From: Escherichia phage APCEc01
Reading direction: 5' to 3' (one strand)
Sequence record: NC_029091.1
DNA: 64,000 nt
Part shown: piece after piece, positions 1 through 64,000 of the stretch
Layout: every line of letters begins with the position of its first letter
Numbering within the stretch: the stretch's first letter is position 1
Program-made: the position numbers and the translations under genes
The notes under the pieces: model-generated
Databases searched by the model: none
What the model was told of the DNA's origin: nothing
What the model saw: the letters and a program-made list of their open reading frames with translations, nothing else

Positions 1-398
1 CACACTAAAGGCTCGTCAGGATATGAAACTAAATTGTAAAATTTCTCACGGTTCTCGTTAATATGATAAAGAATTTGGTCGCCGCCTGCATTAGCATATT
101 TCTGAATAGAAGCTTGATACGCTGCTTCCTGAGATGTAATCCAACCATAATACGGGTCGTAGTTGTCATTACACATCAAAAGGACCCAGTATAATTGAGG
201 GTTGCCATAAATGATATTCGCTAGTTCTTCAGGACGCGGAGAGCCTTTAATATAATAAGAACGTAATCTATAATTGGCAGCAACACGCTTAAAGTACTCT
301 TTATAGTTACGAAATATGTCTGTCATAGGAATAGTAGGTGCATTCTTATCAACTGTTTTAGCACTATATCCTATTGGGTCGAAGAATGTAAATAACAA
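1..398 (-). CDS. 53: baseplate wedge protein gp53-like, N-terminal part (gene runs off the window start)
   Basis: Open minus-strand frame from TTG at 398-396 with AAGGAG 6 nt upstream; translation MLFTFFDPIGYSAKTVDKNAPTIPMTDIFRNYKEYFKR... matches my recollection of T4 gp53; late promoter upstream. Missed by the track because it leaves the window. Confidence 0.6.
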   Translation of the reverse strand, partial: MLFTFFDPIGYSAKTVDKNAPTIPMTDIFRNYKEYFKRVAANYRLRSYYIKGSPRPEELANIIYGNPQLYWVLLMCNDNYDPYYGWITSQEAAYQASIQKYANAGGDQILYHINENREKFYNLVSYPDEPLV

Positions 399-425
399 GA
401 TAGTCTCCTTCCAATATGAAATTGG

Positions 426-433
426 TATAAATA
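426..433 (+). promoter_or_regulatory. late promoter TATAAATA for gene 4
   Basis: Exact T4 late consensus TATAAATA about 27 nt upstream of the gene 4 ATG. Confidence 0.6.
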
Positions 434-440
434 ATAATAC

Positions 441-448
441 TATTTATA
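441..448 (-). promoter_or_regulatory. late promoter TATAAATA (minus strand) for gene 53
   Basis: Reverse complement of TATTTATA is TATAAATA, about 43 nt upstream of the gp53 TTG; divergent with the gene 4 promoter. Confidence 0.55.
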
Positions 449-459
449 AGGAGGACAAC

Positions 460-909
460 ATGGCCTACTCTGGTAAATGGGTCCCAAAAAATTTAAAAAA
501 ATACCGTGGAGACCATACCAAAATAACGTATCGTTCAAACTGGGAAAAATTCTTTTTCGAATGGTTGGATAAAAATCCAGAAATTATTGCATGGGGTAGT
601 GAAACAGCAGTAATTCCATATTTTTGTAATGCTGAAGGTAAGAAACGTCGATACTATATGGACATATGGATGAAAGATGCATCAGGTCAAGAGTTCTTTG
701 TAGAAATAAAACCAAAGAAAGAAACTCAGCCACCTATTAAACCGGTGAATCTTACAACTGCGGCTAAGAAACGTTATATGAATGAAATCTACACGTGGTC
801 TGTGAACTGTGACAAATGGAAAGCTGCCTCAGCTGTTGCTGAAAAGAGAAATATAAAATTTCGAGTTCTAACCGAAGATGGTCTTAGAAAACTCGGATAC
901 AAGGGGTAA
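460..909 (+). CDS. 4: head completion protein gp4
   Basis: ATG at 460 after AAGGAGG; 149 aa starting [11 protein letters not shown]; size and position between 53 and 2 as in T4. Track start 316 is an upstream extension overlapping gp53 on the other strand. Confidence 0.6.
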
Positions 910-911
910 TT

Positions 912-1733
912 ATGAGCATATTCCAAATTATATCTGAAGGCGTACAAGCCCCTAAGATTGCTCAGTCTATGAATGAAAGAAAATGGATTGAGATAGGATT
1001 AGAATACAAGAAAGCTAAAGAGAAAGGAATCACTGCAAAAGCATTTGCAGAATCAAAAGGAATAAAATACTCGTCGTTTACATCTGCAATGTCTAGATAT
1101 GCATCATCTATTAAGACTGCACAGAAAATTGAAACGCTTGAATCTAAACCTAAAAATAAACTCAATAAGCAAGAACGTCAACTTCTGATGATAAACTCGT
1201 TTCGCAGTTCAATACGAGAAAAGATTAGAAATGAAGGCGCAGCAGTAAACAACAAATCATCTAAGTGGTTTGTTGAAACAATTAAAAAAAGTGTAAAAGG
1301 TCATAAAGTAGTCAAGCCTACGCCAGGCAAAATTTATACTTACGTGTATGATGCTAAACATAAAGATACTCTGCCATACTGGGACCGATATCCTTTGATT
1401 ATTTATTTAGGATTAGGTAAACATAATTTGATGTATGGGTTAAACTTGCACTATATCCCACCTAAAGCACGTCAACAGTTTCTTGAAGAATTGCTGAAGC
1501 AATATGCTAGCACAACTACTATTACTAATAACACAAAGTTGAAGATAGACTGGAGCAAGGTGAAAGGATTTCAAGGTGCTGACAAAATGATTAAAGCATA
1601 CCTGCCAGGCCACATTAGAGGAACAATAACAGAAATAGCTCCTAAAGACTGGGCTAACATAATCATGTTACCTACTCAGCAGTTTATGTCAAAAGGAAAA
1701 CGTTTCTCTGCGAATACTGTTTGGAAATCTTAA
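912..1733 (+). CDS. 2: DNA end protector protein gp2-like
   Basis: 273 aa, same size and position as T4 gp2; basic protein; ATG 2 nt after the gp4 stop. Confidence 0.55.
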
Positions 1734-1835
1734 TTCTATTCTCTTCCGTTCTTCTGATATTCTGTTGAACCGGATTAATGGAAGAGACCTAAAACCATTA
1801 TACTGCATTTTTATTAAAGCGTTTTTGAGGTGCTT

Positions 1836-2420
1836 ATGACTCGTCCAACGAGACAGATTTTTAACCAAACAAATATAACAAACTTTGTTGTGGATATCCC
1901 AGATAGTACACGAACTTCAGGTTTTGTGCTCAATGCCCAAACAGCTCCATTGCCAGGTGTGAGAATTCCTGTTGTTGAAACTGTGACAGGCACAATGGGG
2001 TTAGGACGTGCAATGCGTGCAGGCACCACATTTGAATACGACCCTTTTGTTGTACGATTTATAGTTGATGAAGACATGACGTCCTGGATGAACATGTATA
2101 AATGGATGCTCAGCACTAATAACTATATAACCGGACATAATACGGCCCACTCCGATGGTCCTGAGTTTGTTACTTTGCACATTTTAAACAACAATAAGAC
2201 TGAAGTAGTTTTGACGGCGAATTTCTATAAACCATGGATTTCTGATTTGAGTGAAATTGAATTTAGTTACACCGAAGACTCTGACCCTGCCGTTACGTGC
2301 GTAGCAACTATTCACTATGCGTACATGACGATAGAAAAGGATGGTGAAGTCATTGTATCTCAACAACCACGTCAAGCAGTCGAATCTAAATCCATTTCTA
2401 GACACCCTTCCTTGCGTTAA
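1836..2420 (+). CDS. 3: tail completion / sheath stabilizer gp3-like
   Basis: ATG 1836 after GAGG; 194 aa; between gene 2 and gene 1 as in T4. Confidence 0.5.
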   Translation: MTRPTRQIFNQTNITNFVVDIPDSTRTSGFVLNAQTAPLPGVRIPVVETVTGTMGLGRAMRAGTTFEYDPFVVRFIVDEDMTSWMNMYKWMLSTNNYITGHNTAHSDGPEFVTLHILNNNKTEVVLTANFYKPWISDLSEIEFSYTEDSDPAVTCVATIHYAYMTIEKDGEVIVSQQPRQAVESKSISRHPSLR

Positions 2421-2473
2421 TCGCTTCTAGCTCCGTATGTTATAATCACTCATAAATTATATGAGGAAAACCT

Positions 2474-3208
2474 ATGGAGCTAATCTTTTTAAGTGGCATC
2501 AAACGTAGTGGTAAAGACACCACTGCTGATTACATCAATTCAAACTTTAAATCCGTAAAATACCAATTAGCATATCCAATTAAAGACGCTCTAGCAATAG
2601 CCTGGGGACGTAGGCATGCTGAAAATCCTGATGTATTCACAGAGTTGAAATACGAATACTTTGAAGGCATTGGATACGACCGTGAAACACCATTAAATCT
2701 CAATAAGTTGGATGTTATTGAATTATTGGAAGAAGCGCTAATTTATTTGCAAAGTCAATATTTACCGATTAATAATGTTAAAGTATTATCATCGTTAGAA
2801 GGTGGATATTCGTATCTAGATATTAAACCATATGAAGCCCTGCGTGAAGCTATAAATAATATCAACGACACATGGTCAATCCGCCGTCTTATGCAAGCCC
2901 TCGGTACGGATGTTGTCGTTAATTTATTTGACCGTATGTATTGGGTTAAACTTTTTGCATTAAACTATATGGATTATATTGGAAGTGATTTCGATTACTA
3001 TGTTGTGACCGATACACGCCAAGTCCATGAAATGGAAACCGCTAGAGCGATGGGTGCTACAGTTATTCATGTGGTTCGCTCTGGTACGGAATCCACCGAT
3101 AAACATATTACAGAAGCTGGGTTGCCTATTGAAGAAGGCGATTTAGTTATTACAAACGACGGCTCTTTAGAAGAGCTTTATTCTAAAATTGAAACAATCT
3201 TAAGGTAA
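2474..3208 (+). CDS. 1: deoxynucleoside monophosphate kinase gp1
   Basis: 244 aa; N-terminus MELIFLSGIKRSGKDTTADYI with P-loop; close to remembered T4 gp1. Confidence 0.8.
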   Translation: MELIFLSGIKRSGKDTTADYINSNFKSVKYQLAYPIKDALAIAWGRRHAENPDVFTELKYEYFEGIGYDRETPLNLNKLDVIELLEEALIYLQSQYLPINNVKVLSSLEGGYSYLDIKPYEALREAINNINDTWSIRRLMQALGTDVVVNLFDRMYWVKLFALNYMDYIGSDFDYYVVTDTRQVHEMETARAMGATVIHVVRSGTESTDKHITEAGLPIEEGDLVITNDGSLEELYSKIETILR

Positions 3209-3212
3209 TAAA

Positions 3213-3898
<686 letters not shown>

Positions 3899-3911
3899 TT
3901 TTCACAAAACA

Positions 3912-3950
3912 GTTTACATAAAGATGATGGTGTGTTACTATCATCCTATC
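3912..3950 (+). promoter_or_regulatory. early promoter (PeSL-like)
   Basis: GTTTAC -35 at 3912, TACTAT -10 about 18 nt downstream; short inverted repeat ATGAT/ATCAT around the -10. Confidence 0.5.
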
Positions 3951-3975
3951 AAATAAACAGCCTCAAGGAAATAAA

Positions 3976-4263
3976 ATGAAATCCTATAAAGAATTTATAT
4001 CACCTTTTGCTAACGTTTCTACTCTGACCGAAGCAACCCTTACTTCCGAAGTTATTAAAGCAAATAAAGGACGTGAGGGTAAACCAATGATTAGCCTGGT
4101 TGACGGCGAAGAAGTAAAAGGTACTGTTTACTTAGGGGATGGATGGTCTGCTAAGAAAGACGGCGCTACTATTGTTATCTCTCCGGCCGAAGAGACTGCA
4201 CTGTTTAAAGCTAAGCATATTTCTGTAGCTCAGCTTAAAATTATTGCAAAAACTCTTCTGTAA
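3976..4263 (+). CDS. ipI: internal head protein (IPI-like) with capsid targeting sequence
   Basis: 95 aa; N-terminus MKSYKEFISPF resembles the MKTYQEFIAE targeting sequence of T4 internal proteins; next to 57B as T4 ipI. Confidence 0.55.
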   Translation: MKSYKEFISPFANVSTLTEATLTSEVIKANKGREGKPMISLVDGEEVKGTVYLGDGWSAKKDGATIVISPAEETALFKAKHISVAQLKIIAKTLL

Positions 4264-4266
4264 GTA

Positions 4267-4306
4267 GTTTACATGCTGATAGGACTATGTTATAGTAGTC
4301 CTATCA
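4267..4306 (+). promoter_or_regulatory. early promoter (PeSL type)
   Basis: GTTTAC at 4267, TATAGT at 4291; inverted repeat TAGGACTA / TAGTCCTA flanks the -10; followed by CTATCAAAACAA box. Confidence 0.6.
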
Positions 4307-4333
4307 AAACAAATGAGTAAATGGAGAAATAAA

Positions 4334-4519
4334 ATGAAACGCGCTGAACTGATTCGTAATGTTGCTGTAGTAATTGCTTCAATGGCTTTTAGTTTTTCGA
4401 TGTTTGTAGGATTCATTTGCGGACTACTGACAACAACTGAAAATTCTATCTCATTGGTAGTAGCATTTCTAATCGGTTTAATCGCTATCGTTATGGATAA
4501 AATTGCAAAAGGTGAGTAA
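4334..4519 (+). CDS. small membrane protein
   Basis: ATG 4334 after GGAG; 61 aa with hydrophobic core; track start 4313 is an upstream extension. Confidence 0.5.
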   Translation: MKRAELIRNVAVVIASMAFSFSMFVGFICGLLTTTENSISLVVAFLIGLIAIVMDKIAKGE

Positions 4520-4520
4520 A

Positions 4521-4883
4521 ATGAAATATCACGTATATGCGGATTTTGAAGCAAATCCTTCTAAAGACCCTGATTGTCGTTTGATACGCAAACCATTTGA
4601 TTCAGCAGCTCAAGCATGGACTTGGATTAAATCTAAATCGCCTGGTTATATGTTCTTTGAAGTAGTCGATGACAATGGTACACTGCATCCAGAACCTACA
4701 GAAACTATTAATTTCCTTCTGTTTGCTGGTTACGACTGTTATCCTCTTGGTGGTATTGATGATCTTGTTGCTACAGGAAAAACTGTTGAGGCTCTTCGCG
4801 AAATTTATAAAAACGCAGAAGAAAATTTTGACTGGTACCAGATTGTCAGTGCACATACTTTTGAAGTGGTGGAACACTCATGA
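4521..4883 (+). CDS. hypothetical protein
   Basis: ATG 4521 (MKYHVYADFEA) 1 nt after previous stop, GGTGAG upstream; 120 aa. Confidence 0.5.
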   Translation: MKYHVYADFEANPSKDPDCRLIRKPFDSAAQAWTWIKSKSPGYMFFEVVDDNGTLHPEPTETINFLLFAGYDCYPLGGIDDLVATGKTVEALREIYKNAEENFDWYQIVSAHTFEVVEHS

Positions 4884-5170
4884 TTCTTTACGCTAAAGTA
4901 AAATCTGTCGAGAACGGATATGAAAGCGATCAACGTGCAGCTAAAGCACTAGTCGATGACTATGGTATTTTGACTAATTTTGAAGTTGAAAAGGTTTATA
5001 TCGACCGTTCATCTTCGCAAGTTAAATTACTCTGTGAAGATGATAAATTTAACACAGTTAACTTTGATTTCTTTATTGAAACAGAAAAAGGCCCTCTTGA
5101 ATATGATATTTTCAAGAATCCTTTGAAATTACGTTGCATTGAATATAATTACATTAATATGGTACGGTGA
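4880..5170 (+). CDS. hypothetical protein
   Basis: 96 aa; ATGA overlap with upstream gene. Confidence 0.5.
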   Translation: MILYAKVKSVENGYESDQRAAKALVDDYGILTNFEVEKVYIDRSSSQVKLLCEDDKFNTVNFDFFIETEKGPLEYDIFKNPLKLRCIEYNYINMVR

Positions 5171-5174
5171 GTAA

Positions 5175-5690
5175 ATGAATATTTGTTTAGGCAGTACAAT
5201 TCCTAAGGGTTACGTAATTGATGTCACTACTTGGGAAAATGACGGCGACAACTATAAAACTAAAACGTTGTTTGGTGTAGAAGAGCATGAGCTCCAACAG
5301 TTTAAATATCTCTTGAAGAAATTTAAGAGTCGTCATTCCAGCACTAAAGCTGAACGTTACTGTGGTAATACACCATTCAGTGATTGCTCGCTTTTAATCT
5401 ATGAATACTTGGTTGAAGGACTGTTCTCAGACCAGCTTTATCCAGAATTCATTAAAAAGGTCTTTGGTATTGAAGTCGACCTTGGTAATAAATCTGAAGA
5501 AGACGAATCGCGTGTATTTGACCTGTTCCATGAGAATGGATATTTAGTATCAGAAGGTCTCATTGATATTCTTGGCCATGCTTCTGAATATTATGATTAT
5601 GATTTCTTGCGTGTAGTTGAATGTGTTGAATTTGCTTATATTGAAGAAGAAATCGTTTTGCCGACTGTTAAAATGATTGATTTGCTTTAA
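5175..5690 (+). CDS. hypothetical protein
   Basis: 171 aa acidic protein; GGTGAG RBS. Confidence 0.5.
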   Translation: MNICLGSTIPKGYVIDVTTWENDGDNYKTKTLFGVEEHELQQFKYLLKKFKSRHSSTKAERYCGNTPFSDCSLLIYEYLVEGLFSDQLYPEFIKKVFGIEVDLGNKSEEDESRVFDLFHENGYLVSEGLIDILGHASEYYDYDFLRVVECVEFAYIEEEIVLPTVKMIDLL

Positions 5691-5769
5691 GAATTATGTG
5701 TTATTATTAATTCATACCCTCTATTACCAAAGGTGCTCTAAAGTGCCTTTCATAATAGAAAGTTATTTA

Positions 5770-5843
5770 GGCCCTGTAGCTCAATGGTTAGCAGCAGTCC
5801 CCTCATAAGGGAAAGGTTACCAGTTCGAATCTGGTCTGGGTCA
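5770..5843 (+). tRNA. tRNA with anticodon CAU (Met or Ile2/AUA-reading type)
   Basis: Hand fold: acceptor GGCCCTG/CTGGGTC (one U-U mismatch), T arm ACCAG-TTCGAAT-CTGGT, anticodon loop CTCATAA; no encoded CCA. Confidence 0.6.
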
Positions 5844-5849
5844 TATATT

Positions 5850-5926
<77 letters not shown>

Positions 5927-5944
5927 ACTTTAAGTGAGGAAAAT

Positions 5945-6289
5945 ATGAAAGGTAATATTTATCTGGTAGTTCATGATTTAACGTTTTATTTTAATGAACA
6001 GGATACAGTTATTTCCGACCGGTTGATTAATTCGTTATATCAACACGCTGATTACGTTTATTTCCAAAATGAATTTGGCCATTGGAAGTTTCTTAAAAAC
6101 CGTTCCGGGTTAACTAGTTTTGAATACTTTGACCGTAAAGACCTTTTAAACGAAATTCCATTACAACATCGGTTCCAGAAACGCGAATCACTATACTATT
6201 GTCGTCATATACCAAATGCTGAATGTGTTTATGAAGCGATTAATCTATGGCGTCGGCGTCGAGAGCAAATTGATGATATGCCAAAATAA
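5945..6289 (+). CDS. hypothetical protein
   Basis: ATG 5945 after GAGG, just downstream of tRNA-Arg; 114 aa. Track start 5897 lies inside the tRNA. Confidence 0.45.
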   Translation: MKGNIYLVVHDLTFYFNEQDTVISDRLINSLYQHADYVYFQNEFGHWKFLKNRSGLTSFEYFDRKDLLNEIPLQHRFQKRESLYYCRHIPNAECVYEAINLWRRRREQIDDMPK

Positions 6290-6457
6290 GAAGCCGGGTC
6301 GCTACCGGCAAGTCGTCGGACTGATGTTCCCTGAGTAAGGACTGGTCTTAATAAATCTTTACGATTTGTTAATATCCCCTTACATCACAGCAGAAACGGC
6401 GCACAGAATTATCGATTCGAGGAAATATCTTTGTCGTAAGCCGAGTAGCGTTTTTGA

Positions 6458-6549
6458 CGGAACGTTCGGATATGGTCGAGATATGGCCTTTTAAAAATAT
6501 TGAGTAGCGTCAACTGCTTAATAACCGGGTTCGAATCCCGGCGTTTCGT
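6458..6549 (+). ncRNA. tRNA-like element (possible degenerate tRNA or small stable RNA)
   Basis: Perfect T arm CCGGG-TTCGAAT-CCCGG followed by CGTTTCG that can pair with CGGAACG at 6458; D and anticodon arms do not fold canonically; lies in a 370-bp ORF-free stretch ending in a terminator. Confidence 0.25.
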
Positions 6550-6600
6550 ACAAACACTTGCCTTAGCAGGTGGAACCCCGACAAGGTTGCCGCAAGGCTT

Positions 6601-6630
6601 AGCCCCTTCCGAAAGGTCGGGGCTTTTTGG
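6601..6630 (+). terminator. rho-independent terminator
   Basis: AGCCCC-TTCCGAAAGGTC-GGGGCT hairpin with GAAA tetraloop core, then TTTTTGG. Confidence 0.7.
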
Positions 6631-6673
6631 CATAATAATAAATAGATAAGTTAATTAACTTAGGAAAAGCAAC

Positions 6674-7138
6674 ATGAAATCATACGCTGAATTTTTGACT
6701 GAACAATCTAGTTCAGATGTAAAAGCCGCTGCGATTGCAGCAATTCAAGCAGGTAAATATTCTTACAAAGACGCCTCTGATGAAGAACGTTTCCGTTTTA
6801 TTAGAGATTTTAAAGCCGAAGGTTTTACTAATGCTAATACTGTTAGCCGAGTTTTTAAAAGCCTAGCTGCATCAGGTGAATTGTTCCAGAAAGCTACAGG
6901 TAAAGCACCTGCGCCAAAAACAGACCCTAAAGCAGCTCAAGAAAAAAATATCGCCAAAGGAATTATTTCTAAGTATGAAGCAATTCTTAAAGAGCTTTTA
7001 GTAATCAAAACAGAAGGCCAGAAACTGGCACGAGCACATAGCTTCAAAGATAATCCTCACGCTCATAGCCTTGAGTATGTTGAAGATATCCAAAAACTTA
7101 TTAAAGACCGTATCTGGTCTGCTAAACAAATTAAATAA
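6674..7138 (+). CDS. internal-protein-like protein with capsid targeting sequence
   Basis: 154 aa; N-terminus MKSYAEFLTEQ. Confidence 0.5.
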   Translation: MKSYAEFLTEQSSSDVKAAAIAAIQAGKYSYKDASDEERFRFIRDFKAEGFTNANTVSRVFKSLAASGELFQKATGKAPAPKTDPKAAQEKNIAKGIISKYEAILKELLVIKTEGQKLARAHSFKDNPHAHSLEYVEDIQKLIKDRIWSAKQIK

Positions 7139-7144
7139 TAGAAT

Positions 7145-7172
7145 GCCCCTTCCTTATGGTTGGGGCCTTTTG
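7145..7172 (+). terminator. rho-independent terminator
   Basis: GCCCC...GGGGC stem followed by CTTTTGG; same family as the 6601 and 22839 terminators. Confidence 0.6.
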
Positions 7173-7204
7173 GTATCTAGGGCATAAAAATATTTCATAA
7201 AGAT

Positions 7205-7245
7205 GTTTACTTCTTCTAAGGACATGATACTATAGACTTATCAAC
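7205..7245 (+). promoter_or_regulatory. early promoter (PeSL type)
   Basis: GTTTAC at 7205, TACTAT 17 nt downstream, then TAGACTTATCAAC box. Confidence 0.55.
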
Positions 7246-7261
7246 CATAGAGGAAAATGTT

Positions 7262-7765
7262 ATGAGTCTTTACACTGAACTGAATAAAAAATCTGAAGAA
7301 TCTGCTGAAACTATTTTTAAAAACGTGCAAAAGCGTATTTTGGAAAAGATGTACGATGCAGCATCTAAAGGTGAAAAATCTTGCCGGTTTCCGATGAGGT
7401 GTTCTTCTGATTTATGCGCAAATACTATTGAATGGCTGGAAAGTGAAGGTCTTACGGTAGAGAAAAACCCGGCGACTTCTATTGACGGCGAATCATATAT
7501 TAGTATTTCTTGGGATAAATCAAGGGTAGAAGAGAAAGATGGTGATTGGGTTGTAGATGTTAAAACTTCTGATGGTGGACGTTCTGTTGAAGTTTCAGCT
7601 GTAGTTAAAGGCACCCACGAACAAAGGACTTGGGGTTGGGGTGGTGAAGAAAAAGAAATTGTTCTTAGTGTGATTGCCAGGTCAACTAGTAATAAAATTG
7701 CACAAAGCATCATTGACGCTGCAATTGCTGAAGCAGAAAAAATTTGCAAAATTAAAAATAAATGA
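7262..7765 (+). CDS. hypothetical protein
   Basis: 167 aa; AGAGGA RBS; antisense ORF 7270..7779 judged spurious. Confidence 0.5.
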   Translation: MSLYTELNKKSEESAETIFKNVQKRILEKMYDAASKGEKSCRFPMRCSSDLCANTIEWLESEGLTVEKNPATSIDGESYISISWDKSRVEEKDGDWVVDVKTSDGGRSVEVSAVVKGTHEQRTWGWGGEEKEIVLSVIARSTSNKIAQSIIDAAIAEAEKICKIKNK

Positions 7766-7766
7766 T

Positions 7767-7810
7767 GTACAAACGCCAAGGATGGTGGTACTATAGACTT
7801 ATCAACTACA
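7767..7810 (+). promoter_or_regulatory. early promoter (PeSL type)
   Basis: GTACAA -35-like, TACTAT -10, TAGACTTATCAACTACAGAGG box. Confidence 0.5.
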
Positions 7811-7824
7811 GAGGAGTAAACAAA

Positions 7825-7989
7825 ATGACTACTTTAATTATTTGGTTCGATGAAAATGAAGAAACATACTGTGTGAATATTGGTGAAAGTCCAATGCCTG
7901 AATTTGAATCCTCGGATAAAAACTCTGTTGTATCTTGGGCTGAAGGTTATAAAGCAGCTAAAGGTGACGTTGAAATAATTTACATCTAA
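7825..7989 (+). CDS. hypothetical small protein
   Basis: ATG 7825 after GAGGAG; 54 aa (MTTLIIWFDENEE...). Confidence 0.4.
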   Translation: MTTLIIWFDENEETYCVNIGESPMPEFESSDKNSVVSWAEGYKAAKGDVEIIYI

Positions 7990-8020
7990 GTAAGTTTATG
8001 TTATAGTAATCACATCAAAT
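7979..8020 (+). promoter_or_regulatory. early promoter
   Basis: TTTACA at 7979, TATAGT at 8003 (18-nt spacer). Confidence 0.45.
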
Positions 8021-8035
8021 CAAGAGGAAAATAAA

Positions 8036-8263
8036 ATGGCTAAAGTTAGTATTGATGTCGTTGATTATGAATACACCGAAGAAGTTATTCGCAACCGACA
8101 CCCTGAAGTTCGTATCGATTCAGTCCAAGATTCCAAGTTCTGGACAACTGAGCTTAATCTGAGTGGTCCTTATGAAGCTGTTAAGAAGTTCATGGTTGAA
8201 GAATACTGCGAAGGCATGCACCCCGAAGACGCCAAGTTTTATGTCAATTTGATTAAAAAATAA
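8036..8263 (+). CDS. hypothetical protein
   Basis: 75 aa acidic protein; AAGAGGAAA RBS. Confidence 0.45.
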   Translation: MAKVSIDVVDYEYTEEVIRNRHPEVRIDSVQDSKFWTTELNLSGPYEAVKKFMVEEYCEGMHPEDAKFYVNLIKK

Positions 8264-8300
8264 TTTACAAACTCTTGAGAGCAGAGTATAATGCTCTCAT
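8263..8300 (+). promoter_or_regulatory. early promoter (PeSL type), near-duplicate of element at 38776
   Basis: TTTACA -35, TATAAT -10 at 8287, inverted repeat GAGAGC / GCTCTC flanking the -10. Confidence 0.6.
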
Positions 8301-8333
8301 CGGATAACAAACCACCAATTGAAAGGTAATAAT

Positions 8334-8927
8334 ATGAACACACTGAAGAAACTTGTTGAATTCATCCGCACTAAACTTGGTACTGCTATGGCTAAAAATC
8401 TGACTGTCGAAGAACAGTATAACGCAGCTGCAGATAAGTTGATTACCCAAATCAAAGAACTAAAAACGGCTTCTGTTAAATCTATTAATGAAGAAAAACG
8501 TATTCGCGAACTTGTTAATGAAAAGAACAAACAAGCCGCTTCTAAGGAACGTGAAATTCGTAAGCTCTTGGCTGAAGGACAAGATGTTACCATGCATGCT
8601 AAGCTTGGTCTTCTGTATCGTCGAACTGCCGAACAACTTAATACAAAGGCTGACGGGTATGCCGCTATGCGAATTGAAATTGCTCGTAAGGTGGTTGAAC
8701 TTGATGATGCTCGTCAGAATCTGGCAATCAAACTCGAATACATTCGTGAAACTCGAGCAGCCAATGCCCTTGGTATCTCTACGGCTGATGATGTAATTGA
8801 AATCGCTGCACTGACTAAGGTTGATATCGAAGACACTCTGACTCGTGTTGAAACGTTCAATGGCACTCCAGCCGGTGTCGAAACCACTTCTGCTGATGTA
8901 CAAGAATATATTAACTCTTTGAAATAA
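8334..8927 (+). CDS. coiled-coil protein, function unknown
   Basis: ATG 8334; 197 aa, heptad-rich. Confidence 0.5.
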
Positions 8928-8935
8928 AATAATAC

Positions 8936-8958
8936 GGAGGACTCCGGTCCTCCTTTTG
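8936..8958 (+). terminator. rho-independent terminator
   Basis: GGAGGAC-TCCG-GTCCTCC hairpin then TTTTGG. Confidence 0.7.
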
Positions 8959-8976
8959 GATAATAAAGGAGTTAAC

Positions 8977-9579
8977 ATGCGAAACCAAAATAATGATATT
9001 GACTCAATGTTCGAAGAGTTCCGAGATAAGGTAAATCCACCTACGTCTTTAGTTGATTCATTACGATATGTTGCAACCGGACGTAAATGGTACTGGTCGT
9101 CTTCTTATGAGACTACTGAGAAAACGGCTAGCCATAGCAGAAAATCTTTATTAGCCCCAGGTATTATGATTCATGATATCGGAGCTATTGCTAAACTAGT
9201 TGCAGACCATGATATTAGATTCACCGATTTCGTTGCTCCTACATGGTCTGTTTGTTGTTTAAACACTGAATGGGAATATATCAGCGAACGCTCTAAAGAT
9301 TATTATGGTTTTAGAGATAAGCTTCTGAGGTCTAACATGTTTTATATTGATACAGAAGTTCTGGTCAATAATAAAAAATACTACTTCACTTTAATCGTCG
9401 ATTCTGAAACTATGTATGAAGGCGGGCCTTTGCTTAAGAGAGTTGATGCTTTAAGTGCTATTGATGCGCTTTATGAAACTATGGTTGTTAGTCCTAATTT
9501 CACTAACAATTTAATCCTTGAGCAATTTATTATGGAATGTAGAGAATATGTCAAAGCCAACCCTGTACATGCCAATTAA
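8977..9579 (+). CDS. hypothetical protein
   Basis: ATG 8977 after AAGGAG; 200 aa; C-terminal region contains EQFIMECR junction motif. Confidence 0.5.
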   Translation: MRNQNNDIDSMFEEFRDKVNPPTSLVDSLRYVATGRKWYWSSSYETTEKTASHSRKSLLAPGIMIHDIGAIAKLVADHDIRFTDFVAPTWSVCCLNTEWEYISERSKDYYGFRDKLLRSNMFYIDTEVLVNNKKYYFTLIVDSETMYEGGPLLKRVDALSAIDALYETMVVSPNFTNNLILEQFIMECREYVKANPVHAN

Positions 9580-9943
9580 GCCCTGGGCATACGAATACAA
9601 GCGTAAATTAATCCCAAATGAAGTACTATTTGGCCCTATTTTAGCTTTAGCATTTTTAATCTTTATGATTATAGGAGCTGTTTTAGATTCCAATAAAGTT
9701 ATATCGTCTGATGCAGCATTTTCATTAATGTTCGTCGCACCACTTATTGTACCGTTTTTATTAATGCCTATTAATTGGGTAGGATATTGGCACCAAGGCC
9801 GTCATCACAGAGCTCGAGTAAGAGAATGGAAAGTTCAGTGCGCAAAAGCCCAAGCTCAGTATGATGAAGCTGTTAAAAAGTATGAATATGAAGAAGCTAT
9901 GGAATTCGTTAAGGAAATAAGATGCAAAAGCCTCAACTCTTAA
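9548..9943 (+). CDS. membrane protein
   Basis: Two hydrophobic segments; start uncertain (ATG 9548 or 9569), overlaps upstream gene end. Confidence 0.4.
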   Translation: MSKPTLYMPIKPWAYEYKRKLIPNEVLFGPILALAFLIFMIIGAVLDSNKVISSDAAFSLMFVAPLIVPFLLMPINWVGYWHQGRHHRARVREWKVQCAKAQAQYDEAVKKYEYEEAMEFVKEIRCKSLNS

Positions 9944-10281
9944 CCGTATGGCCTTCTCTTGGTGAGAACATTCTAATTTTTATTATGAGTATTGGCATGG
10001 GATTTGCCTTTGGATTAGTTGGATTTCTTATTGACGGCGTTGTGTTAGGATTTATAGGGAACACTGGTGGATTCACAGACCAATGGCAGGACTTACGGTA
10101 TACCCAAGCCTTTGCATCCATCGCATCATTTTGTACTGTAGTCTATTTTTACTACGATTTTATAAACCACAACAAGAAAAATAAAAAGGTTTACGCTTCT
10201 CAAATGATTAGTTATAATGAACTCCTAGCTAGACGTGAAAATGAAACAATCGAAAACTTTATTAAGGAATGTAGAAAATGA
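9922..10281 (+). CDS. membrane protein with C-terminal ENFIKECR motif
   Basis: 119 aa, two predicted TM helices; ends ...ETIENFIKECRK overlapping next start (ATGA). Confidence 0.5.
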   Translation: MQKPQLLTVWPSLGENILIFIMSIGMGFAFGLVGFLIDGVVLGFIGNTGGFTDQWQDLRYTQAFASIASFCTVVYFYYDFINHNKKNKKVYASQMISYNELLARRENETIENFIKECRK

Positions 10282-10583
10282 GTAAGATTATTGAAATTAA
10301 AGTACCAGAGTTTAATGATGCCAAATCCGCTTCAGATGCAATTTATAAACTTCTGAATCAAGCTGAACGTATCGAAGAAGAAGCAACAAAGATCGCAGAC
10401 CAATATGCCGTATCATTTTCTGTAGGTGATTATGGTAGCGGTCGTACTTATTATCCTAAGGGTGAAATCGTATCCCAGTGGATGAAAGATGAAATTGAAA
10501 ATAATGGCGGCGATGTTAAGCGTGAAGGTAATGGATACGTTATTACTGAAGGTGCTTGGGTTTCGTCTTCTGCGTTGTGCTAA
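10278..10583 (+). CDS. small protein, paralog family member 1 (C-terminal GAWVSSSALC)
   Basis: 101 aa; first of three tandem ORFs with related C-termini. Confidence 0.5.
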   Translation: MSKIIEIKVPEFNDAKSASDAIYKLLNQAERIEEEATKIADQYAVSFSVGDYGSGRTYYPKGEIVSQWMKDEIENNGGDVKREGNGYVITEGAWVSSSALC

Positions 10584-10592
10584 GGAATCATT

Positions 10593-10865
10593 ATGTCTAA
10601 AGAACAAACCGAACTGGCTGAAGCTGTAGCAAAAATCTATGCAGCTATTGAGGCTGCCAAAGAAATTGCTGATAAACAAAACACAACATTCAACTTGTAC
10701 CCAGCTTATGGTATGGGTGGAACCTATCATTCACCCGGACATCTTAAAGCCGATCTTGAACGTTGTACAAAAAACGGCTATGCTGAATGGGCTGACGTTT
10801 ACCAATACGACTACAACCTGAGCCTCGAAACTGGTGGTTGGGTCGCATCTTCTCACACTTGCTAA
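10593..10865 (+). CDS. small protein, paralog family member 2 (C-terminal GGWVASSHTC)
   Basis: 90 aa; each of the three is preceded by CTAAGGAA RBS. Confidence 0.5.
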   Translation: MSKEQTELAEAVAKIYAAIEAAKEIADKQNTTFNLYPAYGMGGTYHSPGHLKADLERCTKNGYAEWADVYQYDYNLSLETGGWVASSHTC

Positions 10866-10874
10866 GGAAACAAT

Positions 10875-11072
10875 ATGTCTCGTGAATTAGATTGTGCTGT
10901 ACGTACGGCAGTAGCTGCTCTGGAAAACCTGTTCCAAATTGCAACAGAAGAACGCGAAGAAGTTACATTATGGATTGAAGATAACGCAGGTCTGAATCTC
11001 CAGGACGCGATCTCATTATCCCACAATAGTATCACTGTTCAAGGCTGGGTATCATCTAGTTATTCTTGCTAA
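10875..11072 (+). CDS. small protein, paralog family member 3 (C-terminal GWVSSSYSC)
   Basis: 65 aa. Confidence 0.5.
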   Translation: MSRELDCAVRTAVAALENLFQIATEEREEVTLWIEDNAGLNLQDAISLSHNSITVQGWVSSSYSC

Positions 11073-11076
11073 AACA

Positions 11077-11115
11077 GTTTACAACAAGATAGGGCTATGT
11101 TATAGTAGTCCTATC
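11077..11115 (+). promoter_or_regulatory. early promoter (PeSL type)
   Basis: GTTTAC at 11077, TATAGT at 11101, inverted repeat AGGGCTAT / ATAGTCCT. Confidence 0.6.
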
Positions 11116-11134
11116 AAAACAAATGGAGTCCACA

Positions 11135-11374
11135 ATGATTTATTACGAAAGTATCGGAACCAAAGTGGTTAGTAAAACCATTACTCGTGAAAAGTTTGCA
11201 AAGATATTCGATATGCGTTATAAAAAATCTGAACACAAAGGCATCCGATTCGAAGATGCGCACTGTACAATTTGCCCTTATAATGAAGACATAAACGGTA
11301 CAATCGTTCCATTGGTAGAGGCTTCACATGATGACCTCTGGGATGAATATAATATCGCATGTCGTGAAATTTAA
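11135..11374 (+). CDS. hypothetical protein
   Basis: ATG 11135 after GGAG; 79 aa. Confidence 0.45.
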   Translation: MIYYESIGTKVVSKTITREKFAKIFDMRYKKSEHKGIRFEDAHCTICPYNEDINGTIVPLVEASHDDLWDEYNIACREI

Positions 11375-11402
11375 GTTAATGAATTAATCCGAGGAAAATA
11401 TT

Positions 11403-12359
11403 ATGATGTTAGTTATTGGTTCTCGTGCACTTCACTATCACGGTCTTATTGATTCTAGCGCTATTAAAAATAGTGATTGGGACTTTATTGCGGACCAAGG
11501 TTCTTGGAATGCATTCAAAAATCAAATGATGGGTGTATATGTTCACCAAGATAACCCTGATGTCCAAGTTTTCAAATGCTTCCATAATGGACGCGAAACT
11601 CATTTTGAAGCATATATTGTTCCGGCAATCACTAATGTCCGTGAATTAGTCGGTGAACTCACTCCTGAAGATTTCACGTCTTCTTATGACCTTTTAAAAT
11701 ACGCCAAGAAAAATTTGACTAAAGACCGTTTGAACGGGTTTTACTGGGCAACTCCTGAGATATGTCTTGCAATTAAGATGTCTCATCGTTTCAAGAAAAA
11801 TAATCCATTCTTTTTAAAGACTATGAACCATATTCAGTATCTTCGTGGTAAAGGTGTTACACTGAACGATGAACTTACTGAAATTATGCTGAAACGCCAG
11901 AAAGAAACCTTGAATTATGCTCACCCAGTTCTTGACACTTCTAAAAGTGCGTTCTTTAAAGATGACATCTATACATATGACCATGATACTATTCATGAAG
12001 CCATTGCACTAACAGACCGTCCAGCGTATACATTTTATATGAAAGATGGTTCTGAAGTCATGACCTCACGCGAGAAGTTCGAATCATTACCAGAAATGGT
12101 CAAATTGGCCGGCGTATACGAAGAATCATGTGTACTAGCGTTAGAACGTTCTCAGATTCCTAATAACTTTGAAATCCATCCACGTGATAGTTTTATGATG
12201 GCCCTTGAAAAGGTCTGTACATCAATCACATCAGGATGGTTCCGTGAGTTCGCTTGGGAAAATTATAGCAAAGTAGTAAGTATGTACCAAAGCTTAGGAC
12301 ACGACGATTACGTCAAGCGTTTCAAACAAAACTTTCATATGGTAAAACCTTTCAAATAA
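11403..12359 (+). CDS. hypothetical protein (318 aa)
   Basis: Long ORF with GAGGAAAATA RBS; no family recognised. Confidence 0.5.
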   Translation: MMLVIGSRALHYHGLIDSSAIKNSDWDFIADQGSWNAFKNQMMGVYVHQDNPDVQVFKCFHNGRETHFEAYIVPAITNVRELVGELTPEDFTSSYDLLKYAKKNLTKDRLNGFYWATPEICLAIKMSHRFKKNNPFFLKTMNHIQYLRGKGVTLNDELTEIMLKRQKETLNYAHPVLDTSKSAFFKDDIYTYDHDTIHEAIALTDRPAYTFYMKDGSEVMTSREKFESLPEMVKLAGVYEESCVLALERSQIPNNFEIHPRDSFMMALEKVCTSITSGWFREFAWENYSKVVSMYQSLGHDDYVKRFKQNFHMVKPFK

Positions 12360-12371
12360 TTTCACAAAACA

Positions 12372-12410
12372 GTTTACAAGGTCTGTAGTTGTTGATACTA
12401 TAGACCTATC
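12372..12410 (+). promoter_or_regulatory. early promoter (PeSL type)
   Basis: GTTTAC at 12372, TACTAT at 12396, TAGACCTATCAAAACAA box. Confidence 0.6.
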
Positions 12411-12439
12411 AAAACAAATGAGTGAATGGAGATATAAAA

Positions 12440-12640
12440 ATGACTACTTTGAATAAACGTTTCGGTAAAGCTAAACCTGGTTGTGCAGCAGAACGTCGTT
12501 ATGTTTTCGCTCAGTTAGAAGATGTAGAGTATCAGATTAATCAAGTTCACATTACTGGCATCGAGCCTATGTGTGGCCTTGAAGCTCTTCGTGAAGTTCG
12601 TGATGGGTATCGTCGTGACATCGAAGAAATGTCAAAATAA
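12440..12640 (+). CDS. hypothetical small protein
   Basis: ATG 12440 after GGAG; 66 aa. Confidence 0.45.
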   Translation: MTTLNKRFGKAKPGCAAERRYVFAQLEDVEYQINQVHITGIEPMCGLEALREVRDGYRRDIEEMSK

Positions 12641-12641
12641 G

Positions 12642-12680
12642 TGTACAAACTGATAGGACTATGTTATAGTAGTCCTATTA
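12642..12680 (+). promoter_or_regulatory. early promoter (PeSL type)
   Basis: TGTACA -35-like, TATAGT at 12665, inverted repeat TAGGACTA / TAGTCCTA. Confidence 0.55.
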
Positions 12681-12698
12681 AAACATGAGGAGAATATT

Positions 12699-13004
12699 AT
12701 GAAATTAGGCGAAACCAACCGAATTGGTCTTTTAACAATATTTGTATCACTTTTTTACGCAGCTCTTTCTGTTGCAGTATTACAAAAGGCTTACAGTATG
12801 GATGGTGTTCCTGGTTTTGTATTCTTATCGCCGTTTTTGCTATTCGTTGGAGCATTGTTATTATATGCCACGACTAGTTTCGACCATAACGTCTGGGTCA
12901 ATTATAAATGTAAATTGTCTGAAGAAGAACACGCAGAAGCTCGTAAAAAAGCTATTGAATCTACCAATCTAGAAAATTTCATTAAAGAATGTCGAGGAAA
13001 ATAA
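12699..13004 (+). CDS. membrane protein with C-terminal ENFIKECR motif
   Basis: 101 aa, two hydrophobic helices; ends ...NLENFIKECRGK. Confidence 0.5.
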   Translation: MKLGETNRIGLLTIFVSLFYAALSVAVLQKAYSMDGVPGFVFLSPFLLFVGALLLYATTSFDHNVWVNYKCKLSEEEHAEARKKAIESTNLENFIKECRGK

Positions 13005-13005
13005 T

Positions 13006-13692
13006 ATGAATAGTTCTAAAGTGTTTAATAGTCAAGCTCGTGCAGTAGGTGGTTTTGCTCATGCGATTAAAAATGACCAGATTAAAAACGAGCCTATGTT
13101 CTTTAATTGCGATTTGAATTTTGCTTTTGATAACGGCGGTCCAATTACTCGTAGCTTTATCCAAAATCTCCCTGACGATTGGAAAGACTCGGATGTAGTA
13201 TTTGATTCACGAGTCCATATGCTGATGCCTGGTTGGTATCCTGCTATTCCTGGTTATCACCATGATGACGTACCACGCCCGGATATTCCGGTTGGTCAAC
13301 ATTTTATTACTGCAGGACAACCTGACTATGACAATCCTCGCTATTTGTCTGAACATATTCTTGGTCTTGTTAACGCTGATGTGTGTCCTACTCATTTTGC
13401 AACAGGAACTGCAGAGTTCAGTCAGATTCCTGATGGCGAACTTATCTATCGCCAGTGGCACAAAGAAGTCCTCGAAAAAATCGAAAAAGGCGAACTAGAG
13501 AAATGGGAAGCTCCAGATCGTACTCTTCTTCAGTTTGATTGGCAAACATGGCACACTGGTTCTCGTGCAATTAGTAACGGATGGCGTTGGTTCGGACGTG
13601 TATCTCGTAATACAGACCGAGTTAAAAAGATTACCAATGAAATTCGTGTCAATGCCCAAGTTTATCTGGAATTCCCTATGGAAGGATGGTAA
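13006..13692 (+). CDS. hypothetical protein (weak hint of 2OG-Fe(II) oxygenase-like His/Asp motifs)
   Basis: 228 aa; contains HHDD and WHTGSR...GRVSR; assignment tentative. Confidence 0.45.
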   Translation: MNSSKVFNSQARAVGGFAHAIKNDQIKNEPMFFNCDLNFAFDNGGPITRSFIQNLPDDWKDSDVVFDSRVHMLMPGWYPAIPGYHHDDVPRPDIPVGQHFITAGQPDYDNPRYLSEHILGLVNADVCPTHFATGTAEFSQIPDGELIYRQWHKEVLEKIEKGELEKWEAPDRTLLQFDWQTWHTGSRAISNGWRWFGRVSRNTDRVKKITNEIRVNAQVYLEFPMEGW

Positions 13693-14183
13693 TGATTAAC
13701 AAAACATATTGGTCTAATATAGACGATGGCAACGAAGGTATTTCATACTATTCAGTAGATTGGACAGGATGTCCATCCTACTTAGTGAAACATATTTGCC
13801 AAGAATTTAAAATCGACCAGCCAGCAGGTATTATCGTGAACAGATACATTAATGGATATCAACCTATCGATGAAGTAATACGAACAACTCAAGCTGAGCT
13901 TGAAAAGTTTTTCAATAAGTGCCAATGGATAACAGGATGGATTATATTTGTACCGTCGGTATGGTTTTTTAGTACTAAGGTGAGTTCTTTCGGTTTTGTT
14001 GATATTATTGCTATCTTATTAGCATCTGCTATCGTAAGTATAATTGGCGGTATAATTGGTGGAGGTACTGTAGGCATCATTATTAATCTTGTTAAAAGTA
14101 GTTTACAAGAACGTAAAGACAAGATAAAGGCCAAGAATAATGAAGTTGAACGTTTTATTACCGAATGCAGGAATTTGAGATGA
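13686..14183 (+). CDS. membrane protein with C-terminal ERFITECR motif
   Basis: 165 aa; C-terminal TM segments and Gly-rich stretch; ends ...NNEVERFITECRNLR. Confidence 0.5.
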   Translation: MVMINKTYWSNIDDGNEGISYYSVDWTGCPSYLVKHICQEFKIDQPAGIIVNRYINGYQPIDEVIRTTQAELEKFFNKCQWITGWIIFVPSVWFFSTKVSSFGFVDIIAILLASAIVSIIGGIIGGGTVGIIINLVKSSLQERKDKIKAKNNEVERFITECRNLR

Positions 14184-14416
14184 GTATAGCAATTTACATT
14201 AAATCAGAATCATGTGATAGTTATCTGTACACATATGATAAAGATGTGTCAGAAGAAAAAATCAAAGACGACCTTAATATGGACCTTGATATGTTCTGTC
14301 CTATTGCAGATTACAAACTTGCGGTCTCTAATAGTGAAAGTCCATCTAAAGAAACGCGCATTGAAGAATTTATGTCCGAATTAATGGCCAAATCATGGGA
14401 CCGAGATGATGAGTAA
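14180..14416 (+). CDS. hypothetical acidic protein
   Basis: ATG 14180 overlapping upstream stop; 78 aa. Confidence 0.45.
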   Translation: MSIAIYIKSESCDSYLYTYDKDVSEEKIKDDLNMDLDMFCPIADYKLAVSNSESPSKETRIEEFMSELMAKSWDRDDE

Positions 14417-14864
14417 GAAAAATAAAGTGAAAGAACTATCAGCCGGTATTATTTTCCTTACCGAAGATAAAGAATTATTCATGGGGCGTGTAACTGGTTC
14501 TCGTCCTAAAGGTGCATTAGCTCATCGGTGGGATATTCCTAAAGGCCGTGTCGAACCTGGCGAATCTCCTATTGAAGCCGCTATTCGTGAATGCGAAGAA
14601 GAAACTGGGTTTACACAATATGACCCTGCCTTCCTGAAAGACCTAGGTGAACATCATTACTCAGACAATAAGAATATTCATCTGTTCCTATATACCATCC
14701 CTGTAGAGCACGAGCAATTCAGAAACAGTGTTTGTAATTCCTATCATACATTCCCAGACGGACGACAGATTCCTGAATTTGATGCATTCGCTTTAATTAA
14801 ACCTTCTCAATGGGAATATGTAATGGGTAAATCATTATATAAGGTGCTCACTACACTCCTATAA
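14406..14864 (+). CDS. nudE: Nudix hydrolase (NudE-like)
   Basis: Nudix box GRVEPGESPIEAAIRECEEETG; immediately upstream of e as T4 e.1/nudE. Confidence 0.7.
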   Translation: MMSKKNKVKELSAGIIFLTEDKELFMGRVTGSRPKGALAHRWDIPKGRVEPGESPIEAAIRECEEETGFTQYDPAFLKDLGEHHYSDNKNIHLFLYTIPVEHEQFRNSVCNSYHTFPDGRQIPEFDAFALIKPSQWEYVMGKSLYKVLTTLL

Positions 14865-14871
14865 GTAATAA

Positions 14872-14897
14872 ATACCTCCTATAAACGTGGGAGGTAT
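14872..14897 (+). promoter_or_regulatory. stem-loop sequestering the lysozyme Shine-Dalgarno; possible late promoter
   Basis: ATACCTCC (14872-14879) pairs with GGAGGTAT (14890-14897), which contains the GGAGG RBS of gene e; TAATAAATA at 14866-14874 resembles late TATAAATA. Confidence 0.5.
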
Positions 14898-14898
14898 T

Positions 14899-15387
14899 AT
14901 GAATATATTTGAAATGCTTCGTAATGACGAAGGTCTTAGACTGACTTTATACAAAGACACTGAAGGCTTTTGGACGATTGGCATAGGCCATTTAGTAACA
15001 AAGAACCCGTCTTTAGCCGTAGCTAAAGCTGAACTTGACAGAATGATCGGTCGTAAATGCAACGGTACAATTACCCTTGATGAGGCTGAAAAGCTATTTA
15101 ATGAAGACGTTGATAAAGCCGTCCGCGGAATCTTGGGTAATGCTAAACTTAAACCGGTATATGATTCTTTAGACGCAGTTCGTCGGTGTGCATTGGTCAA
15201 TATGGTCTTCCAAATGGGTGTAGCAGGAGTCGCCGGTTTTACTAATTCTCTTCGTATGCTTCAACAGAAACGTTGGGATGAAGCGGCAGTAAATCTAGCC
15301 CAATCTAAATGGTATCGTCAGACACCTAATCGCGCGAAACGCGTAATCTCAACATTTAAAACAGGAACTTGGAAAGCGTATATATGA
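14899..15387 (+). CDS. e: lysozyme (endolysin, T4 e-like)
   Basis: [32 protein letters not shown]... near-identical in pattern to T4 lysozyme; 162 aa. Confidence 0.92.
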
Positions 15388-15665
15388 AAACATATAGTGA
15401 ATTTTTATCAGAATCTATTCTTAACGAAGCTACTGACACATTTGCAACTAAGCTAGGTGCAGCTTTGGTTGAAGCTGAAAGTCTATTAGCACGTATTTCT
15501 GAACTTGCTAGTAAGATAGATACTCGCAAATTTGAACGTACCAGCGATATCGCTAAGCTTGAAGCCTTGTTGCGTATGTGCGATAAACCAGAAGAAATCG
15601 CTAAGAACGGCTCGCTGATGAAACAACGTCTTGAAAAATATATTTCAGGCGCTTCAGAAAAATAG
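15384..15665 (+). CDS. internal-protein-like protein with capsid targeting sequence
   Basis: ATG 15384 overlapping e stop; N-terminus [11 protein letters not shown]; 93 aa. Confidence 0.5.
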
Positions 15666-15666
15666 T

Positions 15667-15700
15667 GTTTACTTCCTCCAAGGGTTTTGATACTATACAT
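15667..15700 (+). promoter_or_regulatory. early promoter
   Basis: GTTTAC at 15667, TACTAT at 15691. Confidence 0.5.
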
Positions 15701-15723
15701 TCATCAACTACTTGGAGGAAATT

Positions 15724-16137
15724 ATGACTCGTATCAATTTAACACTTGTTTCTGAACTGTCCGACCAACATCTTATGGCTGAGTATCGTGAATTACCACG
15801 CGTATTTGGTGCAGTCCGTAAACATGTTCAAAACGGTAAACGTGTAAAGGATTTTAAAATCTCTCCAACATTTATCTTAGGCACAGGTCACGTAACATTC
15901 TTTTACGACAAACTCGAATTTTTACGTTTACGTCAAATCGAGCTAATCGCTGAATGCTTGAAACGTGGTTTCAAAATCAAGGACACGACTGTCCAGGATA
16001 TTTCCGACATTCCTGTAGAATTTCGTAATAATTACGTCCCGTCCGAAGCGTCCATTGCGATAAGTCAAGCACGCTTAGATGAAAAAATTGCTCAACGTCC
16101 GACTTGGTACAAATACTATGGTAAATCAATTTACTAA
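15724..16137 (+). CDS. denV: endonuclease V (pyrimidine dimer DNA glycosylase, DenV)
   Basis: ATG 15724 after GGAGG; [34 protein letters not shown]... matches T4 DenV; 137 aa. Confidence 0.9.
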
Positions 16138-16144
16138 GGAAAAA

Positions 16145-16405
16145 ATGAAAATGTATCAAGAATTTATCATTGAAGTAGATGCCAAAGACCCCAAATTTAA
16201 AGTTAAAGCTTTCATTGGTGATGCGGAAGACTTTGGCTCATTAAAACGTAATGGGTATTCTTTCTTGGGTGGCGATGGTAAAGAAATCAACACCTATGCA
16301 AAACGTAGTGAAATTGCTTATGTTGTAGTAAGTCCTAAAGTAGATGTTGACGATATTGGATACGATTTTAACAACTTCGGAATTATTTCTGGCGGTAAAG
16401 CTTAA
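16145..16405 (+). CDS. internal-protein-like protein with capsid targeting sequence
   Basis: ATG 16145; N-terminus MKMYQEFIIEV; 86 aa. Track start 16079 lies inside denV. Confidence 0.5.
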   Translation: MKMYQEFIIEVDAKDPKFKVKAFIGDAEDFGSLKRNGYSFLGGDGKEINTYAKRSEIAYVVVSPKVDVDDIGYDFNNFGIISGGKA

Positions 16406-16408
16406 ATT

Positions 16409-16445
16409 GTTTACGCTTAAGTATTAATATGGTATAATTACTCTA
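16409..16445 (+). promoter_or_regulatory. early promoter
   Basis: GTTTAC at 16409, TATAAT at 16434, CTCTATCAAAACAAACAAGG box. Confidence 0.5.
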
Positions 16446-16468
16446 TCAAAACAAACAAGGAAACAAAA

Positions 16469-16783
16469 ATGAAAACGTATAAAGAATTTATTGCAGAATC
16501 CGCCAACCAACGCGTTGAAGGTGGTTATATTTGGATTGAACAAGTTGAGCCACCGAGCCGCACTTCTACAGGTAAATGGAAAATTACTGTTGACGGTCCT
16601 GGCGGTAAACGTAGGACTCTTAAAGAAATTAACGGGTACTATGAAGAAGCTCTTTCGGATGCAGGAACTTACATGATGCAAATCATGATTAAAAACCCTG
16701 AAAACCGTTTTGCAGCTAAAGTCTTCCGTCGTATTGGTAATAAACTTTATGATGCATACTCTAAAAACTTCCCTAAAGAATAA
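16469..16783 (+). CDS. internal-protein-like protein with capsid targeting sequence
   Basis: N-terminus MKTYKEFIAES; 104 aa. Confidence 0.55.
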   Translation: MKTYKEFIAESANQRVEGGYIWIEQVEPPSRTSTGKWKITVDGPGGKRRTLKEINGYYEEALSDAGTYMMQIMIKNPENRFAAKVFRRIGNKLYDAYSKNFPKE

Positions 16784-16808
16784 CATAAATTAAAACAATA
16801 GGAACAAA

Positions 16809-17138
16809 ATGAAAACATATCAGGAGTTTATCACTGAAGTTACATTATCTGCGGAACAGAAAGCTGCTATCGAAGAAGGTAAAAATCCCAAAGTAACATA
16901 CAAAGTAAATAGTAAAGGCGTTTTTGATGGCTTGGTTCAAGACCCTGAATTGAAAAAAGCTCTTTCTAAAACTAATGCGTACTTTGCTCCTAAATTTAAC
17001 ACAGCCGGTGTACTTATTGGATTGGACGTATTCAACTCTAAAGGTGTTCTATCTAATGCCTTTGGTTATGCCGCTAACAAAATTACCAAAGCAGCATGGG
17101 AATCCAATACCAAACAAGCTCAAAAGCCTAGAGTATAA
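16809..17138 (+). CDS. internal-protein-like protein with capsid targeting sequence
   Basis: N-terminus MKTYQEFITEV; 109 aa. Confidence 0.55.
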   Translation: MKTYQEFITEVTLSAEQKAAIEEGKNPKVTYKVNSKGVFDGLVQDPELKKALSKTNAYFAPKFNTAGVLIGLDVFNSKGVLSNAFGYAANKITKAAWESNTKQAQKPRV

Positions 17139-17311
17139 TTCTTGCCTAATAAAGGGAAACGCAACCTCTCCTCATGAACGTCGAGTCCTCTGAGTGATGT
17201 ACCTTTTCCAACCTGTAATAAGGTCGAGCCCAAGTGCGGTAATGGGTTTACATAGCGAGTCGAAGGACCTAACATGTGCCACGGAATGGCCCAAACCTTA
17301 AGAGAAATAAT

Positions 17312-17851
17312 ATGAGAACATTTTTAACTGGACCTTATCTATCCCTGATGAATGCTTTTACACACCATTCTGATGCTAGAGTAGAAGAAATTTGTAAGAA
17401 CGGTTATGTCCCACCATTTGAAGACGTACTCAAGCAGTACTGTACACTTCGTTTAGACGGCGGCCGACAATCAGGTAAATCAATTGCTGTGACTAACTTT
17501 GCTGCTAATTGGCTGTATGATGGCGGAACAGTTATTGTTCTTTCTAATACTTCAGCTTATGCTAAAATTTCTGCTGGCAACATTGAAAAAGAATTTTCGC
17601 GTTATTCTAGCGACGATATTCGATTCCGTTTATTTACTGATTCTGTTCGTAGTTTTATTGGCAATGAAGGTTCTAAATTCCGTGGATTAACGCTTTCTCG
17701 TATTCTGTATATAATTGACGAGCCTATTAAAGCTCCTGATATGGATAAGATTTACAATGTACATATTAAAACAGTCCAACACTGTTGCAAAAGCAAATAT
17801 TGCATCGGCGGTAATGCTCGTCCTCAATTTTTTGTGATTGGAATGCAATGA
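17312..17851 (+). CDS. hypothetical protein with P-loop-like motif
   Basis: ATG 17312; 179 aa; GGRQSGKS Walker-A-like and YIIDE segments. Confidence 0.45.
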   Translation: MRTFLTGPYLSLMNAFTHHSDARVEEICKNGYVPPFEDVLKQYCTLRLDGGRQSGKSIAVTNFAANWLYDGGTVIVLSNTSAYAKISAGNIEKEFSRYSSDDIRFRLFTDSVRSFIGNEGSKFRGLTLSRILYIIDEPIKAPDMDKIYNVHIKTVQHCCKSKYCIGGNARPQFFVIGMQ

Positions 17852-18156
17852 TGACCACTATTGAAGTTTTTGAATATTGTTATAACAGCCCAGTATGCAA
17901 TAAAAGGGCCCTTGTAGAAAATTACGAGATTTACCATTTTAAACCTAAACGATACCGTTTGACTAAAGGTCCGTTCGCAGGGCAGCAGGTTCTTTGTACT
18001 GCTCCTAATGCACGGTTGATGACTAGTATTCCACATTTCAAAATGGAATTTATTGACGGGCCATTTAAGGGATTAATCACTCAAAGTTTAATGGCGTTTA
18101 ATTCCGACCCATTTTTGATTAAAGAAAAAACTTGGATAAATTTATTTTCTAATTGA
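17848..18156 (+). CDS. hypothetical protein
   Basis: 102 aa; ATGA overlap with upstream gene. Confidence 0.45.
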   Translation: MMTTIEVFEYCYNSPVCNKRALVENYEIYHFKPKRYRLTKGPFAGQQVLCTAPNARLMTSIPHFKMEFIDGPFKGLITQSLMAFNSDPFLIKEKTWINLFSN

Positions 18157-18162
18157 GGTTAT

Positions 18163-18525
18163 ATGAAAGCATATCAAATTCTTGAAGGCACACACAAAGG
18201 CACTATTTATTTTGAAGACGGTACTCAAGCCCGGATTATTGTCTCTAAGACTTTTAAAGAAGACGCTATTGTAGACCCGGAAATTTTCTACGGTTTGCAT
18301 GCCCGTGAAATTGAAATTGAACATCACCCTAAAGTTAAAATTGAAGGTGGTCAACATCTGAACGTTAACGTTCTGCGTCGTGAAACTCTAGAAGATGCAG
18401 TTAAGCATCCAGAAAAATATCCGCAGCTGACCATCCGTGTATCTGGTTATGCAGTTCGCTTTAACTCTCTGACTCCGGAACAGCAGCGCGACGTTATCGC
18501 TCGCACCTTTACTGAGAGTCTATAA
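18163..18525 (+). CDS. autonomous glycyl radical cofactor (GrcA/YfiD-like)
   Basis: C-terminus [32 protein letters not shown] carries the glycyl-radical RVSGYAV fingerprint; 120 aa. Confidence 0.75.
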
Positions 18526-18749
18526 TGGCTAAATTGATTATAGAAGGGTCTGAAGATGTTTTAAAATGTTTTGCCGCCTGGTTTAGTTGCTCAGGCGAGC
18601 AATCATTCACTGAAGCATTTAGAATGGGTGATATTACCGGAAACTATCCGGCAACTGATATCACTGTACGTGGATATGGTATTAATGAGCCTATCCAATT
18701 GGTCGAATATGACCTTGCCACTGATGAGGAAATTCCTTATGTCGATTGA
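18525..18749 (+). CDS. hypothetical protein
   Basis: 74 aa; start overlaps upstream stop. Confidence 0.4.
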   Translation: MAKLIIEGSEDVLKCFAAWFSCSGEQSFTEAFRMGDITGNYPATDITVRGYGINEPIQLVEYDLATDEEIPYVD

Positions 18750-19005
18750 AGACATCAAAGGCTACAAGCCGCATACCGATGATAAAATCGGTAAAGTGAA
18801 CGCTATTAAAGATGCAGAAGTCCGTCTTGGATTGTTGTTTGATGCTCTGATTGAAGAAGCATATATCTTGAAAGAAAATGAAACAGAGCAACAAACCAAA
18901 GAAGATATGGATGCAGTGCAGGCTCTTAAGTATGCTAAGCAACATCTAAAAGAAGCCAGCATGTGGGCGTGTCGTGCAGTATTTCGACCTGAGGAAAAAT
19001 ACTAA
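18739..19005 (+). CDS. hypothetical protein
   Basis: ATG 18739 (MSIEDIKGYKPH) overlapping upstream stop; 88 aa; track ORF 18571 is an upstream extension. Confidence 0.4.
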   Translation: MSIEDIKGYKPHTDDKIGKVNAIKDAEVRLGLLFDALIEEAYILKENETEQQTKEDMDAVQALKYAKQHLKEASMWACRAVFRPEEKY

Positions 19006-19220
19006 TGGCTTCTACTATTACTGGGTTATTGGACTTTCAAGAAAAGGTCAACAAAATTTGTAGTGAATACTTAAAGTATCTTGAAGAAGACCTTGAAGAT
19101 TGTAAGGAAGAAGGCGAAGAAGACTATGCTGACCAGCGTCGACGCCAAATCGAAGAGATGAGGCATTTCGCCAATATGGTATCTAAAGAATCTTGGGCTT
19201 TAACTCCATTTTATCAATAA
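19005..19220 (+). CDS. hypothetical acidic protein
   Basis: 71 aa. Confidence 0.4.
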   Translation: MASTITGLLDFQEKVNKICSEYLKYLEEDLEDCKEEGEEDYADQRRRQIEEMRHFANMVSKESWALTPFYQ

Positions 19221-19224
19221 AGTA

Positions 19225-19272
19225 GTTTACTTCTCCTCTAGTTGTGTTACTATAGACCTGTCAACTAGAGGA
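19225..19272 (+). promoter_or_regulatory. early promoter (PeSL type)
   Basis: GTTTAC at 19225, TACTAT at 19248, perfect 10-bp inverted repeat CCTCTAGTTG / CAACTAGAGG flanking the -10. Confidence 0.6.
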
Positions 19273-19281
19273 GAAATCAAA

Positions 19282-19740
19282 ATGACTATCAATTCAGACG
19301 TTTTTATCCGCCGTAATAAACTCCGTCGAATCTTTGAAACGGAGTTCCGCAAAATAAATGCCGGTATAAAAGATGCTGCAAAGTCTCTTGGACTACCAGG
19401 CTTTCATATCAAGTATTCTCAACATCTCTTAGATCGTGCCATCCAGAGAGAAATAGATGAGAATTACGTTTTTGAATTATTTCATAAAGTAAAAAATCAT
19501 GTTAAAGAAGTTGCAGAATTTTTATCAATGCCGGCACGTCCAGATGTTGATGAAGATTTTGTCGAAGGTGTCGAATATCGCCCAGGCCGTTTAGAAATAA
19601 CTGATGGAAATCTTTGGTTAGGACTTACAGTTTGTCGCGAAAATCCGGCATTCAAAATGAAGACTCTTCAATGCAGAATGGCTATTATTAACAATAAACG
19701 ACTACCAGGAAAAGCTTCTAAAGCAGTGATTAAAATCTAG
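19282..19740 (+). CDS. regB: RegB site-specific endoribonuclease
   Basis: MTINSDVFIRRNKLRRIFETEFRKIN...LPGKASKAVIKI closely matches remembered T4 RegB; 152 aa. Confidence 0.8.
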   Translation: MTINSDVFIRRNKLRRIFETEFRKINAGIKDAAKSLGLPGFHIKYSQHLLDRAIQREIDENYVFELFHKVKNHVKEVAEFLSMPARPDVDEDFVEGVEYRPGRLEITDGNLWLGLTVCRENPAFKMKTLQCRMAIINNKRLPGKASKAVIKI

Positions 19741-19748
19741 AGGTAAAC

Positions 19749-20291
19749 ATGAGAAAAGCACTACTCGCTGGTCTATTTGCTCTTTCATTATCAGCACATA
19801 GCTCCGAGCATACTTTTAGTAATGTCCAACTCGATAACTTGAATTATGCTTATCAGTTTGGGGAACAGTTTTCTAAGGATGGAAAATTTAAAACGCATGA
19901 AAATATGCATAAGAAAGGACTTGGATACATAATGGCCGCAATACTATGGCAGGAATCATCTGCCGGTATTAATCTTAAAGATAAGAAAGGTCACCATGCG
20001 TATGGAATGTTCCAAAATTATCTACCGACAATGAGGGCAAGAATTAACCAGCTTGGTTATAATATGACTGATGCCCAAATTAAGAAAATGCTATCTAAGC
20101 GGTCTAATTCAGCCAGATGGGCTTATATCGAATTTTCTTATTGGTTAAATATACATAACGGGGATATAAGAAAAGCTATATCCTCATATAATGCGGGATG
20201 GAAGACAAGTGCCGGAAGTAAATATGCTTCTGAAGTCCTAGAAAAGGCTAATTACCTTAAATCAAATAAACTACTGGAAATAAAAGAATGA
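19749..20291 (+). CDS. secreted lytic transglycosylase-like (SLT domain) protein
   Basis: N-terminal signal peptide; ILWQESSAG...GMFQ resembles the SLT catalytic Glu-Ser motif. Confidence 0.5.
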   Translation: MRKALLAGLFALSLSAHSSEHTFSNVQLDNLNYAYQFGEQFSKDGKFKTHENMHKKGLGYIMAAILWQESSAGINLKDKKGHHAYGMFQNYLPTMRARINQLGYNMTDAQIKKMLSKRSNSARWAYIEFSYWLNIHNGDIRKAISSYNAGWKTSAGSKYASEVLEKANYLKSNKLLEIKE

Positions 20292-20635
20292 CCAAAATGT
20301 TGGCTTTAATAGTTGGCTTGGTTTCATTTAACGCTCTTGCTAATACTACATATACTGATGTAACGGAGTATACAAACAGAACGGCGTCTGATTACTGTGG
20401 TAAAAGTCAAGAGTGTAAAGTAGATTTTTCACAAAAATTGTTATATGCGTATAAAGACGGAGAAAAAGACGGGGCGTCTAGTAGGTTCAAGGCGTCTACC
20501 TTAATTAAAAGATACTATAAAAAATGGCAAATATTAGAATGCTCGGTGGCGGAACCTAAAGATAAGGCAGCATGCAATTCTATGGTGGACCGTCTAGTTG
20601 ACTCTTATAATAGAGGACTTGCAGCAAGTGATTAA
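20288..20635 (+). CDS. secreted/periplasmic hypothetical protein
   Basis: 115 aa with N-terminal signal peptide MTKMLALIVGLVSFNALA. Confidence 0.45.
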   Translation: MTKMLALIVGLVSFNALANTTYTDVTEYTNRTASDYCGKSQECKVDFSQKLLYAYKDGEKDGASSRFKASTLIKRYYKKWQILECSVAEPKDKAACNSMVDRLVDSYNRGLAASD

Positions 20636-21095
20636 AAACTATATCAAGGGCGATATTGTCGCCCTGTTTTCTAAAGGTAATAATATTGCTCATGGGTGTA
20701 ATTGTTTTCATACAATGGGCGCGGGTGTGGCAGGACAATTAGCAAAGGCTTATCCAAAAATTCTGGAAGCCGATAAACTTCAAACCGAATTCGGAGACGA
20801 GTCTAAACTCGGGACTTATTCGGTTTATGAAAAATATTTTAAGACCCATAAAGCTTATTGCTTTAATCTTTATACACAGTTTGAGCCGGGACCTAATTTT
20901 GAGTACTCTGCTTTAATGAATTGTATAATAGAATTAAATGAATTCGGAAAGAATAAGATAATAAAGCCTGTAATTTATATGCCAAGAATTGGTGCAGGTA
21001 TTGGTGGTGGAAACTGGGATGTCATCGAAGAGATTTTAGATACGTATTCTACTAAACTAGAAATTGTGATTGTTGATTGGGAACCGTTATTATGA
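20598..21095 (+). CDS. macro domain (ADP-ribose binding/processing) protein; start uncertain
   Basis: HGCNCFHTMGAGVAGQL and PRIGAGIGGGNWDVI match macro-domain glycine-rich motifs; no ATG near 5' end (TTG 20598 or GTG 20628). Confidence 0.55.
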   Translation: MTLIIEDLQQVIKNYIKGDIVALFSKGNNIAHGCNCFHTMGAGVAGQLAKAYPKILEADKLQTEFGDESKLGTYSVYEKYFKTHKAYCFNLYTQFEPGPNFEYSALMNCIIELNEFGKNKIIKPVIYMPRIGAGIGGGNWDVIEEILDTYSTKLEIVIVDWEPLL

Positions 21096-21304
21096 ATATA
21101 CATTATCCACATCCATATGACCCAAAGAATAAGGCAGTAATTATTCGTCAATGGGAACGCATTTGTCGTACCAAATGTCCAATTAATAGTCCACATGATG
21201 TAGATAAAGACTACATCGGAACATTCGTTGAATATACCTTTATTGATAAGAAAGGCCGTAAACAACATGTAGAAGAATATTGCTTAAAGGTGACATGGCT
21301 ATGA
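21092..21304 (+). CDS. hypothetical protein
   Basis: ATG 21092 overlapping macro-domain gene stop; 70 aa. Confidence 0.4.
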   Translation: MNIHYPHPYDPKNKAVIIRQWERICRTKCPINSPHDVDKDYIGTFVEYTFIDKKGRKQHVEEYCLKVTWL

Positions 21305-21507
21305 GTCAAACAAAAATTCTTACAGGTGCTAAATGCGAAAAATGCGAATGGCCTGTAGTTTTTGCTTTATGCAATGACGAAATGGCTTGTGATTTTGATT
21401 ATTGGTGTTACTGTTCGAACAAAGGTTGTAGCAATCATAAAGGTGAAGGGTTTTACTCAGGATTTTACCCTTACCCAGATTTCGTTAAAGAAGGTGAACC
21501 TAAATGA
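21295..21507 (+). CDS. Cys-rich small protein (possible zinc-binding)
   Basis: 70 aa with CEKCEW...CDFDYWCYCSNKGC; ATG 21295 after AAGG. Confidence 0.4.
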   Translation: MAMSQTKILTGAKCEKCEWPVVFALCNDEMACDFDYWCYCSNKGCSNHKGEGFYSGFYPYPDFVKEGEPK

Positions 21508-21686
21508 AATTGACTAAAGAAGAGAAAACTAAACTGTTCGAACTTATCCATGACCTATTGGATGAGCAAGCAGCCACCAATGCGTACGATGAATATGCTC
21601 CTTTGACGGACGAAGAATATCAAGCATTGTTGGAATCATTTGACAGGAAAGAACAAGAACTCATTGACTATGTGAATTCACTATAA
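21504..21686 (+). CDS. hypothetical acidic protein
   Basis: 60 aa; ATGA overlap. Confidence 0.4.
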   Translation: MKLTKEEKTKLFELIHDLLDEQAATNAYDEYAPLTDEEYQALLESFDRKEQELIDYVNSL

Positions 21687-21695
21687 GGGACTCTT

Positions 21696-22277
21696 ATGGC
21701 TAGTTTAATTTTTACCTATGCCGCTATGAACGCTGGTAAGTCTGCTTCATTACTTACTGCTGCACATAACTATAAAGAACGTGGCATGGGTGTATTAGTT
21801 CTTAAACCGGCTATTGATACTCGCGATTCAAAAGGTGAAATAGTCTCTCGTATTGGTATTCGTCAGGATGCCAATATAATTACAAAAGACATGGATATCT
21901 TTGAATTTTATAAATGGGCTGCAGCACAAAAGGATATTCATTGTGTATTTGTTGACGAAGCTCAGTTCTTAACTACTGAAAAGGTGTATCAACTTAGTCG
22001 TATTGTTGACGTGTACAATGTGCCGGTAATGGCATATGGACTACGAACAGATTTTAAAGGTAATCTATTTGAAGGTTCTCAAGCATTAATGGCTATTGCC
22101 GATAAGCTTGTTGAACTTAAAGGTGTCTGTCATTGTGGTAAAAAGGCCACAATGGTAGCTAGAGTCACGGAAGACGGACTTCCAATTACAGATGGCAGTC
22201 AAATTGAAATTGGTGATACCGATAGATATGTGTCATTATGCCGGAAGCATTGGAATGATTTGACAGGGTTGTTATAA
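21696..22277 (+). CDS. tk: thymidine kinase
   Basis: 193 aa; MASLIFTYAAMNAGKSASLL...CHCGKKATM...; matches T4 Tk length and sequence pattern. Confidence 0.88.
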   Translation: MASLIFTYAAMNAGKSASLLTAAHNYKERGMGVLVLKPAIDTRDSKGEIVSRIGIRQDANIITKDMDIFEFYKWAAAQKDIHCVFVDEAQFLTTEKVYQLSRIVDVYNVPVMAYGLRTDFKGNLFEGSQALMAIADKLVELKGVCHCGKKATMVARVTEDGLPITDGSQIEIGDTDRYVSLCRKHWNDLTGLL

Positions 22278-22280
22278 ATA
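22273..22280 (+). promoter_or_regulatory. late promoter TATAAATA
   Basis: Exact TATAAATA upstream of the 22305 ORF and rI. Confidence 0.5.
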
Positions 22281-22304
22281 CTAATATCTAACCAAGAGGT
22301 ATAT

Positions 22305-22517
22305 ATGCAGCAATTAAACGAAAGACAACTTCGTAATCTTACTGTAACCCAATTAGATGAAATCCGAAGAGAATTAGGACATTCTATTTCTCATTTAAAC
22401 GAGGATATCCGTCAAACTGGTTCTAAAGCTGATTATACACGCAAGCGCAAGCTGGAAAAATACCTCACAGATGTTAAGGCCGTCCAAAGGCGAAAAATAA
22501 ATACTGGCCAAAATTAA
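22305..22517 (+). CDS. hypothetical protein
   Basis: 70 aa; AAGAGG RBS. Confidence 0.45.
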
Positions 22518-22529
22518 CAGGAGGCCTAT

Positions 22530-22832
22530 ATGGCCTTAAGAGCGATAGCTGTCATAGCGATGCTGGGGTTTTTTGCAGCAACAACTCCTATCGTTGGTAC
22601 TGCACATATCGACCCATATTTTGATAACTTTATGGAATCAGGGATTAAAAACGTATATACTTTGTTTGAAATTCAAAATGTCGAGAATTCTGAAAAATTC
22701 TATAAGTATATGGCAAAGCATTACAAAAATAGCCCCTGTGATGATGCATTTGAATGTCATGAACAAGGCATAAAAACTGCCAGACAATTTGCCGAGTTCA
22801 TGAAAATAAAATTAGAGCCTACATCTATCTAA
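22530..22832 (+). CDS. rI: lysis inhibition regulator rI (periplasmic antiholin-binding protein)
   Basis: Signal peptide then DPYFDNFMESGIKNVYTLFE...SPCDDAFEC, matching remembered T4 RI; 100 aa. Confidence 0.7.
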   Translation: MALRAIAVIAMLGFFAATTPIVGTAHIDPYFDNFMESGIKNVYTLFEIQNVENSEKFYKYMAKHYKNSPCDDAFECHEQGIKTARQFAEFMKIKLEPTSI

Positions 22833-22838
22833 TTTACT

Positions 22839-22868
22839 AGCCCCTTCCGAAAGGTTGGGGCTTTTTGG
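22839..22868 (+). terminator. rho-independent terminator
   Basis: AGCCCCTTCCGAAAGGTTGGGGCTTTTTGG, near-identical to the 6601 terminator. Confidence 0.7.
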
Positions 22869-22877
22869 CATCTATCA

Positions 22878-22930
22878 GTTTACTTCTCCTCAGGTTGTGT
22901 TATAGTAAACCTTACTTACTAGAGGAGAAC
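22878..22930 (+). promoter_or_regulatory. early promoter (PeSL type)
   Basis: GTTTAC at 22878, TATAGT at 22901, inverted repeat TCTCCTC / GAGGAGA. Confidence 0.55.
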
Positions 22931-22933
22931 GTT

Positions 22934-23113
22934 ATGTCACGTAAAGAAAAAATTTCTAAGTTAATGTTTTTGATTGAAGAGTACGCTAATGCGGTATCTG
23001 ATTGGGAAAATGCTCATGGTTGCGAAGATGGAGACATCGACATTAACAGAGCTATGAAAAAGATGGCTGAAGCCCACACCGAATTGCAAATGTATGTTAA
23101 CGAGATTATGTGA
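22934..23113 (+). CDS. hypothetical small protein
   Basis: ATG 22934 after AGAGGAGAA; 59 aa. Confidence 0.4.
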   Translation: MSRKEKISKLMFLIEEYANAVSDWENAHGCEDGDIDINRAMKKMAEAHTELQMYVNEIM

Positions 23114-23120
23114 GGATATT

Positions 23121-23327
23121 ATGCTTTACGATTATACTGGAAAATCTGAAGACGGTGTACTTGAACTTTTACCTGAAAGCGCTGAAGATGATGATACGGT
23201 GGTGATGTTTTGTAAAAATGGCCCTGGGGATAAGGGATGGATTTATCTTCGTCAAGAAAATGACTTAATTGTTTTGGGCCCAAAACAAGTTGAAGAACTT
23301 TATCAACATTTAAAACACAATCGGTAG
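23121..23327 (+). CDS. hypothetical protein
   Basis: ATG 23121; 68 aa. Confidence 0.4.
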   Translation: MLYDYTGKSEDGVLELLPESAEDDDTVVMFCKNGPGDKGWIYLRQENDLIVLGPKQVEELYQHLKHNR

Positions 23328-23370
23328 TTTACATCTTGGTAGGACTATGTTATAGTAGTCCTATCAAAAC
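23327..23370 (+). promoter_or_regulatory. early promoter (PeSL type)
   Basis: GTTTAC at 23327, TATAGT at 23351, inverted repeat TAGGACTA / TAGTCCTA, CTATCAAAACAAACGGAG box. Confidence 0.6.
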
Positions 23371-23491
23371 AAACGGAGAACAAAATGAAACTTTTGCTTA
23401 TCGCTTATGTTGTAGTACAATACAATTATCCGATGTTTACTTATAACATGGTAAACGGCATAGTGAATCTTATTGAAACGAGTATGGTAAA

Positions 23492-23671
23492 ATGACCCGT
23501 GAACAAGCTAATAAATTGATGGAACTTATCCGTAACTTACGTGAAGCCGATTCAGATTTGAATGATGTAGCTTATCATGCAGTAAATGATAACGAAGACT
23601 TTTATGAAAATCAGGTTGATGCTTGTCTGAATGATTTGGTGAATTTTGTTGAAACTTTAATTGGTGAATAA
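23492..23671 (+). CDS. hypothetical small acidic protein (59 aa, below track threshold)
   Basis: ATG 23492 to TAA 23669-23671; a 36-codon ORF (23385..23495) precedes it. Confidence 0.35.
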   Translation: MTREQANKLMELIRNLREADSDLNDVAYHAVNDNEDFYENQVDACLNDLVNFVETLIGE

Positions 23672-23672
23672 T

Positions 23673-24203
23673 ATGAAAACTGTAATTGAAACAACCGAGT
23701 TGTTTGGCGATTTATGTATCGAAAAACGTGGTTATGCTTACGTTCTGACACAAGAAGATGATGCTGTTACTATTCTTCCTATGGAACTGGACAAGATTTT
23801 GAAACTCAATCCGCCCGGCCATGCATCTGTAATTAACATTGATGAAGACCTTCAAGTTCGTTTTTATCACGGTCTTTATAGTGGGGTTAATATCGAAACA
23901 GAAGATGAATGCCTTTCTATCAATAATTGGAAAACATTCGTCACTAAGGTGAAAGAATTCATAGAATCTGAAACTGCCAAAAAGGCCAAACTTCAATGGG
24001 CTAAATGCCGTAATGCTTTTATTACAAATCAGGACCGCCCTGACTATACAACAGTCCTAGGCGTTAATCCTTCTTATGAAGACGGTGATGTCGTAGTTAT
24101 TCGCCAAATTGATGACCTTCGTCAACATATCATTACATTAGACAAAGATGAAGCAGTTGCTCTTAAAGCTTATCTTGATTCTATTATCCCAACCTTGAAA
24201 TAA
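23673..24203 (+). CDS. hypothetical protein
   Basis: ATG 23673; 176 aa. Confidence 0.5.
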   Translation: MKTVIETTELFGDLCIEKRGYAYVLTQEDDAVTILPMELDKILKLNPPGHASVINIDEDLQVRFYHGLYSGVNIETEDECLSINNWKTFVTKVKEFIESETAKKAKLQWAKCRNAFITNQDRPDYTTVLGVNPSYEDGDVVVIRQIDDLRQHIITLDKDEAVALKAYLDSIIPTLK

Positions 24204-24213
24204 GGAAATTATT

Positions 24214-24687
24214 ATGATTATCAATGAAAACTCTTGGCACTTTAAAATTTATGCCGCGTTCAATAGTACATGGAATCGTCCGAAAACGTTGTGTGCTTAT
24301 TTTTGGAAAACGCTAATCCCGGTATTGGCTGCTTCAATTATTGGATTTGCGATTTTAGCAGCAGTCACAATCATTGGCCAGGAAATTTTAACTAAATTCT
24401 TTGTTTTTAGCAGTCTATGGACATTAGTTCCAGCCTCAATTGGTGTAGGCATTTTGATTGTAGCAGTCATGGCTTTTATTGCTACCGGGTTGGTAATTGG
24501 TCCGTCTTGGTTGTTAGACAAATATAACGACAGAAAATATTATAAAGAAATTGAGCTCATTGCGCAAAACCAAGAACGAATTAAAAATGGACTTGAGCCT
24601 ATTGAACGTAAGAAATCATTAATAGGCGAATACCTTAAAGCTCGTAAAGAAAAAGTCTGTCCTACTCTTGAATATAAGGCTAAATGA
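24214..24687 (+). CDS. membrane protein
   Basis: 157 aa with three hydrophobic helices. Confidence 0.5.
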   Translation: MIINENSWHFKIYAAFNSTWNRPKTLCAYFWKTLIPVLAASIIGFAILAAVTIIGQEILTKFFVFSSLWTLVPASIGVGILIVAVMAFIATGLVIGPSWLLDKYNDRKYYKEIELIAQNQERIKNGLEPIERKKSLIGEYLKARKEKVCPTLEYKAK

Positions 24688-25673
24688 TGAAAACAATTAT
24701 GAAAGGCTACTTTGGTAGCCACCTTTATGGAACGTCTACTCCTGAATCTGACGTCGATTTTAAAGAAATTTATGTCCCTCATGCTCGTGATATCTTGACC
24801 GGTAACGTTAAAGAACACATGAGCAAGAACACGAATAACACATCTTCTAAGAACACAAAAGACGACGTGGACCATGAGTTATATAGTCTCAAATATTTCT
24901 TTAAACTAGCTGCGGATGGTGAAACCGTCGCATTAGATATGCTTCACACTCCACAAAGTCTAGTAGTTAAATCTGATTTGCCTGATGTATGGAAGTATAT
25001 TCAAGATAACAGGTCTCGTTTCTATACCACTAACATGAAATCTTATTTAGGGTATGTCCGTAAGCAAGCTTCTAAATACGGTGTCAAGGGTTCTCGACTG
25101 GCCGTTCTTCGTCAAGCCCTTAAACGTTCTAATGAATGGGGACAATACTTTGATAATGGTGCAGTAATTCGTTTATCACATATGAAGAATGTTCTGCCCG
25201 TAGGTGAATTTGCTTCGTGGGTTGAAACCGAAAACAAGAAAACAGGTAAGCAAACATTCTATAATCTGTTAGACCGTAAATTCCAAGATACGTTAACCAA
25301 TAAAGAGTTCAATGCCATCCTGGTTAAACTTGAAGAGAACTATGGCGAACGTGCTCGTAAGGCAGAAGCCAACGAAGGTATTGACTGGAAAGCATTGAGT
25401 CATGCATGTCGTGGTGGACTTCAATTATTGGAAATTTACAAAACCGGCGACCTGGTTTACCCACTTCAGGATGCTCCATTTATTCTCGATGTTAAGCTTG
25501 GTAAACATACGTTTAAAACTGTACAAGAATTCCTAGAAGATATCGTTGACCAAGTTGAACATGCGTCAGAACAAGCCGCTAAGAACGGTATGCAACAAAA
25601 AGTAGATATGAGTTTCTGGGATGATTTCCTTGAGCAAGTCTATCTCGAAAATCATAATTCTTACTATAAATAA
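24684..25673 (+). CDS. Pol-beta superfamily nucleotidyltransferase-like protein
   Basis: N-terminal GSHLYGTSTPESDVDF fits the NTase motif G[SG]x(9-13)Dh[DE]; 329 aa; function unknown. Confidence 0.5.
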   Translation: MMKTIMKGYFGSHLYGTSTPESDVDFKEIYVPHARDILTGNVKEHMSKNTNNTSSKNTKDDVDHELYSLKYFFKLAADGETVALDMLHTPQSLVVKSDLPDVWKYIQDNRSRFYTTNMKSYLGYVRKQASKYGVKGSRLAVLRQALKRSNEWGQYFDNGAVIRLSHMKNVLPVGEFASWVETENKKTGKQTFYNLLDRKFQDTLTNKEFNAILVKLEENYGERARKAEANEGIDWKALSHACRGGLQLLEIYKTGDLVYPLQDAPFILDVKLGKHTFKTVQEFLEDIVDQVEHASEQAAKNGMQQKVDMSFWDDFLEQVYLENHNSYYK

Positions 25674-25704
25674 ATAGATAAATAACCATTAACTTGAGGT
25701 AAAT

Positions 25705-25971
25705 ATGAAAAAATTAGTAATTGGTTTATTCGCGGTAATGATGGCATTCTCTGTTGGTGCTACCACGGGCGCAGGAGCTGATGGTAACCAGTCTTCTGCG
25801 CCTTCTAACGGTTCGGTAAATGCATCACATTCTCAGGGTATTGAGAACATTAAATCAAGCTATATTAATAGCACGGCCGGACAAGCAACTGAAGCATGGT
25901 CAAAGGGTCGAGTAGTTACTCGCTCTGTATTCTGTGATATGCCTAATTATGTTGCTAAGTGTGATAAGTAA
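25705..25971 (+). CDS. small secreted protein
   Basis: 88 aa with signal peptide MKKLVIGLFAVMMAFSVGA and two C-terminal Cys. Confidence 0.45.
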   Translation: MKKLVIGLFAVMMAFSVGATTGAGADGNQSSAPSNGSVNASHSQGIENIKSSYINSTAGQATEAWSKGRVVTRSVFCDMPNYVAKCDK

Positions 25972-25976
25972 ATGTG

Positions 25977-25995
25977 GGGACCTTCGGGTCCCTTT
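25977..25995 (+). terminator. candidate terminator hairpin
   Basis: GGGACC-TTCG-GGTCCC hairpin followed by TTT. Confidence 0.45.
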
Positions 25996-26013
25996 AGGGG
26001 GTTAAAATATTTT

Positions 26014-26050
26014 TAAAAAGTAGTGTACATGCTTTTAGGATATGATACTA
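26014..26050 (+). promoter_or_regulatory. early promoter (PeSL type)
   Basis: TGTACA -35-like, TACTAT at 26036, TAGACCTATCGAAACGAAATGAG box. Confidence 0.5.
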
Positions 26051-26089
26051 TAGACCTATCGAAACGAAATGAGTAAATTGGAGAATAAA

Positions 26090-27070
26090 ATGTTCAACGT
26101 TCAAATCAAAAAAGGTATCTATCGTAATAACGAAATCTCTGGTTCTTATGTTGCCACAAAGACCTGGTTCCCGGCAAAGCTTAATCCTGAATGTTCCCAC
26201 TTAGGTGATGGTAAAATTTTCGTTATTATTGATGGTTCTGAACGTGGAGTATGGGTCTTCAAATCAGACATCGTAATGGAAGGAGTTGAGACATCACCAG
26301 TTGCAGTTGTTGAAAGCACTGAAGATATGAAAACCCGTATCAACAAACGCTTTAAAGTAATGAACATGATGACGAATGGTATTATCGATGGCAAAATTCG
26401 TTCACTCATTATTTCAGGTGCAGCTGGTATTGGTAAGACGTATTCTCTGGATAAAGCACTTAATAATGCTAATGATAATGGTTTCATCAAATACAAAAGC
26501 ATTAATGGTAAAATCTCTGGTATTGGCCTTTACGAACAACTTTGGCTCAACCGTGATGCAGACAGCGTTCTCTTAATCGATGACGTTGACGTATTCTCAG
26601 ATATGGACATCCTGAACCTTCTTAAAGCAGCATTAGATACCGGAGATAAACGCAAAGTTTGTTGGAGCACTGCGTCATCTTATCTCGAGGATAAGGGTAT
26701 TGATAAAGAATTTGAGTTTGAAGGTACTATCGTTTTCATTACAAACGTTGATATCGATAAAGAGTTAGAACGGGGTTCGAAACTTGCTCCACATCTTCAA
26801 GCTTTAGTATCTCGTTCAGTGTATCTCGACCTTGGAGTACACTCTAATGAAGAGATTATGGTTCGAGTTGAAGATGTAATATTATCTACTGACATGATGC
26901 AGAAACGTGGTCTGACGGATGCAGAAACGTATAAAGCATTGTCCTGGATGAAGGCTAACGTATCTCGTCTTCGCAATGTATCATTACGTACGGCTCTTTA
27001 TGTAGCAGATTTTATTTCAACTGATAAAGATGGTTGGGAGGAAATCTCTGAAGTAACTTTACTGAAATAA
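26090..27070 (+). CDS. AAA+ family ATPase, function unknown
   Basis: ATG 26090 after GGAG; Walker A ISGAAGIGKT, Walker B VLLIDDVD; 326 aa. Confidence 0.55.
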   Translation: MFNVQIKKGIYRNNEISGSYVATKTWFPAKLNPECSHLGDGKIFVIIDGSERGVWVFKSDIVMEGVETSPVAVVESTEDMKTRINKRFKVMNMMTNGIIDGKIRSLIISGAAGIGKTYSLDKALNNANDNGFIKYKSINGKISGIGLYEQLWLNRDADSVLLIDDVDVFSDMDILNLLKAALDTGDKRKVCWSTASSYLEDKGIDKEFEFEGTIVFITNVDIDKELERGSKLAPHLQALVSRSVYLDLGVHSNEEIMVRVEDVILSTDMMQKRGLTDAETYKALSWMKANVSRLRNVSLRTALYVADFISTDKDGWEEISEVTLLK

Positions 27071-27208
27071 GCTTATAGGAAGTTCTGAGGTAACAAAAGC
27101 CATAAAGATGAATAATCATATGGCTTACCTCAAAGAAGGACACCAGGAACCTACTGAGGGCATAGAAATATTTAAAAATAATGATGTACAAATCAAAGAG
27201 GATATGTT

Positions 27209-27496
27209 ATGGATTTTATGCAAAAAATTAAAGCCGCAGTCGAACTCTATGCTCATCGTATGGTTAGTTCTACAATGCAATATAGCGAGGAGGTTCGCCA
27301 GGACTCTTCCTTGAAAGGAAAAACTAAAGCCTTAATTACCTTAGATCGTTTGCAAAAGAATGCCATAGAGATGCTCCAGTACGACAAGGGTGTATATAAG
27401 AAAGAACAGGAAGAGAAACTTAAATCTGAAAAATTACAAAAAATCCCGAAGTCTGTTTGGTTCAGTGGAAAAAATACCGAAAAAAGTTTCTTTTAG
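27209..27496 (+). CDS. hypothetical protein
   Basis: 95 aa; AGAGGA RBS; overlapping track ORF 27108..27314 judged less likely. Confidence 0.45.
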   Translation: MDFMQKIKAAVELYAHRMVSSTMQYSEEVRQDSSLKGKTKALITLDRLQKNAIEMLQYDKGVYKKEQEEKLKSEKLQKIPKSVWFSGKNTEKSFF

Positions 27497-27498
27497 TT

Positions 27499-27540
27499 GT
27501 TTACAAGGTCTATGGTTATGTTATTATAGACCTATCAACT
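27499..27540 (+). promoter_or_regulatory. early promoter (PeSL type)
   Basis: GTTTAC at 27499, TATTAT at 27522, inverted repeat AGGTCTAT / ATAGACCT. Confidence 0.55.
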
Positions 27541-27554
27541 ACTGGAGGTAAAAC

Positions 27555-28082
27555 ATGAACGCTAAAGATATTTTCAACCTGGTAAATTATAACGACGGTA
27601 AATTTAAATCTGAAGCACAAAGCAAGTTCTTTAATGACGTTGCTTATGGTAACGAGATTACCGTGGACGGAGGTCAGATTTTCAAATCTCGCTGGAATTG
27701 GATTGTTATCATCGATTCAGTTGGAATTGTGGAAGTCTACAAAAACACTAACAAAAAACGTACATTATTCTGGTCTCGTGAAACTAACGAGCAGTACAAA
27801 AAGGATAAAGCATCTCGTTTATCCAAAGTAACCCAGGAAGATATCGAGTTTATCAAGAAAGATATCGAGATGTACGAAAATTTAATCGCTGAAGACCAGG
27901 CAGTACTCGATAAGTTTGATGAAATTAAAGCTTCTCGTGAAATCCCTGACTTCATGAAAGAAACAGTAAACGAACGATACGCTCTCACTTCAGAACGTAT
28001 TGCAAACTATACAAAACAGAAAGCAGAACGTATTAGTACTCTTCGGAAATTTGAAGAACGTTTAAAGACGGTTCACGCATAA
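27555..28082 (+). CDS. hypothetical protein
   Basis: 175 aa; CTGGAGG RBS. Confidence 0.5.
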   Translation: MNAKDIFNLVNYNDGKFKSEAQSKFFNDVAYGNEITVDGGQIFKSRWNWIVIIDSVGIVEVYKNTNKKRTLFWSRETNEQYKKDKASRLSKVTQEDIEFIKKDIEMYENLIAEDQAVLDKFDEIKASREIPDFMKETVNERYALTSERIANYTKQKAERISTLRKFEERLKTVHA

Positions 28083-28109
28083 ACGCTTTACCCAAGGACG
28101 GGTTATAAT
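28082..28109 (+). promoter_or_regulatory. candidate MotA-dependent middle promoter
   Basis: ACGCTTTA (MotA-box-like, one mismatch to TGCTTtA) 13 nt upstream of TATAAT at 28104. Confidence 0.35.
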
Positions 28110-28144
28110 GGTTTTGAGTTCCAATTCAATCTGAGGAAATAGTT

Positions 28145-29140
28145 ATGAGCATTACATCTGATGCGGTAAAACATGAAATTAACGGTTTATGTGCTTCACA
28201 GATTAAAGTATGGTTTAAAGACCATAACGATCGCAGAGCACTTAATTATGAGCAAATTGCTATCCAAGTTCATCAATTACTGACTAGTAAATTTGATTTT
28301 CATATGCCGTCTGAAATCTATACTAATCTGCCGCGAGCACTTATTAAAGCGTGTAAAGGTTATGGAAAATCAATGGCTGATGGAATCTTCAGCGCGCTGA
28401 ATAAACTTAACGTTCTGTCGATGATTAACTCTAACAACATCCTGCGTAATCTAGGACGTACTGATTTGTTCGGCCGTGAACAGGGTAAAATGCCTTTGAA
28501 ATGGATTGTTGCTCATCTTAACGAGAACCAAACACGTTTTATGGCCGTAACAGCACGTTTACAAATGGGCCTAGATCGTCAGATGAACTTTAAAACTCAT
28601 CCATGTTATTCAGGTTCAACAAACTTTTATAAATGTGAGCTTCAAAAGGTCGGTGGCAAAACCGTCTTAGTAGTTCGTGTAACGTTTGAAGGACGACGTC
28701 AAGGATATTTTGACATAATCGGCTCTGGACTTAAACATTGTGGATTTATCGACGAAGTTGATATCAAGCGAGACGGCGTTGGATACCGTATTGGGTATGT
28801 TTGTACTCTTAAAGAAGAGATTTCAGGACCAGCTCCAGGACTAAAAGACGTTAGATATAAAGACGAGCTCGTTGAAGAAATAAAAGAAGTTGAATATGAT
28901 ATCAACCAAGAAGATGCTCTTAAAGACCTTATTGATGAACTGAACCAAGACGTTATTCCGGTTCAGAAATTTGAATCAAAACATGCTGAGCAAATCAAAT
29001 ACTTTGAAGCTTTGATTAACGAACTTAATGTAACTATTCAACAGACTGACGATGAAATCTCACGATTAGCAGGCTTAAACGGTAAAAATAAAACAGAACG
29101 AGCTAATCTTATTCAAGTAGTAAAACTTCTTAAGGAATGA
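28145..29140 (+). CDS. hypothetical protein with C-terminal coiled coil
   Basis: 331 aa. Confidence 0.5.
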   Translation: MSITSDAVKHEINGLCASQIKVWFKDHNDRRALNYEQIAIQVHQLLTSKFDFHMPSEIYTNLPRALIKACKGYGKSMADGIFSALNKLNVLSMINSNNILRNLGRTDLFGREQGKMPLKWIVAHLNENQTRFMAVTARLQMGLDRQMNFKTHPCYSGSTNFYKCELQKVGGKTVLVVRVTFEGRRQGYFDIIGSGLKHCGFIDEVDIKRDGVGYRIGYVCTLKEEISGPAPGLKDVRYKDELVEEIKEVEYDINQEDALKDLIDELNQDVIPVQKFESKHAEQIKYFEALINELNVTIQQTDDEISRLAGLNGKNKTERANLIQVVKLLKE

Positions 29141-29170
29141 TGTACAACCAAGGATGGTTGGAGTATAATA
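29141..29170 (+). promoter_or_regulatory. early promoter (PeSL type), duplicate of element at 30135
   Basis: TGTACA, then ACCAAGGATGGTTGGAG hairpin, then TATAAT at 29164. Confidence 0.55.
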
Positions 29171-29195
29171 AATTTTTCAACATGAGGAATATAAA

Positions 29196-30131
29196 ATGGC
29201 TTTTATTACACGTAGAGAACTTATCAAAGAATTTACCTCGAACGCATATACTCCAGGACCTAATCCTATCCGTATGCCTGTAAAGACTCCTGAAGAGATT
29301 GAGGAAATCTGTTCGTATTATGGGATTAATTCTCGTAAGTTTACTCAATTTGAATGCGTTACTAACACACCCGTTAAAGAGTTCATTAAAAATGGCGAGT
29401 TCAGCCGTTTATTGGCCAAACAGAAACTTCGTAATTTTTGTATTGGCGGTGAAGGACAATATTTCGCTAAGCAGTTCCGGAATAACCTTAACAATCTGAT
29501 GGCCATTGCTTCTCGTATTCGTCCTCAAGCAATTAACATGAAACATTTGAAATATACTTACGATAAGTTGGAAATCATGGTTATCAGTGAGAACGAGTTC
29601 ACTCTCACGTATAAACCTAAGAATGATAACGTTGCTCGTGTATTCCACCAAGCGTTGGAAGTGTTAGGTGATAATATTCACCAGATTAAAGCAATTTATT
29701 CTCGTGAGCTTAATATTATCAACCCTATCAAGAATAAGGGCCATATCGCTATCCAGGCTCGTGTATCTATTGGTAAAAAGGTTCCTGCGCCATGGTGGCA
29801 CAAAGACTCTGAATACTATCAAAATCTTAAAAAGGAAAATGCAACGTTCGAAGCGTCAATTACTGCAACCCCAATTGGCCATGCTGAAGTTCTAGGTGCA
29901 TATTCTACTGCTCCATCTATACACATTTCACCGTCGACTAAACTGGAAATCTCTAACGGTCTTCTTCCTGCCGAAGATTACCATTATAATCAAATCAAGG
30001 CCACTGTAGACCAACTATCCGTTGAACTTGACAAAGCACAAGCTAAGCTTCGTGATGCTCAACAAGTAGTTACCAAGCTCCAGTTGCAGTACTCTAAACT
30101 TTTTAACGCAATGAATGCGTTAAAATCATAA
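29196..30131 (+). CDS. hypothetical protein with C-terminal coiled coil
   Basis: 311 aa. Confidence 0.5.
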   Translation: MAFITRRELIKEFTSNAYTPGPNPIRMPVKTPEEIEEICSYYGINSRKFTQFECVTNTPVKEFIKNGEFSRLLAKQKLRNFCIGGEGQYFAKQFRNNLNNLMAIASRIRPQAINMKHLKYTYDKLEIMVISENEFTLTYKPKNDNVARVFHQALEVLGDNIHQIKAIYSRELNIINPIKNKGHIAIQARVSIGKKVPAPWWHKDSEYYQNLKKENATFEASITATPIGHAEVLGAYSTAPSIHISPSTKLEISNGLLPAEDYHYNQIKATVDQLSVELDKAQAKLRDAQQVVTKLQLQYSKLFNAMNALKS

Positions 30132-30134
30132 ATC

Positions 30135-30166
30135 AGTTTACAACCAAGGATGGTTGGAGTATAATA
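30135..30166 (+). promoter_or_regulatory. early promoter (PeSL type), duplicate of element at 29141
   Basis: GTTTACAACCAAGGATGGTTGGAGTATAAT; same 26-bp core as at 29141. Confidence 0.55.
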
Positions 30167-30193
30167 AATTTATCTTAACGAGAGGAAAATATT

Positions 30194-31144
30194 ATGACAC
30201 GTTCACATTACATTGAATACTTTGCAGGTCTTATCGCTAACGTTCATGCCCAACGTGCTTCTGGTGTACTAGGATTTGATGTTCCACACCGAGATGTAGT
30301 AAGTGGTATTCTTCGAGATTTTGGTACATACATAGGCCAAGAAAATCATATCTGTAAAGATACTCAAAATGCATATTCTCATTCATTAGGGACACTGCTT
30401 CAATGGTTCAAACGTTCTCGTTTATTATCTTCTACTGTAGCTCGCGATAACATTAAAAACTTTATGAAGCCGAGCTTCATTAAATCTGTGACATCTAAAA
30501 CCGATTTGGTTGAATTCACTATTGTTAATGATGTTAAAAAGACTCATTTGGCTGATTGGTTATCTACCATTCCTGAAACTAAATTTGCTGATAAATTTGC
30601 TTGTGAATTCAATAACCAAGTGAATATGCTTTTTAAACATTCTCGTAAATTATTCACAGGCGGCGATGATCGTACAAATACAGTTCATGCTAAAGATTGG
30701 GTTACTGCAGTGTTCAAACCAACCGGTAATGGTACCGCATCATTATCAATTGATATTCAGGTTCCTTATTATTACTCACGTAATCTCGGCACCATGAAAG
30801 CTGAAGAAATTAAGAAGCACAATAAAACCATTCGTTCGCTGTCTTATAAACTTCGCATGATGTTAAGAGTCATGGACGTGGTAGAAATGTATGATGAAAC
30901 CGAAGATAATGGTTCAATGTTATACAGTTCTCGCATTCAAATTAAGTTGAAGAACCCTAACGAGTATAAGCCTAAGCCTATTAAAGAGCCTAAAGCAGAA
31001 AAAGTTGATAACTTAAGAGAAGAACGCGAATATCTCAAATCTCGTCTGAAAGAAGTCGAAGCCCAGATTGCAGAACAAACTAAATCGTTAAAAGCTCTGA
31101 ATGCGAAAGCGGATGGTTTACGAAATGCCATTGAGGTGTTATAA
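30194..31144 (+). CDS. hypothetical protein with C-terminal coiled coil
   Basis: 316 aa. Confidence 0.5.
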   Translation: MTRSHYIEYFAGLIANVHAQRASGVLGFDVPHRDVVSGILRDFGTYIGQENHICKDTQNAYSHSLGTLLQWFKRSRLLSSTVARDNIKNFMKPSFIKSVTSKTDLVEFTIVNDVKKTHLADWLSTIPETKFADKFACEFNNQVNMLFKHSRKLFTGGDDRTNTVHAKDWVTAVFKPTGNGTASLSIDIQVPYYYSRNLGTMKAEEIKKHNKTIRSLSYKLRMMLRVMDVVEMYDETEDNGSMLYSSRIQIKLKNPNEYKPKPIKEPKAEKVDNLREEREYLKSRLKEVEAQIAEQTKSLKALNAKADGLRNAIEVL

Positions 31145-31449
31145 TGAAACTACGTCTTTTAGAGGATATTGATATGAGCACTAATCATGGCTTGGTTAAG
31201 TTTATTGACGATAGTTCAAAGATTGAATTTGTTCAGCGAGATAAAATCCACGGTGAAGAAGAGTTTGTTCCTCCGGCATGGAACGAAATAATGAAAATGG
31301 TTGAACGACGTGAAAATGCTGCCAAATCGGCAGCAAAACATCCATGCCCGGAATGTGGAACTATCCAAGTCCAACTGGTTAACTGGACAACTGATAACTT
31401 GAAATTGAAATGCCGTAAATGCTTCCACAAATTTGAGAGAACATTATAA
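31144..31449 (+). CDS. zinc-ribbon protein
   Basis: 101 aa with CPECG...CRKC. Confidence 0.45.
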   Translation: MKLRLLEDIDMSTNHGLVKFIDDSSKIEFVQRDKIHGEEEFVPPAWNEIMKMVERRENAAKSAAKHPCPECGTIQVQLVNWTTDNLKLKCRKCFHKFERTL

Positions 31450-31862
31450 TGAGATATAGCCTTCGTTGTTTTATCGCAGCTTTAGTTTTTGCTATTATTC
31501 CATTCATTTGGAACAGCCAGAATACTTACATGGAAACTAAAGTAATTCCTGTGGAGGTAGTGGAATTAATCTCAGGCCAATCTACAGGAAAATATTCTAA
31601 ATTAGAATTTATTGCAGTCTATAAAGATGAGCAAGGACGAGTTTTTGACAGGCATGTATCACCGTCGTTTTATACGCTTCTGAATAAAGGTGATACGATA
31701 GCTATAGAAATTCGTGAGATGGATATCAAACAAACTACTAAAGATAACTTGATTTGGTTCTTTGGTACGGTGTTGTTGGTTTCTATCTGTATCACAGGTT
31801 TTATTACATGTATTGTATTTGGCGTTGCATATTTAATCGATGAAAGGAAAAATAATGTTTAA
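31449..31862 (+). CDS. membrane protein
   Basis: 137 aa; N- and C-terminal hydrophobic helices. Confidence 0.45.
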   Translation: MRYSLRCFIAALVFAIIPFIWNSQNTYMETKVIPVEVVELISGQSTGKYSKLEFIAVYKDEQGRVFDRHVSPSFYTLLNKGDTIAIEIREMDIKQTTKDNLIWFFGTVLLVSICITGFITCIVFGVAYLIDERKNNV

Positions 31863-32118
31863 AGTGTACGGGTATGACTCTACTATTCATAAATGCGTTT
31901 ATTGTGATAATGCGAAACGATTGCTGACTGTTAAGAAACAGCCATTCGAATTCATTAATGTTATGCCAGAAAAAGGTGTGTTCGACGATGAGAAAATTAC
32001 TGAGCTTCTGACTAAGCTCGGGCGTGAAACAAAAGTCGGATTGACAATGCCACAGGTATTTGCTCCTGATGGAACTTTGATCGGCGGATTTGACCAACTG
32101 CGAGAATATTTTAAATGA
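31855..32118 (+). CDS. nrdC: thioredoxin/glutaredoxin NrdC
   Basis: ATG 31855; MFKVYGYDSTIHKCVYCDNAKRLL... with CVYC active site; 87 aa as T4 NrdC. Confidence 0.85.
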   Translation: MFKVYGYDSTIHKCVYCDNAKRLLTVKKQPFEFINVMPEKGVFDDEKITELLTKLGRETKVGLTMPQVFAPDGTLIGGFDQLREYFK

Positions 32119-32411
32119 GTATTGATTTAACTTTCCCGGGCCCTTATGACCTGGGTGAATTAGAAGCTTTATTATATCAAGAAATGTGCTCTCGTGCTAA
32201 GAACGATATTCAGTATGCTATCGATAATCCATGGGGTGAATTTCGTATATTAATGGGTAATCGAATCATCGGTGTCCAATGGCGATTCGTTGGCCTTGAG
32301 CCTGAGGACTATGAAGAAAACGAGCACGGTGACTGGATTCCTGTTGGTGAATACCACTGGGAATACGGTGGTCCTGATTTTGAAGTCTCTTGTTCATGGG
32401 TAGAACAATAA
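32115..32411 (+). CDS. hypothetical acidic protein
   Basis: 98 aa; ATGA overlap with nrdC. Confidence 0.45.
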   Translation: MSIDLTFPGPYDLGELEALLYQEMCSRAKNDIQYAIDNPWGEFRILMGNRIIGVQWRFVGLEPEDYEENEHGDWIPVGEYHWEYGGPDFEVSCSWVEQ

Positions 32412-32429
32412 CCTGCGAGAAAATTTTAA

Positions 32430-32786
32430 ATGACATATTCATTAAATCTTAAAGATTTCCAAGATGTATACGAAGTTTGTGCCAATGAACTTGGACCTGA
32501 TGCTCCAACTATTATTGAAGTTTTAAATGTGCTCCCTTCATCATTAGCTTACGAAGCCAAATCATGGGGTTGGAACGACACTGTCGTTCGTGATGACCTT
32601 TACGTCCTGATGAACGATATGATGGTTAAAAAGGCAGAACCGGTTGCGCCAATGGTTACCATTACCGTTGAAGAATATAATCGCCTGCAAGCCATTGAAG
32701 AGCTTCTGTGGAACATTGAATGTGACCTGCCGTCAGGGCTAGAATCCTGGATTGATTATGAAGAGCTCAATAAACTCCGGGGTTAA
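32430..32786 (+). CDS. hypothetical protein
   Basis: 118 aa. Confidence 0.45.
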   Translation: MTYSLNLKDFQDVYEVCANELGPDAPTIIEVLNVLPSSLAYEAKSWGWNDTVVRDDLYVLMNDMMVKKAEPVAPMVTITVEEYNRLQAIEELLWNIECDLPSGLESWIDYEELNKLRG

Positions 32787-32914
32787 ACCGTGGTATTCTG
32801 CTCGATGGGAGACTGTCGAGCCAGACGTCGAAACGGTTTACAACGACGAAGAACCATGTTATGATGAACCTTCAATAAATGAATTAATTGATATGGAAAT
32901 GGGAAGAGATTATT

Positions 32915-33085
32915 ATGCAAGTTAAATTATTGTACCGTTTATTAAAAAATGGCAAACACGATTGGTATTTGCTTATTAAAACCGATCCGAATTTTTTCTC
33001 TGGACAACCATTTACAGTTCGTCCTACTAAACGTCAGCTTCGCAAAGCTAAACGTTCTCATCGTAACTTTTATAGAGAATATTGA
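32915..33085 (+). CDS. small basic protein with C-terminal VRPTKRQLRK tail
   Basis: ATG 32915; 56 aa; C-terminus resembles that of ORF 61315..61527. Confidence 0.35.
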   Translation: MQVKLLYRLLKNGKHDWYLLIKTDPNFFSGQPFTVRPTKRQLRKAKRSHRNFYREY

Positions 33086-33086
33086 T

Positions 33087-33512
33087 ATGAATATTTCTGA
33101 AACTCGCGGTAAATGGTTCAAGATTGTTAAAGAAGATGAAGAACTACAAGTCAAGTTTCCTGAATTAAAGAAAGATACGATCATCAAGGTAATTGGTACT
33201 ACTACCGAAGATGGTTATGGCGACCATGGCATTATTGAAGTGATGTTGTCTACCGGTGAGAAACTTTGCATCTATGACCGTGATACTTCTCTTTGGTGCT
33301 TCTGGGAATCACATTCAATAGATGAACTCGAAGAAATTGATTCGGCTGATATTGCGGATGTGCTAGGTAGTAAACTTGGTGAATTCGAAGGTGAACGAAT
33401 TTCTTATGCATTAGCTAAATTAGCTGGACAAGAAAATAACGACGGCTATGAAGGTAACCTGATGCAAGCAGCCGCAGAATACATTGAATATTTAGAAAGA
33501 CGTTTAAGTTAA
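33087..33512 (+). CDS. hypothetical acidic protein
   Basis: ATG 33087 (MNISETRGKWF); 141 aa. Confidence 0.45.
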   Translation: MNISETRGKWFKIVKEDEELQVKFPELKKDTIIKVIGTTTEDGYGDHGIIEVMLSTGEKLCIYDRDTSLWCFWESHSIDELEEIDSADIADVLGSKLGEFEGERISYALAKLAGQENNDGYEGNLMQAAAEYIEYLERRLS

Positions 33513-33517
33513 TAAAT

Positions 33518-33545
33518 ACCCTTATCTATTTAAGGTAAGGGTTTA
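33518..33545 (+). terminator. candidate weak terminator hairpin
   Basis: ACCCTTA...TAAGGGT stem followed by TTTATC. Confidence 0.3.
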
Positions 33546-33547
33546 TC

Positions 33548-34021
33548 ATGTTATTATCAGGCGCAAAATATAAAGAAGAAAAACAAAAATTTTATGATGC
33601 ACAGAACGGTAAGTGTCCTATTTGCCACCGTGAATTAGACCCTGATGTTCAAGGTAACCATCTTGACCACGACCACGAATTAAACGGGCCAAAAGCCGGT
33701 AGAGTTCGTGGATTACTCTGTAATCTGTGCAACGCAGCAGAAGGCCAAATGAAGCATAAGTTCAATCGTTCCGGTCTTAAAGGACGTGATGTTGACTACC
33801 TCGAATGGCTTGAAGCTCTTCTTGCTTATTTGAAACAAGATTATTCTGATAATAATATCCATCCTAATTTTGTTCCAGACAAAACTAAAGAGTTCTCAAG
33901 ACTAGGTAAAGAGGAAATGATGGCTGAGATGCTTCAAAGAGGATTTGAATATAATGAATCTGACACCAAAACACAGTTAATAGCTTCATTTAAGAAGCAG
34001 CTTAGAAAGAGTTTAAAATGA
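33548..34021 (+). CDS. 49: endonuclease VII (Holliday junction resolvase gp49)
   Basis: MLLSGAKYKEEKQKFYDAQNGKCPICHRELDPDVQGNHLDHDHELNGPKAG... matches T4 EndoVII including Zn-binding Cys; 157 aa. Confidence 0.88.
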   Translation: MLLSGAKYKEEKQKFYDAQNGKCPICHRELDPDVQGNHLDHDHELNGPKAGRVRGLLCNLCNAAEGQMKHKFNRSGLKGRDVDYLEWLEALLAYLKQDYSDNNIHPNFVPDKTKEFSRLGKEEMMAEMLQRGFEYNESDTKTQLIASFKKQLRKSLK

Positions 34022-35835
34022 CAATTGAAAAAGAAATTGAAGGATTGATTCATAAAACTAATAAAGACCTTTTAAACGAGAATGCTAATAAAGATTCTCG
34101 TGTTTTTCCAACTCAACGGGACCTTATGGCTGGTATTGTGTCTAAACACATTGCCAAAAATATGGTCCCGTCTTTTATTATGAAAGCACATGAAAGCGGA
34201 ATTATCCATTTCCACGATATTGATTATTCCCCTGCTCTTCCGTTTACTAATTGCTGTTTAGTCGATTTAAAGGGGATGCTTGAGAACGGATTTAAATTAG
34301 GCAATGCTCAAATTGAAACGCCTAAATCTATTGGCGTTGCTACTGCAATTATGGCACAAATTACTGCACAAGTTGCTTCCCATCAATACGGCGGAACGAC
34401 TTTTGCTAATGTAGATAAAGTACTTTCTCCTTATGTTAAACGCACCTATGCAAAACATATTGAGGATGCAGAAAAATGGCAAATCGCTGATGCGTTAAAT
34501 TATGCTCAATCTAAAACAGAAAAAGACGTATACGATGCATTCCAAGCTTATGAATATGAAGTAAATACTCTCTTTAGTTCAAACGGACAAACGCCTTTTG
34601 TAACAATTACATTTGGTACGGGAACTGACTGGACTGAACGAATGATTCAGAAAGCAATTCTGAAAAATCGTATTAAAGGTCTTGGTCGTGATGGGATAAC
34701 TCCTATTTTTCCTAAACTTGTTATGTTCGTTGAAGAAGGTGTTAATCTTTATAAAGACGATCCGAACTATGATATTAAGCAGCTTGCGTTAGAATGTGCA
34801 AGCAAAAGAATGTATCCTGACATTATTTCGGTTAAGAATAATAAAGCTATCACCGGCTCATCTATTCCTGTTTCTCCAATGGGTTGTCGTAGTTTCTTGA
34901 GTGCATGGAAAGATTCAACTGGAAATGAAATTCTTGACGGTCGTAATAATCTTGGCGTTGTAACACTGAATCTTCCTCGTATAGCATTAGATTCTTATAT
35001 TGGAACACAGTTCAATGAACAGAAATTTGTTGAGCTATTTAACGAACGAATGGACCTGTGTTTTGAAGCCTTGATGTGTAGAATTAGTTCCTTAAAAGGA
35101 GTTAAAGCGACTGTTGCTCCTATTCTTTACCAAGAAGGTGCATTCGGGGTTCGTCTTAAACCTGATGACGACATAATTGAGTTATTTAAAAACGGTAGAA
35201 GTTCAGTGTCTTTAGGATACATTGGTATTCACGAATTGAATATTCTTGTCGGTCGTGATATTGGGCAAGAAATTTTAACTAAAATGAATGCTCATCTTAA
35301 ACAGTGGTCCGAAAGAACTGGATTTGCTTTTAGTTTGTATTCTACTCCTGCTGAAAACCTTTGTTACAGCTTCTGTAAACTTGATACAGAAAAATATGGA
35401 AGTGTAAAGGATGTTACTGATAAAGGTTGGTACACTAATAGTTTCCATGTTTCAGTAGAAGAAAATATTACTCCGTTTGAAAAGATTTCTCGTGAAGCGC
35501 CATATCATTTCATAGCGACAGGTGGTCACATTTCTTATGTTGAACTTCCAGATATGAAAAACAATTTAAAGGGACTTGAGGCCGTCTGGGATTATGCTGC
35601 ACAACATTTAGATTATTTTGGTGTTAATATGCCAGTGGATAAATGTTTTACATGTGGAAGTACCCATGAAATGACTCCTACTGAAAACGGATTTGTTTGT
35701 TCTATTTGTGGAGAAACTGATCCTAAAAAGATGAACACAATAAGAAGAACATGTGGTTATTTGGGAAATCCGAACGAACGCGGATTTAATCTCGGTAAAA
35801 ATAAAGAAATCATGCATAGGGTTAAACACCAATGA
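34018..35835 (+). CDS. nrdD: anaerobic ribonucleoside-triphosphate reductase NrdD
   Basis: 605 aa; C-terminal Cys cluster CFTCGSTHEM...CSICG and glycine-radical region; continuous ORF (no intron). Confidence 0.9.
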   Translation: MTIEKEIEGLIHKTNKDLLNENANKDSRVFPTQRDLMAGIVSKHIAKNMVPSFIMKAHESGIIHFHDIDYSPALPFTNCCLVDLKGMLENGFKLGNAQIETPKSIGVATAIMAQITAQVASHQYGGTTFANVDKVLSPYVKRTYAKHIEDAEKWQIADALNYAQSKTEKDVYDAFQAYEYEVNTLFSSNGQTPFVTITFGTGTDWTERMIQKAILKNRIKGLGRDGITPIFPKLVMFVEEGVNLYKDDPNYDIKQLALECASKRMYPDIISVKNNKAITGSSIPVSPMGCRSFLSAWKDSTGNEILDGRNNLGVVTLNLPRIALDSYIGTQFNEQKFVELFNERMDLCFEALMCRISSLKGVKATVAPILYQEGAFGVRLKPDDDIIELFKNGRSSVSLGYIGIHELNILVGRDIGQEILTKMNAHLKQWSERTGFAFSLYSTPAENLCYSFCKLDTEKYGSVKDVTDKGWYTNSFHVSVEENITPFEKISREAPYHFIATGGHISYVELPDMKNNLKGLEAVWDYAAQHLDYFGVNMPVDKCFTCGSTHEMTPTENGFVCSICGETDPKKMNTIRRTCGYLGNPNERGFNLGKNKEIMHRVKHQ

Positions 35836-36302
35836 ATTATGATAGATTTTATCCTTGCGATTTTGTGAATGGCCCTGGATGCAGGGTCGTTCTTTTCGTT
35901 ACGGGTTGTTTGCATAAATGCGAAGGGTGTTATAATAAATCAACATGGAATGCTAGAAATGGTGTTCCATTCACTGGTGAAACACTAGAACAATTAATTG
36001 AATGTTTGAATAATGATTATATAGAAGGATTAACTATAACCGGAGGTGACCCTCTCTATCCTGATAACCGAGATGTTATTCATTGCATTGCTCAAACAGT
36101 AAAAAATCTTTATCCCAATAAAAGCATTTGGTTGTGGACAGGATATAAGTTTGAAGATATTAAACAACTAGAAATGCTTAAATATGTTGATGTTATTATT
36201 GATGGGAAGTATGAGAAAAATCTTCCGACTAAAAAGCTGTGGCGAGGATCAGATAATCAGCGACTTTGGTCAAATACCGATGGGGTGTGGAAACATGATT
36301 AA
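35832..36302 (+). CDS. nrdG: anaerobic ribonucleotide reductase activating protein NrdG (radical SAM)
   Basis: 156 aa; N-terminal Cys-rich radical SAM-type motif GCLHKCEGCYN; ATGA overlap with nrdD. Confidence 0.85.
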   Translation: MNYDRFYPCDFVNGPGCRVVLFVTGCLHKCEGCYNKSTWNARNGVPFTGETLEQLIECLNNDYIEGLTITGGDPLYPDNRDVIHCIAQTVKNLYPNKSIWLWTGYKFEDIKQLEMLKYVDVIIDGKYEKNLPTKKLWRGSDNQRLWSNTDGVWKHD

Positions 36303-36412
36303 ATTGAATTACATTATGGATACTATAAATGATATGATTTTTCGTTTTGGTCCAGAATTTTATTCGCAATATAGTTTAATGATTATCAATGTTTAGTTAA
36401 TTAAGGGTAAAT

Positions 36413-36628
36413 ATGTACAAATTTCGTAAAGGTTTAGCTGATTTTCTTACATCTGTAACGTTCTTTTTGTTTATGGCAGTTGGAGCTATTTTTCTTATTC
36501 CTTTTACTGGTGTATTTTTCGTGATTAGTTTAATTTCTCCAGAAAAGGGTTTATCCTCCAGCGAATTCAATGAACGTTTGGACAAAATTACTAATAAACT
36601 GAATTCTGTTCTTGATAAAAAGGCTTAA
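36413..36628 (+). CDS. small membrane protein
   Basis: 71 aa, two TM segments. Confidence 0.45.
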   Translation: MYKFRKGLADFLTSVTFFLFMAVGAIFLIPFTGVFFVISLISPEKGLSSSEFNERLDKITNKLNSVLDKKA

Positions 36629-36630
36629 TT

Positions 36631-36948
36631 ATGATTAGTTTTGAGCGGTATGTAGTAGAGAGTTGGAATGGTTTTGATATGTTCGGTAATGACTATTATT
36701 TCTATGAATGTAGTCTGAACCCAAGCTTCTGGGCTGGACGTGAACAAGACCTCGAAGAAATCAACGCTCGTGCCGATTTGTTAGGTGAACTGCCTACGGT
36801 TTATTTTACCTTTGATGAATCCGGCTTCGTTATCCAGGTTTATTTTCCTGAAGAAAACTCTGGTGAGGATTCTGTTAATCCTCCTTATTGGGCTTACCAA
36901 GGAATTATTTCTCGTGGAACAAAACTCGAACTTAAAGAACAAGATTGA
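36631..36948 (+). CDS. hypothetical acidic protein
   Basis: 105 aa. Confidence 0.45.
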   Translation: MISFERYVVESWNGFDMFGNDYYFYECSLNPSFWAGREQDLEEINARADLLGELPTVYFTFDESGFVIQVYFPEENSGEDSVNPPYWAYQGIISRGTKLELKEQD

Positions 36949-37237
36949 AATTTATGGCATCCCTGAAGAAGTAGGACGTTGTCCAGGATGTTATGCTGTT
37001 ACAAAACTTTTAAAGGATCTCAATGCTCCTTATACATTTTATAAAGTCCTCACTAATAATGGTAAGATTGAATATGACCGTCCTTTAATCGTATCTCTTG
37101 CTAAACGTGCAGGATTCACTTCACTTAATATTCGTTATCCTGTCATATTTTTAAATGATAAGAAACAAAAGAATATTGCAGAGTTTAAAAAGTCCTTGAT
37201 TTCATTAGGATATGACTCTGATATCATAGAAGATTGA
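36914..37237 (+). CDS. nrdH: glutaredoxin-like protein (NrdH-like); start uncertain
   Basis: C-terminal 95 aa contain KIEIYGIPEEVGRCPGCYAVTK redoxin motif; no in-frame ATG near the domain, candidate GTG 36914; 5' part of track ORF 36785 overlaps the previous gene in another frame. Confidence 0.5.
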   Translation: MEQNSNLKNKIEIYGIPEEVGRCPGCYAVTKLLKDLNAPYTFYKVLTNNGKIEYDRPLIVSLAKRAGFTSLNIRYPVIFLNDKKQKNIAEFKKSLISLGYDSDIIED

Positions 37238-37260
37238 CCAGGTGCCGCCTGGTCTTCTTT
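37236..37260 (+). terminator. rho-independent terminator
   Basis: GACCAGG-TGCCG-CCTGGTC hairpin followed by TTCTTT; overlaps the nrdH-like stop. Confidence 0.55.
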
Positions 37261-37347
37261 ATCTCATTTCTAATATAATCCATTGGAATCTTCACTTCAC
37301 TATCTCCTTGTGCCCCTCTCAAATCAAAAAATATTTTCATAAAACCA

Positions 37348-37380
37348 GTTTACATCCTCGATAGATATGTTAAGATTAAC
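37348..37380 (+). promoter_or_regulatory. early promoter
   Basis: GTTTAC at 37348, TAAGAT about 17 nt downstream. Confidence 0.4.
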
Positions 37381-37405
37381 ACCATCTACCGCAGAGGAAA
37401 ACAAA

Positions 37406-37588
37406 ATGACAATTGAAGATAAAGAAATTAAGGTTGACCAGTACTATTCTGTCAATGGTAATGCCATACAGATAACCAGAGTTTCAAGCCTGGATGTTTG
37501 GTACCGTTCAATCAAATATCCAGAAATTGGTGAAATGCTTTGTGACCGTGGTATATTCTGTTCAATTGCGAAGGAAATTAAGTCATGA
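37406..37588 (+). CDS. hypothetical small protein
   Basis: ATG 37406 after AGAGGAAAA; 60 aa. Confidence 0.4.
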   Translation: MTIEDKEIKVDQYYSVNGNAIQITRVSSLDVWYRSIKYPEIGEMLCDRGIFCSIAKEIKS

Positions 37589-37833
37589 TTAGTTTAGATT
37601 CAAAGAAAGTTGTTCTATCTCTTAATGTAAATAACGAACGTCCGATATTCATTACCATTTCCGATTTGAACGTTGAAATTGCTAATGGAGTCCGTACTTA
37701 TCAAACGTCTAAAACACATTGGGATTATATCCCGATGTTGACGCTTACTCAGCGTTTAGAATCAATCGGTCTTAAAGACCTTTCAGTAAGTGAAGTGAAT
37801 TTTATCAAACGCGTTGTATCAATCAACCTCTGA
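37585..37833 (+). CDS. hypothetical protein
   Basis: 82 aa; ATGA overlap. Confidence 0.4.
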   Translation: MISLDSKKVVLSLNVNNERPIFITISDLNVEIANGVRTYQTSKTHWDYIPMLTLTQRLESIGLKDLSVSEVNFIKRVVSINL

Positions 37834-37840
37834 GGTACTT

Positions 37841-38134
37841 ATGGGTAAAACATATCGTCGTAAAGATTTGAAAGTTCGCGATTACGACTATTTTGGTAAG
37901 CGTAAAGCTCCTGATGGTGTTAGCCACAAAGACATGGTTGAAAACATTTTCCGCTCAGATAAATGGAAACGTATGAAAGGCGTTGATTCTGAAGTCAAGA
38001 ATGAAATGAATCGACAACTCCGCAAAGAAGTTCGTAAGTTGAAAAAAGATGTTTACAGTAAAGAAGAGTATGATTATAATACTTCTCATACTGAAGCCAA
38101 ACGTAAAGCTAACGAATGTTATCGTTACAGTTGA
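37841..38134 (+). CDS. basic small protein
   Basis: ATG 37841; 97 aa, Lys/Arg-rich. Confidence 0.45.
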   Translation: MGKTYRRKDLKVRDYDYFGKRKAPDGVSHKDMVENIFRSDKWKRMKGVDSEVKNEMNRQLRKEVRKLKKDVYSKEEYDYNTSHTEAKRKANECYRYS

Positions 38135-38141
38135 GGAAATT

Positions 38142-38276
38142 ATGAATATCAAACGAATGCTTTTTAAGCAGGGATTATATACTTTAAATGTTAATCCAAA
38201 GGGTGATACAACTAAATGGTCTGTAAATGACTGGATTAAGTTCATCGATGAAAATGGGGCCTGGAACACAAAATGA
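38142..38276 (+). CDS. hypothetical small protein (44 aa)
   Basis: ATG 38142 after GAGGAAA. Confidence 0.35.
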   Translation: MNIKRMLFKQGLYTLNVNPKGDTTKWSVNDWIKFIDENGAWNTK

Positions 38277-38473
38277 ATCCTGAATCTATGTTATCGCAAA
38301 AGCTTCGTGAAGAACGTGCCGAATTCTTTGCCAATATGAAACTCAACGGCGTTGAGGATGAAGACTTCTTACGCTGGTTCTGGATTTACAAATACAAAGA
38401 ATGCCAGCACGCTGTACTACTGACTTGTGCAGTTATGTACGAAGGCTGGAAAGGCGCTAAAAAGTTCGGTTAA
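38273..38473 (+). CDS. hypothetical protein
   Basis: 66 aa. Confidence 0.4.
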   Translation: MNPESMLSQKLREERAEFFANMKLNGVEDEDFLRWFWIYKYKECQHAVLLTCAVMYEGWKGAKKFG

Positions 38474-38476
38474 TAA

Positions 38477-38516
38477 TGTACAACGATAGGAAGATATGTT
38501 ATTATCTTCCTATCGT
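38477..38516 (+). promoter_or_regulatory. early promoter (PeSL type)
   Basis: TGTACA at 38477, TATTAT at 38500, perfect 12-bp inverted repeat GATAGGAAGATA / TATCTTCCTATC. Confidence 0.6.
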
Positions 38517-38536
38517 CTTAAAATGAGGAAAATATC

Positions 38537-38776
38537 ATGGCCCAAGAATTAGATTTTATCAAATTCAAAAAACACCTCGACGTTAAAATTGGGGATTCAA
38601 TTGTTAGGATTGAGTATGACATTTTAACAGATGCTATTACTGTTGGTTGTGATGGAAATAGTTTCAGCTTCGATACAACCGAAAACAAATACCCAATCTA
38701 TAAAGGCATCTTTGATATGGGTGTTGATATTACTCCACGCGATACAAATTACTTGCTTTTCATGCTTAAAAAATAG
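38537..38776 (+). CDS. hypothetical protein
   Basis: 79 aa. Confidence 0.45.
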   Translation: MAQELDFIKFKKHLDVKIGDSIVRIEYDILTDAITVGCDGNSFSFDTTENKYPIYKGIFDMGVDITPRDTNYLLFMLKK

Positions 38777-38815
38777 TATACAAACTCTTGAGAGCAGAGT
38801 ATAATTCTCTCGTTG
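38776..38815 (+). promoter_or_regulatory. early promoter (PeSL type), near-duplicate of element at 8263
   Basis: TATACAAACTCTTGAGAGCAGAGTATAATTCTCTC; about 40 bp nearly identical to 8263-8300. Confidence 0.6.
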
Positions 38816-38842
38816 GATAATAAAATAACCGAGGAAAATAAT

Positions 38843-39175
38843 ATGTCTACTAAAATCAAAAACGTAGTTAATTCTTTCGCTTTCGATAAAGTTGTTGCTC
38901 TTCTGGAATCTGGCAATATTGTTACTCCTCAAGTTCTTGACGCATGGGAATTCCGTCTTTATGAAATCATGCAAAAACACAACCAGAAAATTGGACGTAA
39001 TTCTATTCGTGAAATTCTAGTGCAATATATTCTTTCTGAATTTGACGTTGCTGCGTTTGGTGTTGAATCTAAAGCTTATCAGAAACATGAAATCTCTGAA
39101 AAGACTATCCGTCGTATGAAAAATCAACGTAAGAAAAAATTCGTTGACCTGAAAATTGTTAAGGCGGCAAAATGA
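38843..39175 (+). CDS. hypothetical protein
   Basis: ATG 38843 after GAGGAAAATA; 110 aa. Confidence 0.45.
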   Translation: MSTKIKNVVNSFAFDKVVALLESGNIVTPQVLDAWEFRLYEIMQKHNQKIGRNSIREILVQYILSEFDVAAFGVESKAYQKHEISEKTIRRMKNQRKKKFVDLKIVKAAK

Positions 39176-39399
39176 GCGTATTAACAGAAACTTTGATTAA
39201 TGACCTGCGTCTAGCTGGTTACGAAGTTGGTACAAATAGTCTAGGTCTTCCTCAGATTGAAGGTCCTGGATTTATTCTAGAATACGAATTCAAACAATGG
39301 TGGTTATATGCTACGGTTGACGATGCGTTGAATATTGATTTCGTTGACCAATTTGATTCGCTGGATGCTGCTCTTGAAGCAGCAAAGGAACTAGAATGA
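39172..39399 (+). CDS. hypothetical acidic protein
   Basis: 75 aa. Confidence 0.4.
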   Translation: MSVLTETLINDLRLAGYEVGTNSLGLPQIEGPGFILEYEFKQWWLYATVDDALNIDFVDQFDSLDAALEAAKELE

Positions 39400-39665
39400 A
39401 ATTAACTCGAATCAGTATAACTGAAGAAAAGCTGGGCGAATTTTATGTTGACGAATACATGAAAGTCACGTATTTTCCATTCGTTAAAGGTGTTGGTTTT
39501 TGGGAAACTCATGTATCTCAATTAAACGAAGGCGACTATAACGAAACACATGAGAACTTTTTAGATTTTCTTTATAATGCCGGTCTTACTGAGCTTTATA
39601 TCGATATCCATGAGTTCAAACGTTTAATGGAAAAAGTGTTTCAGGCTTATTGTTTGCTCCGATAG
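39396..39665 (+). CDS. hypothetical protein
   Basis: 89 aa. Confidence 0.4.
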   Translation: MKLTRISITEEKLGEFYVDEYMKVTYFPFVKGVGFWETHVSQLNEGDYNETHENFLDFLYNAGLTELYIDIHEFKRLMEKVFQAYCLLR

Positions 39666-39737
39666 TATCTCGTGCTTTAAGATAGGTCTCTAAATATTAT
39701 GATATAATAGACCTATGAATTGAGCCAAGAGGTACTT

Positions 39738-40295
39738 ATGACTGAACAAAAACCTAAAAATAACTATGTGAATAATAAAGAGCTTCTCGCCGCTATAATC
39801 GAGTGGAAAAAGGAGCTCTTAAATAATAAAGACCCAAACAAAATTATTCGTCAGAATGATACCATCGGTTTAGCAATTATGCTTATCGCCGAAGGCCTGT
39901 CCAAACGTTTCAACTTTTCAGGATATACCCAGTCTTGGAAGCAGGAGATGATTGCAGATGGGATTGAAGCCTCTATTAAGGGACTTCATAATTTCGACGA
40001 AACTAAGTACAATAACCCACATGCATACATAACTCGAGCTTGTTTTAATGCTTTTGTCCAACGTATCAAAAAAGAACGTAAGGAAGTTGCAAAGAAATAT
40101 AGTTACTTCGTTCATAATGTCTACGACAGTCATGACGATGATATGGTAGCGTTGGTAGATGAAACGTTTATTCAAGACATCTACGATAAAATGACGCATT
40201 ATGAAGAATCCGCTTATAAAGCTCCTGGGGCTGAAAAGAAGGAAGTTGTTAGCGATTCGCCTAGTTTGGATTTTTTATATGAGGATGACAATTGA
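39738..40295 (+). CDS. 55: late transcription sigma factor gp55
   Basis: ATG 39738; [78 protein letters not shown]... matches T4 gp55; 185 aa. Confidence 0.88.
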
Positions 40296-40494
40296 CATCT
40301 CTAACTACTTAGAAGAACCTTTTGACGAAGCAATCCCTTATTTGGTAAAACTGTTGGGTCGTGAATTTAAAATTAATTTTGACATCGACCCTTTGAACCC
40401 ACATGACGTGTCATTTTCGATAAATGGGACTCCGGTTGAGTATGAGTTCTGTATTGAAGAGGATGGACGTTTTTATTTTAATTTAATGAGATAA
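40285..40494 (+). CDS. hypothetical protein
   Basis: ATG 40285 overlapping gp55 stop; 69 aa. Confidence 0.4.
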
Positions 40495-40495
40495 T

Positions 40496-40819
40496 ATGAC
40501 TACCGAGATTATTGAAAATAAAGAAGCAGAAGATGCAGTAGCTAAAATGCTACAAGAAATCCAAAAGAAAAATGAAGCTGAAGCACGTAAAAAATCCGAA
40601 AAGATTCTTAAAAAGAATCGTTTTGAACTAAACCGTCTTTATGCTCATGCTCAAGAAGCAGCAATTCAAAACAACTTCGAAGCTTACGAATATGCTATTA
40701 AGAAATCTCGGGATATTCTACGACAACCATATAATGACAAGTTAATTAAAATCCAGTGGGTTACTACTCGTCAGGCTATTGAGGACATCATTAATGGCGC
40801 TAGTTCAAACAAAGTTTAA
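40496..40819 (+). CDS. hypothetical coiled-coil protein
   Basis: 107 aa. Confidence 0.45.
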   Translation: MTTEIIENKEAEDAVAKMLQEIQKKNEAEARKKSEKILKKNRFELNRLYAHAQEAAIQNNFEAYEYAIKKSRDILRQPYNDKLIKIQWVTTRQAIEDIINGASSNKV

Positions 40820-41000
40820 ACGTCTAAAGCTGAACGCAGGGTTCACCCTTAAATTGGGAGGTCCTCTTTGTGTTAAAATCTCTGAAAAGGAATATCACGA
40901 CGGTTCTATTACAGAAATTTGTCCGCCTATTGTAAAGGCAGACCCAAAACAACTCGTGTGGGTTGATTCATTTCAAGTTAAGAAATGGTGGAAACGATGA
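40794..41000 (+). CDS. hypothetical protein
   Basis: ATG 40794; 68 aa. Confidence 0.4.
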   Translation: MALVQTKFKRLKLNAGFTLKLGGPLCVKISEKEYHDGSITEICPPIVKADPKQLVWVDSFQVKKWWKR

Positions 41001-41039
41001 GAGAAATCGGTTTAGGTATTTTCTGAGAGGTGCTTATGC

Positions 41040-41213
41040 ATGACGAACATCCCGACTTCTGAAAATTTCGATAAAATCCGTAAAGGCAAAGCAGAAAGAA
41101 TGAGACGTTTTAAAGAGTCTTATGATAAAGCTAAAGCCGAAGGAACTATTACATACAAGCCCATTCGATTTAAAAGTTCAAATGAGCCTCTGTACGGTGT
41201 ACTATGTGGATAG
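41040..41213 (+). CDS. hypothetical small basic protein (57 aa, below track threshold)
   Basis: ATG 41040 after GAGAGG; stop TAG at 41211, directly before a strong terminator. Confidence 0.35.
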   Translation: MTNIPTSENFDKIRKGKAERMRRFKESYDKAKAEGTITYKPIRFKSSNEPLYGVLCG

Positions 41214-41240
41214 GAACTCTTCGGAGTTCCTTTTTTTTTT
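41213..41240 (+). terminator. rho-independent terminator
   Basis: GGAACTC-TTCG-GAGTTCC hairpin followed by ten T. Confidence 0.85.
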
Positions 41241-41286
41241 GCTTTATAAACGGATGATAAAATGAATTAACTAATGAGGAAATAAT

Positions 41287-42306
41287 ATGAAAATTTTGCA
41301 CTTAGGCGACTTCCATATCGGAGTCAAACAAGACGACCCATGGGTTCAAGATATTCAACGTGATGGTATTCGTCAAGCAATTGAATACTCTAAGAAACAC
41401 GGGATTAAAACTTGGATTCAGTACGGTGATTGGTTTGACGTCCGTAAAGCAATAACACATCGTACAATGGAATTCAATCGTGAAATCGTTGATATGATTT
41501 CTAAAGCAGGCATTCACGTTCATGTCACGATAGGAAACCATGACATGGCGTTTAAGAATACAATAACACCTAACACTGTTTCTGAATTGTTAACTCAATT
41601 TGAAAACTTTACTATTTATGAACATCCAACTACTGTAGATTTTGACGGATGTCTGATTGATATCGTTCCATGGATGTGTGAAGAAAATACAGGTGAAATC
41701 TTAGAGCACATCAAGACTTCTTCCGCAGCGTATTGTGTTGGGCACTGGGAACTGAATGGCTTTTATTTCTATAAAGGAATGAAGTCTCATGGGCTTGAAC
41801 CTGATTTCTTAAAGACCTATAAACAAGTCTGGTCTGGCCACTTCCACACAATCTCTGAAGCTGCTAACGTCAAATATATTGGGACACCATGGACCCTTAC
41901 TGCAGGTGATGAGAACGACCCGCGCGGATTCTGGGTATTTGACACTGATGTTGAACGTATGGAATTTATTCCTAATGAAACAACATGGCATCGACGAATC
42001 ACTTATCCGTTTAAAGGCAAAATCAATTATTCTGATTATACTAATCTAGCCTTACGTGTTATAGTATCAGAAATTGATTCAGAGTTGACTAAGTTTGAAT
42101 CTGAACTTGAAAAAGTAGTTCACTCTCTTCGTATGGTTTCTAAAGTTGATAACAGTGTTGAATCTGATGACGACCAGGAAATCGAGATTAAATCACTTCA
42201 AGATATCATTAAAGAATATATTGACGCGATTCCAGATATCTCAGACGAAGACAGAGAAGCGCTGGTCAAATATTCCAACGAACTTTATATTGAGGCAACA
42301 CAATGA
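41287..42306 (+). CDS. 47: recombination endonuclease subunit gp47 (Mre11-like)
   Basis: 339 aa; N-terminal MKILHLGDFHIG phosphoesterase motif, GNHD motif; T4 gp47 size. Confidence 0.88.
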   Translation: MKILHLGDFHIGVKQDDPWVQDIQRDGIRQAIEYSKKHGIKTWIQYGDWFDVRKAITHRTMEFNREIVDMISKAGIHVHVTIGNHDMAFKNTITPNTVSELLTQFENFTIYEHPTTVDFDGCLIDIVPWMCEENTGEILEHIKTSSAAYCVGHWELNGFYFYKGMKSHGLEPDFLKTYKQVWSGHFHTISEAANVKYIGTPWTLTAGDENDPRGFWVFDTDVERMEFIPNETTWHRRITYPFKGKINYSDYTNLALRVIVSEIDSELTKFESELEKVVHSLRMVSKVDNSVESDDDQEIEIKSLQDIIKEYIDAIPDISDEDREALVKYSNELYIEATQ

Positions 42307-42560
42307 CTTTAGATGAATTTAATAATGCTGGGCTTGGACTTGAAGTTGAAATGGACGTTAAAGACGATGATGGATTCGAGAACACTATCAAGTATTGGAT
42401 TGAGCCATTACGCGTTGAAGGCAATGAAGTTAAAGCAGTTCATGTCTGCACCGACTGGGCTATTGAATTTAGCTTTAATATAATGGACAACGATACTCCC
42501 GGCTCTATTCTTAAAATGGCTGAAGCGTGTATTGAGGATGCGTATAATGACGAAGACTGA
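42303..42560 (+). CDS. hypothetical acidic protein
   Basis: 85 aa between 47 and 46. Confidence 0.45.
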   Translation: MTLDEFNNAGLGLEVEMDVKDDDGFENTIKYWIEPLRVEGNEVKAVHVCTDWAIEFSFNIMDNDTPGSILKMAEACIEDAYNDED

Positions 42561-42786
42561 TTATGAAATCCATCGTCATGAATTTAGTATTGGTGACGGT
42601 TATATTGGTATCGTTGAATGGACTGAGAATTACGAGGAATCAACTCCTCGTTTCTTTGGAACAATGTATGTTACCTGTGAGTATGCACCAGGTGTTGTTA
42701 TGTATGCAGAACTAGATGAATATTTTGCTGATAGAGATGACATGTTAAAATATGTAGAGGACTTCATTCGAAGAGAATACATATGA
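42547..42786 (+). CDS. hypothetical protein
   Basis: ATG 42547 after GAGGA; 79 aa. Confidence 0.4.
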   Translation: MTKTDYEIHRHEFSIGDGYIGIVEWTENYEESTPRFFGTMYVTCEYAPGVVMYAELDEYFADRDDMLKYVEDFIRREYI

Positions 42787-44471
42787 AATCATTTAAATTA
42801 AATCGTGTTCGTTATCAAAACATCATGTCGGTAGGTGGGAATCCTATCGATATCCAATTAGATAAAGTCCAAAAGACCTTAATCACCGGTAAAAATGGCG
42901 GTGGTAAATCTACGATGTTAGAAGCCATTACTTTCGGACTTTTCGGTAAACCATTTCGTGATGTTAAGAAAGGACAAATCATTAATAGCACGAACAAGAA
43001 AGAGCTCTTAGTTGAGCTTTGGATGGAATTCGATGATAAAAAATACTTCATTAGACGCGGCCAAAAGCCCAATATTTTCGAAATCTCCGTTGACGGTGTT
43101 CGTCTCGATGAATCTGCCAGCAGTCGTGACTTCCAAGAAGAATTTGAACGTAGCATCGGAATGTCATACGCGTCTTTTAAACAGATCGTTGTGCTTGGGA
43201 CGGCAGGGTATACCCCTTTCATGGCTCTTAGCACCCCTGCTCGTAGAAAACTTGTCGAAGACCTTTTAGAAGTCGGCACACTCGCTGAAATGGATAAAAT
43301 CAATAAGTCTCAAGTTCGAGAACTTAATTCCCAGGGACAAGTTCTCGATGCTAAGAAAGATGGTGTTATCCAACAAATTAAGATTTATAACGAGAATATC
43401 GAACGTCAAAAGAAATTATCTGGTGATAATGTAGCGCGTCTACAGAATATGTATGACGACCTAGCCAAAGAAGCTCGTTCATTAAAAGCAGAAATCGAAG
43501 AAGCTAATGAGCGACTACTTAATATCGTTCTTGATGAAGACCCTACTGAGGCATTCAACAAGATAGGACAAGAAGCATTCTTGATTAAATCTAAAATCGA
43601 CTCATACAACAAAGTTATTAAGATGTATCACGATGGCGGTACATGTCCTACTTGCGCATCACAGTTGCACCAGGGTGACCCTATTGTCTCTAAGATTACC
43701 GATAAGCTTCACGAATGTAATCACTCATTCGAGCAACTTACATGTCACAGAGATAACCTGAGTGTCCTAGTGGACGAATATAGAGCTAATGTTAAGACTA
43801 AACAGGACCTTGCATCTGATATTCGTACCAAGAAACAAGCAATGATTGCCACTATTGATAAAGCTAAGAAAGTTAAAGCTGCAATAGAACAAGCCTCGGC
43901 GGAATTTATCGACCATGCCGATGAGATAGCTTTGCTTCAAAAAGAACTTGATAAAATCATTAAAACAAAATCAGATATCGTTCTTGAAAAATACCATCGT
44001 GGTATTATTACAGATATGTTAAAAGATTCTGGTATTAAAGGTGCTATCATTAAAAAATATGTGCCTCTGTTCAACAAGCAGATTAACCATTATCTTAAAA
44101 TCATGGAAGCCGATTACGTGTTTTCTATTGATGAAGAATTCAATGAATCTATAAAATCACGTGGCCGTGAAGATTTTAGTTATGCTTCATTTAGTCAAGG
44201 TGAAAAGGCACGTATCGATATCGCATTGTTGTTTACATGGCGAGATATTGCTGAAAAGGTCTCTGGTGTTAAAATCAACACTCTGATTCTTGATGAGGTT
44301 TTTGATGGGGCAGTTGATTCTGAAGCTGTTAAGGCTATAGATACCATTCTTGGAAGTTTACAAAATACTAACGTGTTCATTATTTCTCATAGGGACCATG
44401 ACCCTCAACGTTATGGACAACATTTGCAAATGAGCAAAGTTGGACGATTTACTGTAATGACTGTTTCATAA
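42783..44471 (+). CDS. 46: recombination endonuclease subunit gp46 (Rad50/SbcC-like ATPase)
   Basis: 562 aa; Walker A GKNGGGKST, central coiled coil with CPTC zinc hook, C-terminal signature and Walker B LILDEVFDG. Confidence 0.88.
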   Translation: MKSFKLNRVRYQNIMSVGGNPIDIQLDKVQKTLITGKNGGGKSTMLEAITFGLFGKPFRDVKKGQIINSTNKKELLVELWMEFDDKKYFIRRGQKPNIFEISVDGVRLDESASSRDFQEEFERSIGMSYASFKQIVVLGTAGYTPFMALSTPARRKLVEDLLEVGTLAEMDKINKSQVRELNSQGQVLDAKKDGVIQQIKIYNENIERQKKLSGDNVARLQNMYDDLAKEARSLKAEIEEANERLLNIVLDEDPTEAFNKIGQEAFLIKSKIDSYNKVIKMYHDGGTCPTCASQLHQGDPIVSKITDKLHECNHSFEQLTCHRDNLSVLVDEYRANVKTKQDLASDIRTKKQAMIATIDKAKKVKAAIEQASAEFIDHADEIALLQKELDKIIKTKSDIVLEKYHRGIITDMLKDSGIKGAIIKKYVPLFNKQINHYLKIMEADYVFSIDEEFNESIKSRGREDFSYASFSQGEKARIDIALLFTWRDIAEKVSGVKINTLILDEVFDGAVDSEAVKAIDTILGSLQNTNVFIISHRDHDPQRYGQHLQMSKVGRFTVMTVS

Positions 44472-44505
44472 ACGCTTTAACACGATGTGGTTATAATGAC
44501 CACAT
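44471..44505 (+). promoter_or_regulatory. candidate middle promoter with stem-loop
   Basis: ACGCTTTA (MotA-box-like) 12 nt upstream of TATAAT at 44492; inverted repeat ATGTGGT / ACCACAT flanks the -10. Confidence 0.4.
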
Positions 44506-44525
44506 CAAATTAAATGGAGAACAAC

Positions 44526-44714
44526 ATGGAGTATTCAACTGGACAACATCTTCTCGTTGTCCCTGAAATTAAAAAATATGTTTTGACCAATACGTTTTCA
44601 GGTGAAGAACATATTGTTACTGAACAAATGCTCAAATCTGCTTTTAAAGATGAGTATAATAAAATAATGTCTAATCGCAATTCCGCATGGACAGTTACCG
44701 ACTTCTACGAATAA
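44526..44714 (+). CDS. hypothetical small protein
   Basis: ATG 44526 after GGAG; 62 aa. Confidence 0.4.
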   Translation: MEYSTGQHLLVVPEIKKYVLTNTFSGEEHIVTEQMLKSAFKDEYNKIMSNRNSAWTVTDFYE

Positions 44715-44726
44715 GAGAGAAATAAT

Positions 44727-45143
44727 ATGTTTACTACTGCTAAAGGTTTTACCGCTGCTGATCTGAAAGTTACTTCTATCCGTACTGACGCTAACCCGCA
44801 TAACCATAATCGTGTTCGTAAAGCATGGGTCCTGCATTGTGATGACGCAAGTGCTAAAAAACTCCAATCTTTGCCACAAGAAACTCGTTTTATGATTTAT
44901 GGTTTTATTGATAACGATGTGTCTGATATGTGGATTCATTTGATGCGTAAGCACTATAAAGATTCTATCGAAGCAGGTGCTAAAATCGTTCTTGATAAAG
45001 ACGGTTCTGAACGCCTTGAAGATTTTTACTGTGTTGATGCCGACGAACAACTAATTGCAGCTGGCGAAATTGTTGCTTCTAAAATTCCAGAATATATTGA
45101 ATCACTGCCTGAAGCTATTAAAAAGCAGATTGTTGCTGCATAA
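44727..45143 (+). CDS. rpbA: RNA polymerase binding protein RpbA-like
   Basis: 138 aa immediately upstream of gene 45, as T4 rpbA; assigned by synteny only. Confidence 0.45.
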   Translation: MFTTAKGFTAADLKVTSIRTDANPHNHNRVRKAWVLHCDDASAKKLQSLPQETRFMIYGFIDNDVSDMWIHLMRKHYKDSIEAGAKIVLDKDGSERLEDFYCVDADEQLIAAGEIVASKIPEYIESLPEAIKKQIVAA

Positions 45144-45185
45144 TAAATTTGTTATAAACTTTGAATTGTCTTGAAAGGAAATAAA

Positions 45186-45872
45186 ATGAAACTGTCTAAA
45201 GATACTATCGCTATTCTGAAAAACTTTGCCTCTATTAACTCTGGCATTCTGCTGAGTCAAGGTAAATTTATTATGACTCGTGCAGTTAATGGCACCACTT
45301 ATGCGGAAGCAAATATCTCTGATGAAATTGATTTTGACGTAGCACTTTATGATTTGAATAGCTTCTTAAGCATTTTGAGTCTAGTGTCTGATGATGCCGA
45401 AATTTCAATGCATACTGATGGCAATATTAAAATTGCAGATACACGTTCCACAGTTTATTGGCCTGCTGCCGACAAGAGCACCATTGTTTTTCCTAATAAG
45501 CCAATTCAATTCCCAGTGGCTTCTGTGATTACTGAAATTAAAGCTGAAGACCTTCAACAATTGCTTCGAGTTTCACGTGGACTTCAGATTGATACAATTG
45601 CTATTACAAATAAAGATGGTAAAATTGTTATCAATGGCTATAATAAAGTTGAAGATTCCGGACTAACTCGTCCTAAGTATTCTTTGACTCTTACTGATTA
45701 TGACGGTTCTAATAACTTTAACTTCGTAATCAATATGGCTAATATGAAAATCCAGCCAGGTAACTATAAAGTAATGTTGTGGGGAGCTGGTGATAAAGTT
45801 GCAGCTAAGTTTGAAAGCTCTCAAGTAAGTTATGTTATTGCGATGGAAGCCGATTCTACTCACGACTTCTAA
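45186..45872 (+). CDS. 45: sliding clamp gp45
   Basis: ATG 45186; MKLSKDTIAILKNFASINSGILLSQGKFIMTRAVNGTTYAEANISDEIDFDVALYDLNSF... matches T4/RB69 gp45; 228 aa. Confidence 0.92.
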   Translation: MKLSKDTIAILKNFASINSGILLSQGKFIMTRAVNGTTYAEANISDEIDFDVALYDLNSFLSILSLVSDDAEISMHTDGNIKIADTRSTVYWPAADKSTIVFPNKPIQFPVASVITEIKAEDLQQLLRVSRGLQIDTIAITNKDGKIVINGYNKVEDSGLTRPKYSLTLTDYDGSNNFNFVINMANMKIQPGNYKVMLWGAGDKVAAKFESSQVSYVIAMEADSTHDF

Positions 45873-45947
45873 GTCAAAGCTTTACGTTTATTGTGATACG
45901 ATTATGGAGGAGAAATCCTCCAGTTTAATGATAATGAGGAAAATTAC

Positions 45948-46910
45948 ATGATTACTATCAATTCCAAAGAACACATTCTAGAACAGAAATATCGTCCTTC
46001 TTCCATTGACGAATGTATTCTGCCTGCGTATGACCATGAAACATTCAAGTCTTTAGTATCTAAAGGAAAACTTCCTCATATTATTTTACACTCTCCATCT
46101 CCTGGTACCGGTAAAACAACCGTAGCAAAAGCATTATGTAATGATATCAATGCCGAAATGATGTTCGTCAACGGTTCTGATTGTAAGATTGATTTTGTGC
46201 GTGGTCCATTAACTGCATTTGCTCGTTCAGTCTCAATGGAAGGCAAGCCTAAAGTTATCGTTATCGATGAATTTGACCGTAGTGGCCTTGCTGAATCACA
46301 ACGGCACCTTCGTACGTTTATGGAAGAATTCTCTAGTAACTGTTCTATTATTATTACTGCCAACAACATCGATGGAATTATCGAACCATTACGTAGTCGT
46401 TGTCGAGTTATCGAATTCGGACGTCCGACTGAAGAAGATAAAATCTCGATGATGAAGAAAATGATTCATCGTATGGTTGAAATCTGTAAGAACGAAAATA
46501 TCGAAATCGCTGATATGAAAGTTGTTGCAGCTTTGGTTAAAAAGAACTTCCCGGACTTTCGTCGTACAATTGGCCAATTAGACCAGTACTCGTCTAAAGG
46601 TGTTCTTGATGCAGGTATTTTGTCAATTGTAACCAATGATCGTGGCACGGTAGATGATGTCATAGAAGCAATGAAGAACAAAGATATCAAACAACTTCGT
46701 GCATTAGCTCCAAAATATGCTGCAGATTATTCATGGTTCATCGATAAATTAGTTTCTGAGTGTTATGACAAAGTTGCACCAGGTAAAAGTATTATTTCGC
46801 TTTATGAAATTGCAGGCGAAAATAATAAGTTTCATGGATTAGCAAGTAATATTGAATTACATGTTATGTATATGCTTCTTCAACTGACCTGCGAACTAAC
46901 TTGGAAATAA
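45948..46910 (+). CDS. 44: clamp loader large subunit gp44 (AAA+)
   Basis: 320 aa; Walker [14 protein letters not shown] Walker B, SRC motif. Confidence 0.92.
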
Positions 46911-46911
46911 T

Positions 46912-47475
46912 ATGAACTTATTCGATGATGACGTCCAGCTTAACGAGCACCAAATTGCATGGAAGTCTAATGACGCTGATGCGATTCAAAAATGTGCTGA
47001 TATGTTTAAAGAAAAACCTGAGAATGAATTCTTTAAAATCATTAATGCTATTAATGAAAAGAAATCTATGTCAATTGCTCAGGTCGACTACTCAAAATTT
47101 ATGGTTGAGAACTCATTATCCCAGTTCCCGGAATGTATGCCAGCTGTTTACATGATGAACTTAGTCGGTTCTGAATTAAGTGATGAAGCGCACTTCAACT
47201 ATATGATGGCTGCAATTCCGCGTGGTCGTCGATTCTCTAAATGGGCTAAACTAGTTGAAGACACTTCAGAGTTACTAGTTATCAAACTGTTGATGAAACA
47301 TTACACAATCAACATGAATGATGCTACCGAGTATAAGCGGCTCCTTGAAAAAAATAACAAGTTGCCAATAGTCCTTAAAGAACTGAAGGCCATGGTCACT
47401 GATGAGTTTCTCAAAGAAGTTACAAAAAATGTGAAAGAACAAAAACAATTTAAAAAATTAGCATTGGAATGGTAA
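46912..47475 (+). CDS. 62: clamp loader small subunit gp62
   Basis: 187 aa; directly after gene 44, overlaps regA start as in T4. Confidence 0.8.
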
Positions 47476-47477
47476 AA

Positions 47478-47846
47478 ATGATCGAAATTAAATTGAAGAA
47501 CCCCGAAGATTTTCTGAAAGTCAAAGAGACTCTGACCCGTATGGGCATCGCTAATAACAAGGATAAAGTTCTTTATCAGTCCTGTCATATCCTCCAAAAG
47601 CAAGGTAAATATTACATCGTCCACTTTAAAGAAATGCTGCGTATGGACGGACGTCAGGTTGATATTGATGGTGAAGACTATCAGCGACGTGATTCGATTG
47701 CTCAGTTGCTTGAAGACTGGGGCTTGATTGTTATTGAAGACTCTGCTCGTGAAGATCTGTTTGGCCTTACTAATAACTTCCGTGTTATCTCTTTTAAACA
47801 GAAAGATGACTGGACTTTGAAAGCAAAATATACAATTGGTAATTAA
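47478..47846 (+). CDS. regA: translational repressor RegA
   Basis: ATG 47478; MIEIKLKNPEDFLKVKETLTRMGIANNKDKVLYQSCHILQKQGKYYIVHFKEMLRMDGRQV... matches T4 RegA; 122 aa. Confidence 0.88.
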   Translation: MIEIKLKNPEDFLKVKETLTRMGIANNKDKVLYQSCHILQKQGKYYIVHFKEMLRMDGRQVDIDGEDYQRRDSIAQLLEDWGLIVIEDSAREDLFGLTNNFRVISFKQKDDWTLKAKYTIGN

Positions 47847-47850
47847 AGCA

Positions 47851-47868
47851 ATGGGACTTCGGTCCCAT
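47851..47868 (+). terminator. terminator/attenuator hairpin upstream of gene 43
   Basis: ATGGGAC-TTCG-GTCCCAT hairpin then TTTGG; followed by GAGTATAAT. Confidence 0.5.
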
Positions 47869-47927
47869 TTGGAGTATAATAAGTTCATCAACAAACAAAA
47901 GACAATAACTCGTCTAAAGGAAATTAA

Positions 47928-50639
47928 ATGAAAGAATTTTACTTAACGGTTGAACAGATTGGTGATTCAATTTTTGAACGTTACATCGATTCTAATGGCC
48001 GTGAACGTACTCGTGAAGTAGAATATAAACCATCACTGTTTGCTCATTGTCCAGAAAGTCAGGCTACGAAATATTTCGATATCTACGGTAAGCCGTGTAC
48101 TCGTAAGTTGTTCGCTAATATGCGTGATGCCTCCCAATGGATTAAACGCATGGAAGATATCGGACTTGAAGCACTTGGCATGGACGATTTCAAATTGGCG
48201 TATTTGTCTGACACTTATAACTATGAAATCAAATACGACCATACAAAAATTCGTGTGGCTAACTTCGACATCGAAGTAACATCTCCGGACGGGTTCCCTG
48301 AGCCGTCACAAGCAAAACATCCGATTGATGCTATCACCCATTATGACTCAATTGACGACAGGTTCTACGTATTTGATCTATTGAATTCTCCATATGGTAA
48401 TGTAGAAGAATGGTCTATTGAAATCGCTGCTAAGCTTCAAGAACAAGGCGGTGATGAAGTTCCATCTGAAATTATCGATAAAATCATTTATATGCCGTTC
48501 GATAACGAAAAAGAATTGTTGATGGAATATCTCAACTTCTGGCAACAGAAAACTCCTGTCATTTTGACTGGATGGAACGTTGAGTCATTTGATATTCCAT
48601 ATGTGTATAACCGAATCAAGAATATTTTTGGCGAATCTACTGCGAAACGTTTATCGCCACATCGTAAAACTCGTGTTAAAGTTATCGAAAACATGTATGG
48701 TTCTCGTGAAATCATTACATTGTTCGGTATCTCTGTTCTTGATTACATTGGCCTTTACAAAAAATTCTCTTTTACCAATCAACCGTCGTATTCTCTGGAT
48801 TACATTTCAGAATTTGAATTGAACGTTGGTAAACTGAAATATGACGGCCCTATTTCTAAGCTTCGTGAAAGCAATCACCAACGATATATTTCTTATAACA
48901 TTATCGACGTGTATCGTGTATTGCAAATTGATGCTAAGCGTCAGTTCATCAACTTGAGCTTGGACATGGGTTATTATGCTAAGATACAGATTCAATCTGT
49001 GTTTAGCCCAATTAAAACATGGGATGCTATTATTTTTAATAGCCTTAAAGAGCAGAACAAGGTGATTCCACAAGGTCGTTCTCACCCGGTTCAACCTTAT
49101 CCCGGCGCTTTTGTTAAGGAACCTATTCCAAATCGATACAAATATGTAATGAGTTTCGACCTTACATCTCTGTATCCAAGTATTATTCGCCAAGTGAATA
49201 TTAGCCCGGAAACAATAGCAGGAACGTTTAAAGTAGCTCCATTGCATGATTATATTAACGCAATCGCTGAACGTCCTTCAGATGTGTACAGTTGCTCTCC
49301 TAACGGCATGATGTATTATAAAGACCGTGATGGTGTAGTTCCAACTGAAATCACTAAGGTCTTTAATCAACGTAAAGAACATAAAGGTTACATGCTTGCA
49401 GCTCAACGTAATGGTGAAATAATTAAAGAGGCATTGCATAATCCTAATCTTTCTGTTGACGAACCATTAGATGTTGATTATCGTTTCGACTTCAGTGATG
49501 AGATTAAAGAAAAGATTAAAAAGTTGTCTGCTAAATCTCTTAATGAAATGTTGTTTAGAGCTCAACGTACTGAAGTTGCAGGTATGACCGCACAAATTAA
49601 CCGTAAATTGCTTATCAACTCACTTTATGGTGCACTTGGCAACGTTTGGTTCCGTTATTATGATTTGCGTAATGCTACTGCAATCACAACATTCGGGCAA
49701 ATGGCTTTACAGTGGATTGAACGTAAAGTTAATGAATATCTGAATGAAGTTTGTGGTACAGAAGGTGAAGCTTTCGTTCTATATGGTGATACAGACTCTA
49801 TTTACGTATCTGCTGATAAAATTATCGATAAGGTTGGTGAATCTAAATTCCGTGATACCAACCATTGGGTAGACTTCTTAGATAAGTTTGCACGTGAACG
49901 TATGGAACCTGCTATTGATAGAGGTTTCCGTGAAATGTGTGAATACATGAACAATAAACAACACTTAATGTTCATGGACCGAGAAGCTATCGCTGGTCCT
50001 CCGCTCGGTTCTAAAGGTATTGGTGGATTCTGGACTGGTAAGAAACGTTATGCATTAAACGTGTGGGATATGGAAGGAACCAGATACGCTGAGCCTAAAC
50101 TCAAAATCATGGGTCTAGAGACTCAGAAATCTTCGACCCCTAAAGCAGTACAGAAAGCTCTTAAAGAATGTATTCGTCGTATGCTTCAAGAAGGTGAAGA
50201 ATCATTACAAGAATATTTTAAAGAGTTTGAAAAAGAATTCCGTCAATTGAATTATATTAGCATCGCGTCGGTATCTTCTGCGAATAACATTGCTAAATAC
50301 GACGTAGGTGGATTCCCGGGTCCTAAATGCCCGTTCCATATTCGTGGAATTCTGACATATAACCGAGCTATCAAAGGTAATATTGATGCACCACAAGTTG
50401 TAGAAGGTGAAAAAGTATATGTTCTGCCTTTACGTGAAGGAAACCCATTCGGTGATAAATGTATCGCATGGCCTTCTGGTACTGAAATCACAGATTTAAT
50501 TAAAGACGATGTACTTCATTGGATGGACTACACTGTTCTCCTTGAGAAGACATTTATTAAACCACTTGAAGGATTCACATCAGCAGCTAAACTCGATTAC
50601 GAGAAGAAAGCATCTCTGTTCGATATGTTTGATTTTTGA
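47928..50639 (+). CDS. 43: DNA polymerase gp43 (family B, with 3'-5' exonuclease)
   Basis: 903 aa; MKEFYLTVEQIGDSIFERYIDSNGRERTREVEYKPSLFAHCPES...; exo motifs FDIEV and NVESFDIPYVY, pol motifs SLYPSII and YGDTDS; matches my memory of the RB69 polymerase. Confidence 0.97.
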   Translation: MKEFYLTVEQIGDSIFERYIDSNGRERTREVEYKPSLFAHCPESQATKYFDIYGKPCTRKLFANMRDASQWIKRMEDIGLEALGMDDFKLAYLSDTYNYEIKYDHTKIRVANFDIEVTSPDGFPEPSQAKHPIDAITHYDSIDDRFYVFDLLNSPYGNVEEWSIEIAAKLQEQGGDEVPSEIIDKIIYMPFDNEKELLMEYLNFWQQKTPVILTGWNVESFDIPYVYNRIKNIFGESTAKRLSPHRKTRVKVIENMYGSREIITLFGISVLDYIGLYKKFSFTNQPSYSLDYISEFELNVGKLKYDGPISKLRESNHQRYISYNIIDVYRVLQIDAKRQFINLSLDMGYYAKIQIQSVFSPIKTWDAIIFNSLKEQNKVIPQGRSHPVQPYPGAFVKEPIPNRYKYVMSFDLTSLYPSIIRQVNISPETIAGTFKVAPLHDYINAIAERPSDVYSCSPNGMMYYKDRDGVVPTEITKVFNQRKEHKGYMLAAQRNGEIIKEALHNPNLSVDEPLDVDYRFDFSDEIKEKIKKLSAKSLNEMLFRAQRTEVAGMTAQINRKLLINSLYGALGNVWFRYYDLRNATAITTFGQMALQWIERKVNEYLNEVCGTEGEAFVLYGDTDSIYVSADKIIDKVGESKFRDTNHWVDFLDKFARERMEPAIDRGFREMCEYMNNKQHLMFMDREAIAGPPLGSKGIGGFWTGKKRYALNVWDMEGTRYAEPKLKIMGLETQKSSTPKAVQKALKECIRRMLQEGEESLQEYFKEFEKEFRQLNYISIASVSSANNIAKYDVGGFPGPKCPFHIRGILTYNRAIKGNIDAPQVVEGEKVYVLPLREGNPFGDKCIAWPSGTEITDLIKDDVLHWMDYTVLLEKTFIKPLEGFTSAAKLDYEKKASLFDMFDF

Positions 50640-50679
50640 TATAATGCCAAGGACGGCCAACTAATTAAATGAGAGAAAT

Positions 50680-51315
50680 ATGAAAACTACTCCTATTACT
50701 ATCGCTATTGACGCAATCGTAAAACAAGCTTCATCTCTTGCCACTATGGCTAAAGTAATTAGTCAAAACCCTGCTCGTTATAATGCTATTCTAGAAACTC
50801 TTCGACGCCCTGGACTTAGTAATTATGAAAGCCGGGTAATTATTACAGGTGTTGGTAAGAATGCTAATATCGCAACTAAAGCTTCCGAGACTTTTGCTTC
50901 ACTAGGTATTCCTAGCATGTATTTGAACACCGGGCATTATTCTCATGGTGACGCAGGATTTATTGCGCCTAATGACGTGTTGATTCATATTAGTCGTTCT
51001 GGTAAAACTGAAGAAATGATAGGTGTTGCTAAACATCTTCGTATGATTCGTCCTCAGGTTAAACAGATTCTGTTACATTGTAACCCAGACATTCCACAAG
51101 AATACGAAGCTCTTTTTGATTATACGTTCTGTACCGGTATCGCGGTAGAAGTTGACGAGAACTCTTTAGCTCCGACTATGTCCACTACATTGTTGTTAGC
51201 GCTTATCGATACGTTTGCTATCAACCTTTCGTCTGAACGTGGATTTACCTCTAATGATTTCCTTAAGTTCCATCCAGGCGGTGCACTAGGTGCCATGTTA
51301 CGAGGCGAACAATGA
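50680..51315 (+). CDS. SIS-domain sugar-phosphate isomerase (KdsD/GutQ-like arabinose-5-phosphate isomerase candidate)
   Basis: 211 aa; SIS motifs ITGVGKNANIATKASETFASLGIP and IHISRSGKTEE; C-terminal FHPGGALGAML as in API enzymes; no CBS domains. Confidence 0.65.
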   Translation: MKTTPITIAIDAIVKQASSLATMAKVISQNPARYNAILETLRRPGLSNYESRVIITGVGKNANIATKASETFASLGIPSMYLNTGHYSHGDAGFIAPNDVLIHISRSGKTEEMIGVAKHLRMIRPQVKQILLHCNPDIPQEYEALFDYTFCTGIAVEVDENSLAPTMSTTLLLALIDTFAINLSSERGFTSNDFLKFHPGGALGAMLRGEQ

Positions 51316-51452
51316 AAGCAATAACAATAGGACTTTTACTATTGATGCTTGTCATGACTATCTACTGGAGCTTAACGGCTCCGGTAATGATTCCAACACT
51401 TGTAATTGGATGGATTATGATTGGACTACAAGCAAAGTATGAATGCTTTAAC
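51312..51452 (+). CDS. small hydrophobic membrane peptide (46 aa; possible Imm-like remnant)
   Basis: ATG 51312 overlaps upstream stop; MKAITIGLLLLMLVMTIYWSLTAPVMIPTLVIGWIMIGLQAKYECFN; below track size threshold. Confidence 0.4.
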
Positions 51453-51496
51453 TAGAATAGTGTACAATACTCCTACTTACCAATGAGGACTTCAAC

Positions 51497-53182
51497 ATGA
51501 AAAAAGCTGTTATTCTTGGTGCTGGACTGGCAACTCGTTTGTATCCAATAACGCATCATATTCCTAAGGTGCTTGTTAATTATAAACAAGACACTATTCT
51601 GAGCAATTTGTATACAATTTATTCTGACCTTGGCGCAGATGAAATTATTGTAGTAGTTCATTCAAAATTTGCTGAAACTGTTCGAGCTTATTGTGAGCAA
51701 GAAGGGTTCAATGTGACTATTCGTACAGTTGATGAAGCGTATGGTTCTGCTTATGCTCTTGCTAAATTACACAAAGATTTAGACGGCCATAATGTAATTG
51801 TTAACTGGTGTGATATTATTCCTGATTTTGGTTCATGGTCTTGGAATGTTAACGCAATCTATGTTAAGGGTGACGAATGTCGATATAATTTCGACGGTGA
51901 AAATATCACTAACGTAGGTTCAACAGGTGGTAATGTTGTAGGAATTTATCAGTTCAAAGACTGGGAATTCTATATGGGTTCTACCGATGAGGAAATTCAT
52001 GAATACTGCAAAGGACGTGATTTCGTAGAATTCCTTTACGGCAGCGCATTCAATAAATCAGAGCTTATGAATATAATTGATTTAGGTGATATGCCTAAAC
52101 TTGAAAAGGCTCATGAAGTTCGTGAACTTAATCGTAGTTTTAATGCAGTTGAAATTGGTGAAGAAACTGTAACTAAATTCGCATTAACCGAACAGGGTCG
52201 AGCTCTTCAGAAAGATGAGATTTCGTGGTATTTGAAAGTGAAATCAGATTCAGTTCCTCAGTTAGTTTCTGTTAATGAAAATAACTTTGAAATGGAACGC
52301 ATTAAAGGTAAGCCAGCATTTGAATATATTAAATCCAAATCAAGTCTTGCTCGTCCACAAATTGTTGATGCAATTTTAGATGCACTGAAATTCAGCACAG
52401 ACACTTATTTTGTAAGTCCTGAAACTGTTCGTCGTGATTTCACTAAAGAATTCTATACGAAAGTTATTGATCGTTGTGAAAGCATTCAACCGTTGATTGA
52501 TTCATTTGGTAAAATCACACATGTGAACTACACTAAGATTGGACGTCTGAAGCCAATGCTGAAACAAGCTTTAGAACACCTTATTCGGTATCATAACCGT
52601 TCTCAGGGACAGTACTCTGTTATTCACGGTGACCCGAACTTCAGTAATACTATGATTACTGATAACGGCGAAGTCAAGTTTATCGACCCTCGTGGATATT
52701 TTGGCGAAACCAAGATTTACGGGCCAAAATTGTATGATGAAGCTAAAGTGCTTTATGCTGTTTCAGGTTATGATGAATTCAATGCTAATCCGACCTGGGG
52801 GCAGTTTACTATTGATGAAACAACTTGTAATGTGACTATTAACATCAATCCATTAGTTTACAAATATGGAAAGATGAGTTCGTTTAACGAGTATCATCAT
52901 TTGGCAGTGGCAATTATCTGGATTGCATTAGGTGGTTATTTCAAGAATAATCCACTTAAAGCGGTAGCCGCATATTATAAAGGTATGGAACTTCTGACTA
53001 AGCAATTACGTAACATGGGCCGTGTACTTCAGGACGGCTCTATTAGTTATGACGTAGCAGAACCTGTAACGGCTACTCTGATTACAAAAAATCCTGGTAA
53101 ATGGGTACTAACTGATAAAGAAACTGGTGTTTCCTATCGTCCAATCGGTGGCGATATCACTCATCAATGGGAACGAATCTAA
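51497..53182 (+). CDS. bifunctional sugar-1-phosphate nucleotidyltransferase / anomeric sugar kinase (APH-ChoK fold)
   Basis: 561 aa; N-terminal AVILGAGLATRLYPITHHIPKVLV pyrophosphorylase signature; C-terminal IHGDPNFSNTMITDNGEVKFIDPRGYFG matches the HxDxxxxN catalytic loop and Dxx metal motif of APH/choline-kinase-like kinases. Confidence 0.7.
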   Translation: MKKAVILGAGLATRLYPITHHIPKVLVNYKQDTILSNLYTIYSDLGADEIIVVVHSKFAETVRAYCEQEGFNVTIRTVDEAYGSAYALAKLHKDLDGHNVIVNWCDIIPDFGSWSWNVNAIYVKGDECRYNFDGENITNVGSTGGNVVGIYQFKDWEFYMGSTDEEIHEYCKGRDFVEFLYGSAFNKSELMNIIDLGDMPKLEKAHEVRELNRSFNAVEIGEETVTKFALTEQGRALQKDEISWYLKVKSDSVPQLVSVNENNFEMERIKGKPAFEYIKSKSSLARPQIVDAILDALKFSTDTYFVSPETVRRDFTKEFYTKVIDRCESIQPLIDSFGKITHVNYTKIGRLKPMLKQALEHLIRYHNRSQGQYSVIHGDPNFSNTMITDNGEVKFIDPRGYFGETKIYGPKLYDEAKVLYAVSGYDEFNANPTWGQFTIDETTCNVTININPLVYKYGKMSSFNEYHHLAVAIIWIALGGYFKNNPLKAVAAYYKGMELLTKQLRNMGRVLQDGSISYDVAEPVTATLITKNPGKWVLTDKETGVSYRPIGGDITHQWERI

Positions 53183-53568
53183 TGCACCGTGTAGAAAACA
53201 TGCTTAATCTTTGTTTTGATGTCGATGATTGTATAACAGAGTGGAATAACAATCGTGATTACGTGAACTTCAAACCTGACGTCGAAATGGTGTCTGCCAT
53301 TAATGCCCTGTATGATGCAGGGCATACCATAACGCTTTACACTGCTCGCGGTATGAAGTCAGTAGGTCCTGGTCGTATAGCAATTGACATTCTCCCAAGT
53401 CTTATTCAGAACTTGGCAAACATTGGCTTGAAGTACCATAATTTGCTAACACATAAACCAGTATATGATTGGATTATCGACGACAAAGCTATGCGTCCTG
53501 ACGAATTCAAAGCTCTTATGAATAAAGGCGAATTCGAAACATTTAAATCATATAAACCGAATCTATAA
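53182..53568 (+). CDS. HAD-superfamily phosphatase
   Basis: ATG 53182 overlapping upstream stop (TAATG); 128 aa; motif I DVDDCIT near N-terminus, TARG and DDK motifs downstream. Confidence 0.6.
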   Translation: MHRVENMLNLCFDVDDCITEWNNNRDYVNFKPDVEMVSAINALYDAGHTITLYTARGMKSVGPGRIAIDILPSLIQNLANIGLKYHNLLTHKPVYDWIIDDKAMRPDEFKALMNKGEFETFKSYKPNL

Positions 53569-53628
53569 TAATTTAAGTAAGACCTGCAAAAAAAAACCAT
53601 CGCATCAATTAACGCGAGATGCAAAAAA

Positions 53629-54789
53629 ATGAATACTTTTAAAATCGGAACGAATTTTGATTTAGCTCTTCTTGATAAAATCGTAGAGCTCAATAAAACT
53701 TATCCTAATAGCTTGATAAATGAAGTATACGGCTCTACAAGAGAAATGGCTTTTGTAGCAGCCAGACCTGATTTTAGGCTTCCTGACGTTGACAAAAAGA
53801 TGTTAGAAGATTACGTTAAACGTTGTAACGAATTAGGTATTTGCTTTAACTATACACTCAACACGATAAATCCTGGTTCAAAAAGAGAACTAGTTGAGTG
53901 GAAGAAGAAAGCTATTCAGGATTATGTTCAGTATCTTTGGTCAATAGGCGTATGGCGTATTACTATCGCTAACCCTGTTGTTATGGAAATTGTTCGTGAA
54001 GTCAATAAAGACATTGAGATTGAAGTTTCAACAATTCTACATGTCGATGCTGTAACTCAAATCAAATACTTGCATGACCAATATAATATCAAAAAGGTCT
54101 GCTGTGGAATTCATAAGAACCGTTCAGTTTCTTTCCTGAAGCGTGCAGCAGAGTTTTGCAATAAGAACAATATAATATTTGAAGTTCTTGTAAATGAGTT
54201 CTGTTCTAATGCTGGTAAAGGGTATACAACACATTGTAGCTATCGTGACTCTTGCTATATTTTCCATAGTACTGATGTTACAGCTGATGATGCTAAATCC
54301 TTAAACGGATATCCTATGCAGCACTGTATTAAAGCTCGTGATACAGACCCATTTAACTGGTTGAGAACTCGTTTTGTTCGTCCTCAAGATTTGAAACTTT
54401 ATAATGATATTGGTATCACTCAATTCAAAGTTTCAGGACGTACAGGTAGCACAGACTACATTTTGAAAGTTCTTGAAGCATACGCTTCTGAAAAGTTTGA
54501 AGGTAATTTGTTAGAACTGTGGAAGCCTTTAGAGACTATTTTCACTCTTGAAAACGAAACTGAGTTTTCACATACAGTAAATATTGAAACCTCTTTGTTA
54601 GATGGCTTTTTAGAAAAAAGGTGGTTCAGACATCCAGATTTCGATTGTGCTAATGAAATCTGCGGGACGACGTGTACATATTGTGAAAGATATTATAAAC
54701 GTCAATTATCTAAAAACGGGTTAGCAGAAAACTCTATATCTATTATTGATATAACTAACTCTGATGACGCTTTGAGGTACCCGGAATGA
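53629..54789 (+). CDS. Cys-cluster enzyme of unknown function (possible U32-like/TIM-barrel or transferase)
   Basis: 386 aa; internal EFCSNAGKGYTTHCSYRDSCY and C-terminal CANEICGTTCTYCERYY Cys clusters; family not confidently recognised. Confidence 0.5.
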   Translation: MNTFKIGTNFDLALLDKIVELNKTYPNSLINEVYGSTREMAFVAARPDFRLPDVDKKMLEDYVKRCNELGICFNYTLNTINPGSKRELVEWKKKAIQDYVQYLWSIGVWRITIANPVVMEIVREVNKDIEIEVSTILHVDAVTQIKYLHDQYNIKKVCCGIHKNRSVSFLKRAAEFCNKNNIIFEVLVNEFCSNAGKGYTTHCSYRDSCYIFHSTDVTADDAKSLNGYPMQHCIKARDTDPFNWLRTRFVRPQDLKLYNDIGITQFKVSGRTGSTDYILKVLEAYASEKFEGNLLELWKPLETIFTLENETEFSHTVNIETSLLDGFLEKRWFRHPDFDCANEICGTTCTYCERYYKRQLSKNGLAENSISIIDITNSDDALRYPE

Positions 54790-55025
54790 TTTCTAGAAAA
54801 ACTTTTAACCACCAACTTAATGAAGAGATTTTGACTATGAAACTGAACACTAATGAACAAATTCTTAAAAAGGCCCATCAGGGCCTTTTTGAAACTAAAG
54901 CGGCTAAAGTGATTAAAGAACCTGTTCAATTAGAATACTACGCTGATGCATTTCTTCATAGTGTTCTTGGAAGTATCGATGCCGAAGCTTTACGTTATAT
55001 CAATATTGCCAAGAAATTCAAATAA
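54786..55025 (+). CDS. hypothetical protein
   Basis: 79 aa; ATGA overlap with upstream gene. Confidence 0.45.
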   Translation: MISRKTFNHQLNEEILTMKLNTNEQILKKAHQGLFETKAAKVIKEPVQLEYYADAFLHSVLGSIDAEALRYINIAKKFK

Positions 55026-55047
55026 GCTTTACGAATTGAGTATATAA
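55023..55047 (+). promoter_or_regulatory. candidate MotA-dependent middle promoter for gene 42
   Basis: AAGCTTTA MotA-box-like sequence 11 nt upstream of TATAAT at 55042. Confidence 0.4.
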
Positions 55048-55066
55048 TAATTGTATTGAGGTAAAC

Positions 55067-55783
55067 ATGGGAAAACATAACACAATGAAATATATCAAAG
55101 CCGCAGATTTTCAAACCGCATTTAAAGCAGTCAATCGTGAAATTTTAGAAAACCCGGAATTCGTAACTGATTCTCGTATTGGACGTTGTAATGAAATTGG
55201 GTCTATGACAGTAGTTGTTGACACTCCATCATCATTCAAAATGACCGACCCACGTATTAACCGCATCTCTTATGAATATGCCGAAGACTTCTGGAAGTTT
55301 ATGATTTCTGGTGGTACCAACGCAGAAGAAGCGTTTAAGGCATATCCTAATGTCGCTAAATTTATTTCTAAACCAAAATCAGATGTTTTGCCGGCGAACT
55401 TCAACACTTTCTATGGTCCTCGCATTGCGGCTCAATTACCAGCTCTTCTAAAAGAACTTAAAGAGAAGCCTAACTCCCGAAGAGTTGTGTTCCAAATTCT
55501 AGAAAGTTCTGATCAGGCTTTGCTTGATTCGGACGAAACGCTTGAATATCCATGTACTGACTCAGTGACTTATTATATTCGTGATGGTAAGCTTTATACC
55601 CACTGTCATATGCGTTCTCAGAACTGTGCTGTTGTTATGCAGTTGGATTTTTATCTCCAAGGAAAATTACTTCATTATATCGCTAACGAATGTGGTGTAG
55701 AAGTTGGTGATTATACTCATACCATGGTAAGTGCCCATGTGTTTGAACGTGATTTTGATTATGTTAAAGGATTCCTTGACTAA
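55067..55783 (+). CDS. 42: dCMP hydroxymethylase gp42 (thymidylate-synthase fold)
   Basis: 238 aa; TS-family landmarks SRRVVFQ, nucleophile PCTD, MRSQNCAVVMQLDF, SAHVF; only TS-like gene here; position between 43 and uvsX as in T4. Confidence 0.7.
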   Translation: MGKHNTMKYIKAADFQTAFKAVNREILENPEFVTDSRIGRCNEIGSMTVVVDTPSSFKMTDPRINRISYEYAEDFWKFMISGGTNAEEAFKAYPNVAKFISKPKSDVLPANFNTFYGPRIAAQLPALLKELKEKPNSRRVVFQILESSDQALLDSDETLEYPCTDSVTYYIRDGKLYTHCHMRSQNCAVVMQLDFYLQGKLLHYIANECGVEVGDYTHTMVSAHVFERDFDYVKGFLD

Positions 55784-56682
55784 TGGCTATTTTCCGCGTA
55801 CCTATCTTGAGTATGCGGTCTTATGAAACTGGACAGTATGCTATCCTTAAGGATGGCAACTTCCAACTTCATTTGCACCGTGCTAATCCGGGTGATGTGA
55901 TTACATATCCACGTAATGCATCTGATATTAAAGAATGCGAACGTCTTTTTCCAGAATTTAAGTTTGTTCCATTATGGTATAAAGATAACGCGTATAACAC
56001 TCGTAAATATTTCTGGTCTGAAAATGAATTTGTGGTTGATTCATTAATTGCTTATTATGACTGTGATTTTCTAATCACAGATATCACTGGATATGACGGC
56101 GCTTTTGATGTGGAATTCAATTTCAATATCACTGCAGACCCTAATAAACCACGTTTTTATATTGACGAATTCTTAAAAACCGATATGTTGTCGGTTAATC
56201 GTTCACTTCAAACTACTGTGTTGAATGAACGTCAAAAAGAAGTGCTGGTTAACGCTGGTGCAGATGGTAATAAGATTATCGTAACGCAGAAAGTTATACG
56301 TCCTTCCATCATGCAGCGTCTTGTAGGTGATTTGGCTCCTATTCATCTAGATGGTATTTTTCATCCATTTCGAATTAGTGACCCATGCTATCGTTTTGAA
56401 CAAGTTGTTGAATGCGCAATTCAATTAGGTCAACCGCTTTATATAACCGATCCAAATAATAGCTTCGACAGAAATAAGTATCCTGAAGAAGCGTTGATTC
56501 GAATTTTTAAACCAACTAAAACTGAGTACTATCAAATTCTTAAAGGACGTCCGAAAATTCAATATTTCGAAAATCCTGAAGAAGTATTCCATCCAGGTCT
56601 TGGTGAGTTCATCTACTTTAATGCTTTAATTTCTTCGCCGTATAATATACCTAAATATGAAGATGTCGTAATCGAGGAATAA
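55783..56682 (+). CDS. hypothetical protein occupying the beta-glucosyltransferase position (candidate modification enzyme)
   Basis: 299 aa; no resemblance to remembered T4 beta-gt; ATGG overlap with gene 42 stop. Confidence 0.5.
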   Translation: MAIFRVPILSMRSYETGQYAILKDGNFQLHLHRANPGDVITYPRNASDIKECERLFPEFKFVPLWYKDNAYNTRKYFWSENEFVVDSLIAYYDCDFLITDITGYDGAFDVEFNFNITADPNKPRFYIDEFLKTDMLSVNRSLQTTVLNERQKEVLVNAGADGNKIIVTQKVIRPSIMQRLVGDLAPIHLDGIFHPFRISDPCYRFEQVVECAIQLGQPLYITDPNNSFDRNKYPEEALIRIFKPTKTEYYQILKGRPKIQYFENPEEVFHPGLGEFIYFNALISSPYNIPKYEDVVIEE

Positions 56683-56683
56683 A

Positions 56684-57232
56684 ATGGCTAAAATTATTTT
56701 AGTAGATGGCCCAGATAATGCTGGTAAAACAACTTTCATTAATGTCATAATGGAAATTAGTGAAAGATATGTAAAGATTGATTTCCCTAAACGAACAGTT
56801 GATGGGCGTTTCGATGTTAAGTCTCGAAATGAAGTTGGCTGTTTCGAAACGATGTTGAATTATTTAGACCCTACTAAGATTTATCTGTTAGACCGTGGAT
56901 ATATTAGTAACTGGGTTTATGGACGTATTCGACAAGATGCGGACTCGATTCTTGACGTTTATGAACAGGACTATGTTCGTCTTTGCCAAAACCATGATGT
57001 GTTCACAATTATTTTAACACGTAACGAAATGACTGAAAGTTTTGAAGACGACCTTATTACTTTGTCTTCATTCGGTTTTAATACAGTCATTTCACATTTT
57101 GAAGAGTTTGCAATTCATAACAAAATCCAAACGTATCAATTACTTAATCATGATGGTGCTAACAAAGTTATAGGATTTAATGCAAGCGAACGTAATTATT
57201 TGATTACAGAAATTATCAAATGGGCTCGTTAA
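56684..57232 (+). CDS. P-loop nucleotide/nucleoside kinase-like protein
   Basis: 182 aa; Walker A ILVDGPDNAGKTT, DRGY segment; resembles dNMP/thymidylate-kinase-like P-loop kinases. Confidence 0.5.
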   Translation: MAKIILVDGPDNAGKTTFINVIMEISERYVKIDFPKRTVDGRFDVKSRNEVGCFETMLNYLDPTKIYLLDRGYISNWVYGRIRQDADSILDVYEQDYVRLCQNHDVFTIILTRNEMTESFEDDLITLSSFGFNTVISHFEEFAIHNKIQTYQLLNHDGANKVIGFNASERNYLITEIIKWAR

Positions 57233-57251
57233 GAGCCATTTAAAGTTTTAA

Positions 57252-57277
57252 ATGCTGTATAACCCTTAGTATATAAT
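57252..57277 (+). promoter_or_regulatory. candidate middle promoter for uvsX
   Basis: AAATGCTGTA (MotA-box-like) 11 nt upstream of TATAAT at 57272. Confidence 0.35.
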
Positions 57278-57330
57278 CATCTTATCTTTTAAACATGAGT
57301 AAAATATAATGATGCCTATGGAAAAATACA

Positions 57331-58503
57331 ATGTCTGATTTAAAATCTCGTCTGATTAAAGCTTCTACTTCTAAAATGACTGCAGACTTGACTAAGTCTA
57401 AGCTGTTTAATAATCGTGATGAAGTCCCTACTCGTATTCCGATGTTGAATATTGCACTAGGTGGTGCACTGAATGCTGGGTTGCAATCAGGCTTAACTAT
57501 TTTTGCTGCTCCTTCTAAACACTTTAAAACATTGTTTGGGCTGACCATGGTTGCAGCATATATGAAGAAATATAAAGATGCAATCTGTTTGTTTTATGAC
57601 TCAGAATTCGGTGCTTCAGAATCTTATTTTCGTTCAATGGGTGTTGATTTAGACCGTGTAGTTCATACTCCGATTCAATCTGTCGAACAACTTAAAGTTG
57701 ATATGACTAATCAGCTTGACGCGATTGAACGCGGTGATAAAGTTATTATCTTTATCGATTCAATCGGTAATACTGCATCTAAGAAAGAAACCGAAGATGC
57801 GTTGAACGAGAAAGTTGTAGGTGATATGTCTCGTGCTAAGGCACTTAAATCTCTGTTCCGCATTGTGACCCCGTATCTGACTATTAAAGATATTCCGTGT
57901 GTTGCAATTAACCATACCGCAATGGAAATCGGCGGACTATATCCTAAAGAGATTATGGGTGGTGGTACAGGTATTCTTTACTCTGCTAACACTGTATTCT
58001 TTATCTCTAAACGTCAGGTTAAAGAAGGTACAGAATTGACCGGTTATGACTTCACGTTGAAAGCAGAAAAATCTCGTACAGTTAAAGAGAAATCTACTTT
58101 CCCGATCACGGTTAATTTTGATGGCGGTATTGATCCATTCAGTGGCTTGTTAGAAATGGCAACTGAAATTGGATTTGTTGTTAAGCCTAAAGCTGGTTGG
58201 TATGCTCGTGAATTCCTTGACGAAGAAACAGGTGAAATGATTCGTGAAGAGAAATCGTGGCGTGCTAAAGCTACTGATTGTGTAGAATTCTGGGGTCCGT
58301 TGTTTAAACACAAACCTTTCCGTGACGCAATTGAAACTAAATATAAACTAGGTGCTATCTCTTCTATTAAAGAAGTTGATGACGCTGTTAATGACCTTAT
58401 TAATTGCAAAGCAACAACTAAAGTTCCGGTTAAAACTTCTGATGCTCCGTCTGCAGCAGATATAGAAAACGACCTTGACGAAATGGAAGATTTCGATGAA
58501 TAA
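57331..58503 (+). CDS. uvsX: recombinase UvsX (RecA-like)
   Basis: 390 aa; MSDLKSRLIKASTSKMTADLTKSKLFNNRDEVPTRIPMLNIALGG...; Walker A GPSKHFKT; matches T4 UvsX. Confidence 0.93.
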   Translation: MSDLKSRLIKASTSKMTADLTKSKLFNNRDEVPTRIPMLNIALGGALNAGLQSGLTIFAAPSKHFKTLFGLTMVAAYMKKYKDAICLFYDSEFGASESYFRSMGVDLDRVVHTPIQSVEQLKVDMTNQLDAIERGDKVIIFIDSIGNTASKKETEDALNEKVVGDMSRAKALKSLFRIVTPYLTIKDIPCVAINHTAMEIGGLYPKEIMGGGTGILYSANTVFFISKRQVKEGTELTGYDFTLKAEKSRTVKEKSTFPITVNFDGGIDPFSGLLEMATEIGFVVKPKAGWYAREFLDEETGEMIREEKSWRAKATDCVEFWGPLFKHKPFRDAIETKYKLGAISSIKEVDDAVNDLINCKATTKVPVKTSDAPSAADIENDLDEMEDFDE

Positions 58504-58837
58504 TCTCGATGATTTAAATCTAGAAATCGTTGATGAATCCCCTTCTTCGGAAGGGGAAGACATTCGCAAAGAACGAGTGTTTAATGAATCTCTTAAAATT
58601 ATCCGTTCAGCAATGGAAAATGTCATTCAAGAGATTCTGATTACACTTGAAGACGGTTCCCATCATATAGTCTATATTACAAAACTAGACTGGGTTGATG
58701 GTAAAATCGTAATGGACTTTGCAGTTCTTGACCAGGACAGAAAAGCAGAACTTGCACCGCATGTTGAAAAATGTGTTACAATGCAAGTACAACAAGCTTT
58801 TAATGAACGAACCAAGAAAAAATTTAAATTCTTTTAA
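58496..58837 (+). CDS. 40: head vertex assembly chaperone gp40-like
   Basis: ATG 58496 overlapping uvsX stop; 113 aa; position between uvsX and 41 as in T4. Confidence 0.55.
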   Translation: MNNLDDLNLEIVDESPSSEGEDIRKERVFNESLKIIRSAMENVIQEILITLEDGSHHIVYITKLDWVDGKIVMDFAVLDQDRKAELAPHVEKCVTMQVQQAFNERTKKKFKFF

Positions 58838-58846
58838 GGAGTTATC

Positions 58847-60289
58847 GTGGTAGAAATTATTTTGTCTCATCTCGTATATGACCAGGCTTATTTTTCTAAG
58901 GTCTGGCCTTATATGGATTCTGAGTATTTTGAGCGTGGACCGGCAAAAAATGTCTTTAAAATTATAAAGAGCCACGTTAACGAATATAATGCAATGCCAT
59001 CTATCAATGCGTTAAAGGTGGCTTTAGATAACAGTTCTTTAACTGAAGCCGAATATAAAGGAACTTCAGACCTAATTGAAAAATTGGCTGATACTCCTGA
59101 AGACCACGAATGGTTGGTTAAAGAAACTGAGAAATATGTCCAGCAAAAAGCGATGTATAATGCTACATCCAAAATCATTGAGATTCAGTCTAATGCTGAA
59201 CTACCTCCGGAACAACGTAACAAGAAAATGCCTGACGTAGGAGCTATTCCTGATATTATGCGTCAAGCACTTTCAATTTCGTTCGATAGTTATGTTGGGC
59301 ATGACTGGATGGAAGACTATGAAGCACGTTGGCTTTCTTATCTAAATAAAGCACGTAAGGTCCCGTTCAAATTAAACATTTTGAATAAAATCACTAAAGG
59401 TGGTGCTGAAACCGGTACACTAAACGTTTTAATGGCTGGTGTTAACGTCGGTAAATCTTTAGGCCTTTGTTCACTTGCTGCAGATTATCTTCAAACAGGG
59501 CATAATGTTCTTTATATTTCCATGGAAATGGCTGAAGAAGTTTGTGCTAAGCGTATAGATGCAAACATGCTTGACGTATCACTTGATGATATTGATGATG
59601 GTAACGTATCTTATGCTGAATATAAAGCCAAGATGGAAAAATGGCGTTCAAAAACAACATTAGGACGTTTAGTAGTTAAACAGTATCCTACTGGTGGAGC
59701 TAATGCTAATACATTTCGTGCATTGCTTAATGAGTTAAAACTTAAGAAGAACTTTGTGCCATCTGTAATCATGGTTGATTACTTAGGTATTTGTGGGTCT
59801 TGTCGTATCAGAGTTTACACTGAAAATAGCTACACATTAGTTAAAGCTATCGCAGAAGAACTTCGTGCATTAGCAGTAGAATCTGAAACAGTTCTATGGA
59901 CTGCAGCTCAAGTAGGACGTGCAGCATGGGATGCTTCAGACATGAACATGAGTGATATCGCAGAATCAGCAGGTTTACCAGCAACGGCAGATTTCATGTT
60001 GGCTGTAATTGAAACCGAAGAACTTGCACAAGCTGAACAACAACTTATCAAACAAATCAAATCACGATACGGCGATAAGAATAAGTGGAATAAATTCCTG
60101 ATGGGTGTACGTAAAGGCAATCAGAAATGGGTTGAGATTGAGCAAGAAGGCATGAACACACCTAACACAGTAAATGAAAACGCAGGTGCTCAGATGCGTC
60201 AGGCAGAGGTGAATCGTACGGAACGCGTAGGTAAAGCCAAAGCAACACGTGCGGACCTAGATAGCTTAGCCAATGAGTTAAAATTTTAA
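58847..60289 (+). CDS. 41: replicative DNA helicase gp41 (DnaB-like)
   Basis: GTG start after AAGGAG; MVEIILSHLVYDQAYFSKVWPYMDSEYFE...; Walker A GVNVGKS; 480 aa; matches T4 gp41. Confidence 0.93.
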   Translation: MVEIILSHLVYDQAYFSKVWPYMDSEYFERGPAKNVFKIIKSHVNEYNAMPSINALKVALDNSSLTEAEYKGTSDLIEKLADTPEDHEWLVKETEKYVQQKAMYNATSKIIEIQSNAELPPEQRNKKMPDVGAIPDIMRQALSISFDSYVGHDWMEDYEARWLSYLNKARKVPFKLNILNKITKGGAETGTLNVLMAGVNVGKSLGLCSLAADYLQTGHNVLYISMEMAEEVCAKRIDANMLDVSLDDIDDGNVSYAEYKAKMEKWRSKTTLGRLVVKQYPTGGANANTFRALLNELKLKKNFVPSVIMVDYLGICGSCRIRVYTENSYTLVKAIAEELRALAVESETVLWTAAQVGRAAWDASDMNMSDIAESAGLPATADFMLAVIETEELAQAEQQLIKQIKSRYGDKNKWNKFLMGVRKGNQKWVEIEQEGMNTPNTVNENAGAQMRQAEVNRTERVGKAKATRADLDSLANELKF

Positions 60290-60295
60290 TAAAAA

Positions 60296-60316
60296 GGAGA
60301 CTTCGGTCTCCTTTCG
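60296..60316 (+). terminator. rho-independent terminator
   Basis: GGAGAC-TTCG-GTCTCC hairpin followed by TTTCGGGGTTT. Confidence 0.6.
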
Positions 60317-60318
60317 GG

Positions 60319-60350
60319 GTTTACATCTTCCTCTAGGCATGATATGATGT
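60319..60350 (+). promoter_or_regulatory. early promoter
   Basis: GTTTAC at 60319, TATGAT about 18 nt downstream. Confidence 0.45.
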
Positions 60351-60377
60351 ACTTACACAAACCAAGAGGAAAACATT

Positions 60378-60752
60378 ATGAATATGTCTCAAGCAATTTT
60401 TACTGCAATCACCGAAAACACAACTGTTGAAGTAGTTTCTCCGCTGGCAACCTACGTTATTCTTGCTCCTAAAACTATTGTATCTCGTATGGAAAACACA
60501 GGCAAACGTATCGTACAAATAGTTGGAGCTGGAAATCAAAAACTTGATTATCTACGAACCATAAAAGCTTATGAACATTTCCAACTCGAAAAAGGTTCTC
60601 CTATCCAGGTAGAACTCGTAAATGGTGATATCGTTCGAGCAATGTTCCATCATTTCTATGCATTGAATGACCCATCTAAAGCAGTTCGTTTAATTGCATA
60701 CGACGCAAACCAAAACGAAATCAACGCAGATGTATCTAAATTACGTTTTTAA
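60378..60752 (+). CDS. hypothetical protein
   Basis: 124 aa; AAGAGGAAAA RBS. Confidence 0.5.
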   Translation: MNMSQAIFTAITENTTVEVVSPLATYVILAPKTIVSRMENTGKRIVQIVGAGNQKLDYLRTIKAYEHFQLEKGSPIQVELVNGDIVRAMFHHFYALNDPSKAVRLIAYDANQNEINADVSKLRF

Positions 60753-60800
60753 GTTTACTTCTCCAGTAGTTGTGTTATTATAGACCTATCAACTACTGGA
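60753..60800 (+). promoter_or_regulatory. early promoter (PeSL type)
   Basis: GTTTAC at 60753, TATTAT at 60776, inverted repeat TCCAGTAGTTG / CAACTACTGGA. Confidence 0.6.
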
Positions 60801-60807
60801 GAACAAA

Positions 60808-61125
60808 ATGAAAACCATCGATTGTAAAGCAGAATTTAAGATTTTTTATCACGGTTCAAGTAGTTCAGCTAACATCGAAAACATGCTTTGTCCTCCTGAA
60901 GAAACAGGAGTTCTGTCTGAAACTGGACGTAAGAAAAACTTGGATCGTGTATTCTTTACTGAAGATATCGGTTTAGCAAAGATTTATGCAGGACGAGCAG
61001 CACGCTCTTATGGAGGTGAACCACGTCTCTATCGAGTAATTTCTCCGGTAGATGTAGTTCAAATGAATGATACTAAAGGCGCTACAGTTTATCACGCTGA
61101 ATGGGCATTTTGCGAGGAAATATGA
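60808..61125 (+). CDS. hypothetical protein (speculative ADP-ribosyltransferase-like His/Glu pattern)
   Basis: 105 aa; FYHGSS ... KIYAG ... YHAEW segments; assignment speculative. Confidence 0.45.
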   Translation: MKTIDCKAEFKIFYHGSSSSANIENMLCPPEETGVLSETGRKKNLDRVFFTEDIGLAKIYAGRAARSYGGEPRLYRVISPVDVVQMNDTKGATVYHAEWAFCEEI

Positions 61126-61313
61126 GCAAATTAACTAAAGTTACTTTTATCGGTTGGTTTAAAAGCGGTGAGATGTTCACTAAAGATATCATGTTATCAG
61201 GTGATCGCGAAGAAATCGAGTGGGTTACGGTACAACTTGCTGAAGTGAACAATGCATTAGTTAAAGCATTTATTAATGACGAGAAAGTTTTTGAAGCTGA
61301 TTTCAGAGGATAA
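61122..61313 (+). CDS. dmd: Dmd (discriminator of mRNA degradation; antitoxin against RnlA/LsoA-type RNases)
   Basis: ATG 61122; MSKLTKVTFIGWFKSGEMFTKDIML...VNNALVKAFINDEKVFEADFRG resembles T4 Dmd; 63 aa. Confidence 0.7.
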   Translation: MSKLTKVTFIGWFKSGEMFTKDIMLSGDREEIEWVTVQLAEVNNALVKAFINDEKVFEADFRG

Positions 61314-61314
61314 T

Positions 61315-61527
61315 ATGTATTCAACTGTGTTTAAACCATCAACATACGAATTTGCATCAACTACACAATGGAAAGCTCTTATTCTGGAAGGATGGGAACT
61401 AATGATGGACTGCGAAGCATCTGAAAAGTTTCCACACGGCAAAGTGGACTTCGTTAAATTTGCTGTACGTCCGACTAAACGACAGATTCGTCAAGAAAAA
61501 CGCAAATTTCGCAAAAGTTTAAAATAG
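61315..61527 (+). CDS. small basic protein with C-terminal VRPTKRQIRQ tail
   Basis: ATG 61315; 70 aa; C-terminus parallels ORF 32915..33085. Confidence 0.4.
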   Translation: MYSTVFKPSTYEFASTTQWKALILEGWELMMDCEASEKFPHGKVDFVKFAVRPTKRQIRQEKRKFRKSLK

Positions 61528-61529
61528 CT

Positions 61530-61560
61530 GTTTACAAGCACCACATACTGTGTTACTATC
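61530..61560 (+). promoter_or_regulatory. early promoter
   Basis: GTTTAC at 61530, TACTAT at 61554. Confidence 0.5.
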
Positions 61561-61587
61561 TTTCTATCAACTACAGAGGAAATTGAA

Positions 61588-61956
61588 ATGAAAAAATTAA
61601 TCGCTTTAGCAATGGTGTTTGGATTAACCGGATGTGGTGCCCATGGCTTTATCCCTAATAACGTCGGCCAATTGATTTACAATCCGAATGTTAAACAGTA
61701 CGACCAACCTAAAGTTGAAGTGGAAGACCCGGTTACTGTAGGTAATCGAATGATTCAAGCTGATGCCCATGCTCAACGTTATCGTGACTCTGATACCGTA
61801 GCATTGTCAAAAGAACAACGCGTTAAAGAACATTGTCTACAGGCTACTGAAATCGCATTCATTCGCTATGTTGAAACAACTGGTAAAGAGCCTACCCAGA
61901 AACAAATCGCGAATAACTACGTCCAGTGTATTGAACGTTTAAACAAATTTAATTAA
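61588..61956 (+). CDS. lipoprotein
   Basis: 122 aa; signal peptide with lipobox LTGC (MKKLIALAMVFGLTGCG). Confidence 0.55.
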   Translation: MKKLIALAMVFGLTGCGAHGFIPNNVGQLIYNPNVKQYDQPKVEVEDPVTVGNRMIQADAHAQRYRDSDTVALSKEQRVKEHCLQATEIAFIRYVETTGKEPTQKQIANNYVQCIERLNKFN

Positions 61957-61959
61957 TTG

Positions 61960-61990
61960 GTTTACGCAAAAGTTAAAACAAGATACTATA
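61960..61990 (+). promoter_or_regulatory. early promoter
   Basis: GTTTAC at 61960, TACTAT at 61984. Confidence 0.5.
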
Positions 61991-62017
61991 AACATAACAA
62001 ATCAAGAGGAAATTAAC

Positions 62018-62266
62018 ATGGAATTATTCGTAGCTAGTTCAGTGGCAGTTTTAATCGCAGGTATTGGTTCAATCATCATTTACATGTTGCCTTGGGTAAT
62101 CGCACTTATTCGTGGCACAAAAAGCACAACAGCAATCTTCTTTGTATCTTTACTCTTTAACTGGACGATGGTTGGTTGGATTGGAACTTTAATTTGGTCT
62201 ATCGTTGCCGAAAAGAAATCGGCTCAGCAGCCTCAACAAGTAATTATTATTCGTGAAAAAGAATAA
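62018..62266 (+). CDS. small inner-membrane protein
   Basis: 82 aa; two TM helices. Confidence 0.5.
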   Translation: MELFVASSVAVLIAGIGSIIIYMLPWVIALIRGTKSTTAIFFVSLLFNWTMVGWIGTLIWSIVAEKKSAQQPQQVIIIREKE

Positions 62267-62270
62267 ACTT

Positions 62271-62310
62271 GTTTACATTATGGATGGACTATAGTATAAT
62301 AGTCCTATCA
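62271..62310 (+). promoter_or_regulatory. early promoter (PeSL type)
   Basis: GTTTAC at 62271, TATAAT at 62295, inverted repeat GGACTAT / ATAGTCC. Confidence 0.6.
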
Positions 62311-62329
62311 AATCAACTAAGGAGTTAAA

Positions 62330-62623
62330 ATGAAAAAGTTATCATTGGCAGCAATCTTACTTGCAGTATCATGTGCACCGGCTCCAGTTACGGCAGGTTA
62401 TGATAAAGACCTCTGTGAGTGGTCAATGACTGCAAATCAAGAAGATGTTGAACAACAAATCTTCTCTGATATCATGAACATCACTAAACGAGACCGTCCT
62501 AATATGGTTAATAAAGTTGTTGAACAACTTAAGTCTGGTGGTATCATGCAGTACAACTATGTTTTGTATTGTGACCCTAATTTCGATAACAAAGATATCG
62601 TAACCGAAATCACAGGTGAATAA
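62330..62623 (+). CDS. sp: Spackle (Sp) periplasmic superinfection-exclusion / lysozyme-inhibitor protein
   Basis: 97 aa; signal peptide then GYDKDLCEWSMTANQEDVEQQI...SGGIMQYNYVLYCDPNFDNKDIVTEITGE matches remembered T4 Sp. Confidence 0.7.
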   Translation: MKKLSLAAILLAVSCAPAPVTAGYDKDLCEWSMTANQEDVEQQIFSDIMNITKRDRPNMVNKVVEQLKSGGIMQYNYVLYCDPNFDNKDIVTEITGE

Positions 62624-62624
62624 T

Positions 62625-63275
62625 ATGATTTATTATATGCACAAAAATCCACCGTTTAAATACGGTAAATTTCCTGATGCACAATGTTATAATATAACGC
62701 CTGATGAAAACAATCGTGGATATCATATTGGTGTAATTTTTGTAATTGTTAAAGATAACGAAATCGTTGCCTGGGCAGATTTTAAAGGTACAACATATGA
62801 TGTTAATCCTGTGCCTTTCACATATTACAATATAATGGATTTGGCATATGATTATAATTGGTTTAATCATGACACGTTGGCTCATATTGAAGGTGTAGGA
62901 TTTGACATCTCTTATTCTAGCTATTCATTATGTCCTATGAGCCGAGCTCACGGTAAAGATGCCTCATATTTTTCATTTCGGAAACGTGTAAACTTCAAAC
63001 GTAGTACAGAGTATGTTGGTGGACTCTTTGTTAAAGATAATAAAATAACCCGTATTAGTTATCCTCTAAGTGTAGGCCAAAAAGATGTTGATGTTGATTT
63101 AGACTTAACTGAAAATAACATTAATCGTATTGCTTCTGTATATTTTGATATCGATGAAAAAATTGTAGTGTGTGGATATGAATTACCACCTGAAGAAAAG
63201 GCTGAAGCAATTGAAGTCGAATTAGAAATTTCTGTCGATGACCAAATATTTAATGCATTTATGAATCGAGGTTAA
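62625..63275 (+). CDS. hypothetical protein
   Basis: ATG 62625 just after sp stop; 216 aa. Confidence 0.5.
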   Translation: MIYYMHKNPPFKYGKFPDAQCYNITPDENNRGYHIGVIFVIVKDNEIVAWADFKGTTYDVNPVPFTYYNIMDLAYDYNWFNHDTLAHIEGVGFDISYSSYSLCPMSRAHGKDASYFSFRKRVNFKRSTEYVGGLFVKDNKITRISYPLSVGQKDVDVDLDLTENNINRIASVYFDIDEKIVVCGYELPPEEKAEAIEVELEISVDDQIFNAFMNRG

Positions 63276-63276
63276 A

Positions 63277-63474
63277 ATGACTACTGCAATTTGCACTGGT
63301 TCTAAAATTAGTGTTTTTACAAGTTTTGAAGATTATGAAGTTGTTTCAAAACACCAATGCCATATTAGCGTAAAAGCTAATGACGGTGTAATTTGGAATA
63401 TTCCACAGTATGAAGGCACTACATATGAAGTCACAGATATAAATGGTGACAAAGCAATCTTTGTAATTGATTAA
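63277..63474 (+). CDS. hypothetical small protein
   Basis: 65 aa. Confidence 0.4.
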   Translation: MTTAICTGSKISVFTSFEDYEVVSKHQCHISVKANDGVIWNIPQYEGTTYEVTDINGDKAIFVID

Positions 63475-63493
63475 ATATACTCAGGAGGTACCT

Positions 63494-63961
63494 ATGGGTA
63501 TTATTAACACTGCAATAGATTCTGTTTACGCATATAAGTTTATTCGACTAATGCAAAAACCTTTTACCGAATGGAAAGCATATGAAGCCAAAATCATCGA
63601 TGAACGTGGAAGTGTTCTTAAACGCCCTTCTACTCCTGAAGAGAAAGCGGCTTATACACCTTTTCATGCTTCAGTTCGTTCAATGAAGCGAATGATGAGC
63701 ACTGTTCCAGGTCTTAATGGAATGGCCTCAATGATGTCTGCTTGGAGTGCTGTAGCTTCACGCTATAACATTACGGAAGAACAACAGAAAGAAATATTTA
63801 AAGAACTCCCTTTATTTGAGGATATGGTTGCTGGCGATTCAGGTGGCAGCCCTCAAGCTATTGCATCAGGAACAACTACAGGTGCAATTGTAAATAAAGG
63901 TCCCGAACAAATTCCTTCCAAGAAAAGAAAGCGAATTAAAGTAAATATTAATAAGTTGTGA
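63494..63961 (+). CDS. hypothetical protein
   Basis: ATG 63494 after AGGAGG; 155 aa; C-terminal KKRKRIK basic tail. Confidence 0.5.
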   Translation: MGIINTAIDSVYAYKFIRLMQKPFTEWKAYEAKIIDERGSVLKRPSTPEEKAAYTPFHASVRSMKRMMSTVPGLNGMASMMSAWSAVASRYNITEEQQKEIFKELPLFEDMVAGDSGGSPQAIASGTTTGAIVNKGPEQIPSKKRKRIKVNINKL

Positions 63962-64000
63962 TAAGATGGCCTTATTAATTTAAGGCCTCTGGAGAATACT

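Follow-up and report, generated by a model that had tools for sequence, protein, structure and literature searches.

The 64 000 nucleotide stretch of the Escherichia phage APCEc01 genome analyzed here (NC_029091.1; hereafter, the window) corresponds to the early region of an RB69-like Mosigvirus, in which similar promoter segments, many of them with an inverted repeat, recur in front of one gene after another. The question that these repeats raise is whether they act in DNA or in RNA, and on which process. The reading that we favor, with a probability of roughly two in three, is that the segments are early cassettes with RNA hairpins that would be limited to read-through transcripts, some acting as anti-Shine-Dalgarno elements (class B) and others as intercistronic hairpins (class A), and that the homology between cassettes would foster recombination.

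Early promoter cassettes in the window

The motif GTTTAC-N16-19-TAnnnT is found 27 times in the window, compared with 4.0 ± 2.0 times in shuffled sequences, and 24 of these 27 matches are on the + strand; five matches (1222−, 16581−, 55039−, 52804+ and 17246+) are spurious, which leaves 22 real ones. A profile derived from the seed motifs, with the T4-type early promoter form GTTTAC-N17/18-TGn-TAnnnT, added nine copies with variant −35 boxes (ATTTAC, GTGTAC, ATGTAC and GTATAC). The total comes to 31 early promoter elements between positions 3912 and 62332, all 31 on the + strand, i.e. the strand of early transcription, as are all the features described below; the profile search of the window yielded no elements in the 39.7–60.3 kb stretch. 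In the CDS annotation of record OM960734, which is 99.7% identical to the window, 27 of the 31 elements are located directly 5′ of CDS starts, in agreement with the approximately 27 copies counted in the first-pass annotation of this sequence. The remaining four are intragenic promoter-like sites, three without a hairpin (10189..10218; 31116..31145, where the −10 overlaps the ATG at 31144; 32836..32865) and one with a weak GAGTAT/ATACTTC repeat (38051..38080).

Of the 27 copies located between genes, 20 have TGn. The CTATCAA-like box and GGAG, which the first-pass annotation placed after the promoters, occur in 14 and 13 copies, respectively, with GAGG, AGGA or AAGG in place of GGAG in the rest; exact CTATCAA has 20 occurrences on the + strand and a single one on the − strand. 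The window consensus agrees with that of the published T4/PST PeSLs, TTTACW-N17-TAYWAT with stems of the form AGNA-loop-TCNT (Comeau 2014). T4 carries equivalent elements at orthologous positions, including regB and denV, and its regB promoter, a typical early promoter according to reviews, is the ortholog of the window copy 19225. In the literature, T4 early promoters are described as UP/−35/TGn/−10 promoters with extra consensus regions. Given the 27 matches against 4 expected, the single strand, the 27 copies that abut start codons, the orthologous positions in T4 and these descriptions, the repeats are known T4-like early-promoter/ribosome-site cassettes, published as ‘PeSLs’, so that the kind is already known and the PeSL-like reading of the first-pass annotation stands.

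Classes of hairpins

An inverted repeat is present in about 21 of the 31 copies, in three classes, and absent from 10. Summed over the 31 copies, the spacer-to-downstream complementarity amounts to −347.6 kcal, compared with −176.9 ± 11.5 for shuffled spacers, and is individually significant (p ≤ 0.05) in 18; the stems have stabilities of −15 to −20 kcal/mol.

In class A (11 strong copies), the hairpin surrounds the −10 and reaches to about +1. These are the copies at 3912..3978 (5′ of an internal head protein gene; GATGATGGTG/TACTATCATC around the −10; p = 0.046), 4267..4336 (an 11–12 bp hairpin, GATAGGACTA-TGTTATAG-TAGTCCTATC, with a CTATCAAAACAA box and GGAG), 8263..8336 (−35 ATTTAC; TGAGAGCA-GAGTATAA-TGCTCTCA), 11077..11137 (GATAGGGCTA/TAGTCCTATC, one G.U pair), 12372..12442 (AGGTCTGTAGT/ACTATAGACCT, one G.U pair), 12641..12701 (−35 GTGTAC; TAGGACTA hairpin), 23327..23387 (TTGGTAGGACTA/TAGTCCTATCAA, with the RegB-type motif GGAGAACAAAA), 27499..27557 (AGGTCTAT/ATAGACCT), 38476..38539 (−35 ATGTAC; a 14-bp perfect hairpin, ACGATAGGAAGATA-TGTTAT-TATCTTCCTATCGT), 62271..62332 (GGACTAT/ATAGTCC) and a degenerate cassette at 39675..39740 (5′ of gene 55; poor −35; TAGGTCT/AGACCTA). 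The cassette 38776..38845 (−35 GTATAC) has the 8263 hairpin in a weakened form. The two hairpins quoted in the first-pass annotation, TAGGACTA-TGTTATAG-TAGTCCTA at 4267 and GATAGGAAGATA-TGTTAT-TATCTTCCTATC at 38476, are present as written and fold with z-scores of −6.2 and −7.5, respectively. The embedding of the −10 in a hairpin, described there as the general arrangement, holds for the 11 strong and two to three weak copies, approximately 40% of the total, and the second class had been missed.

In class B (7 copies), the promoter spacer pairs with the Shine-Dalgarno (SD) sequence: 7205..7264 (spacer TTCTTCTA with the SD region TAGAGGAA; p = 0.006; predicted unpaired probability of the SD falling from 0.55 to 0.00), 15667..15726 (5′ of denV; TTCCTCCAAG with CTTGGAGGAA, the T4 ortholog having the pairing TCTCCTGTAG/CTACAGGAGA), 19225..19284 (5′ of regB; the 14-bp pairing TTCTCCTCTAGTTG/CAACTAGAGGAGAA; z = −5.3), 22878..22936 (TTCTCCTC with GAGGAGAA), 37348..37408 (short; TCCTC with GAGGA plus an inner helix; p = 0.026), 60319..60380 (TTCCTCT with AGAGGAA; p = 0.004) and 60753..60810 (the 14-bp pairing TTCTCCAGTAGTTG/CAACTACTGGAGAA; predicted 0.75 to 0.00). 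In the three class C copies, the hairpin lies entirely within the spacer: 7765..7827 (−35 ATGTAC; GCCAAGGATGGTGG), 29140..29198 (−35 ATGTAC; AACCAAGGATGGTT) and 30136..30196 (hairpin as at 29140). The cassettes at 16409..16471 and 61960..62020 have no hairpin, those at 7978..8038 (−35 ATTTAC) and 61530..61590 no significant one, and that at 26023..26092 (−35 GTGTAC) only a weak one of 4 bp.

The 3′ arms of class A end at a median of 14 nt past the first −10 base, i.e. at about +1/+2, and those of class B 4–8 nt 5′ of the ATG, with none ending in between among the stems examined; the SD core is covered by all 24 of the 24 unique class B stems. In class B, the predicted probability that the SD is unpaired is 0.51 in transcripts of the promoter itself and drops to 0.02 in read-through RNA, compared with a change of only 0.43 to 0.31 in class A.

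Terminators and upstream genes

The published PeSL model holds that the stem-loops are terminators or attenuators that block the upstream polymerase, so that each cassette begins a fresh, insulated transcript. In its favor, a reporter test by Arbiol et al. pointed to termination, one RB49 PeSL stem-loop matching rrnB T1 in its reduction of lacZ expression, and the stems in the window are stable. However, the tested RB49 stems are polyG/polyC whereas those of T-even phages are AT-rich, and the 3′ arm of class B is the SD itself, next to the ATG. The cassette hairpins are followed by CAAAACAAA or ATCAAAATG rather than by a T-run, so the label ‘terminator’ lacks sequence support for them; a scan for terminator-like sites did not recover these hairpins, but GC-rich terminators with T-runs are present elsewhere in the window. 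Intrinsic terminators are found at 7145..7171 (GC-rich; GCCCCTTCC..GGTTGGGGC + TTTT; about 35 nt 5′ of cassette 7205), 22839..22867 (AGCCCCTTCCGAAAGGTTGGGGCT + TTTT; just 5′ of 22878), 37236..37254 (GACCAGGTGCCGCCTGGTC + TTCTTT; 93 nt 5′ of 37348) and 60293..60314 (AGGAGACTTCGGTCTCCT + TTT; 3′ of gene 41 and adjoining 60319), and a terminator-like hairpin at 25975..25992 (GGGGACCTTCGGGTCCC; 5′ of 26023). A canonical terminator lies within 100 nt upstream of 4 of the 7 class B copies but of 0 of the 11 class A copies (hand-computed Fisher p of about 0.011). Class B copies tend to stand at the starts of transcription units; the lack of canonical terminators in class A is what would be expected if its hairpins were substitutes for them. 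Overall, we consider termination or attenuation unlikely as the general explanation, at about one chance in five.

A less probable alternative, to which we give little credence, is translational coupling, whereby ribosomes that finish translating the upstream gene would open the 5′ arm, making the next ribosome binding site available and downstream output proportional to upstream output. The upstream stop is indeed 1–5 nt before the −35 in three class B copies (stop/cassette 15665/15667, 19220/19225 and 60752/60753), but in the other four it is 30–111 nt away with an intervening terminator (7138/7205, 22832/22878, 37237/37348 and 60289/60319), and, judging from known footprint sizes, even at the close stops the ribosome would reach just the first few nucleotides of a 10–14 bp helix.

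Probable selection on the stems

The elements are found across 41 T4-like genomes (the window, T4 and 39 loci from several genera, including JS98, STML-198, CIP9 and CHI14), in 201 unique promoters. Stems scoring 8 or more are present in 47% of these promoters, compared with 1.9% of spacer shuffles. The internal non-Watson-Crick pairs of unique stems comprise 17 G.U and 2 A.C (p = 0.0007; p = 0.001 with a composition-based null of 0.53), with 11 and 0, respectively, in class A alone; strand-biased mutation could inflate this excess, although 17:2 is still far above the composition expectation. In 67 ortholog groups, pairs in which both sides have changed are still paired in 68% of cases, compared with 33–43% in partner-shifted controls. 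All of these sequences are phylogenetically related, so that there are fewer independent events than the counts indicate. The regB promoter has at least 11 different arm sequences that all keep the spacer-SD pairing, which is absent from the lineages L033-35 and L038-39. The stem enrichment, the bias toward G.U over A.C and the compensatory changes in orthologs point to selection on the stems at the level of the sense RNA.

It is highly improbable that the hairpins are functionless passengers of a mobile promoter cassette, enriched through repeated copying of a few founders. The copies are not independent: the TAGGACTA hairpin is common to 4267, 11077, 12641, 23327 and 62271 and recurs in a Tequatrovirus-type contig, L009. 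Nevertheless, there are 57 distinct stem sequences across genera, compensatory changes maintain the pairing at orthologous promoters, and G.U is tolerated whereas A.C is not. Furthermore, cassettes 27499 and 60753 have identical right halves but different spacers, each complementary to another segment, that of 60753 to the SD. Classes also switch between orthologs, 27499 being class A in the window and class B in T4; such switching could reflect one shared function, e.g. an RNA 3′-end barrier, with the masking of the SD incidental.

Proposed mode of action

Under the favored reading of the hairpins as RNA elements of read-through transcripts, each cassette would comprise an A/T-rich UP region, the −35 (GTTTAC), a 17–18 nt spacer, TGn and the −10 (TAnnnT), followed by the conserved CTATCAA start-site box, a short leader rich in A, a ribosome binding site (GGAG/GAGG) and the start codon. 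The host sigma-70 RNA polymerase would fire the cassettes within the first minutes of infection, as established for T4 and, judging from orthology and consensus, probably in this phage as well. Since the promoter spacer provides the 5′ arm and is missing from the promoter's own transcript, the hairpin would form only in RNA begun further upstream, i.e. in extended early or middle transcripts. [quoted passage not shown] Class B would thus do for early promoters what hairpins do at the late promoters of T4 e, soc, 49 and I-TevI. The class A helix, from about −27 to +1/+2, would leave the ribosome site free and is most likely an intercistronic hairpin, i.e. a 3′-end barrier, attenuator or structural insulator. 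Of the steps proposed here, this is the one of which we are least sure.

Possible recombination between cassettes

The cassette pairs singled out in the first-pass annotation as near-identical, and as probable recombination junctions, are the most similar ones (8263/38776, 87%; 4267/23327 and 4267/11077, 84% each; 29140/30136, 82%; median, 61%) and precede unrelated proteins, but ‘near-identical’ is somewhat generous, and none of six relatives examined has a junction at 8263/38776 or 29141/30135. Alignment with close relatives revealed three ORF gains or losses flanked by two cassettes. At the position of 4267, phage O157tp3 has two cassettes around an extra ORF; 12372 and 12641, which bound the ORF 12440-12640 on the left and right, are replaced by a single hybrid cassette in relative L007; and 26023 is chimeric with respect to two L007 cassettes that flank an extra ORF. 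More junctions lie at 16407, 19221 and 23347; a rearrangement hot spot has cassette 16409 at its left edge, and similarity to relative L005 ends at 23327. Six of the 14 rearrangements are away from cassettes. With the three cassette-flanked gains or losses, a cassette role in recombination is partly supported by these alignments.

The coincidence of junctions with cassettes would also fit repeats acting in DNA, as cruciforms or palindromic protein sites that regulate initiation (e.g. early-promoter shut-off) or trigger site-specific recombination; the −10 overlap is a classic operator position, and early-promoter shut-off is mechanistically unexplained in the literature. We nonetheless regard this possibility as slight: the preference for G.T over A.C imperfections is unexpected of a symmetric double-stranded structure or protein site, the arm sequences vary so widely among cassettes and lineages that no single protein could read them, about 20–25 nt separate the class B arms, which end in the SD, and the mapped crossovers fall outside the stems, in the −35 or −10/+1 box. 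In the favored reading, recombination would be independent of the hairpins: the approximately 60 nt of cassette sequence shared in front of unrelated genes would provide homology, and exchange between two cassettes would add or remove the ORFs between them. In L007, a 250-nt deletion has its right junction at the intragenic site 10189.

T4-type early promoters in the window

Escherichia phage vB_EcoM_SCS57, recorded as a Mosigvirus (RB69-like), is 99.7% identical to the window across the 10-kb sample searched, and its last 64 kb corresponds to the window; T4-like phages match the same sample by the hundred. The DNA identity with T4 is only ~70–80%, and the window is colinear with the T4 reverse complement from ~76 to 19 kb. 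The gene order runs gene 1, ipI, tRNAs, e, denV, regB, tk, nrdC, 49, nrdD, 55, 47, 46, 45, 44, 62, regA, 43, uvsX, 41 and beyond, with every gene of the 1-to-41 series on the + strand, which is the direction of early transcription in T4.

The pattern GTTTAC-N16–19-TAnnnT matches the window 27 times, compared with 4.0 ± 2.0 times in shuffled sequences. The first-pass annotation had counted about 27 copies of a cassette resembling the PeSLs (promoter early stem-loops) of T4-type phages; the number of matches is the same, but five of them, namely the three on the minus strand and those at 52804 and 17246, are spurious, and a search with a promoter profile built from 24 seeds yields 31 elements, i.e. 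the 22 real matches, with an exact −35 box, and nine with a variant one (GTGTAC, ATGTAC and ATTTAC among others). All 31 lie on the + strand, with a spacer of 17–18 nt counted from GTTTAC, and are confined to 3.9–39.7 kb and 60.3–62.3 kb, among small hypothetical ORFs; the profile search places none inside the replication-gene core of the window. Twenty-seven adjoin annotated start codons, with the Shine–Dalgarno sequence (SD) and the ATG at the 3′ end of the cassette, and four (10189, 31116, 32836 and 38051, each named by its −35 position) are intragenic. The site at 31116–31145 is strongly promoter-like (GTTTAC, TGT, TATAAT) and lies at the extreme end of a CDS; its −10 box overlaps the start codon of the following gene (ATG at 31144), which a transcript from this site could therefore not include.

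Of the 27 intergenic copies, 20 have TGn, 14 a CTATCAA-like box at the start site and 13 GGAG as the SD. Exact matches to CTATCAA number 20 on the + strand and one on the − strand. The RegB/S1 target consensus GGAGRAYARAA, which is only one component of the cassette, is matched in full by three copies (23327, 26023 and 60753). The 25 nt upstream of the −35 box are typically 72–88% A+T in the intergenic copies, compared with ~63% for the genome, and less A+T-rich where a terminator precedes the copy.

The early promoters of T4, which are active right after infection without phage protein synthesis, have been described as UP/−35/TGn/−10 promoters with extra conserved regions. The window elements share with them the GTTTAC box, the 17–18 nt spacer, TGn, the TAnnnT −10 box, the A/T-rich upstream region and the orientation on the early strand, and occupy T4-orthologous positions at regB, denV and ipI; nothing essential differs, the window having variant −35 boxes in addition. 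The T4 records NC_000866 and AF158101 are annotated with no promoter features, so that mapped T4 promoters are not directly transferable, and no T4 transcription-start or termination maps were found in the accessible literature. A generic sigma-70 scan of the window is not enriched (77 hits vs 62 and 70 in shuffles), and only the T4-specific motif is informative for finding promoters.

Hairpin classes

Folding every element from the −35 box to the ATG separates three arrangements, all on the + strand. In class A, the hairpin encloses the −10 box; it is strong in 11 copies (3912, 4267, 8263, 11077, 12372, 12641, 23327, 27499, 38476, 39675 and 62271) and weak in 26023, 38776 and 38051. In class B, found in seven copies (7205, 15667 at denV, 19225 at regB, 22878, 37348, 60319 and 60753), the stretch of the spacer just after the −35 box pairs with the SD region, for example TTCTCCTCTAGTTG with CAACTAGAGGAGAA. 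In class C (7765, 29140 and 30136), the hairpin lies entirely within the spacer. Ten of the 31 copies have no significant hairpin in this folding. The first-pass annotation had placed the −10 box inside an inverted repeat: both hairpins that it quoted exist as written and the arrangement holds for the 11 strong copies, but not for classes B and C or for the copies without a hairpin, and class B went unnoticed. Summed over the elements, the duplex energy between spacer and downstream sequence is −347.6 kcal, compared with −176.9 ± 11.5 for shuffled spacers, and 18 elements are significant singly (p≤0.05).

The cassettes at 27499–27557 and 60753–60810 have an identical 29-nt right half, TGTTATTATAGACCTATCAACTACTGGAG, and different spacers. 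The spacer of 27499 pairs with TAGACCT, giving class A, and that of 60753 with CAACTACTGGAGAA, giving class B; in T4, the ortholog of 27499 is the nrdC.8 promoter, which belongs to class B. At the sequence level, this natural ‘arm switch’ argues for selection on pairing itself.

Conservation across T4-like phages

In T4 itself, the early promoters show the same arrangements: ipII, for instance, has a class A stem of 14 bp, the promoter at 58005 a stem of 13 bp, and both denV and regB have class B stems. For a wider comparison, 39 loci comprising regB ± 10 kb were taken from IMG/VR by RegB alignment (55–98% protein identity; JS98, STML-198, CIP9 and CHI14 are among them). Across the resulting 41 genomes, including the window and T4, the profile search finds 252 promoters (201 unique sequences), all on the early (+) strand; the motif thus recurs in related genomes, in line with the first-pass annotation. 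A stem that scores at least 8 and whose 5′ arm precedes the −10 box is present in 47% of the unique promoters and in 1.9% of the spacer-shuffled controls, the stem-bearing promoters being divided between 48 of class A and 46 of class B. The ends of the 3′ arms are distributed bimodally, at either 10–20 nt (~+1/+2) or 25–30 nt from the first base of the −10 box, the latter being 4–8 nt before the ATG, and none falls between the two groups among the promoters of the window, T4 and the 39 loci. In class B, each of the 24 unique stems extends over the SD core and has its 5′ arm in the spacer.

At the regB promoter, the pairing between spacer and SD is kept in nearly every lineage while the sequence differs from one lineage to another (TTTTCCTCTTGACTG/CAGTTAAGAGGAGAA, TTTCTCCTCTTTATG/CATAAAGAGGAGAAA, ATCTCCTTTTAGT/ACTAAAAGGAGAT, ATCTCCTGTAG/CTACAGGAGAT and ATCCTCATTTG/CAAATGAGGAT); it is missing in two small groups of loci (L033–35 and L038–39). 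RNAalifold returned no structure for a MAFFT alignment of 28 regB upstream regions, in which the SD and the stems differ slightly in register between lineages; stems were searched per sequence, with shuffle, partner-shift and mismatch-type controls.

A Tequatrovirus-type contig, the RegB of which is only 77% identical, carries at its position 9412 the same 11-bp hairpin cassette as 4267 (TGATAGGACTA-tgttatag-TAGTCCTATCA), which suggests either cassette exchange between genera or very strong conservation.

Probable selection on RNA and the terminator reading

The non-Watson–Crick pairs inside 57 unique stems comprise 17 G·T/T·G, two C·A and two A·A (binomial p=0.0007; p=0.001 against a composition-matched null, in which the G·T share is 0.53), and in class A alone G·T outnumbers A·C by 11 to 0. 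A double-stranded DNA or cruciform signal would suffer alike from G·T and A·C, so that a tolerance restricted to G·U points to selection on the stem-loops as sense-strand RNA structures. In 67 ortholog groups, doubly changed pairs are still paired in 68% of the cases (824/1204), compared with 33–43% when the partner is shifted by 1–2 nt; these counts are pseudo-replicated by phylogeny but their direction is clear.

The PeSL definition, drawn up for RB49/phi1, combines an early promoter with a stem-loop and places the SD and ATG at the 3′ end; these elements were proposed to be terminators and were shown to recombine (Arbiol 2010). The criteria for the type also include recombination between neighbouring copies that gives encapsidated mini-circles. 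PeSLs have been extended to PST/T4 and nt-1/KVP40, the PST/T4 consensus being TTTACW-N17-TAYWAT with stems AGNA-loop-TCNT (Comeau 2014), and the T-even elements of the IP locus (Repoila 1994) have been characterized as based on T4 early promoters, with weaker, AT-rich stems (Arbiol 2010). The window cassettes share the layout of promoter, stem-loop, SD and ATG, the T4/PST consensus, the clustering in hyperplastic regions and the flanking of ORF indels. The 11 strong class A and three class C copies have the PeSL stem-loop, and the stems TAGGACTA/TAGTCCTA and GGAAGA/TCTTCC fit the published description (Comeau 2014). Calling the cassettes PeSL-like was therefore essentially right and, as it stands, ordinary: the kind is already known, only its occurrence in this Mosigvirus is new, and its use is mainly in annotation. 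The differences from published PeSLs are that the window stems are AT-rich and lack a U-tract, so that a terminator function is not evident; that none of the five published positional subclasses runs from spacer to SD; and that the published model invokes terminators and DNA recombination sites, whereas the window data point to selection on the sense RNA.

None of the cassette hairpins is followed by a T-run and none scores as terminator-like by sequence criteria, which are the only ones applied to the published designation of PeSLs as effective terminators or attenuators. This calls into question the ‘promoter–terminator’ reading for T-even phages. Folding of the 75 nt upstream of the cassettes reveals canonical GC-rich terminators with T-runs just upstream of 7205, 22878, 60319 and 26023, and another lies 93 nt from 37348. 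Two of them (25975–25992 and 60293–60314) have CTTCGG/TTCG-type tetraloops and GC-rich stems, in sharp contrast to the AT-rich cassette hairpins. A canonical terminator precedes four of the seven class B copies vs none of the 11 strong class A copies (Fisher p about 0.011, computed by hand). Two readings are open to this: either class B marks the start of insulated units in which read-through, i.e. RNA begun upstream of the cassette, is blocked both transcriptionally and translationally, or class A replaces a terminator. Attenuation of transcription by the class A hairpins is accordingly a live alternative for that class, favored by the lack of upstream terminators and opposed by the lack of T-runs.

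Hairpins that stabilize intercistronic RNA, such as REP-like elements, are stable stem-loops between the cistrons of bacterial operons and lack a U-tract. Class A resembles them as a stable intercistronic stem-loop of polycistronic RNA without a U-tract; unlike them, it coincides exactly with a promoter (−27 to +1) and is missing from the transcript started there.

Predicted masking of ribosome-binding sites

Transcription by sigma-70 RNA polymerase begins ~7 nt after the −10 box. With the 5′ arm in the spacer, a transcript from the cassette's own promoter lacks the hairpin, and only RNA initiated upstream can form it. In class B, the predicted accessibility of the SD is 0.51 in transcripts from the cassette's own promoter and drops to 0.02 in read-through RNA; in class A, it changes only from 0.43 to 0.31. 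[quoted passage not shown] The complement of the SD in the spacer, which is found in about one-fourth of the window copies and, across Tevenvirinae genera, in about half of the promoters with a hairpin, may accordingly constitute, in many T-even early promoters, a conserved RNA-level ‘transcript-of-origin’ switch for early genes, a reading to which we assign a probability slightly short of even, about 0.45.

Hairpins of this design are known from the T4 late genes e, soc and 49, from I-TevI/II/III and segB, and from mobE of Aeh1: a promoter lies in or next to the 5′ arm, long transcripts hide the SD, whereas those started at the proximal promoter do not contain the 5′ arm and are translated. 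The seven class B copies likewise have a helix over the SD with its 5′ arm upstream of the proximal start site. The difference is that the embedded promoters are late (or middle) in the known cases, and in class B of the sigma-70 early type rather than late (gp55-dependent), which would limit translation to the first minutes of infection instead of delaying it. Class B works like the e/soc/49/I-TevI hairpins and yet is not a member in the published sense, a 2010 review describing the genes regulated by promoter-embedded RBS hairpins as ‘all late genes’; given this mirroring, we propose that it is an early variant of the known late-gene mechanism. Hairpins between early promoter and SD were not found described in the accessible PeSL papers or T4 reviews, the older subscription-journal literature lying outside the scope, and complementarity between the spacer and downstream sequence is not discussed in the accessible reviews of T4 early promoters.

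According to reviews, GGAG sites in structured RNA are protected from RegB, and the majority of middle and late transcripts evade the nuclease. Class B pairing would provide such an escape for long transcripts by making GGAG double-stranded. If the transcript-of-origin switch is real, it would help to account for the abrupt cessation of early protein synthesis as well as for the escape from RegB of GGAG sites in long transcripts. What is added to the known promoters, as we infer, is evidence for stem-loops specific to read-through RNA, one conserved class of which occludes the RBS; this class would extend a mechanism thought to be late-only to early genes, including the gene of the RegB nuclease itself, and is proposed as a simple contribution to early-gene shut-off and to the target selectivity of RegB.

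Recombination at the cassettes

The near-identical cassette pairs named in the first-pass annotation are the top-ranked ones, with 82–87% identity compared with a median of 61%, and precede unrelated proteins. Tandem gene duplication was considered as the source of such pairs and rejected because the downstream proteins are not homologous. The pairs had been taken to mark recombination junctions, a claim that is supported for some of the cassettes: comparison of the window with six close relatives (MM02, mobillu, O157 typing phage 3 and three IMG/VR contigs) gives 14 rearrangement events, eight of which have one or more junctions within a cassette. No junction among the six relatives falls at 8263/38776 or 29140/30136, and six events lie away from cassettes (21085–21496, 25671–25969, 27071–27237, 32.1–32.8 kb, 33512 and 34021).

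Three of the eight cassette-linked events are clean two-cassette ORF indels. The ORF at 12440–12640, flanked by cassettes 12372 and 12641, is missing from one of the IMG/VR contigs (L007), in which a single hybrid cassette replaces the two, with the crossover at the −35 box; at 26023, the same contig carries an additional ORF, and here the crossover lies in the −10/+1 box. At the position of the single window cassette 4267, O157 typing phage 3 has two TAGGACTA cassettes with an additional ORF between them. Like published PeSLs, the cassettes thus lie at the borders of indels and replacements between close relatives, and these indels are clean natural examples of gene shuffling mediated by promoter homology. 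The crossovers sit in the conserved promoter boxes and none in the stems; the homology shared by the cassettes suffices as an explanation.

Other variable and conserved segments

A rearrangement hot spot at 16176–17273, just downstream of cassette 16409, has at least four alleles among the six close relatives, with one or two small ORFs replaced or deleted. In MM02, 867 nt including an ORF are inserted between gene 49 and nrdD (window 34021–34077; 9066–9887 in the MM02 locus, L044); no cassette is involved, and the inserted ORF is probably a free-standing homing endonuclease gene.

An Rfam search of the window returns two tRNAs and nothing else. The segment 6284–6633, which matches no Rfam family, is 92% identical to T4 71173–70825, the surrounding genome being only ~70% identical; the T4 segment spans the end of tRNA-Arg and the small stable RNAs rnaD and rnaC, the function of which is given as unknown in a T4 review. 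Another segment, 17139–17311, is a non-coding, relatively GC-rich stretch of 173 nt that contains the pattern match 17246 and no profile match, shows no unusual structure (fold z=+1.46) and no Rfam match, and is kept in phage mobillu; it may be a gene remnant.

Follow-up and report, generated by a model that had tools for sequence, protein, structure and literature searches.

A conserved C-terminal tail on neighbouring early proteins of T4-like phages, with codons that also carry the next gene's translation signals

Why should several neighbouring early genes of a phage, encoding both soluble and membrane proteins, end in almost the same few codons, and is it the DNA or the peptide that is being kept? 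The question arises in Escherichia phage APCEc01 (NC_029091.1), an RB69-like Mosigvirus, of which a stretch of 64,000 nucleotides (hereafter the window) was analyzed. Six-frame translation of the window yields exactly four copies of F[ILVM]xEC[RK], at 9526-9543, 10258-10275, 12978-12995 and 14154-14171, all on the plus strand, all in real open reading frames, and all with the stop codon 1-11 codons further on. Chance would supply 0.15 copies according to codon-block shuffles and 0.036 according to shuffles of residues within ORFs, so the four repeat copies at gene ends reported in a preliminary description are real and far above chance (4 against 0.04-0.15 expected). The underlying DNA block, TTTATTAAGGAATGTAGA, finds three matches with no more than three mismatches where 0.15 are expected, the remaining copy having four mismatches. 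A fifth, rearranged copy that had been overlooked lies at the end of e.4 (9548-9943), which reads EFVKEIRCKSLNS (9905-9925). In this window and in 120 kb of T4 the motif is confined to the e.2-e.5 cluster; its carriers are the neighbouring early genes e.5, e.4, e.3, an extra membrane gene that we call g3, and e.2. The tail consensus is [L/F/I/V]-x-x-F-[I/V]-x-x-C-[R/K], 1-15 residues ahead of the stop.

What kinds of protein carry the tail? All five genes lie on the plus strand. The e.5 homologue (8977-9579) encodes a 200-residue soluble protein with no hydrophobic segment, 47% identical to T4 e.5 and assigned to PHROG 2607 and, through a precomputed Pfam family, to PF26876. Its tail, LILEQFIMECR (extended motif L-x-x-F-I-M-E-C-R, 9517-9543), is followed by 11 more codons. 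Of the four gene ends proposed earlier, the one near 9547 has to be moved, since e.5 stops at 9579 and position 9548 is where e.4 starts, the two genes overlapping by 32 nt. The e.4 homologue (131 residues, PHROG 2604, two hydrophobic stretches, rearranged tail EFVKEIRC) starts at 9548 as judged by the PHROG 2604 alignment from residue 1 and by the T4-conserved N-terminus MSKPxLYxPxKP. The e.3 homologue (9922-10281, 119 residues) contains a hydrophobic hairpin region and ends in IENFIKECRK (motif 10249-10275), and g3 (12699-13004, 101 residues, PHROG 9798) has two hydrophobic stretches and ends in LENFIKECRGK (motif 12969-12995); g3 is absent from T4 and gives a weak match to the e.2 family PHROG 2203 (E=1.2e-4). 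The full-length e.2 homologue (13692-14183, 163 residues, PHROG 2203, named e.2 in RB69) consists of an N-terminal soluble domain, then two hydrophobic stretches, then the tail VERFITECRNLR (motif 14145-14171). The earlier view of three dissimilar membrane proteins is roughly right, in that e.5 is soluble and the hydrophobic stretches of e.3, g3 and e.2 could in each protein form a hairpin of two helices; their dissimilarity is qualified by weak similarity of e.2 to e.3 and of g3 to e.2.

The genes recur, their order unchanged and with nudE, e and denV downstream, in T4 (e.5, e.4, e.3 and e.2, NC_000866) and in the RB69-type homologues. The T4 tails read KFVKECREYVK and onward, KFVKESRCKSQS to the stop, EFVIDCRKIK to the stop, and, as a remnant, NNFITECRKLK to the stop; T4 differs from the window in that g3 and full-length e.2 are absent or disrupted. 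Database records label the e.2-e.5 genes only as hypothetical or predicted membrane proteins, although Pfam families exist for e.5 (PF26876) and e.2 (PF26896), and we found no description in the literature of this motif or of a tail common to these families.

Is the repeat then a piece of DNA or a piece of protein? The preliminary description had called the nucleotide block nearly identical, which overstates the case: nucleotide identity at the four junctions is confined to 18 nt, the copies match pairwise at 12-17 of these 18 positions, and matching in the flanks does not rise above background (7-16 of 30). Among the window copies, codon positions 1 and 2 are each invariant in 5 of 6 columns, position 3 in only 2 of 6. 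In T4-like Enterobacterales phages, 72 distinct DNA contexts keep the residues F, [I/V], C and [R/K] and use every synonymous codon: phenylalanine is encoded by TTT 49 times and TTC 17 times, cysteine by TGT 42 times and TGC 30 times, and arginine by all six codons (AGA 20, CGT 20, CGC 8, CGA 7, AGG 7, CGG 1). The alignment of the junctions and the search for the block in related phages thus place the similarity at the protein level, an outcome that the preliminary description had itself named as refuting its reading. That reading, of a DNA or RNA module in which a portable recombination junction or a target of RegA or RegB is conserved and the peptide is a by-product, is largely refuted already by the codon data, with amino acids invariant under all synonymous codons, arginine codons differing at two or three positions, and third positions free to vary inside the window itself. 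The codon variability also argues against a putative sequence-specific RegA site in the block. RegB acts, according to the regB note of the T4 record, on early mRNAs at the tetranucleotide GGAG within their initiation region, and no GGAG occurs between -30 and +60 of any of the four motifs or at the e.4/e.3 junction. Elsewhere in the region, Shine-Dalgarno sequences behind early promoters do contain GGAG, as near 11125 and 12685. The junctions share no RNA fold and none is unusually stable (z = +0.04, +1.2, +1.65, +0.8 and -1.8), and Rfam gives no match: two chance hits below threshold, away from the junctions, are all that 8500-15000 yields.

There are observations that a DNA module would explain. 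In every copy the block immediately precedes the next start codon, its AAGGAA is the Shine-Dalgarno sequence at e.3 and e.4, T4 and the window share 26 identical nucleotides around the e.5/e.4 overlap, and 10278-13691 is an insertion relative to T4 that ends exactly at gene starts; recombination at junctions would also be a plausible route by which a tail could reach unrelated genes. A known parallel is the promoter-early stem-loop (PeSL) of T4-type phages, an intergenic cassette of about 100 bp with a promoter and a stem-loop (PMC2839356, PMC4122927), and shuffling by such cassettes has been demonstrated (PMC2839356). Like PeSLs, the motif copies are repeated sequences at gene boundaries of a hyperplastic region that end in a Shine-Dalgarno sequence and an ATG. 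Unlike the PeSLs of about 100 bp (PMC2839356), the FIxxCR block consists of 18 coding nucleotides without promoter or stem-loop: at the motif copies we found no promoter pair and no terminator-like stem, similarity extended over only 18-22 nt, and the folds were unstable. Nor does the insertion that distinguishes the window from T4 end on a motif copy at its right-hand side. True PeSL-like repeats do occur nearby, at 7979-8038, 11071-11137, 12366-12420 and 12635-12701. Taken with the codon usage, we regard the DNA or RNA module as very improbable.

How, then, do these gene ends come to double as the initiation region of the next gene, as had been noticed earlier and as the junctions bear out? 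The overlaps are of the ATGA or TAATG type, with Shine-Dalgarno sequences built from tail codons: ATGA at 10278-10281 leads into a gene predicted to be translationally coupled to e.3 (10278-10583, plus strand), the first of three tandem paralogues; TAA at 13002-13004 is followed by the ATG at 13006 of a conserved 228-residue gene downstream of g3 (13006-13692, plus strand); and ATGA at 14180-14183 leads into a 78-residue gene predicted to be coupled to the end of e.2 (14180-14416, plus strand). Two starts are internal, that of e.4 at 9548 inside e.5 and that of e.3 at 9922 inside e.4. The Shine-Dalgarno sequence of e.3 is AAGGAA (9911-9916), from the K-E codons of the e.4 tail, and the ATG of e.3 is contained in the R-C codons (AGA TGC) of that tail. 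The genes after e.3, g3 and e.2 have AAGGAA (10264-10269), CGAGGAA (12993-12999) and AGGAA (14169-14173), respectively, and the e.5/e.4 junction of the window, where the e.4 ATG lies 4 nt past the motif, has only a weak match; with that junction as the weak case, a purine run resembling a Shine-Dalgarno sequence lies 5-10 nt ahead of the ATG, inside the upstream ORF. Among the four blocks, each of which had been said to hold a ribosome-binding site and a start codon, only that of e.3 has the ribosome-binding site (10264-10269) within the 18 nt; the Shine-Dalgarno sequences at the ends of g3 and e.2 begin at the arginine codon and run past the block, and all start codons lie outside it.

Across related phages the distance from the motif to the next ATG ranges from 1 to 31 nt, a few of the downstream-start calls being uncertain, and the Shine-Dalgarno sequence follows the ATG, not the motif. 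Its core lies inside the two free codons x2x3 of the motif in 14 of 20 contexts with the ATG no more than 4 nt away, against 0 of 34 with the ATG at least 7 nt away (Fisher p = 1e-8; 1e-5 after collapsing to classes), and in all 34 of the latter the Shine-Dalgarno sequence is outside the motif, contrary to what a DNA module would lead one to expect. When the ATG is within 4 nt, the free positions are usually K-E, E-E or K-G, encoded by AAGGAA, GAGGAA or AAAGGA, which is the Shine-Dalgarno sequence; when it is 7-10 nt away, the Shine-Dalgarno sequence starts at or just after the arginine codon, usually AGA or AGG; and when it is further away, the motif has none. Because the genes are packed end to start, the tail codons also bear the translation signals of the next gene, and the best reading of the junction sequences is that these codons are dual-coded with ordinary translational-coupling signals, the coupling itself being predicted. 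All five junctions share the layout of ordinary coupling junctions (ATGA or TAATG, Shine-Dalgarno sequence inside the upstream ORF). Ordinary coupling, however, needs no conserved peptide, whereas at the FIxxCR junctions it is the peptide that is fixed and the Shine-Dalgarno sequence and ATG that shift. A gene predicted to be coupled comes directly after every tail-bearing gene, as would also be expected if the nascent tail acted in cis in the ribosome, pausing termination and promoting re-initiation at the overlapping next start, but an arrest peptide acting in the tunnel requires a fixed register, and the motif lies at varying distances both from the stop of its own gene (1-15 codons) and from the next ATG, making this scarcely credible.

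At the protein level, strong purifying selection acts on the tail. Among 26 sequences of the e.2 family, whose identity averages 32% and falls as low as 13%, the only columns conserved at 95% or more are those of C and R; F, C and R are among 10 such columns in the e.5 family, and F, I, C and R among 10 in a 95-residue family. Tail residues are thus among the very few invariant columns of families with about 32-37% mean identity, and selection is stronger on the motif than on its surroundings. Within one gene cluster of T4-like Enterobacterales phages, the tail is also shared by several early proteins, namely e.5, e.4, e.3, g3, e.2 and their counterparts by position, which otherwise show little or no relationship to one another. 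With the conserved gene downstream of g3 as anchor, 80 related loci were fetched; 23 of them have 2-5 motif genes and 57 have none. The hosts of phages with the motif include Escherichia, Shigella, Enterobacter, Kosakonia, Citrobacter, Pectobacterium, Klebsiella and probably Erwinia. The 84 motif ORFs form 13 blastp clusters, one of them a 33-residue fragment (so about 12 sequence clusters), comprising soluble proteins of about 95, 170, 200 and 220 residues and several membrane proteins. Profile-profile similarity between clusters lies mostly in the last 10-22 columns and is gone once the tail is cut off: with tails, hhalign gives several pairs 80-96% probability, and without them every pair is at 66% or below, hydrophobic segments being hard to score. 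The same short peptide thus sits on proteins that are otherwise not detectably homologous, as in a docking motif.

Could the tail simply have been inherited? The membrane families are perhaps distant paralogues, as the hhalign probabilities of e.2 against e.3 (95.7% over 60 columns) and of e.3 against a 122-residue family (91.9% over 106 columns) suggest, and part of the tail sharing may therefore be inheritance. In the fullest form of this explanation, e.4, e.3, g3 and e.2 would have arisen by tandem duplication and then diverged, and the tail would play a purely intramolecular part, being the portion of an old common fold that has changed least (a helix packing back on each protein, for instance), with no shared partner or complex. 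The common layout of e.3, e.4, g3 and the C-terminal half of e.2 (two hydrophobic stretches, charged segment, tail) fits, as do the match of g3 to the e.2 PHROG, the neighbouring tandem paralogues with conserved ends at 10278-11072, and, for the soluble proteins, the 93% probability of e.5 against the 170-residue and L012 soluble families. Nevertheless, in comparisons without the tail the soluble carriers (e.5-like proteins and the 95-residue family) show no similarity to the membrane proteins that could be detected, in each family conservation of the tail far exceeds that of every other part, and phages have several tail genes or none; inheritance of a purely intramolecular tail is, on balance, rather unlikely.

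C-terminal docking tails on unrelated proteins have familiar precedents in the gp45 clamp-binding tails of T4 gp43, gp33 and gp55 and in the SSB C-terminal tail. Like these, FIxxCR is a short peptide at or near the C-terminus of different folds that is much better conserved than the rest of the protein; it differs from them in sequence, in having a partner that is hypothetical, and in that it is mostly carried by small membrane proteins from neighbouring genes. We propose, as a candidate with about an even chance of being correct, that the tail is a short amphipathic C-terminal helix serving as a shared docking or assembly tag. The hydrophobic positions -3, 0, +1 and +4 would fit one face of an amphipathic helix of 2-3 turns, and low-confidence models (pLDDT 59 for e.5 and 35 for e.2) predict a helix in the tail, at the very C-terminal end. 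The lack of any conserved upstream heptad continuation speaks against a long coiled coil. Tails of the membrane proteins are probably cytoplasmic, because they follow lysine/arginine-rich segments after the second hydrophobic stretch, in keeping with the positive-inside rule. The cytoplasmic tails of the membrane proteins and those of the soluble proteins would then bind one common partner or, alternatively, each other, giving a membrane-associated complex, and stop/start coupling could help to hold the subunits in proportion.

A different role for the tail would lie in its thiol, the invariant cysteine next to arginine being reactive or metal-binding (a cysteine layer), forming disulfides between tails, or serving as a site of covalent modification. 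Both Cys and Arg/Lys are 100% conserved in 66 unique canonical tails, phages with the motif have 2-5 tails each, and the cysteine, on the hydrophobic face, would point into a helix bundle. The e.4 lineage, however, allows V, I or S at the cysteine position together with a shifted cysteine, so the motif is not strictly fixed: V is found in the e.4-like and 122-residue families (FIKEVRNGTA, FIKNVRRK), I in e.4 of the window, S in T4 e.4, and L in the e.2-position protein of an Erwinia-type phage. This substitution pattern better suits a small hydrophobic side chain than an essential thiol, and cytoplasmic tails would lie in a reducing compartment; we consider thiol chemistry improbable.

For decades the e.2-e.5 block has been one of many T4 early gene sets without known function, and the shared tail provides a concrete handle on it: the 10-residue peptide could be used as bait for a partner, and the genes that bear the tail together mark out a candidate functional unit. 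For annotation, the end of e.5 is corrected, the start of e.4 inside e.5 is supported, and T4 e.2 is flagged as disrupted. The junctions show cleanly, in a natural setting, how the same codons can accommodate both a conserved peptide and a Shine-Dalgarno sequence that moves. In the light of the docking-tag reading, the tail could be viewed, more tentatively, as an address tag that would gather 3-5 unrelated early proteins, small membrane proteins and soluble ones, on one partner or membrane-associated complex early in infection of Enterobacterales, and that would have been gained by recombination at gene junctions, since the tail DNA also carries the ribosome-binding site of the next gene. This is possible although doubtful; if true, it would be a phage version of exon shuffling.

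What might explain why several early genes of a T4-like phage end in the same peptide, FIxECR? By the taxonomy of the phage 55 record the phage is an RB69-type Mosigvirus, and region 8900-14900 is 99% identical in Shigella phage JK42 and 97-99% identical in many Escherichia and Shigella phages. Comparison with T4 (NC_000866) places the tail on T4 counterparts e.5 (8977-9579) and e.3 (9922-10281), on g3 (12699-13004), a 101-aa membrane gene not in T4, and on the full-length form of e.2 (13692-14183; the name e.2 is used in RB69), all on the + strand. Between e.5 and e.3 lies e.4 (9548-9943, + strand); a conserved 228-aa neighbor gene occupies 13006-13692, and nudE (14406-14864), lysozyme e (14887-15387) and denV (15712-16137) follow downstream. 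T4 ORFs e.2-e.5 are known but uncharacterized, with Pfam families PF26876 for e.5 and PF26896 for e.2, and no functional name was found for the tail genes in local Pfam, NCBIfam and PHROG libraries.

Six-frame translation of the 64 kb gives exactly four matches to F[ILVM]xEC[RK], all in + strand ORFs and 1-11 codons from the stop, compared with a chance expectation of 0.15 (codon-block shuffles) or 0.036 (residue shuffles within ORFs). The 18-nt coding block, allowing at most 3 mismatches, is matched 3 times against 0.15 expected. Because these counts are far above shuffle expectation, the four gene-end copies first noticed from the sequence alone are real, and chance similarity in AT-rich DNA is ruled out. 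Details of the preliminary description need correction: e.5 ends at 9579 and not near 9547, since the ATG at 9548 belongs to e.4, whose first 32 nt overlap e.5 (the PHROG 2604 alignment of e.4 starts from residue 1, and its N-terminus is kept in T4). The blocks, called nearly identical, are indeed similar, but only 12-17 of 18 nt are common to the copies and the flanks are at background; a ribosome binding site, said to lie within every block, does so at e.3 only. A fifth, rearranged copy, EFVKEIRC, had been overlooked in e.4 (9905-9925). The motif is confined to the e.2-e.5 gene cluster in the window and in the 120 kb of T4 scanned, and relaxing it to F[IV]xx[CVIL][RK] adds just two matches, about as many as expected by chance: a doubtful 59-aa ORF at 29320 and the C-terminus of T4 rIII. 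The latter (T4 ~130,785, AVRHFVVTLK before the stop) matches a relaxed [hydrophobic]-x-x-F-V-x-x-L-K; with a chance count of 0.24 for that segment, this is probably a coincidence.

Conservation resides in the peptide rather than in the DNA. In the window blocks, invariant columns number 5/6 at each of codon positions 1 and 2 and 2/6 at position 3. We fetched 80 related loci using the 228-aa neighbor as anchor, and with the motif generalized to [F/W]-[I/V]-x-x-C-[R/K] close to a stop, the tail is present in 23. Across 72 distinct DNA contexts the residues are fixed and the codons are not: Phe is TTT in 49 and TTC in 17, Ile uses ATT, ATC and ATA, Cys is TGT in 42 and TGC in 30, and Arg is AGA (20), CGT (20), CGC (8), CGA (7), AGG (7) or CGG (1). 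The tail-bearing proteins are fast-evolving. Among 26 e.2-family sequences, with a mean identity of 32% and a minimum of 13%, only the tail Cys and Arg columns reach 95% conservation; 10-11 columns do so in the e.5, e.3 and 95-aa families, with the tail residues among them. Because the residues are held while synonymous codons vary freely, in proteins that otherwise change quickly, the tail is under purifying selection as protein. Varying codons under constant residues had been designated beforehand as the outcome that counts against DNA-level conservation; the repeat itself is a genuine feature, and the mechanism first proposed for it, a DNA or regulatory module instead of a protein function, is largely wrong.

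How, then, do the tail codons relate to the start of the next gene? The downstream ATG lies 1-31 nt past the Arg codon, and the position of the Shine-Dalgarno (SD) sequence tracks the ATG, not the motif. Where the ATG is at most 4 nt away, the SD core falls in the two free codons of the tail in 14 of 20 contexts (as AAG GAA, GAG GAA, AAA GGA/GGG or GAG GAT), and where it is at least 7 nt away, in 0 of 34; there the SD begins no earlier than the Arg codon, for which AGA or AGG is the usual choice at 7-10 nt (Fisher p = 1e-8 for SD placement against ATG distance, 1e-5 when collapsed to sequence classes). Since the SD is built from the free codons when the ATG is near, the E of FIxECR is largely an SD by-product, and other genera have FIKGCR, FINSCR, FIKQCR, FIKHCR and WIKGCR. 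In the e.4 tail the K-E codons are AAGGAA and the R-C codons (AGA TGC) hold the e.3 ATG; the swapped R-C order puts that ATG exactly 5 nt past AAGGAA, in the window and in T4. The tail is thus dual-coded with ordinary translational-coupling signals. The suggestion that the junctions are targets of the endoribonuclease RegB fails, as none contains its GGAG site. Nor did the search for an RNA structure or known RNA family find one: no fold is common to the five junction RNAs, folding is no more stable than in shuffled controls for four of them (for the fifth, z is only -1.8), and Rfam has no match at the junctions.

The 84 tail-bearing ORFs form 13 blastp clusters: the e.2, e.5 and e.3 families, e.4 with its variant tail, g3, a 122-aa membrane family, soluble families of ~95, ~170 and ~220 aa, and four singletons, including one 33-aa fragment. 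Profile-profile comparison links many cluster pairs, mostly via the last 10-22 columns, and with the tail cut off every pair falls to 66% probability or less. Proteins in corresponding positions are probably distant homologs, the e.5-like soluble proteins of one another and likewise the e.3/e.4-like membrane proteins, and between soluble and membrane carriers this comparison found no common feature except the tail. Word-index and exhaustive phmmer searches reach close relatives only (e.2, 15 matches; e.5, 4, with 2 representative clusters; e.3, 3), and the families are narrow as well as fast-evolving. Each of the 80 loci has either 2-5 tail genes (23 loci) or zero (57 loci). Carriers that could be named are T4, RB69-type and JS10/VR25-type coliphages, Enterobacter phage CIP9, Kosakonia phage 305, Citrobacter phage Merlin, Pectobacterium phage PM2, Klebsiella phages EI and F48, and probably Erwinia phage Cronus.

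Some tail genes appear degraded. T4 e.2 is annotated at 102 aa, and the interval before nudE (~67,490-67,960, minus strand) still encodes the remainder of full-length e.2, past two in-frame stops and a stretch in another frame, ending ...IEMPWRLRRQQKIFDEKKYAQNLNNFITECRKLK. Either T4 e.2 is therefore disrupted, or the record contains a sequence error. In a relative 94-99% identical to the window, most of e.3 is gone (locus L003, ~7440-7545); only residues 90-119 remain detectable, the tail among them. In a ~230-kb T4-like phage otherwise without the motif (L010, ~11644), an e.5-family homolog (E=4e-6) ends in ...SSFVNYCIVNVRGSV, a partial degenerate tail.

Spread of the tail to unrelated genes by junction recombination, the portable junction of the preliminary description, is a reasonable origin, but it cannot account for the retention of the peptide. 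Known shuffling mediators in such T4-type regions are the ~100-bp promoter-early stem-loop (PeSL) cassettes (PMC2839356, PMC4122927), which early-promoter repeats near the tail genes resemble (7979-8038, 11071-11137, 12366-12420 and 12635-12701). These units read GTTTACA ... TATAGT, their -10 region falls within the inverted repeat TAGGACTATGTTATAGTAGTCCTA, and an SD of GGAG type comes after them. Two of the promoters flank a 318-aa protein with DUF7277 and DUF7275 domains (11403-12359), within an insertion relative to T4. Three tandem paralogous small genes (10278-10583, 10593-10865 and 10875-11072) terminate in GAWVSSSALC, GGWVASSHTC and QGWVSSSYSC, a second conserved end in this gene block that is unrelated to the FIxxCR tail; in the first two, the junction to the next gene is the same, TGCTAAGGAAnCAnTATGTCT.

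The extended consensus of the tail is [L/F/I/V]-x-x-F-[I/V]-x-x-C-[R/K] (for example, TNLENFIKECRGK), and its hydrophobic spacing of -3, 0, +1, +4 fits a short amphipathic helix with these residues on one face; no hydrophobic position is conserved upstream of -3, which argues against a long coiled coil. AlphaFold2 models of e.5 (pLDDT 59) and e.2 (pLDDT 35), both of low confidence, place the tail in a terminal helix. Foldseek with the low-confidence e.5 model retrieved only uncharacterized T4-like phage proteins and insignificant PDB matches (TM ~0.18), and a PDB sequence search gave no relatives. The tails lie after K/R-rich segments that succeed the second hydrophobic stretch, which by the positive-inside rule suggests a cytoplasmic location.

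Natural variants weaken the case for a thiol-based role of the Cys, which is replaced by V in FIKEVRNGTA and FIKNVRRK, by I in e.4 of the window, by S in T4 e.4 and by L in FVNSLRK. Tails of the e.4 lineage without the canonical Cys include FVKEIRC, FVKESRC and, directly before the stop, FIKEVRNGTA and FIKNVRRK (window 9905-9925; related loci L005, L009 and L016 at ~6100-6700, L014 and L025 at ~6290). Action of the tail as a nascent peptide is unlikely because its register to both the stop and the next ATG varies. The prohead protease cleaves at I/L-x-E, which FIKE of the window matches, but the Glu is not kept in other genera (FIKGCR, FINSCR, FIKQCR), and the carriers are early membrane proteins, which also disfavors such a site.

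The favored reading is that the tail is a cytoplasmic docking or assembly helix common to co-expressed early proteins, either with one partner bound by all tails or with the tails binding one another, so that soluble proteins such as e.5 would be held at a membrane complex of e.4, e.3, g3 and e.2. For the membrane proteins, a conserved relic of paralogy cannot be separated cleanly from docking or assembly. In kind, the tail is similar to docking C-terminal tails on unrelated proteins, here placed at ordinary coupled junctions. Full texts searched by gene names and motif strings hold no description of the common tail, although an earlier mention is possible; what remains is a peptide tag, carried by a clade of T4-like phages, that had gone unremarked.

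Follow-up and report, generated by a model that had tools for sequence, protein, structure and literature searches.

The window analysed here is a stretch of 64,000 nucleotides from Escherichia phage APCEc01 (NC_029091.1), an RB69-like T-even phage (Mosigvirus). Between 10278 and 11072 it carries three consecutive ORFs of 101, 90 and 65 aa, the products of which all end in a tail closed by a cysteine; their coordinates, lengths and tails are exactly those given in a preliminary description of this DNA. One ORF of 83 aa separates the end of this array at 11072 from the gene of a 318-aa protein with the Pfam domains DUF7277 and DUF7275, which starts at 11403 and encodes what we call the partner protein. 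The features of the locus are:

10190–10218, + strand: promoter-like site TTTACG-17-TATAAT, inside e.3 and upstream of ORF1 (consensus match only)
10262–10269, + strand: Shine-Dalgarno-like sequence of ORF1, TTAAGGAA, 8 nt ahead of the ATG
10278–10583, + strand: ORF1, 101 aa, type A, loop YGSGRTYYP, tail GAWVSSSALC, pI 4.6, corresponding to RB69ORF139c+138c
10580–10587, + strand: Shine-Dalgarno sequence of ORF2, CTAAGGAA, containing the ORF1 stop codon TAA (10581–10583)
10593–10865, + strand: ORF2, 90 aa, type B, loop YGMGGTYHSPG, tail GGWVASSHTC, pI 5.0, corresponding to RB69ORF137c
10862–10869, + strand: Shine-Dalgarno sequence of ORF3, CTAAGGAA, containing the ORF2 stop codon TAA (10863–10865)
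10875–11072, + strand: ORF3, 65 aa, type C, without YGxG loop, tail QGWVSSSYSC, pI 4.2, corresponding to RB69ORF136c
11403–12359, + strand: DUF7277 + DUF7275 partner gene, 318 aa, corresponding to RB69ORF134c (Pfam E 3e-79 and 1e-27)

The ATG of ORF1 overlaps the TGA stop codon of e.3 (ATGA, 10278–10281). The same ribosome binding site had been proposed for all three ORFs, which is correct for ORF2 and ORF3, both preceded by CTAAGGAA, but not for ORF1 with its TTAAGGAA. In phage SA79RD the site equivalent to 10190–10218 carries the annotation of a T4-type middle promoter. A scan also gave a T4-early-type promoter-like site at 11078–11106, after ORF3, where phage SA79RD has a 'terminator' annotated.

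A 3-kb stretch around the array matches Escherichia phage vB_EcoM_SCS57 at 100% identity and many Mosigvirus genomes at 98–99%. In annotated relatives the equivalents of ORF1–3 are flanked by e.3 and e.2 and belong to the e-to-tRNA accessory region of T-even-type phages, which is early/middle-transcribed, in agreement with the earlier assignment of the array to a phage early region. The neighbouring gene e.4 bears the label 'sulfurtransferase' in phage JK42, a label that is absent from the other records examined. In T4, e.2 follows directly after e.3 and the whole segment is absent. As RB69 possesses the module described below and T4 does not, the two phages form a natural gain/loss pair; in the RB69 reference record the type A gene is split in two (RB69ORF139c and RB69ORF138c). 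When all six frames of the 64 kb were searched for peptides with the end W-x(1-2)-S-S-x(0-3)-C, we recovered ORF1–3 only, all of them mutually adjacent.

Kinship of the three ORFs and the wider family

The three ORFs had been described as tandem paralogues, and this could be confirmed for two of them. Pairwise BLASTP among ORF1–3 gave E-values of 2e-4, 1e-3 and 3e-4. ORF1 and ORF2 both match PHROG 899 (E 1e-22 and 5e-19, respectively), their alignment spans the Y-G-x-G-x-T-Y hairpin as well as the tail, and one family HMM recovers the equivalents of both in every related locus; judged by their sequences they are true paralogues. ORF3, in contrast, matches PHROG 4882 (E 8e-37) and stands outside the PHROG 899 profile with its helix, Y-G-x-G hairpin and tail, the match being confined to the tail. 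In profile–profile comparison with hhalign its last 11–16 residues align with the ORF1/2 family at 53–78% probability, and similarity limited to the C-terminal end, the outcome that the preliminary description had named as speaking against its own reading, is what we find for ORF3. What makes ORF3 a family member is therefore solely the tail, the helix-first layout and the position in the array.

All three ORFs share the C-terminal motif G-x-W-x-[SAP]-S-S-x-x-C, with the Cys in the last or next to last position, and so do 144 of 146 representatives of the family described below. The dN/dS values of the small genes range from 0.12 to 0.38, those of the three ORFs against phage JS10 being 0.12, 0.23 and 0.23 with dS near saturation, and the tail serines are encoded by TCN in some orthologues and by AGY in others. 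ORF1–3 are under purifying selection. Since the Ser codons vary and ORF3 has no downstream RBS, the tail motif is kept at the protein level; its conservation merely through overlap with the next RBS can be discarded, as the tail persists in distant members, too, and there is variation at synonymous sites. Chance or non-coding ORFs are ruled out by the orthologues, the dN/dS values and the codon switching. Orthologue sets of ORF1–3 were found in Mosigvirus, Dhakavirus, Marfavirus and Karamvirus-like phages with 54–66% identity between genera. As each type is such an orthologue group, the array is not fast-diversifying, and the idea of diversified local copies, arisen by recent local duplication and rapid diversification, had to be given up in favour of old orthologue groups under purifying selection.

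To describe the family as a whole, an exhaustive profile search was needed, as word-indexed searches recovered few relatives. At E ≤ 1e-3 it comprises 566 representative clusters, defined at 50% identity. The best 150 of these 566 clusters have lengths of 68–175 aa, and the match reaches the C-terminus in almost all of them; without exception the members listed are small and acidic. The C-terminus is Cys in 136 of the 146 representatives and Cys followed by one residue in eight; W(-7) and S(-4) are present in every one of the 136 Cys-ending representatives and S(-3) in 133. For 88 of the 146 the tail Cys is the sole Cys, and the median net charge of these representatives is -8. The spacing from Ser to Cys varies across the family (SSC, SSxxC, SSSxxxC), and many members contain degenerate W-x-S-S-x-E-G repeats ahead of the tail. 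The family is apparently restricted to phages, where arrays of 1–5 members occur in unrelated groups. Up to five members in tandem were found in Dhakavirus JS10 and in the Marfavirus, Karamvirus-like and PEi20-like groups, and the mosigviruses retain types A, B and C. The types can be recognized as follows:

Type A: loop YGSGRTYYP
Type B: loop YGMGGTYYSPG
Type C: N-terminus MSRELDCAVRTA, invariant and present in ORF3
Type D: EEYIP...GFWYSSSMSC
Type E: internal DW-x-x-SSC-YGE plus terminal W-x-x-SSC

Type D is clearly homologous to types A/B (97.8% probability over 67 columns) and type E shows a weaker relationship to them (76% probability). The AF2 model of ORF1 (pLDDT 88.4) predicts a long helix at residues 15–43, then a small sheet that includes the tail strand at 93–96. 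As this model places W-V-S-S of ORF1 in a beta-strand, the motif may in part serve the fold and not be a free arm.

Linkage with the DUF7277–DUF7275 gene

The array is not free-standing but forms a conserved gene pair with the gene of the DUF7277–DUF7275 protein, which the preliminary description had not noticed. We took 24 loci from IMG/VR by similarity to the small proteins, and in 23 the array is followed by a co-directional DUF7275 gene; on the contig of the sole locus lacking it (L005) the sequence ends at the array. Distant loci are among the 24, namely those of Aeromonas CC2-like phages, of small metagenome contigs and of a jumbo contig of 371 kb. The metagenome contigs L036 and L038, which carry distant family members, show this order and orientation as well. 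When loci were picked by DUF7275 similarity, 77 out of 80 from IMG/VR showed 1–5 co-directional tail-motif ORFs within the 3.5 kb upstream of the DUF7275 gene, a single copy of the small gene being present in 16 of the 80. In this phage DNA beyond the window, 692 kb in all and counted on both strands, just one tail-motif ORF lies outside the equivalent arrays, which excludes chance as their origin.

The pair is present in Phapecoctavirus SKA64, the Pseudomonas Otagovirus PE09 and Acinetobacter Lazarusvirus and also in Aeromonas CC2-like phages and ~370-kb jumbo contigs. T-even relatives have 1–3 unrelated small ORFs between the array and the enzyme gene, and outside the T-even group the distance from the last small gene to the enzyme gene is often 2–90 nt. 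A search for bacterial homologues in 185,579 genomes gave only five loci, all of them in metagenome bins resembling phage contigs; small genes and DUF7275 are paired in all five, with a degenerate small member in one (L040). The reverse order is seen on a 1.3-kb contig, where the DUF7275 gene is located immediately upstream of three family members. DUF7275 without small genes occurs in L064, L086/L089 and Streptomyces phage Wakanda, and a small gene without DUF7275 on the 3-kb contig L037. Array and DUF7277–DUF7275 gene are one conserved accessory module, in which an enzyme-like gene and 1–5 non-redundant small acidic proteins have been inherited and moved together in unrelated phages. This linkage points to a two-part phage module.

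The homologues of the partner protein elsewhere have about 310 aa, and 81 out of 88 keep the two-domain architecture. An alignment of 18 N-domain sequences identified G6-S7, D25-x-D27 and E69 as invariant in the N-terminal domain, and the resulting pattern GS..DxD..E, in the form G-S ... [DE]-x-D ... E, is kept in 81 of the 88 homologues with a spacing of 10–17 residues. Invariant in the helical C-terminal domain are K125-x-S-H-R129, H174-P, D193-H-D195..H198, E240-E241, E248-R249 and C272-TSITSGWFR281, with C272-TSITSGW being the tail motif in reverse with the same W-to-C spacing. The large protein is mildly acidic (pI 5.5–6.9). Nucleotidyltransferases of the Pol-beta fold are characterized by the signature hG[GS] / [DE]h[DE]h / h[DE]h, which GS..DxD..E of the partner matches, and the partner is probably a Pol-beta-type nucleotidyltransferase-like enzyme. 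Depositors of Acinetobacter phages label a homologue 'putative nucleotidyltransferase', and one homologue shows a very weak match (E 0.09) to a tRNA nucleotidyltransferase PHROG. The enzyme class stays provisional because profile and fold comparisons gave no confirmation: HMMER searches with the full length protein, the N-domain and the consensus against PDB, Pfam, NCBIfam and PADLOC returned its own DUFs only, and a single-sequence AF2 model of the 318-aa protein (pLDDT 36) was unusable. A reading of 'HHHG' and 'KMSHR' as class I synthetase-like HIGH/KMSKS motifs was rejected, as the His is not conserved in distant homologues.

Possible function of the module

We favour, with a probability of roughly 0.55, a module made of an enzyme and its small partners with the cysteine tail as the working part. 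ORF1–3 are expressed genes under selection, and their products are small cytoplasmic proteins of very acidic character. The members of their family have an N-terminal helix, a small beta-sheet, which in most of them carries a Y-G-x-G-x-T-Y-Y-P hairpin, and the nearly invariant G-x-W-x-S-S-S-x-x-Cys end. These proteins might be substrates or carrier subunits of the nucleotidyltransferase-like enzyme, and the working element would be the exposed Ser-Ser...Cys tail, whose thiol lies close to the C-terminus. It could be a site modified by the enzyme, for example by O-nucleotidylylation of the invariant serines, or alternatively a reactive thiol arm offered to the enzyme. As a few members extend by one residue past the Cys and an internal copy is present in type E, a thiol or serine chemistry appears likelier than one at the terminal carboxylate. 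Several partner genes beside one enzyme gene are the usual layout of enzyme-plus-substrate clusters. What we infer in this reading is the physical partnership, the enzyme class and the chemistry of the tail. A more tentative and less probable thought is that the module might be a new protein-modification system: the DUF7277–DUF7275 enzyme, hitherto unrecognised, would modify a dedicated set of up to five small carriers at their Ser-Ser...Cys tail. The product would be a thiol-linked intermediate or a post-translational mark of a new kind, used for host takeover or counter-defence early in infection by large lytic phages of Gram-negative bacteria.

The preliminary description had seen in the tandem genes an arrangement typical of host-takeover or anti-defence arrays. 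On this view the small proteins would be free-standing inhibitors of host proteins with one target per paralogue, the adjacency to DUF7275 resulting from a shared mobile accessory cassette. They are small and very acidic (pI 4.2–5.0), early/middle and encoded in a plastic region absent from T4, all of which is typical of phage inhibitors; types A–E are each conserved and therefore not redundant, and the split type A gene of RB69 suggests dispensability in the laboratory. However, the same enzyme gene adjoins the small genes in otherwise dissimilar phage groups, always on the same strand and often with gaps of tens of bases, the invariant tail in 566 clusters argues for one common partner over many host targets, and the small proteins matched no known anti-defence or host-takeover family when compared in sequence and fold with characterised inhibitors. 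We consider such inhibitors unlikely.

An arrangement of small, acidic, upstream and closely spaced genes also resembles toxin–antitoxin pairs, in which AbiEii/MenT and MNT-type nucleotidyltransferases operate. The small proteins would then be antitoxin-like regulators or neutralisers of an effector acting on host nucleic acid, for example on tRNA ends, with the Cys tail plugging or capping its active site until needed, and both the neighbouring tRNA cluster in T-even relatives and the match of a homologue to the tRNA nucleotidyltransferase PHROG, very weak as it is, would fit. This is nevertheless rather improbable: the large protein is mildly acidic, so that its charge does not complement that of the small proteins, up to five distinct conserved 'antitoxins' per effector would be unusual, no match to AbiEii, MenT, MNT or HEPN was obtained with PADLOC and Pfam, and no R-x(4-6)-H motif of HEPN was noticed by eye among the invariant residues of the partner. 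Very improbable, finally, is a thiol- or metal-handling oligomer in which the terminal Cys of each chain would feed a shared metal, cluster or redox relay and the DUF7275 protein would use or load this site, as a lone Cys in each chain makes a weak set of ligands, the small proteins have no other conserved metal ligands and phages with a single copy exist (16/80 loci). Such an oligomer would profit from the Cys at or beside the C-terminus in 144/146 representatives, from the invariant Ser three residues ahead of it together with invariant Trp and Tyr, as a (S/T)-x-x-C arrangement activates thiols in peroxiredoxins, and from the invariant Cys of the partner in C272-TSITSGW with its reversed motif and equal W-to-C spacing; several non-redundant paralogues would suit a hetero-oligomer as well.

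Likeness to known systems and meaning

T-even-type phages are among the best-studied viruses and carry here a module without described function, fold or literature. Its hosts are RB69-like, Dhakavirus, Karamvirus-like, rV5-like, Acinetobacter, Aeromonas, Pseudomonas and jumbo phages. In the literature that could be searched, by names and by topic, we found no mention of these RB69 ORFs or of the DUF and PHROG families, and as far as can be told neither the definition of the motif nor the size of the family nor its gene linkage has been described before. A near-invariant terminal motif over hundreds of diverged clusters and its pairing with one enzyme family are the signature of a specific chemistry. 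If a new protein modification or counter-defence device should prove true, this would be a new class in phage–host biochemistry; otherwise the results provide a function-guiding annotation for DUF7275, DUF7277, PHROG 899 and PHROG 4882. These PHROGs and DUF7277/DUF7275 give matches of high significance, yet they are catalogue entries without function, and the PHROG and Pfam entries record neither the C-terminal Cys motif nor the link between the small proteins and DUF7275.

In comparison with described systems, the module lacks the traits of ubiquitin-like proteins or sulphur carriers such as ThiS and MoaD, namely a beta-grasp fold, a C-terminal Gly-Gly and an E1-like adenylating partner. With MNT-HEPN and AbiEi/AbiEii (MenT-type) pairs it shares a GS...DxD protein of about 300 aa that is encoded straight after small acidic partners, but the large phage protein is not basic, the genomes are those of lytic phages and there are multiple partner paralogues; with PADLOC and Pfam no profile match to MNT, HEPN, AbiEi or AbiEii models was found in the module. 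Precursor clusters of RiPPs, PqqA or MftA are similar by analogy in having tandem small genes and one enzyme gene, a conserved N-terminal helix and a conserved extreme C-terminus as the presumed site of chemistry. In contrast to short leader–core peptides, however, the phage proteins are predicted to be folded domains of 65–100 aa (pLDDT 88), and their tail is invariant instead of variable. Neither a RiPP maturation enzyme (LanB/C/M, YcaO, radical SAM, LanD flavoprotein) nor a protease or exporter was found by Pfam in seven flanking proteins or in the annotation of relatives. A lanthionine or AviCys precursor was rejected, as the spacing varies, some Cys are non-terminal (8/146) or internal (type E) and maturation enzymes are missing.

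In the pairs CitD/CitX of citrate lyase and MdcC/MdcG of malonate decarboxylase a small acidic carrier of about 100 aa has an essential Ser that is loaded via a phosphodiester by a nucleotidyltransferase-fold enzyme encoded nearby. We could find no sequence or fold similarity between these proteins and the phage module, the phage thiol is an encoded terminal Cys and not a CoA-derived arm, and the phages have up to five carriers per enzyme and no genes for a prosthetic-group precursor. Membership in carrier-protein or in precursor-plus-enzyme systems is not supported. The likeness to CitD/CitX and MdcC/MdcG is one of analogy and consists in a small acidic protein, a nucleotidyltransferase-like gene nearby and a thiol as the putative working end.

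Genes around the array

Directly 5' of the array of three small Cys-tailed genes lie e.5-, e.4- and e.3-like genes with a common C-terminal motif, F-[IV]-x-E-[CI]-R. Their window coordinates are:

8956-9579, e.5-like gene
9518-9943, e.4-like gene
9922-10281, e.3-like gene

In these genes the motif is found as FIMECREY..., FVKEIRCK... and FIKECRK, and runs of comparable genes in related loci, among them positions 5904-7315 of the comparison locus L015 from another phage, carry FIDDCRRARK, FITECRGK and FISRCRVKR. The e.5-, e.4- and e.3-like genes form a tandem family marked by a conserved signature at the C-terminus, the second such family here, and several of their products are apparently membrane proteins.

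On its other side the array is separated from the DUF7275 enzyme gene by an 83-aa ORF (PHROG 3723, window 11123-11374) with a Cys/His-rich segment, HCTICP...ACREI. Most T-even-type loci that were checked contain this ORF, but it was not found in distant loci bearing the module of array and DUF7275 gene. Immediately 3' of ORF3, the type C gene, we also noticed a promoter-like site of the T4 early type (window 11078-11106, GTTTACA-17-TATAGT with TG); at the equivalent position in phage SA79RD a terminator has been annotated by another group.

Tails and start of the small genes

The most conserved motif of the 318-aa partner protein, C-T-S-I-T-S-G-W, corresponds to the reversed tail of the small proteins, W-x-S-S-x-x-x-C, with equal spacing between W and C. 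The segments compared are:

12216-12239, partner motif starting at C272 (C272-TSITSGW)
10554-10580, 10836-10862 and 11043-11069, tails of the small proteins

The likeness could have arisen by chance, or it could hint at an antiparallel pairing in which the two invariant cysteines come close to each other.

At the 5' end of the type C gene, about 23 nt (window 10875-10897, ATGTCTCGTGAATTAGATTGTGC) are identical at the DNA level, including synonymous sites, in six phages of different genera (APCEc01 and the phages of loci L003, L004, L016, L018 and L019), whereas synonymous changes are numerous in the remainder of the gene. This suggests a constraint at the nucleic acid level in addition to that on the protein, which could come, for example, from the initiation of translation, from an RNA element or from a site of recombination.

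Split and missing copies in other phages

In the RB69 reference record the type A gene is present in two parts, ORF139c (71 aa) and ORF138c (33 aa), a split that is due to a frameshift or else to an error in sequencing:

L124 3735-4041, split RB69 counterpart of window 10278-10583

The type B gene is likewise in two pieces in three further records (mar005P1, ECCR664 and ST0). Under laboratory conditions the small array genes may be dispensable.

The actinophage Wakanda of Streptomyces (L034) encodes a shorter DUF7275 protein of 248 aa and has no Cys-tailed gene 5' of it. There the DUF7275 gene is followed by an acidic, Trp/Tyr-rich 99-aa ORF (…YESGFYWSDLDGGYSEYD…, L034 4594-4893), which might be a partner of another kind.

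In T4 e.2 directly follows e.3 (L035, T4 67652-68319), whereas RB69-like phages have about 3 kb of additional genes between the two (window ~10278-13500), namely those of the array together with the DUF7275 gene and ORF133c-132c. The model phages thus differ here by a clean insertion/deletion.
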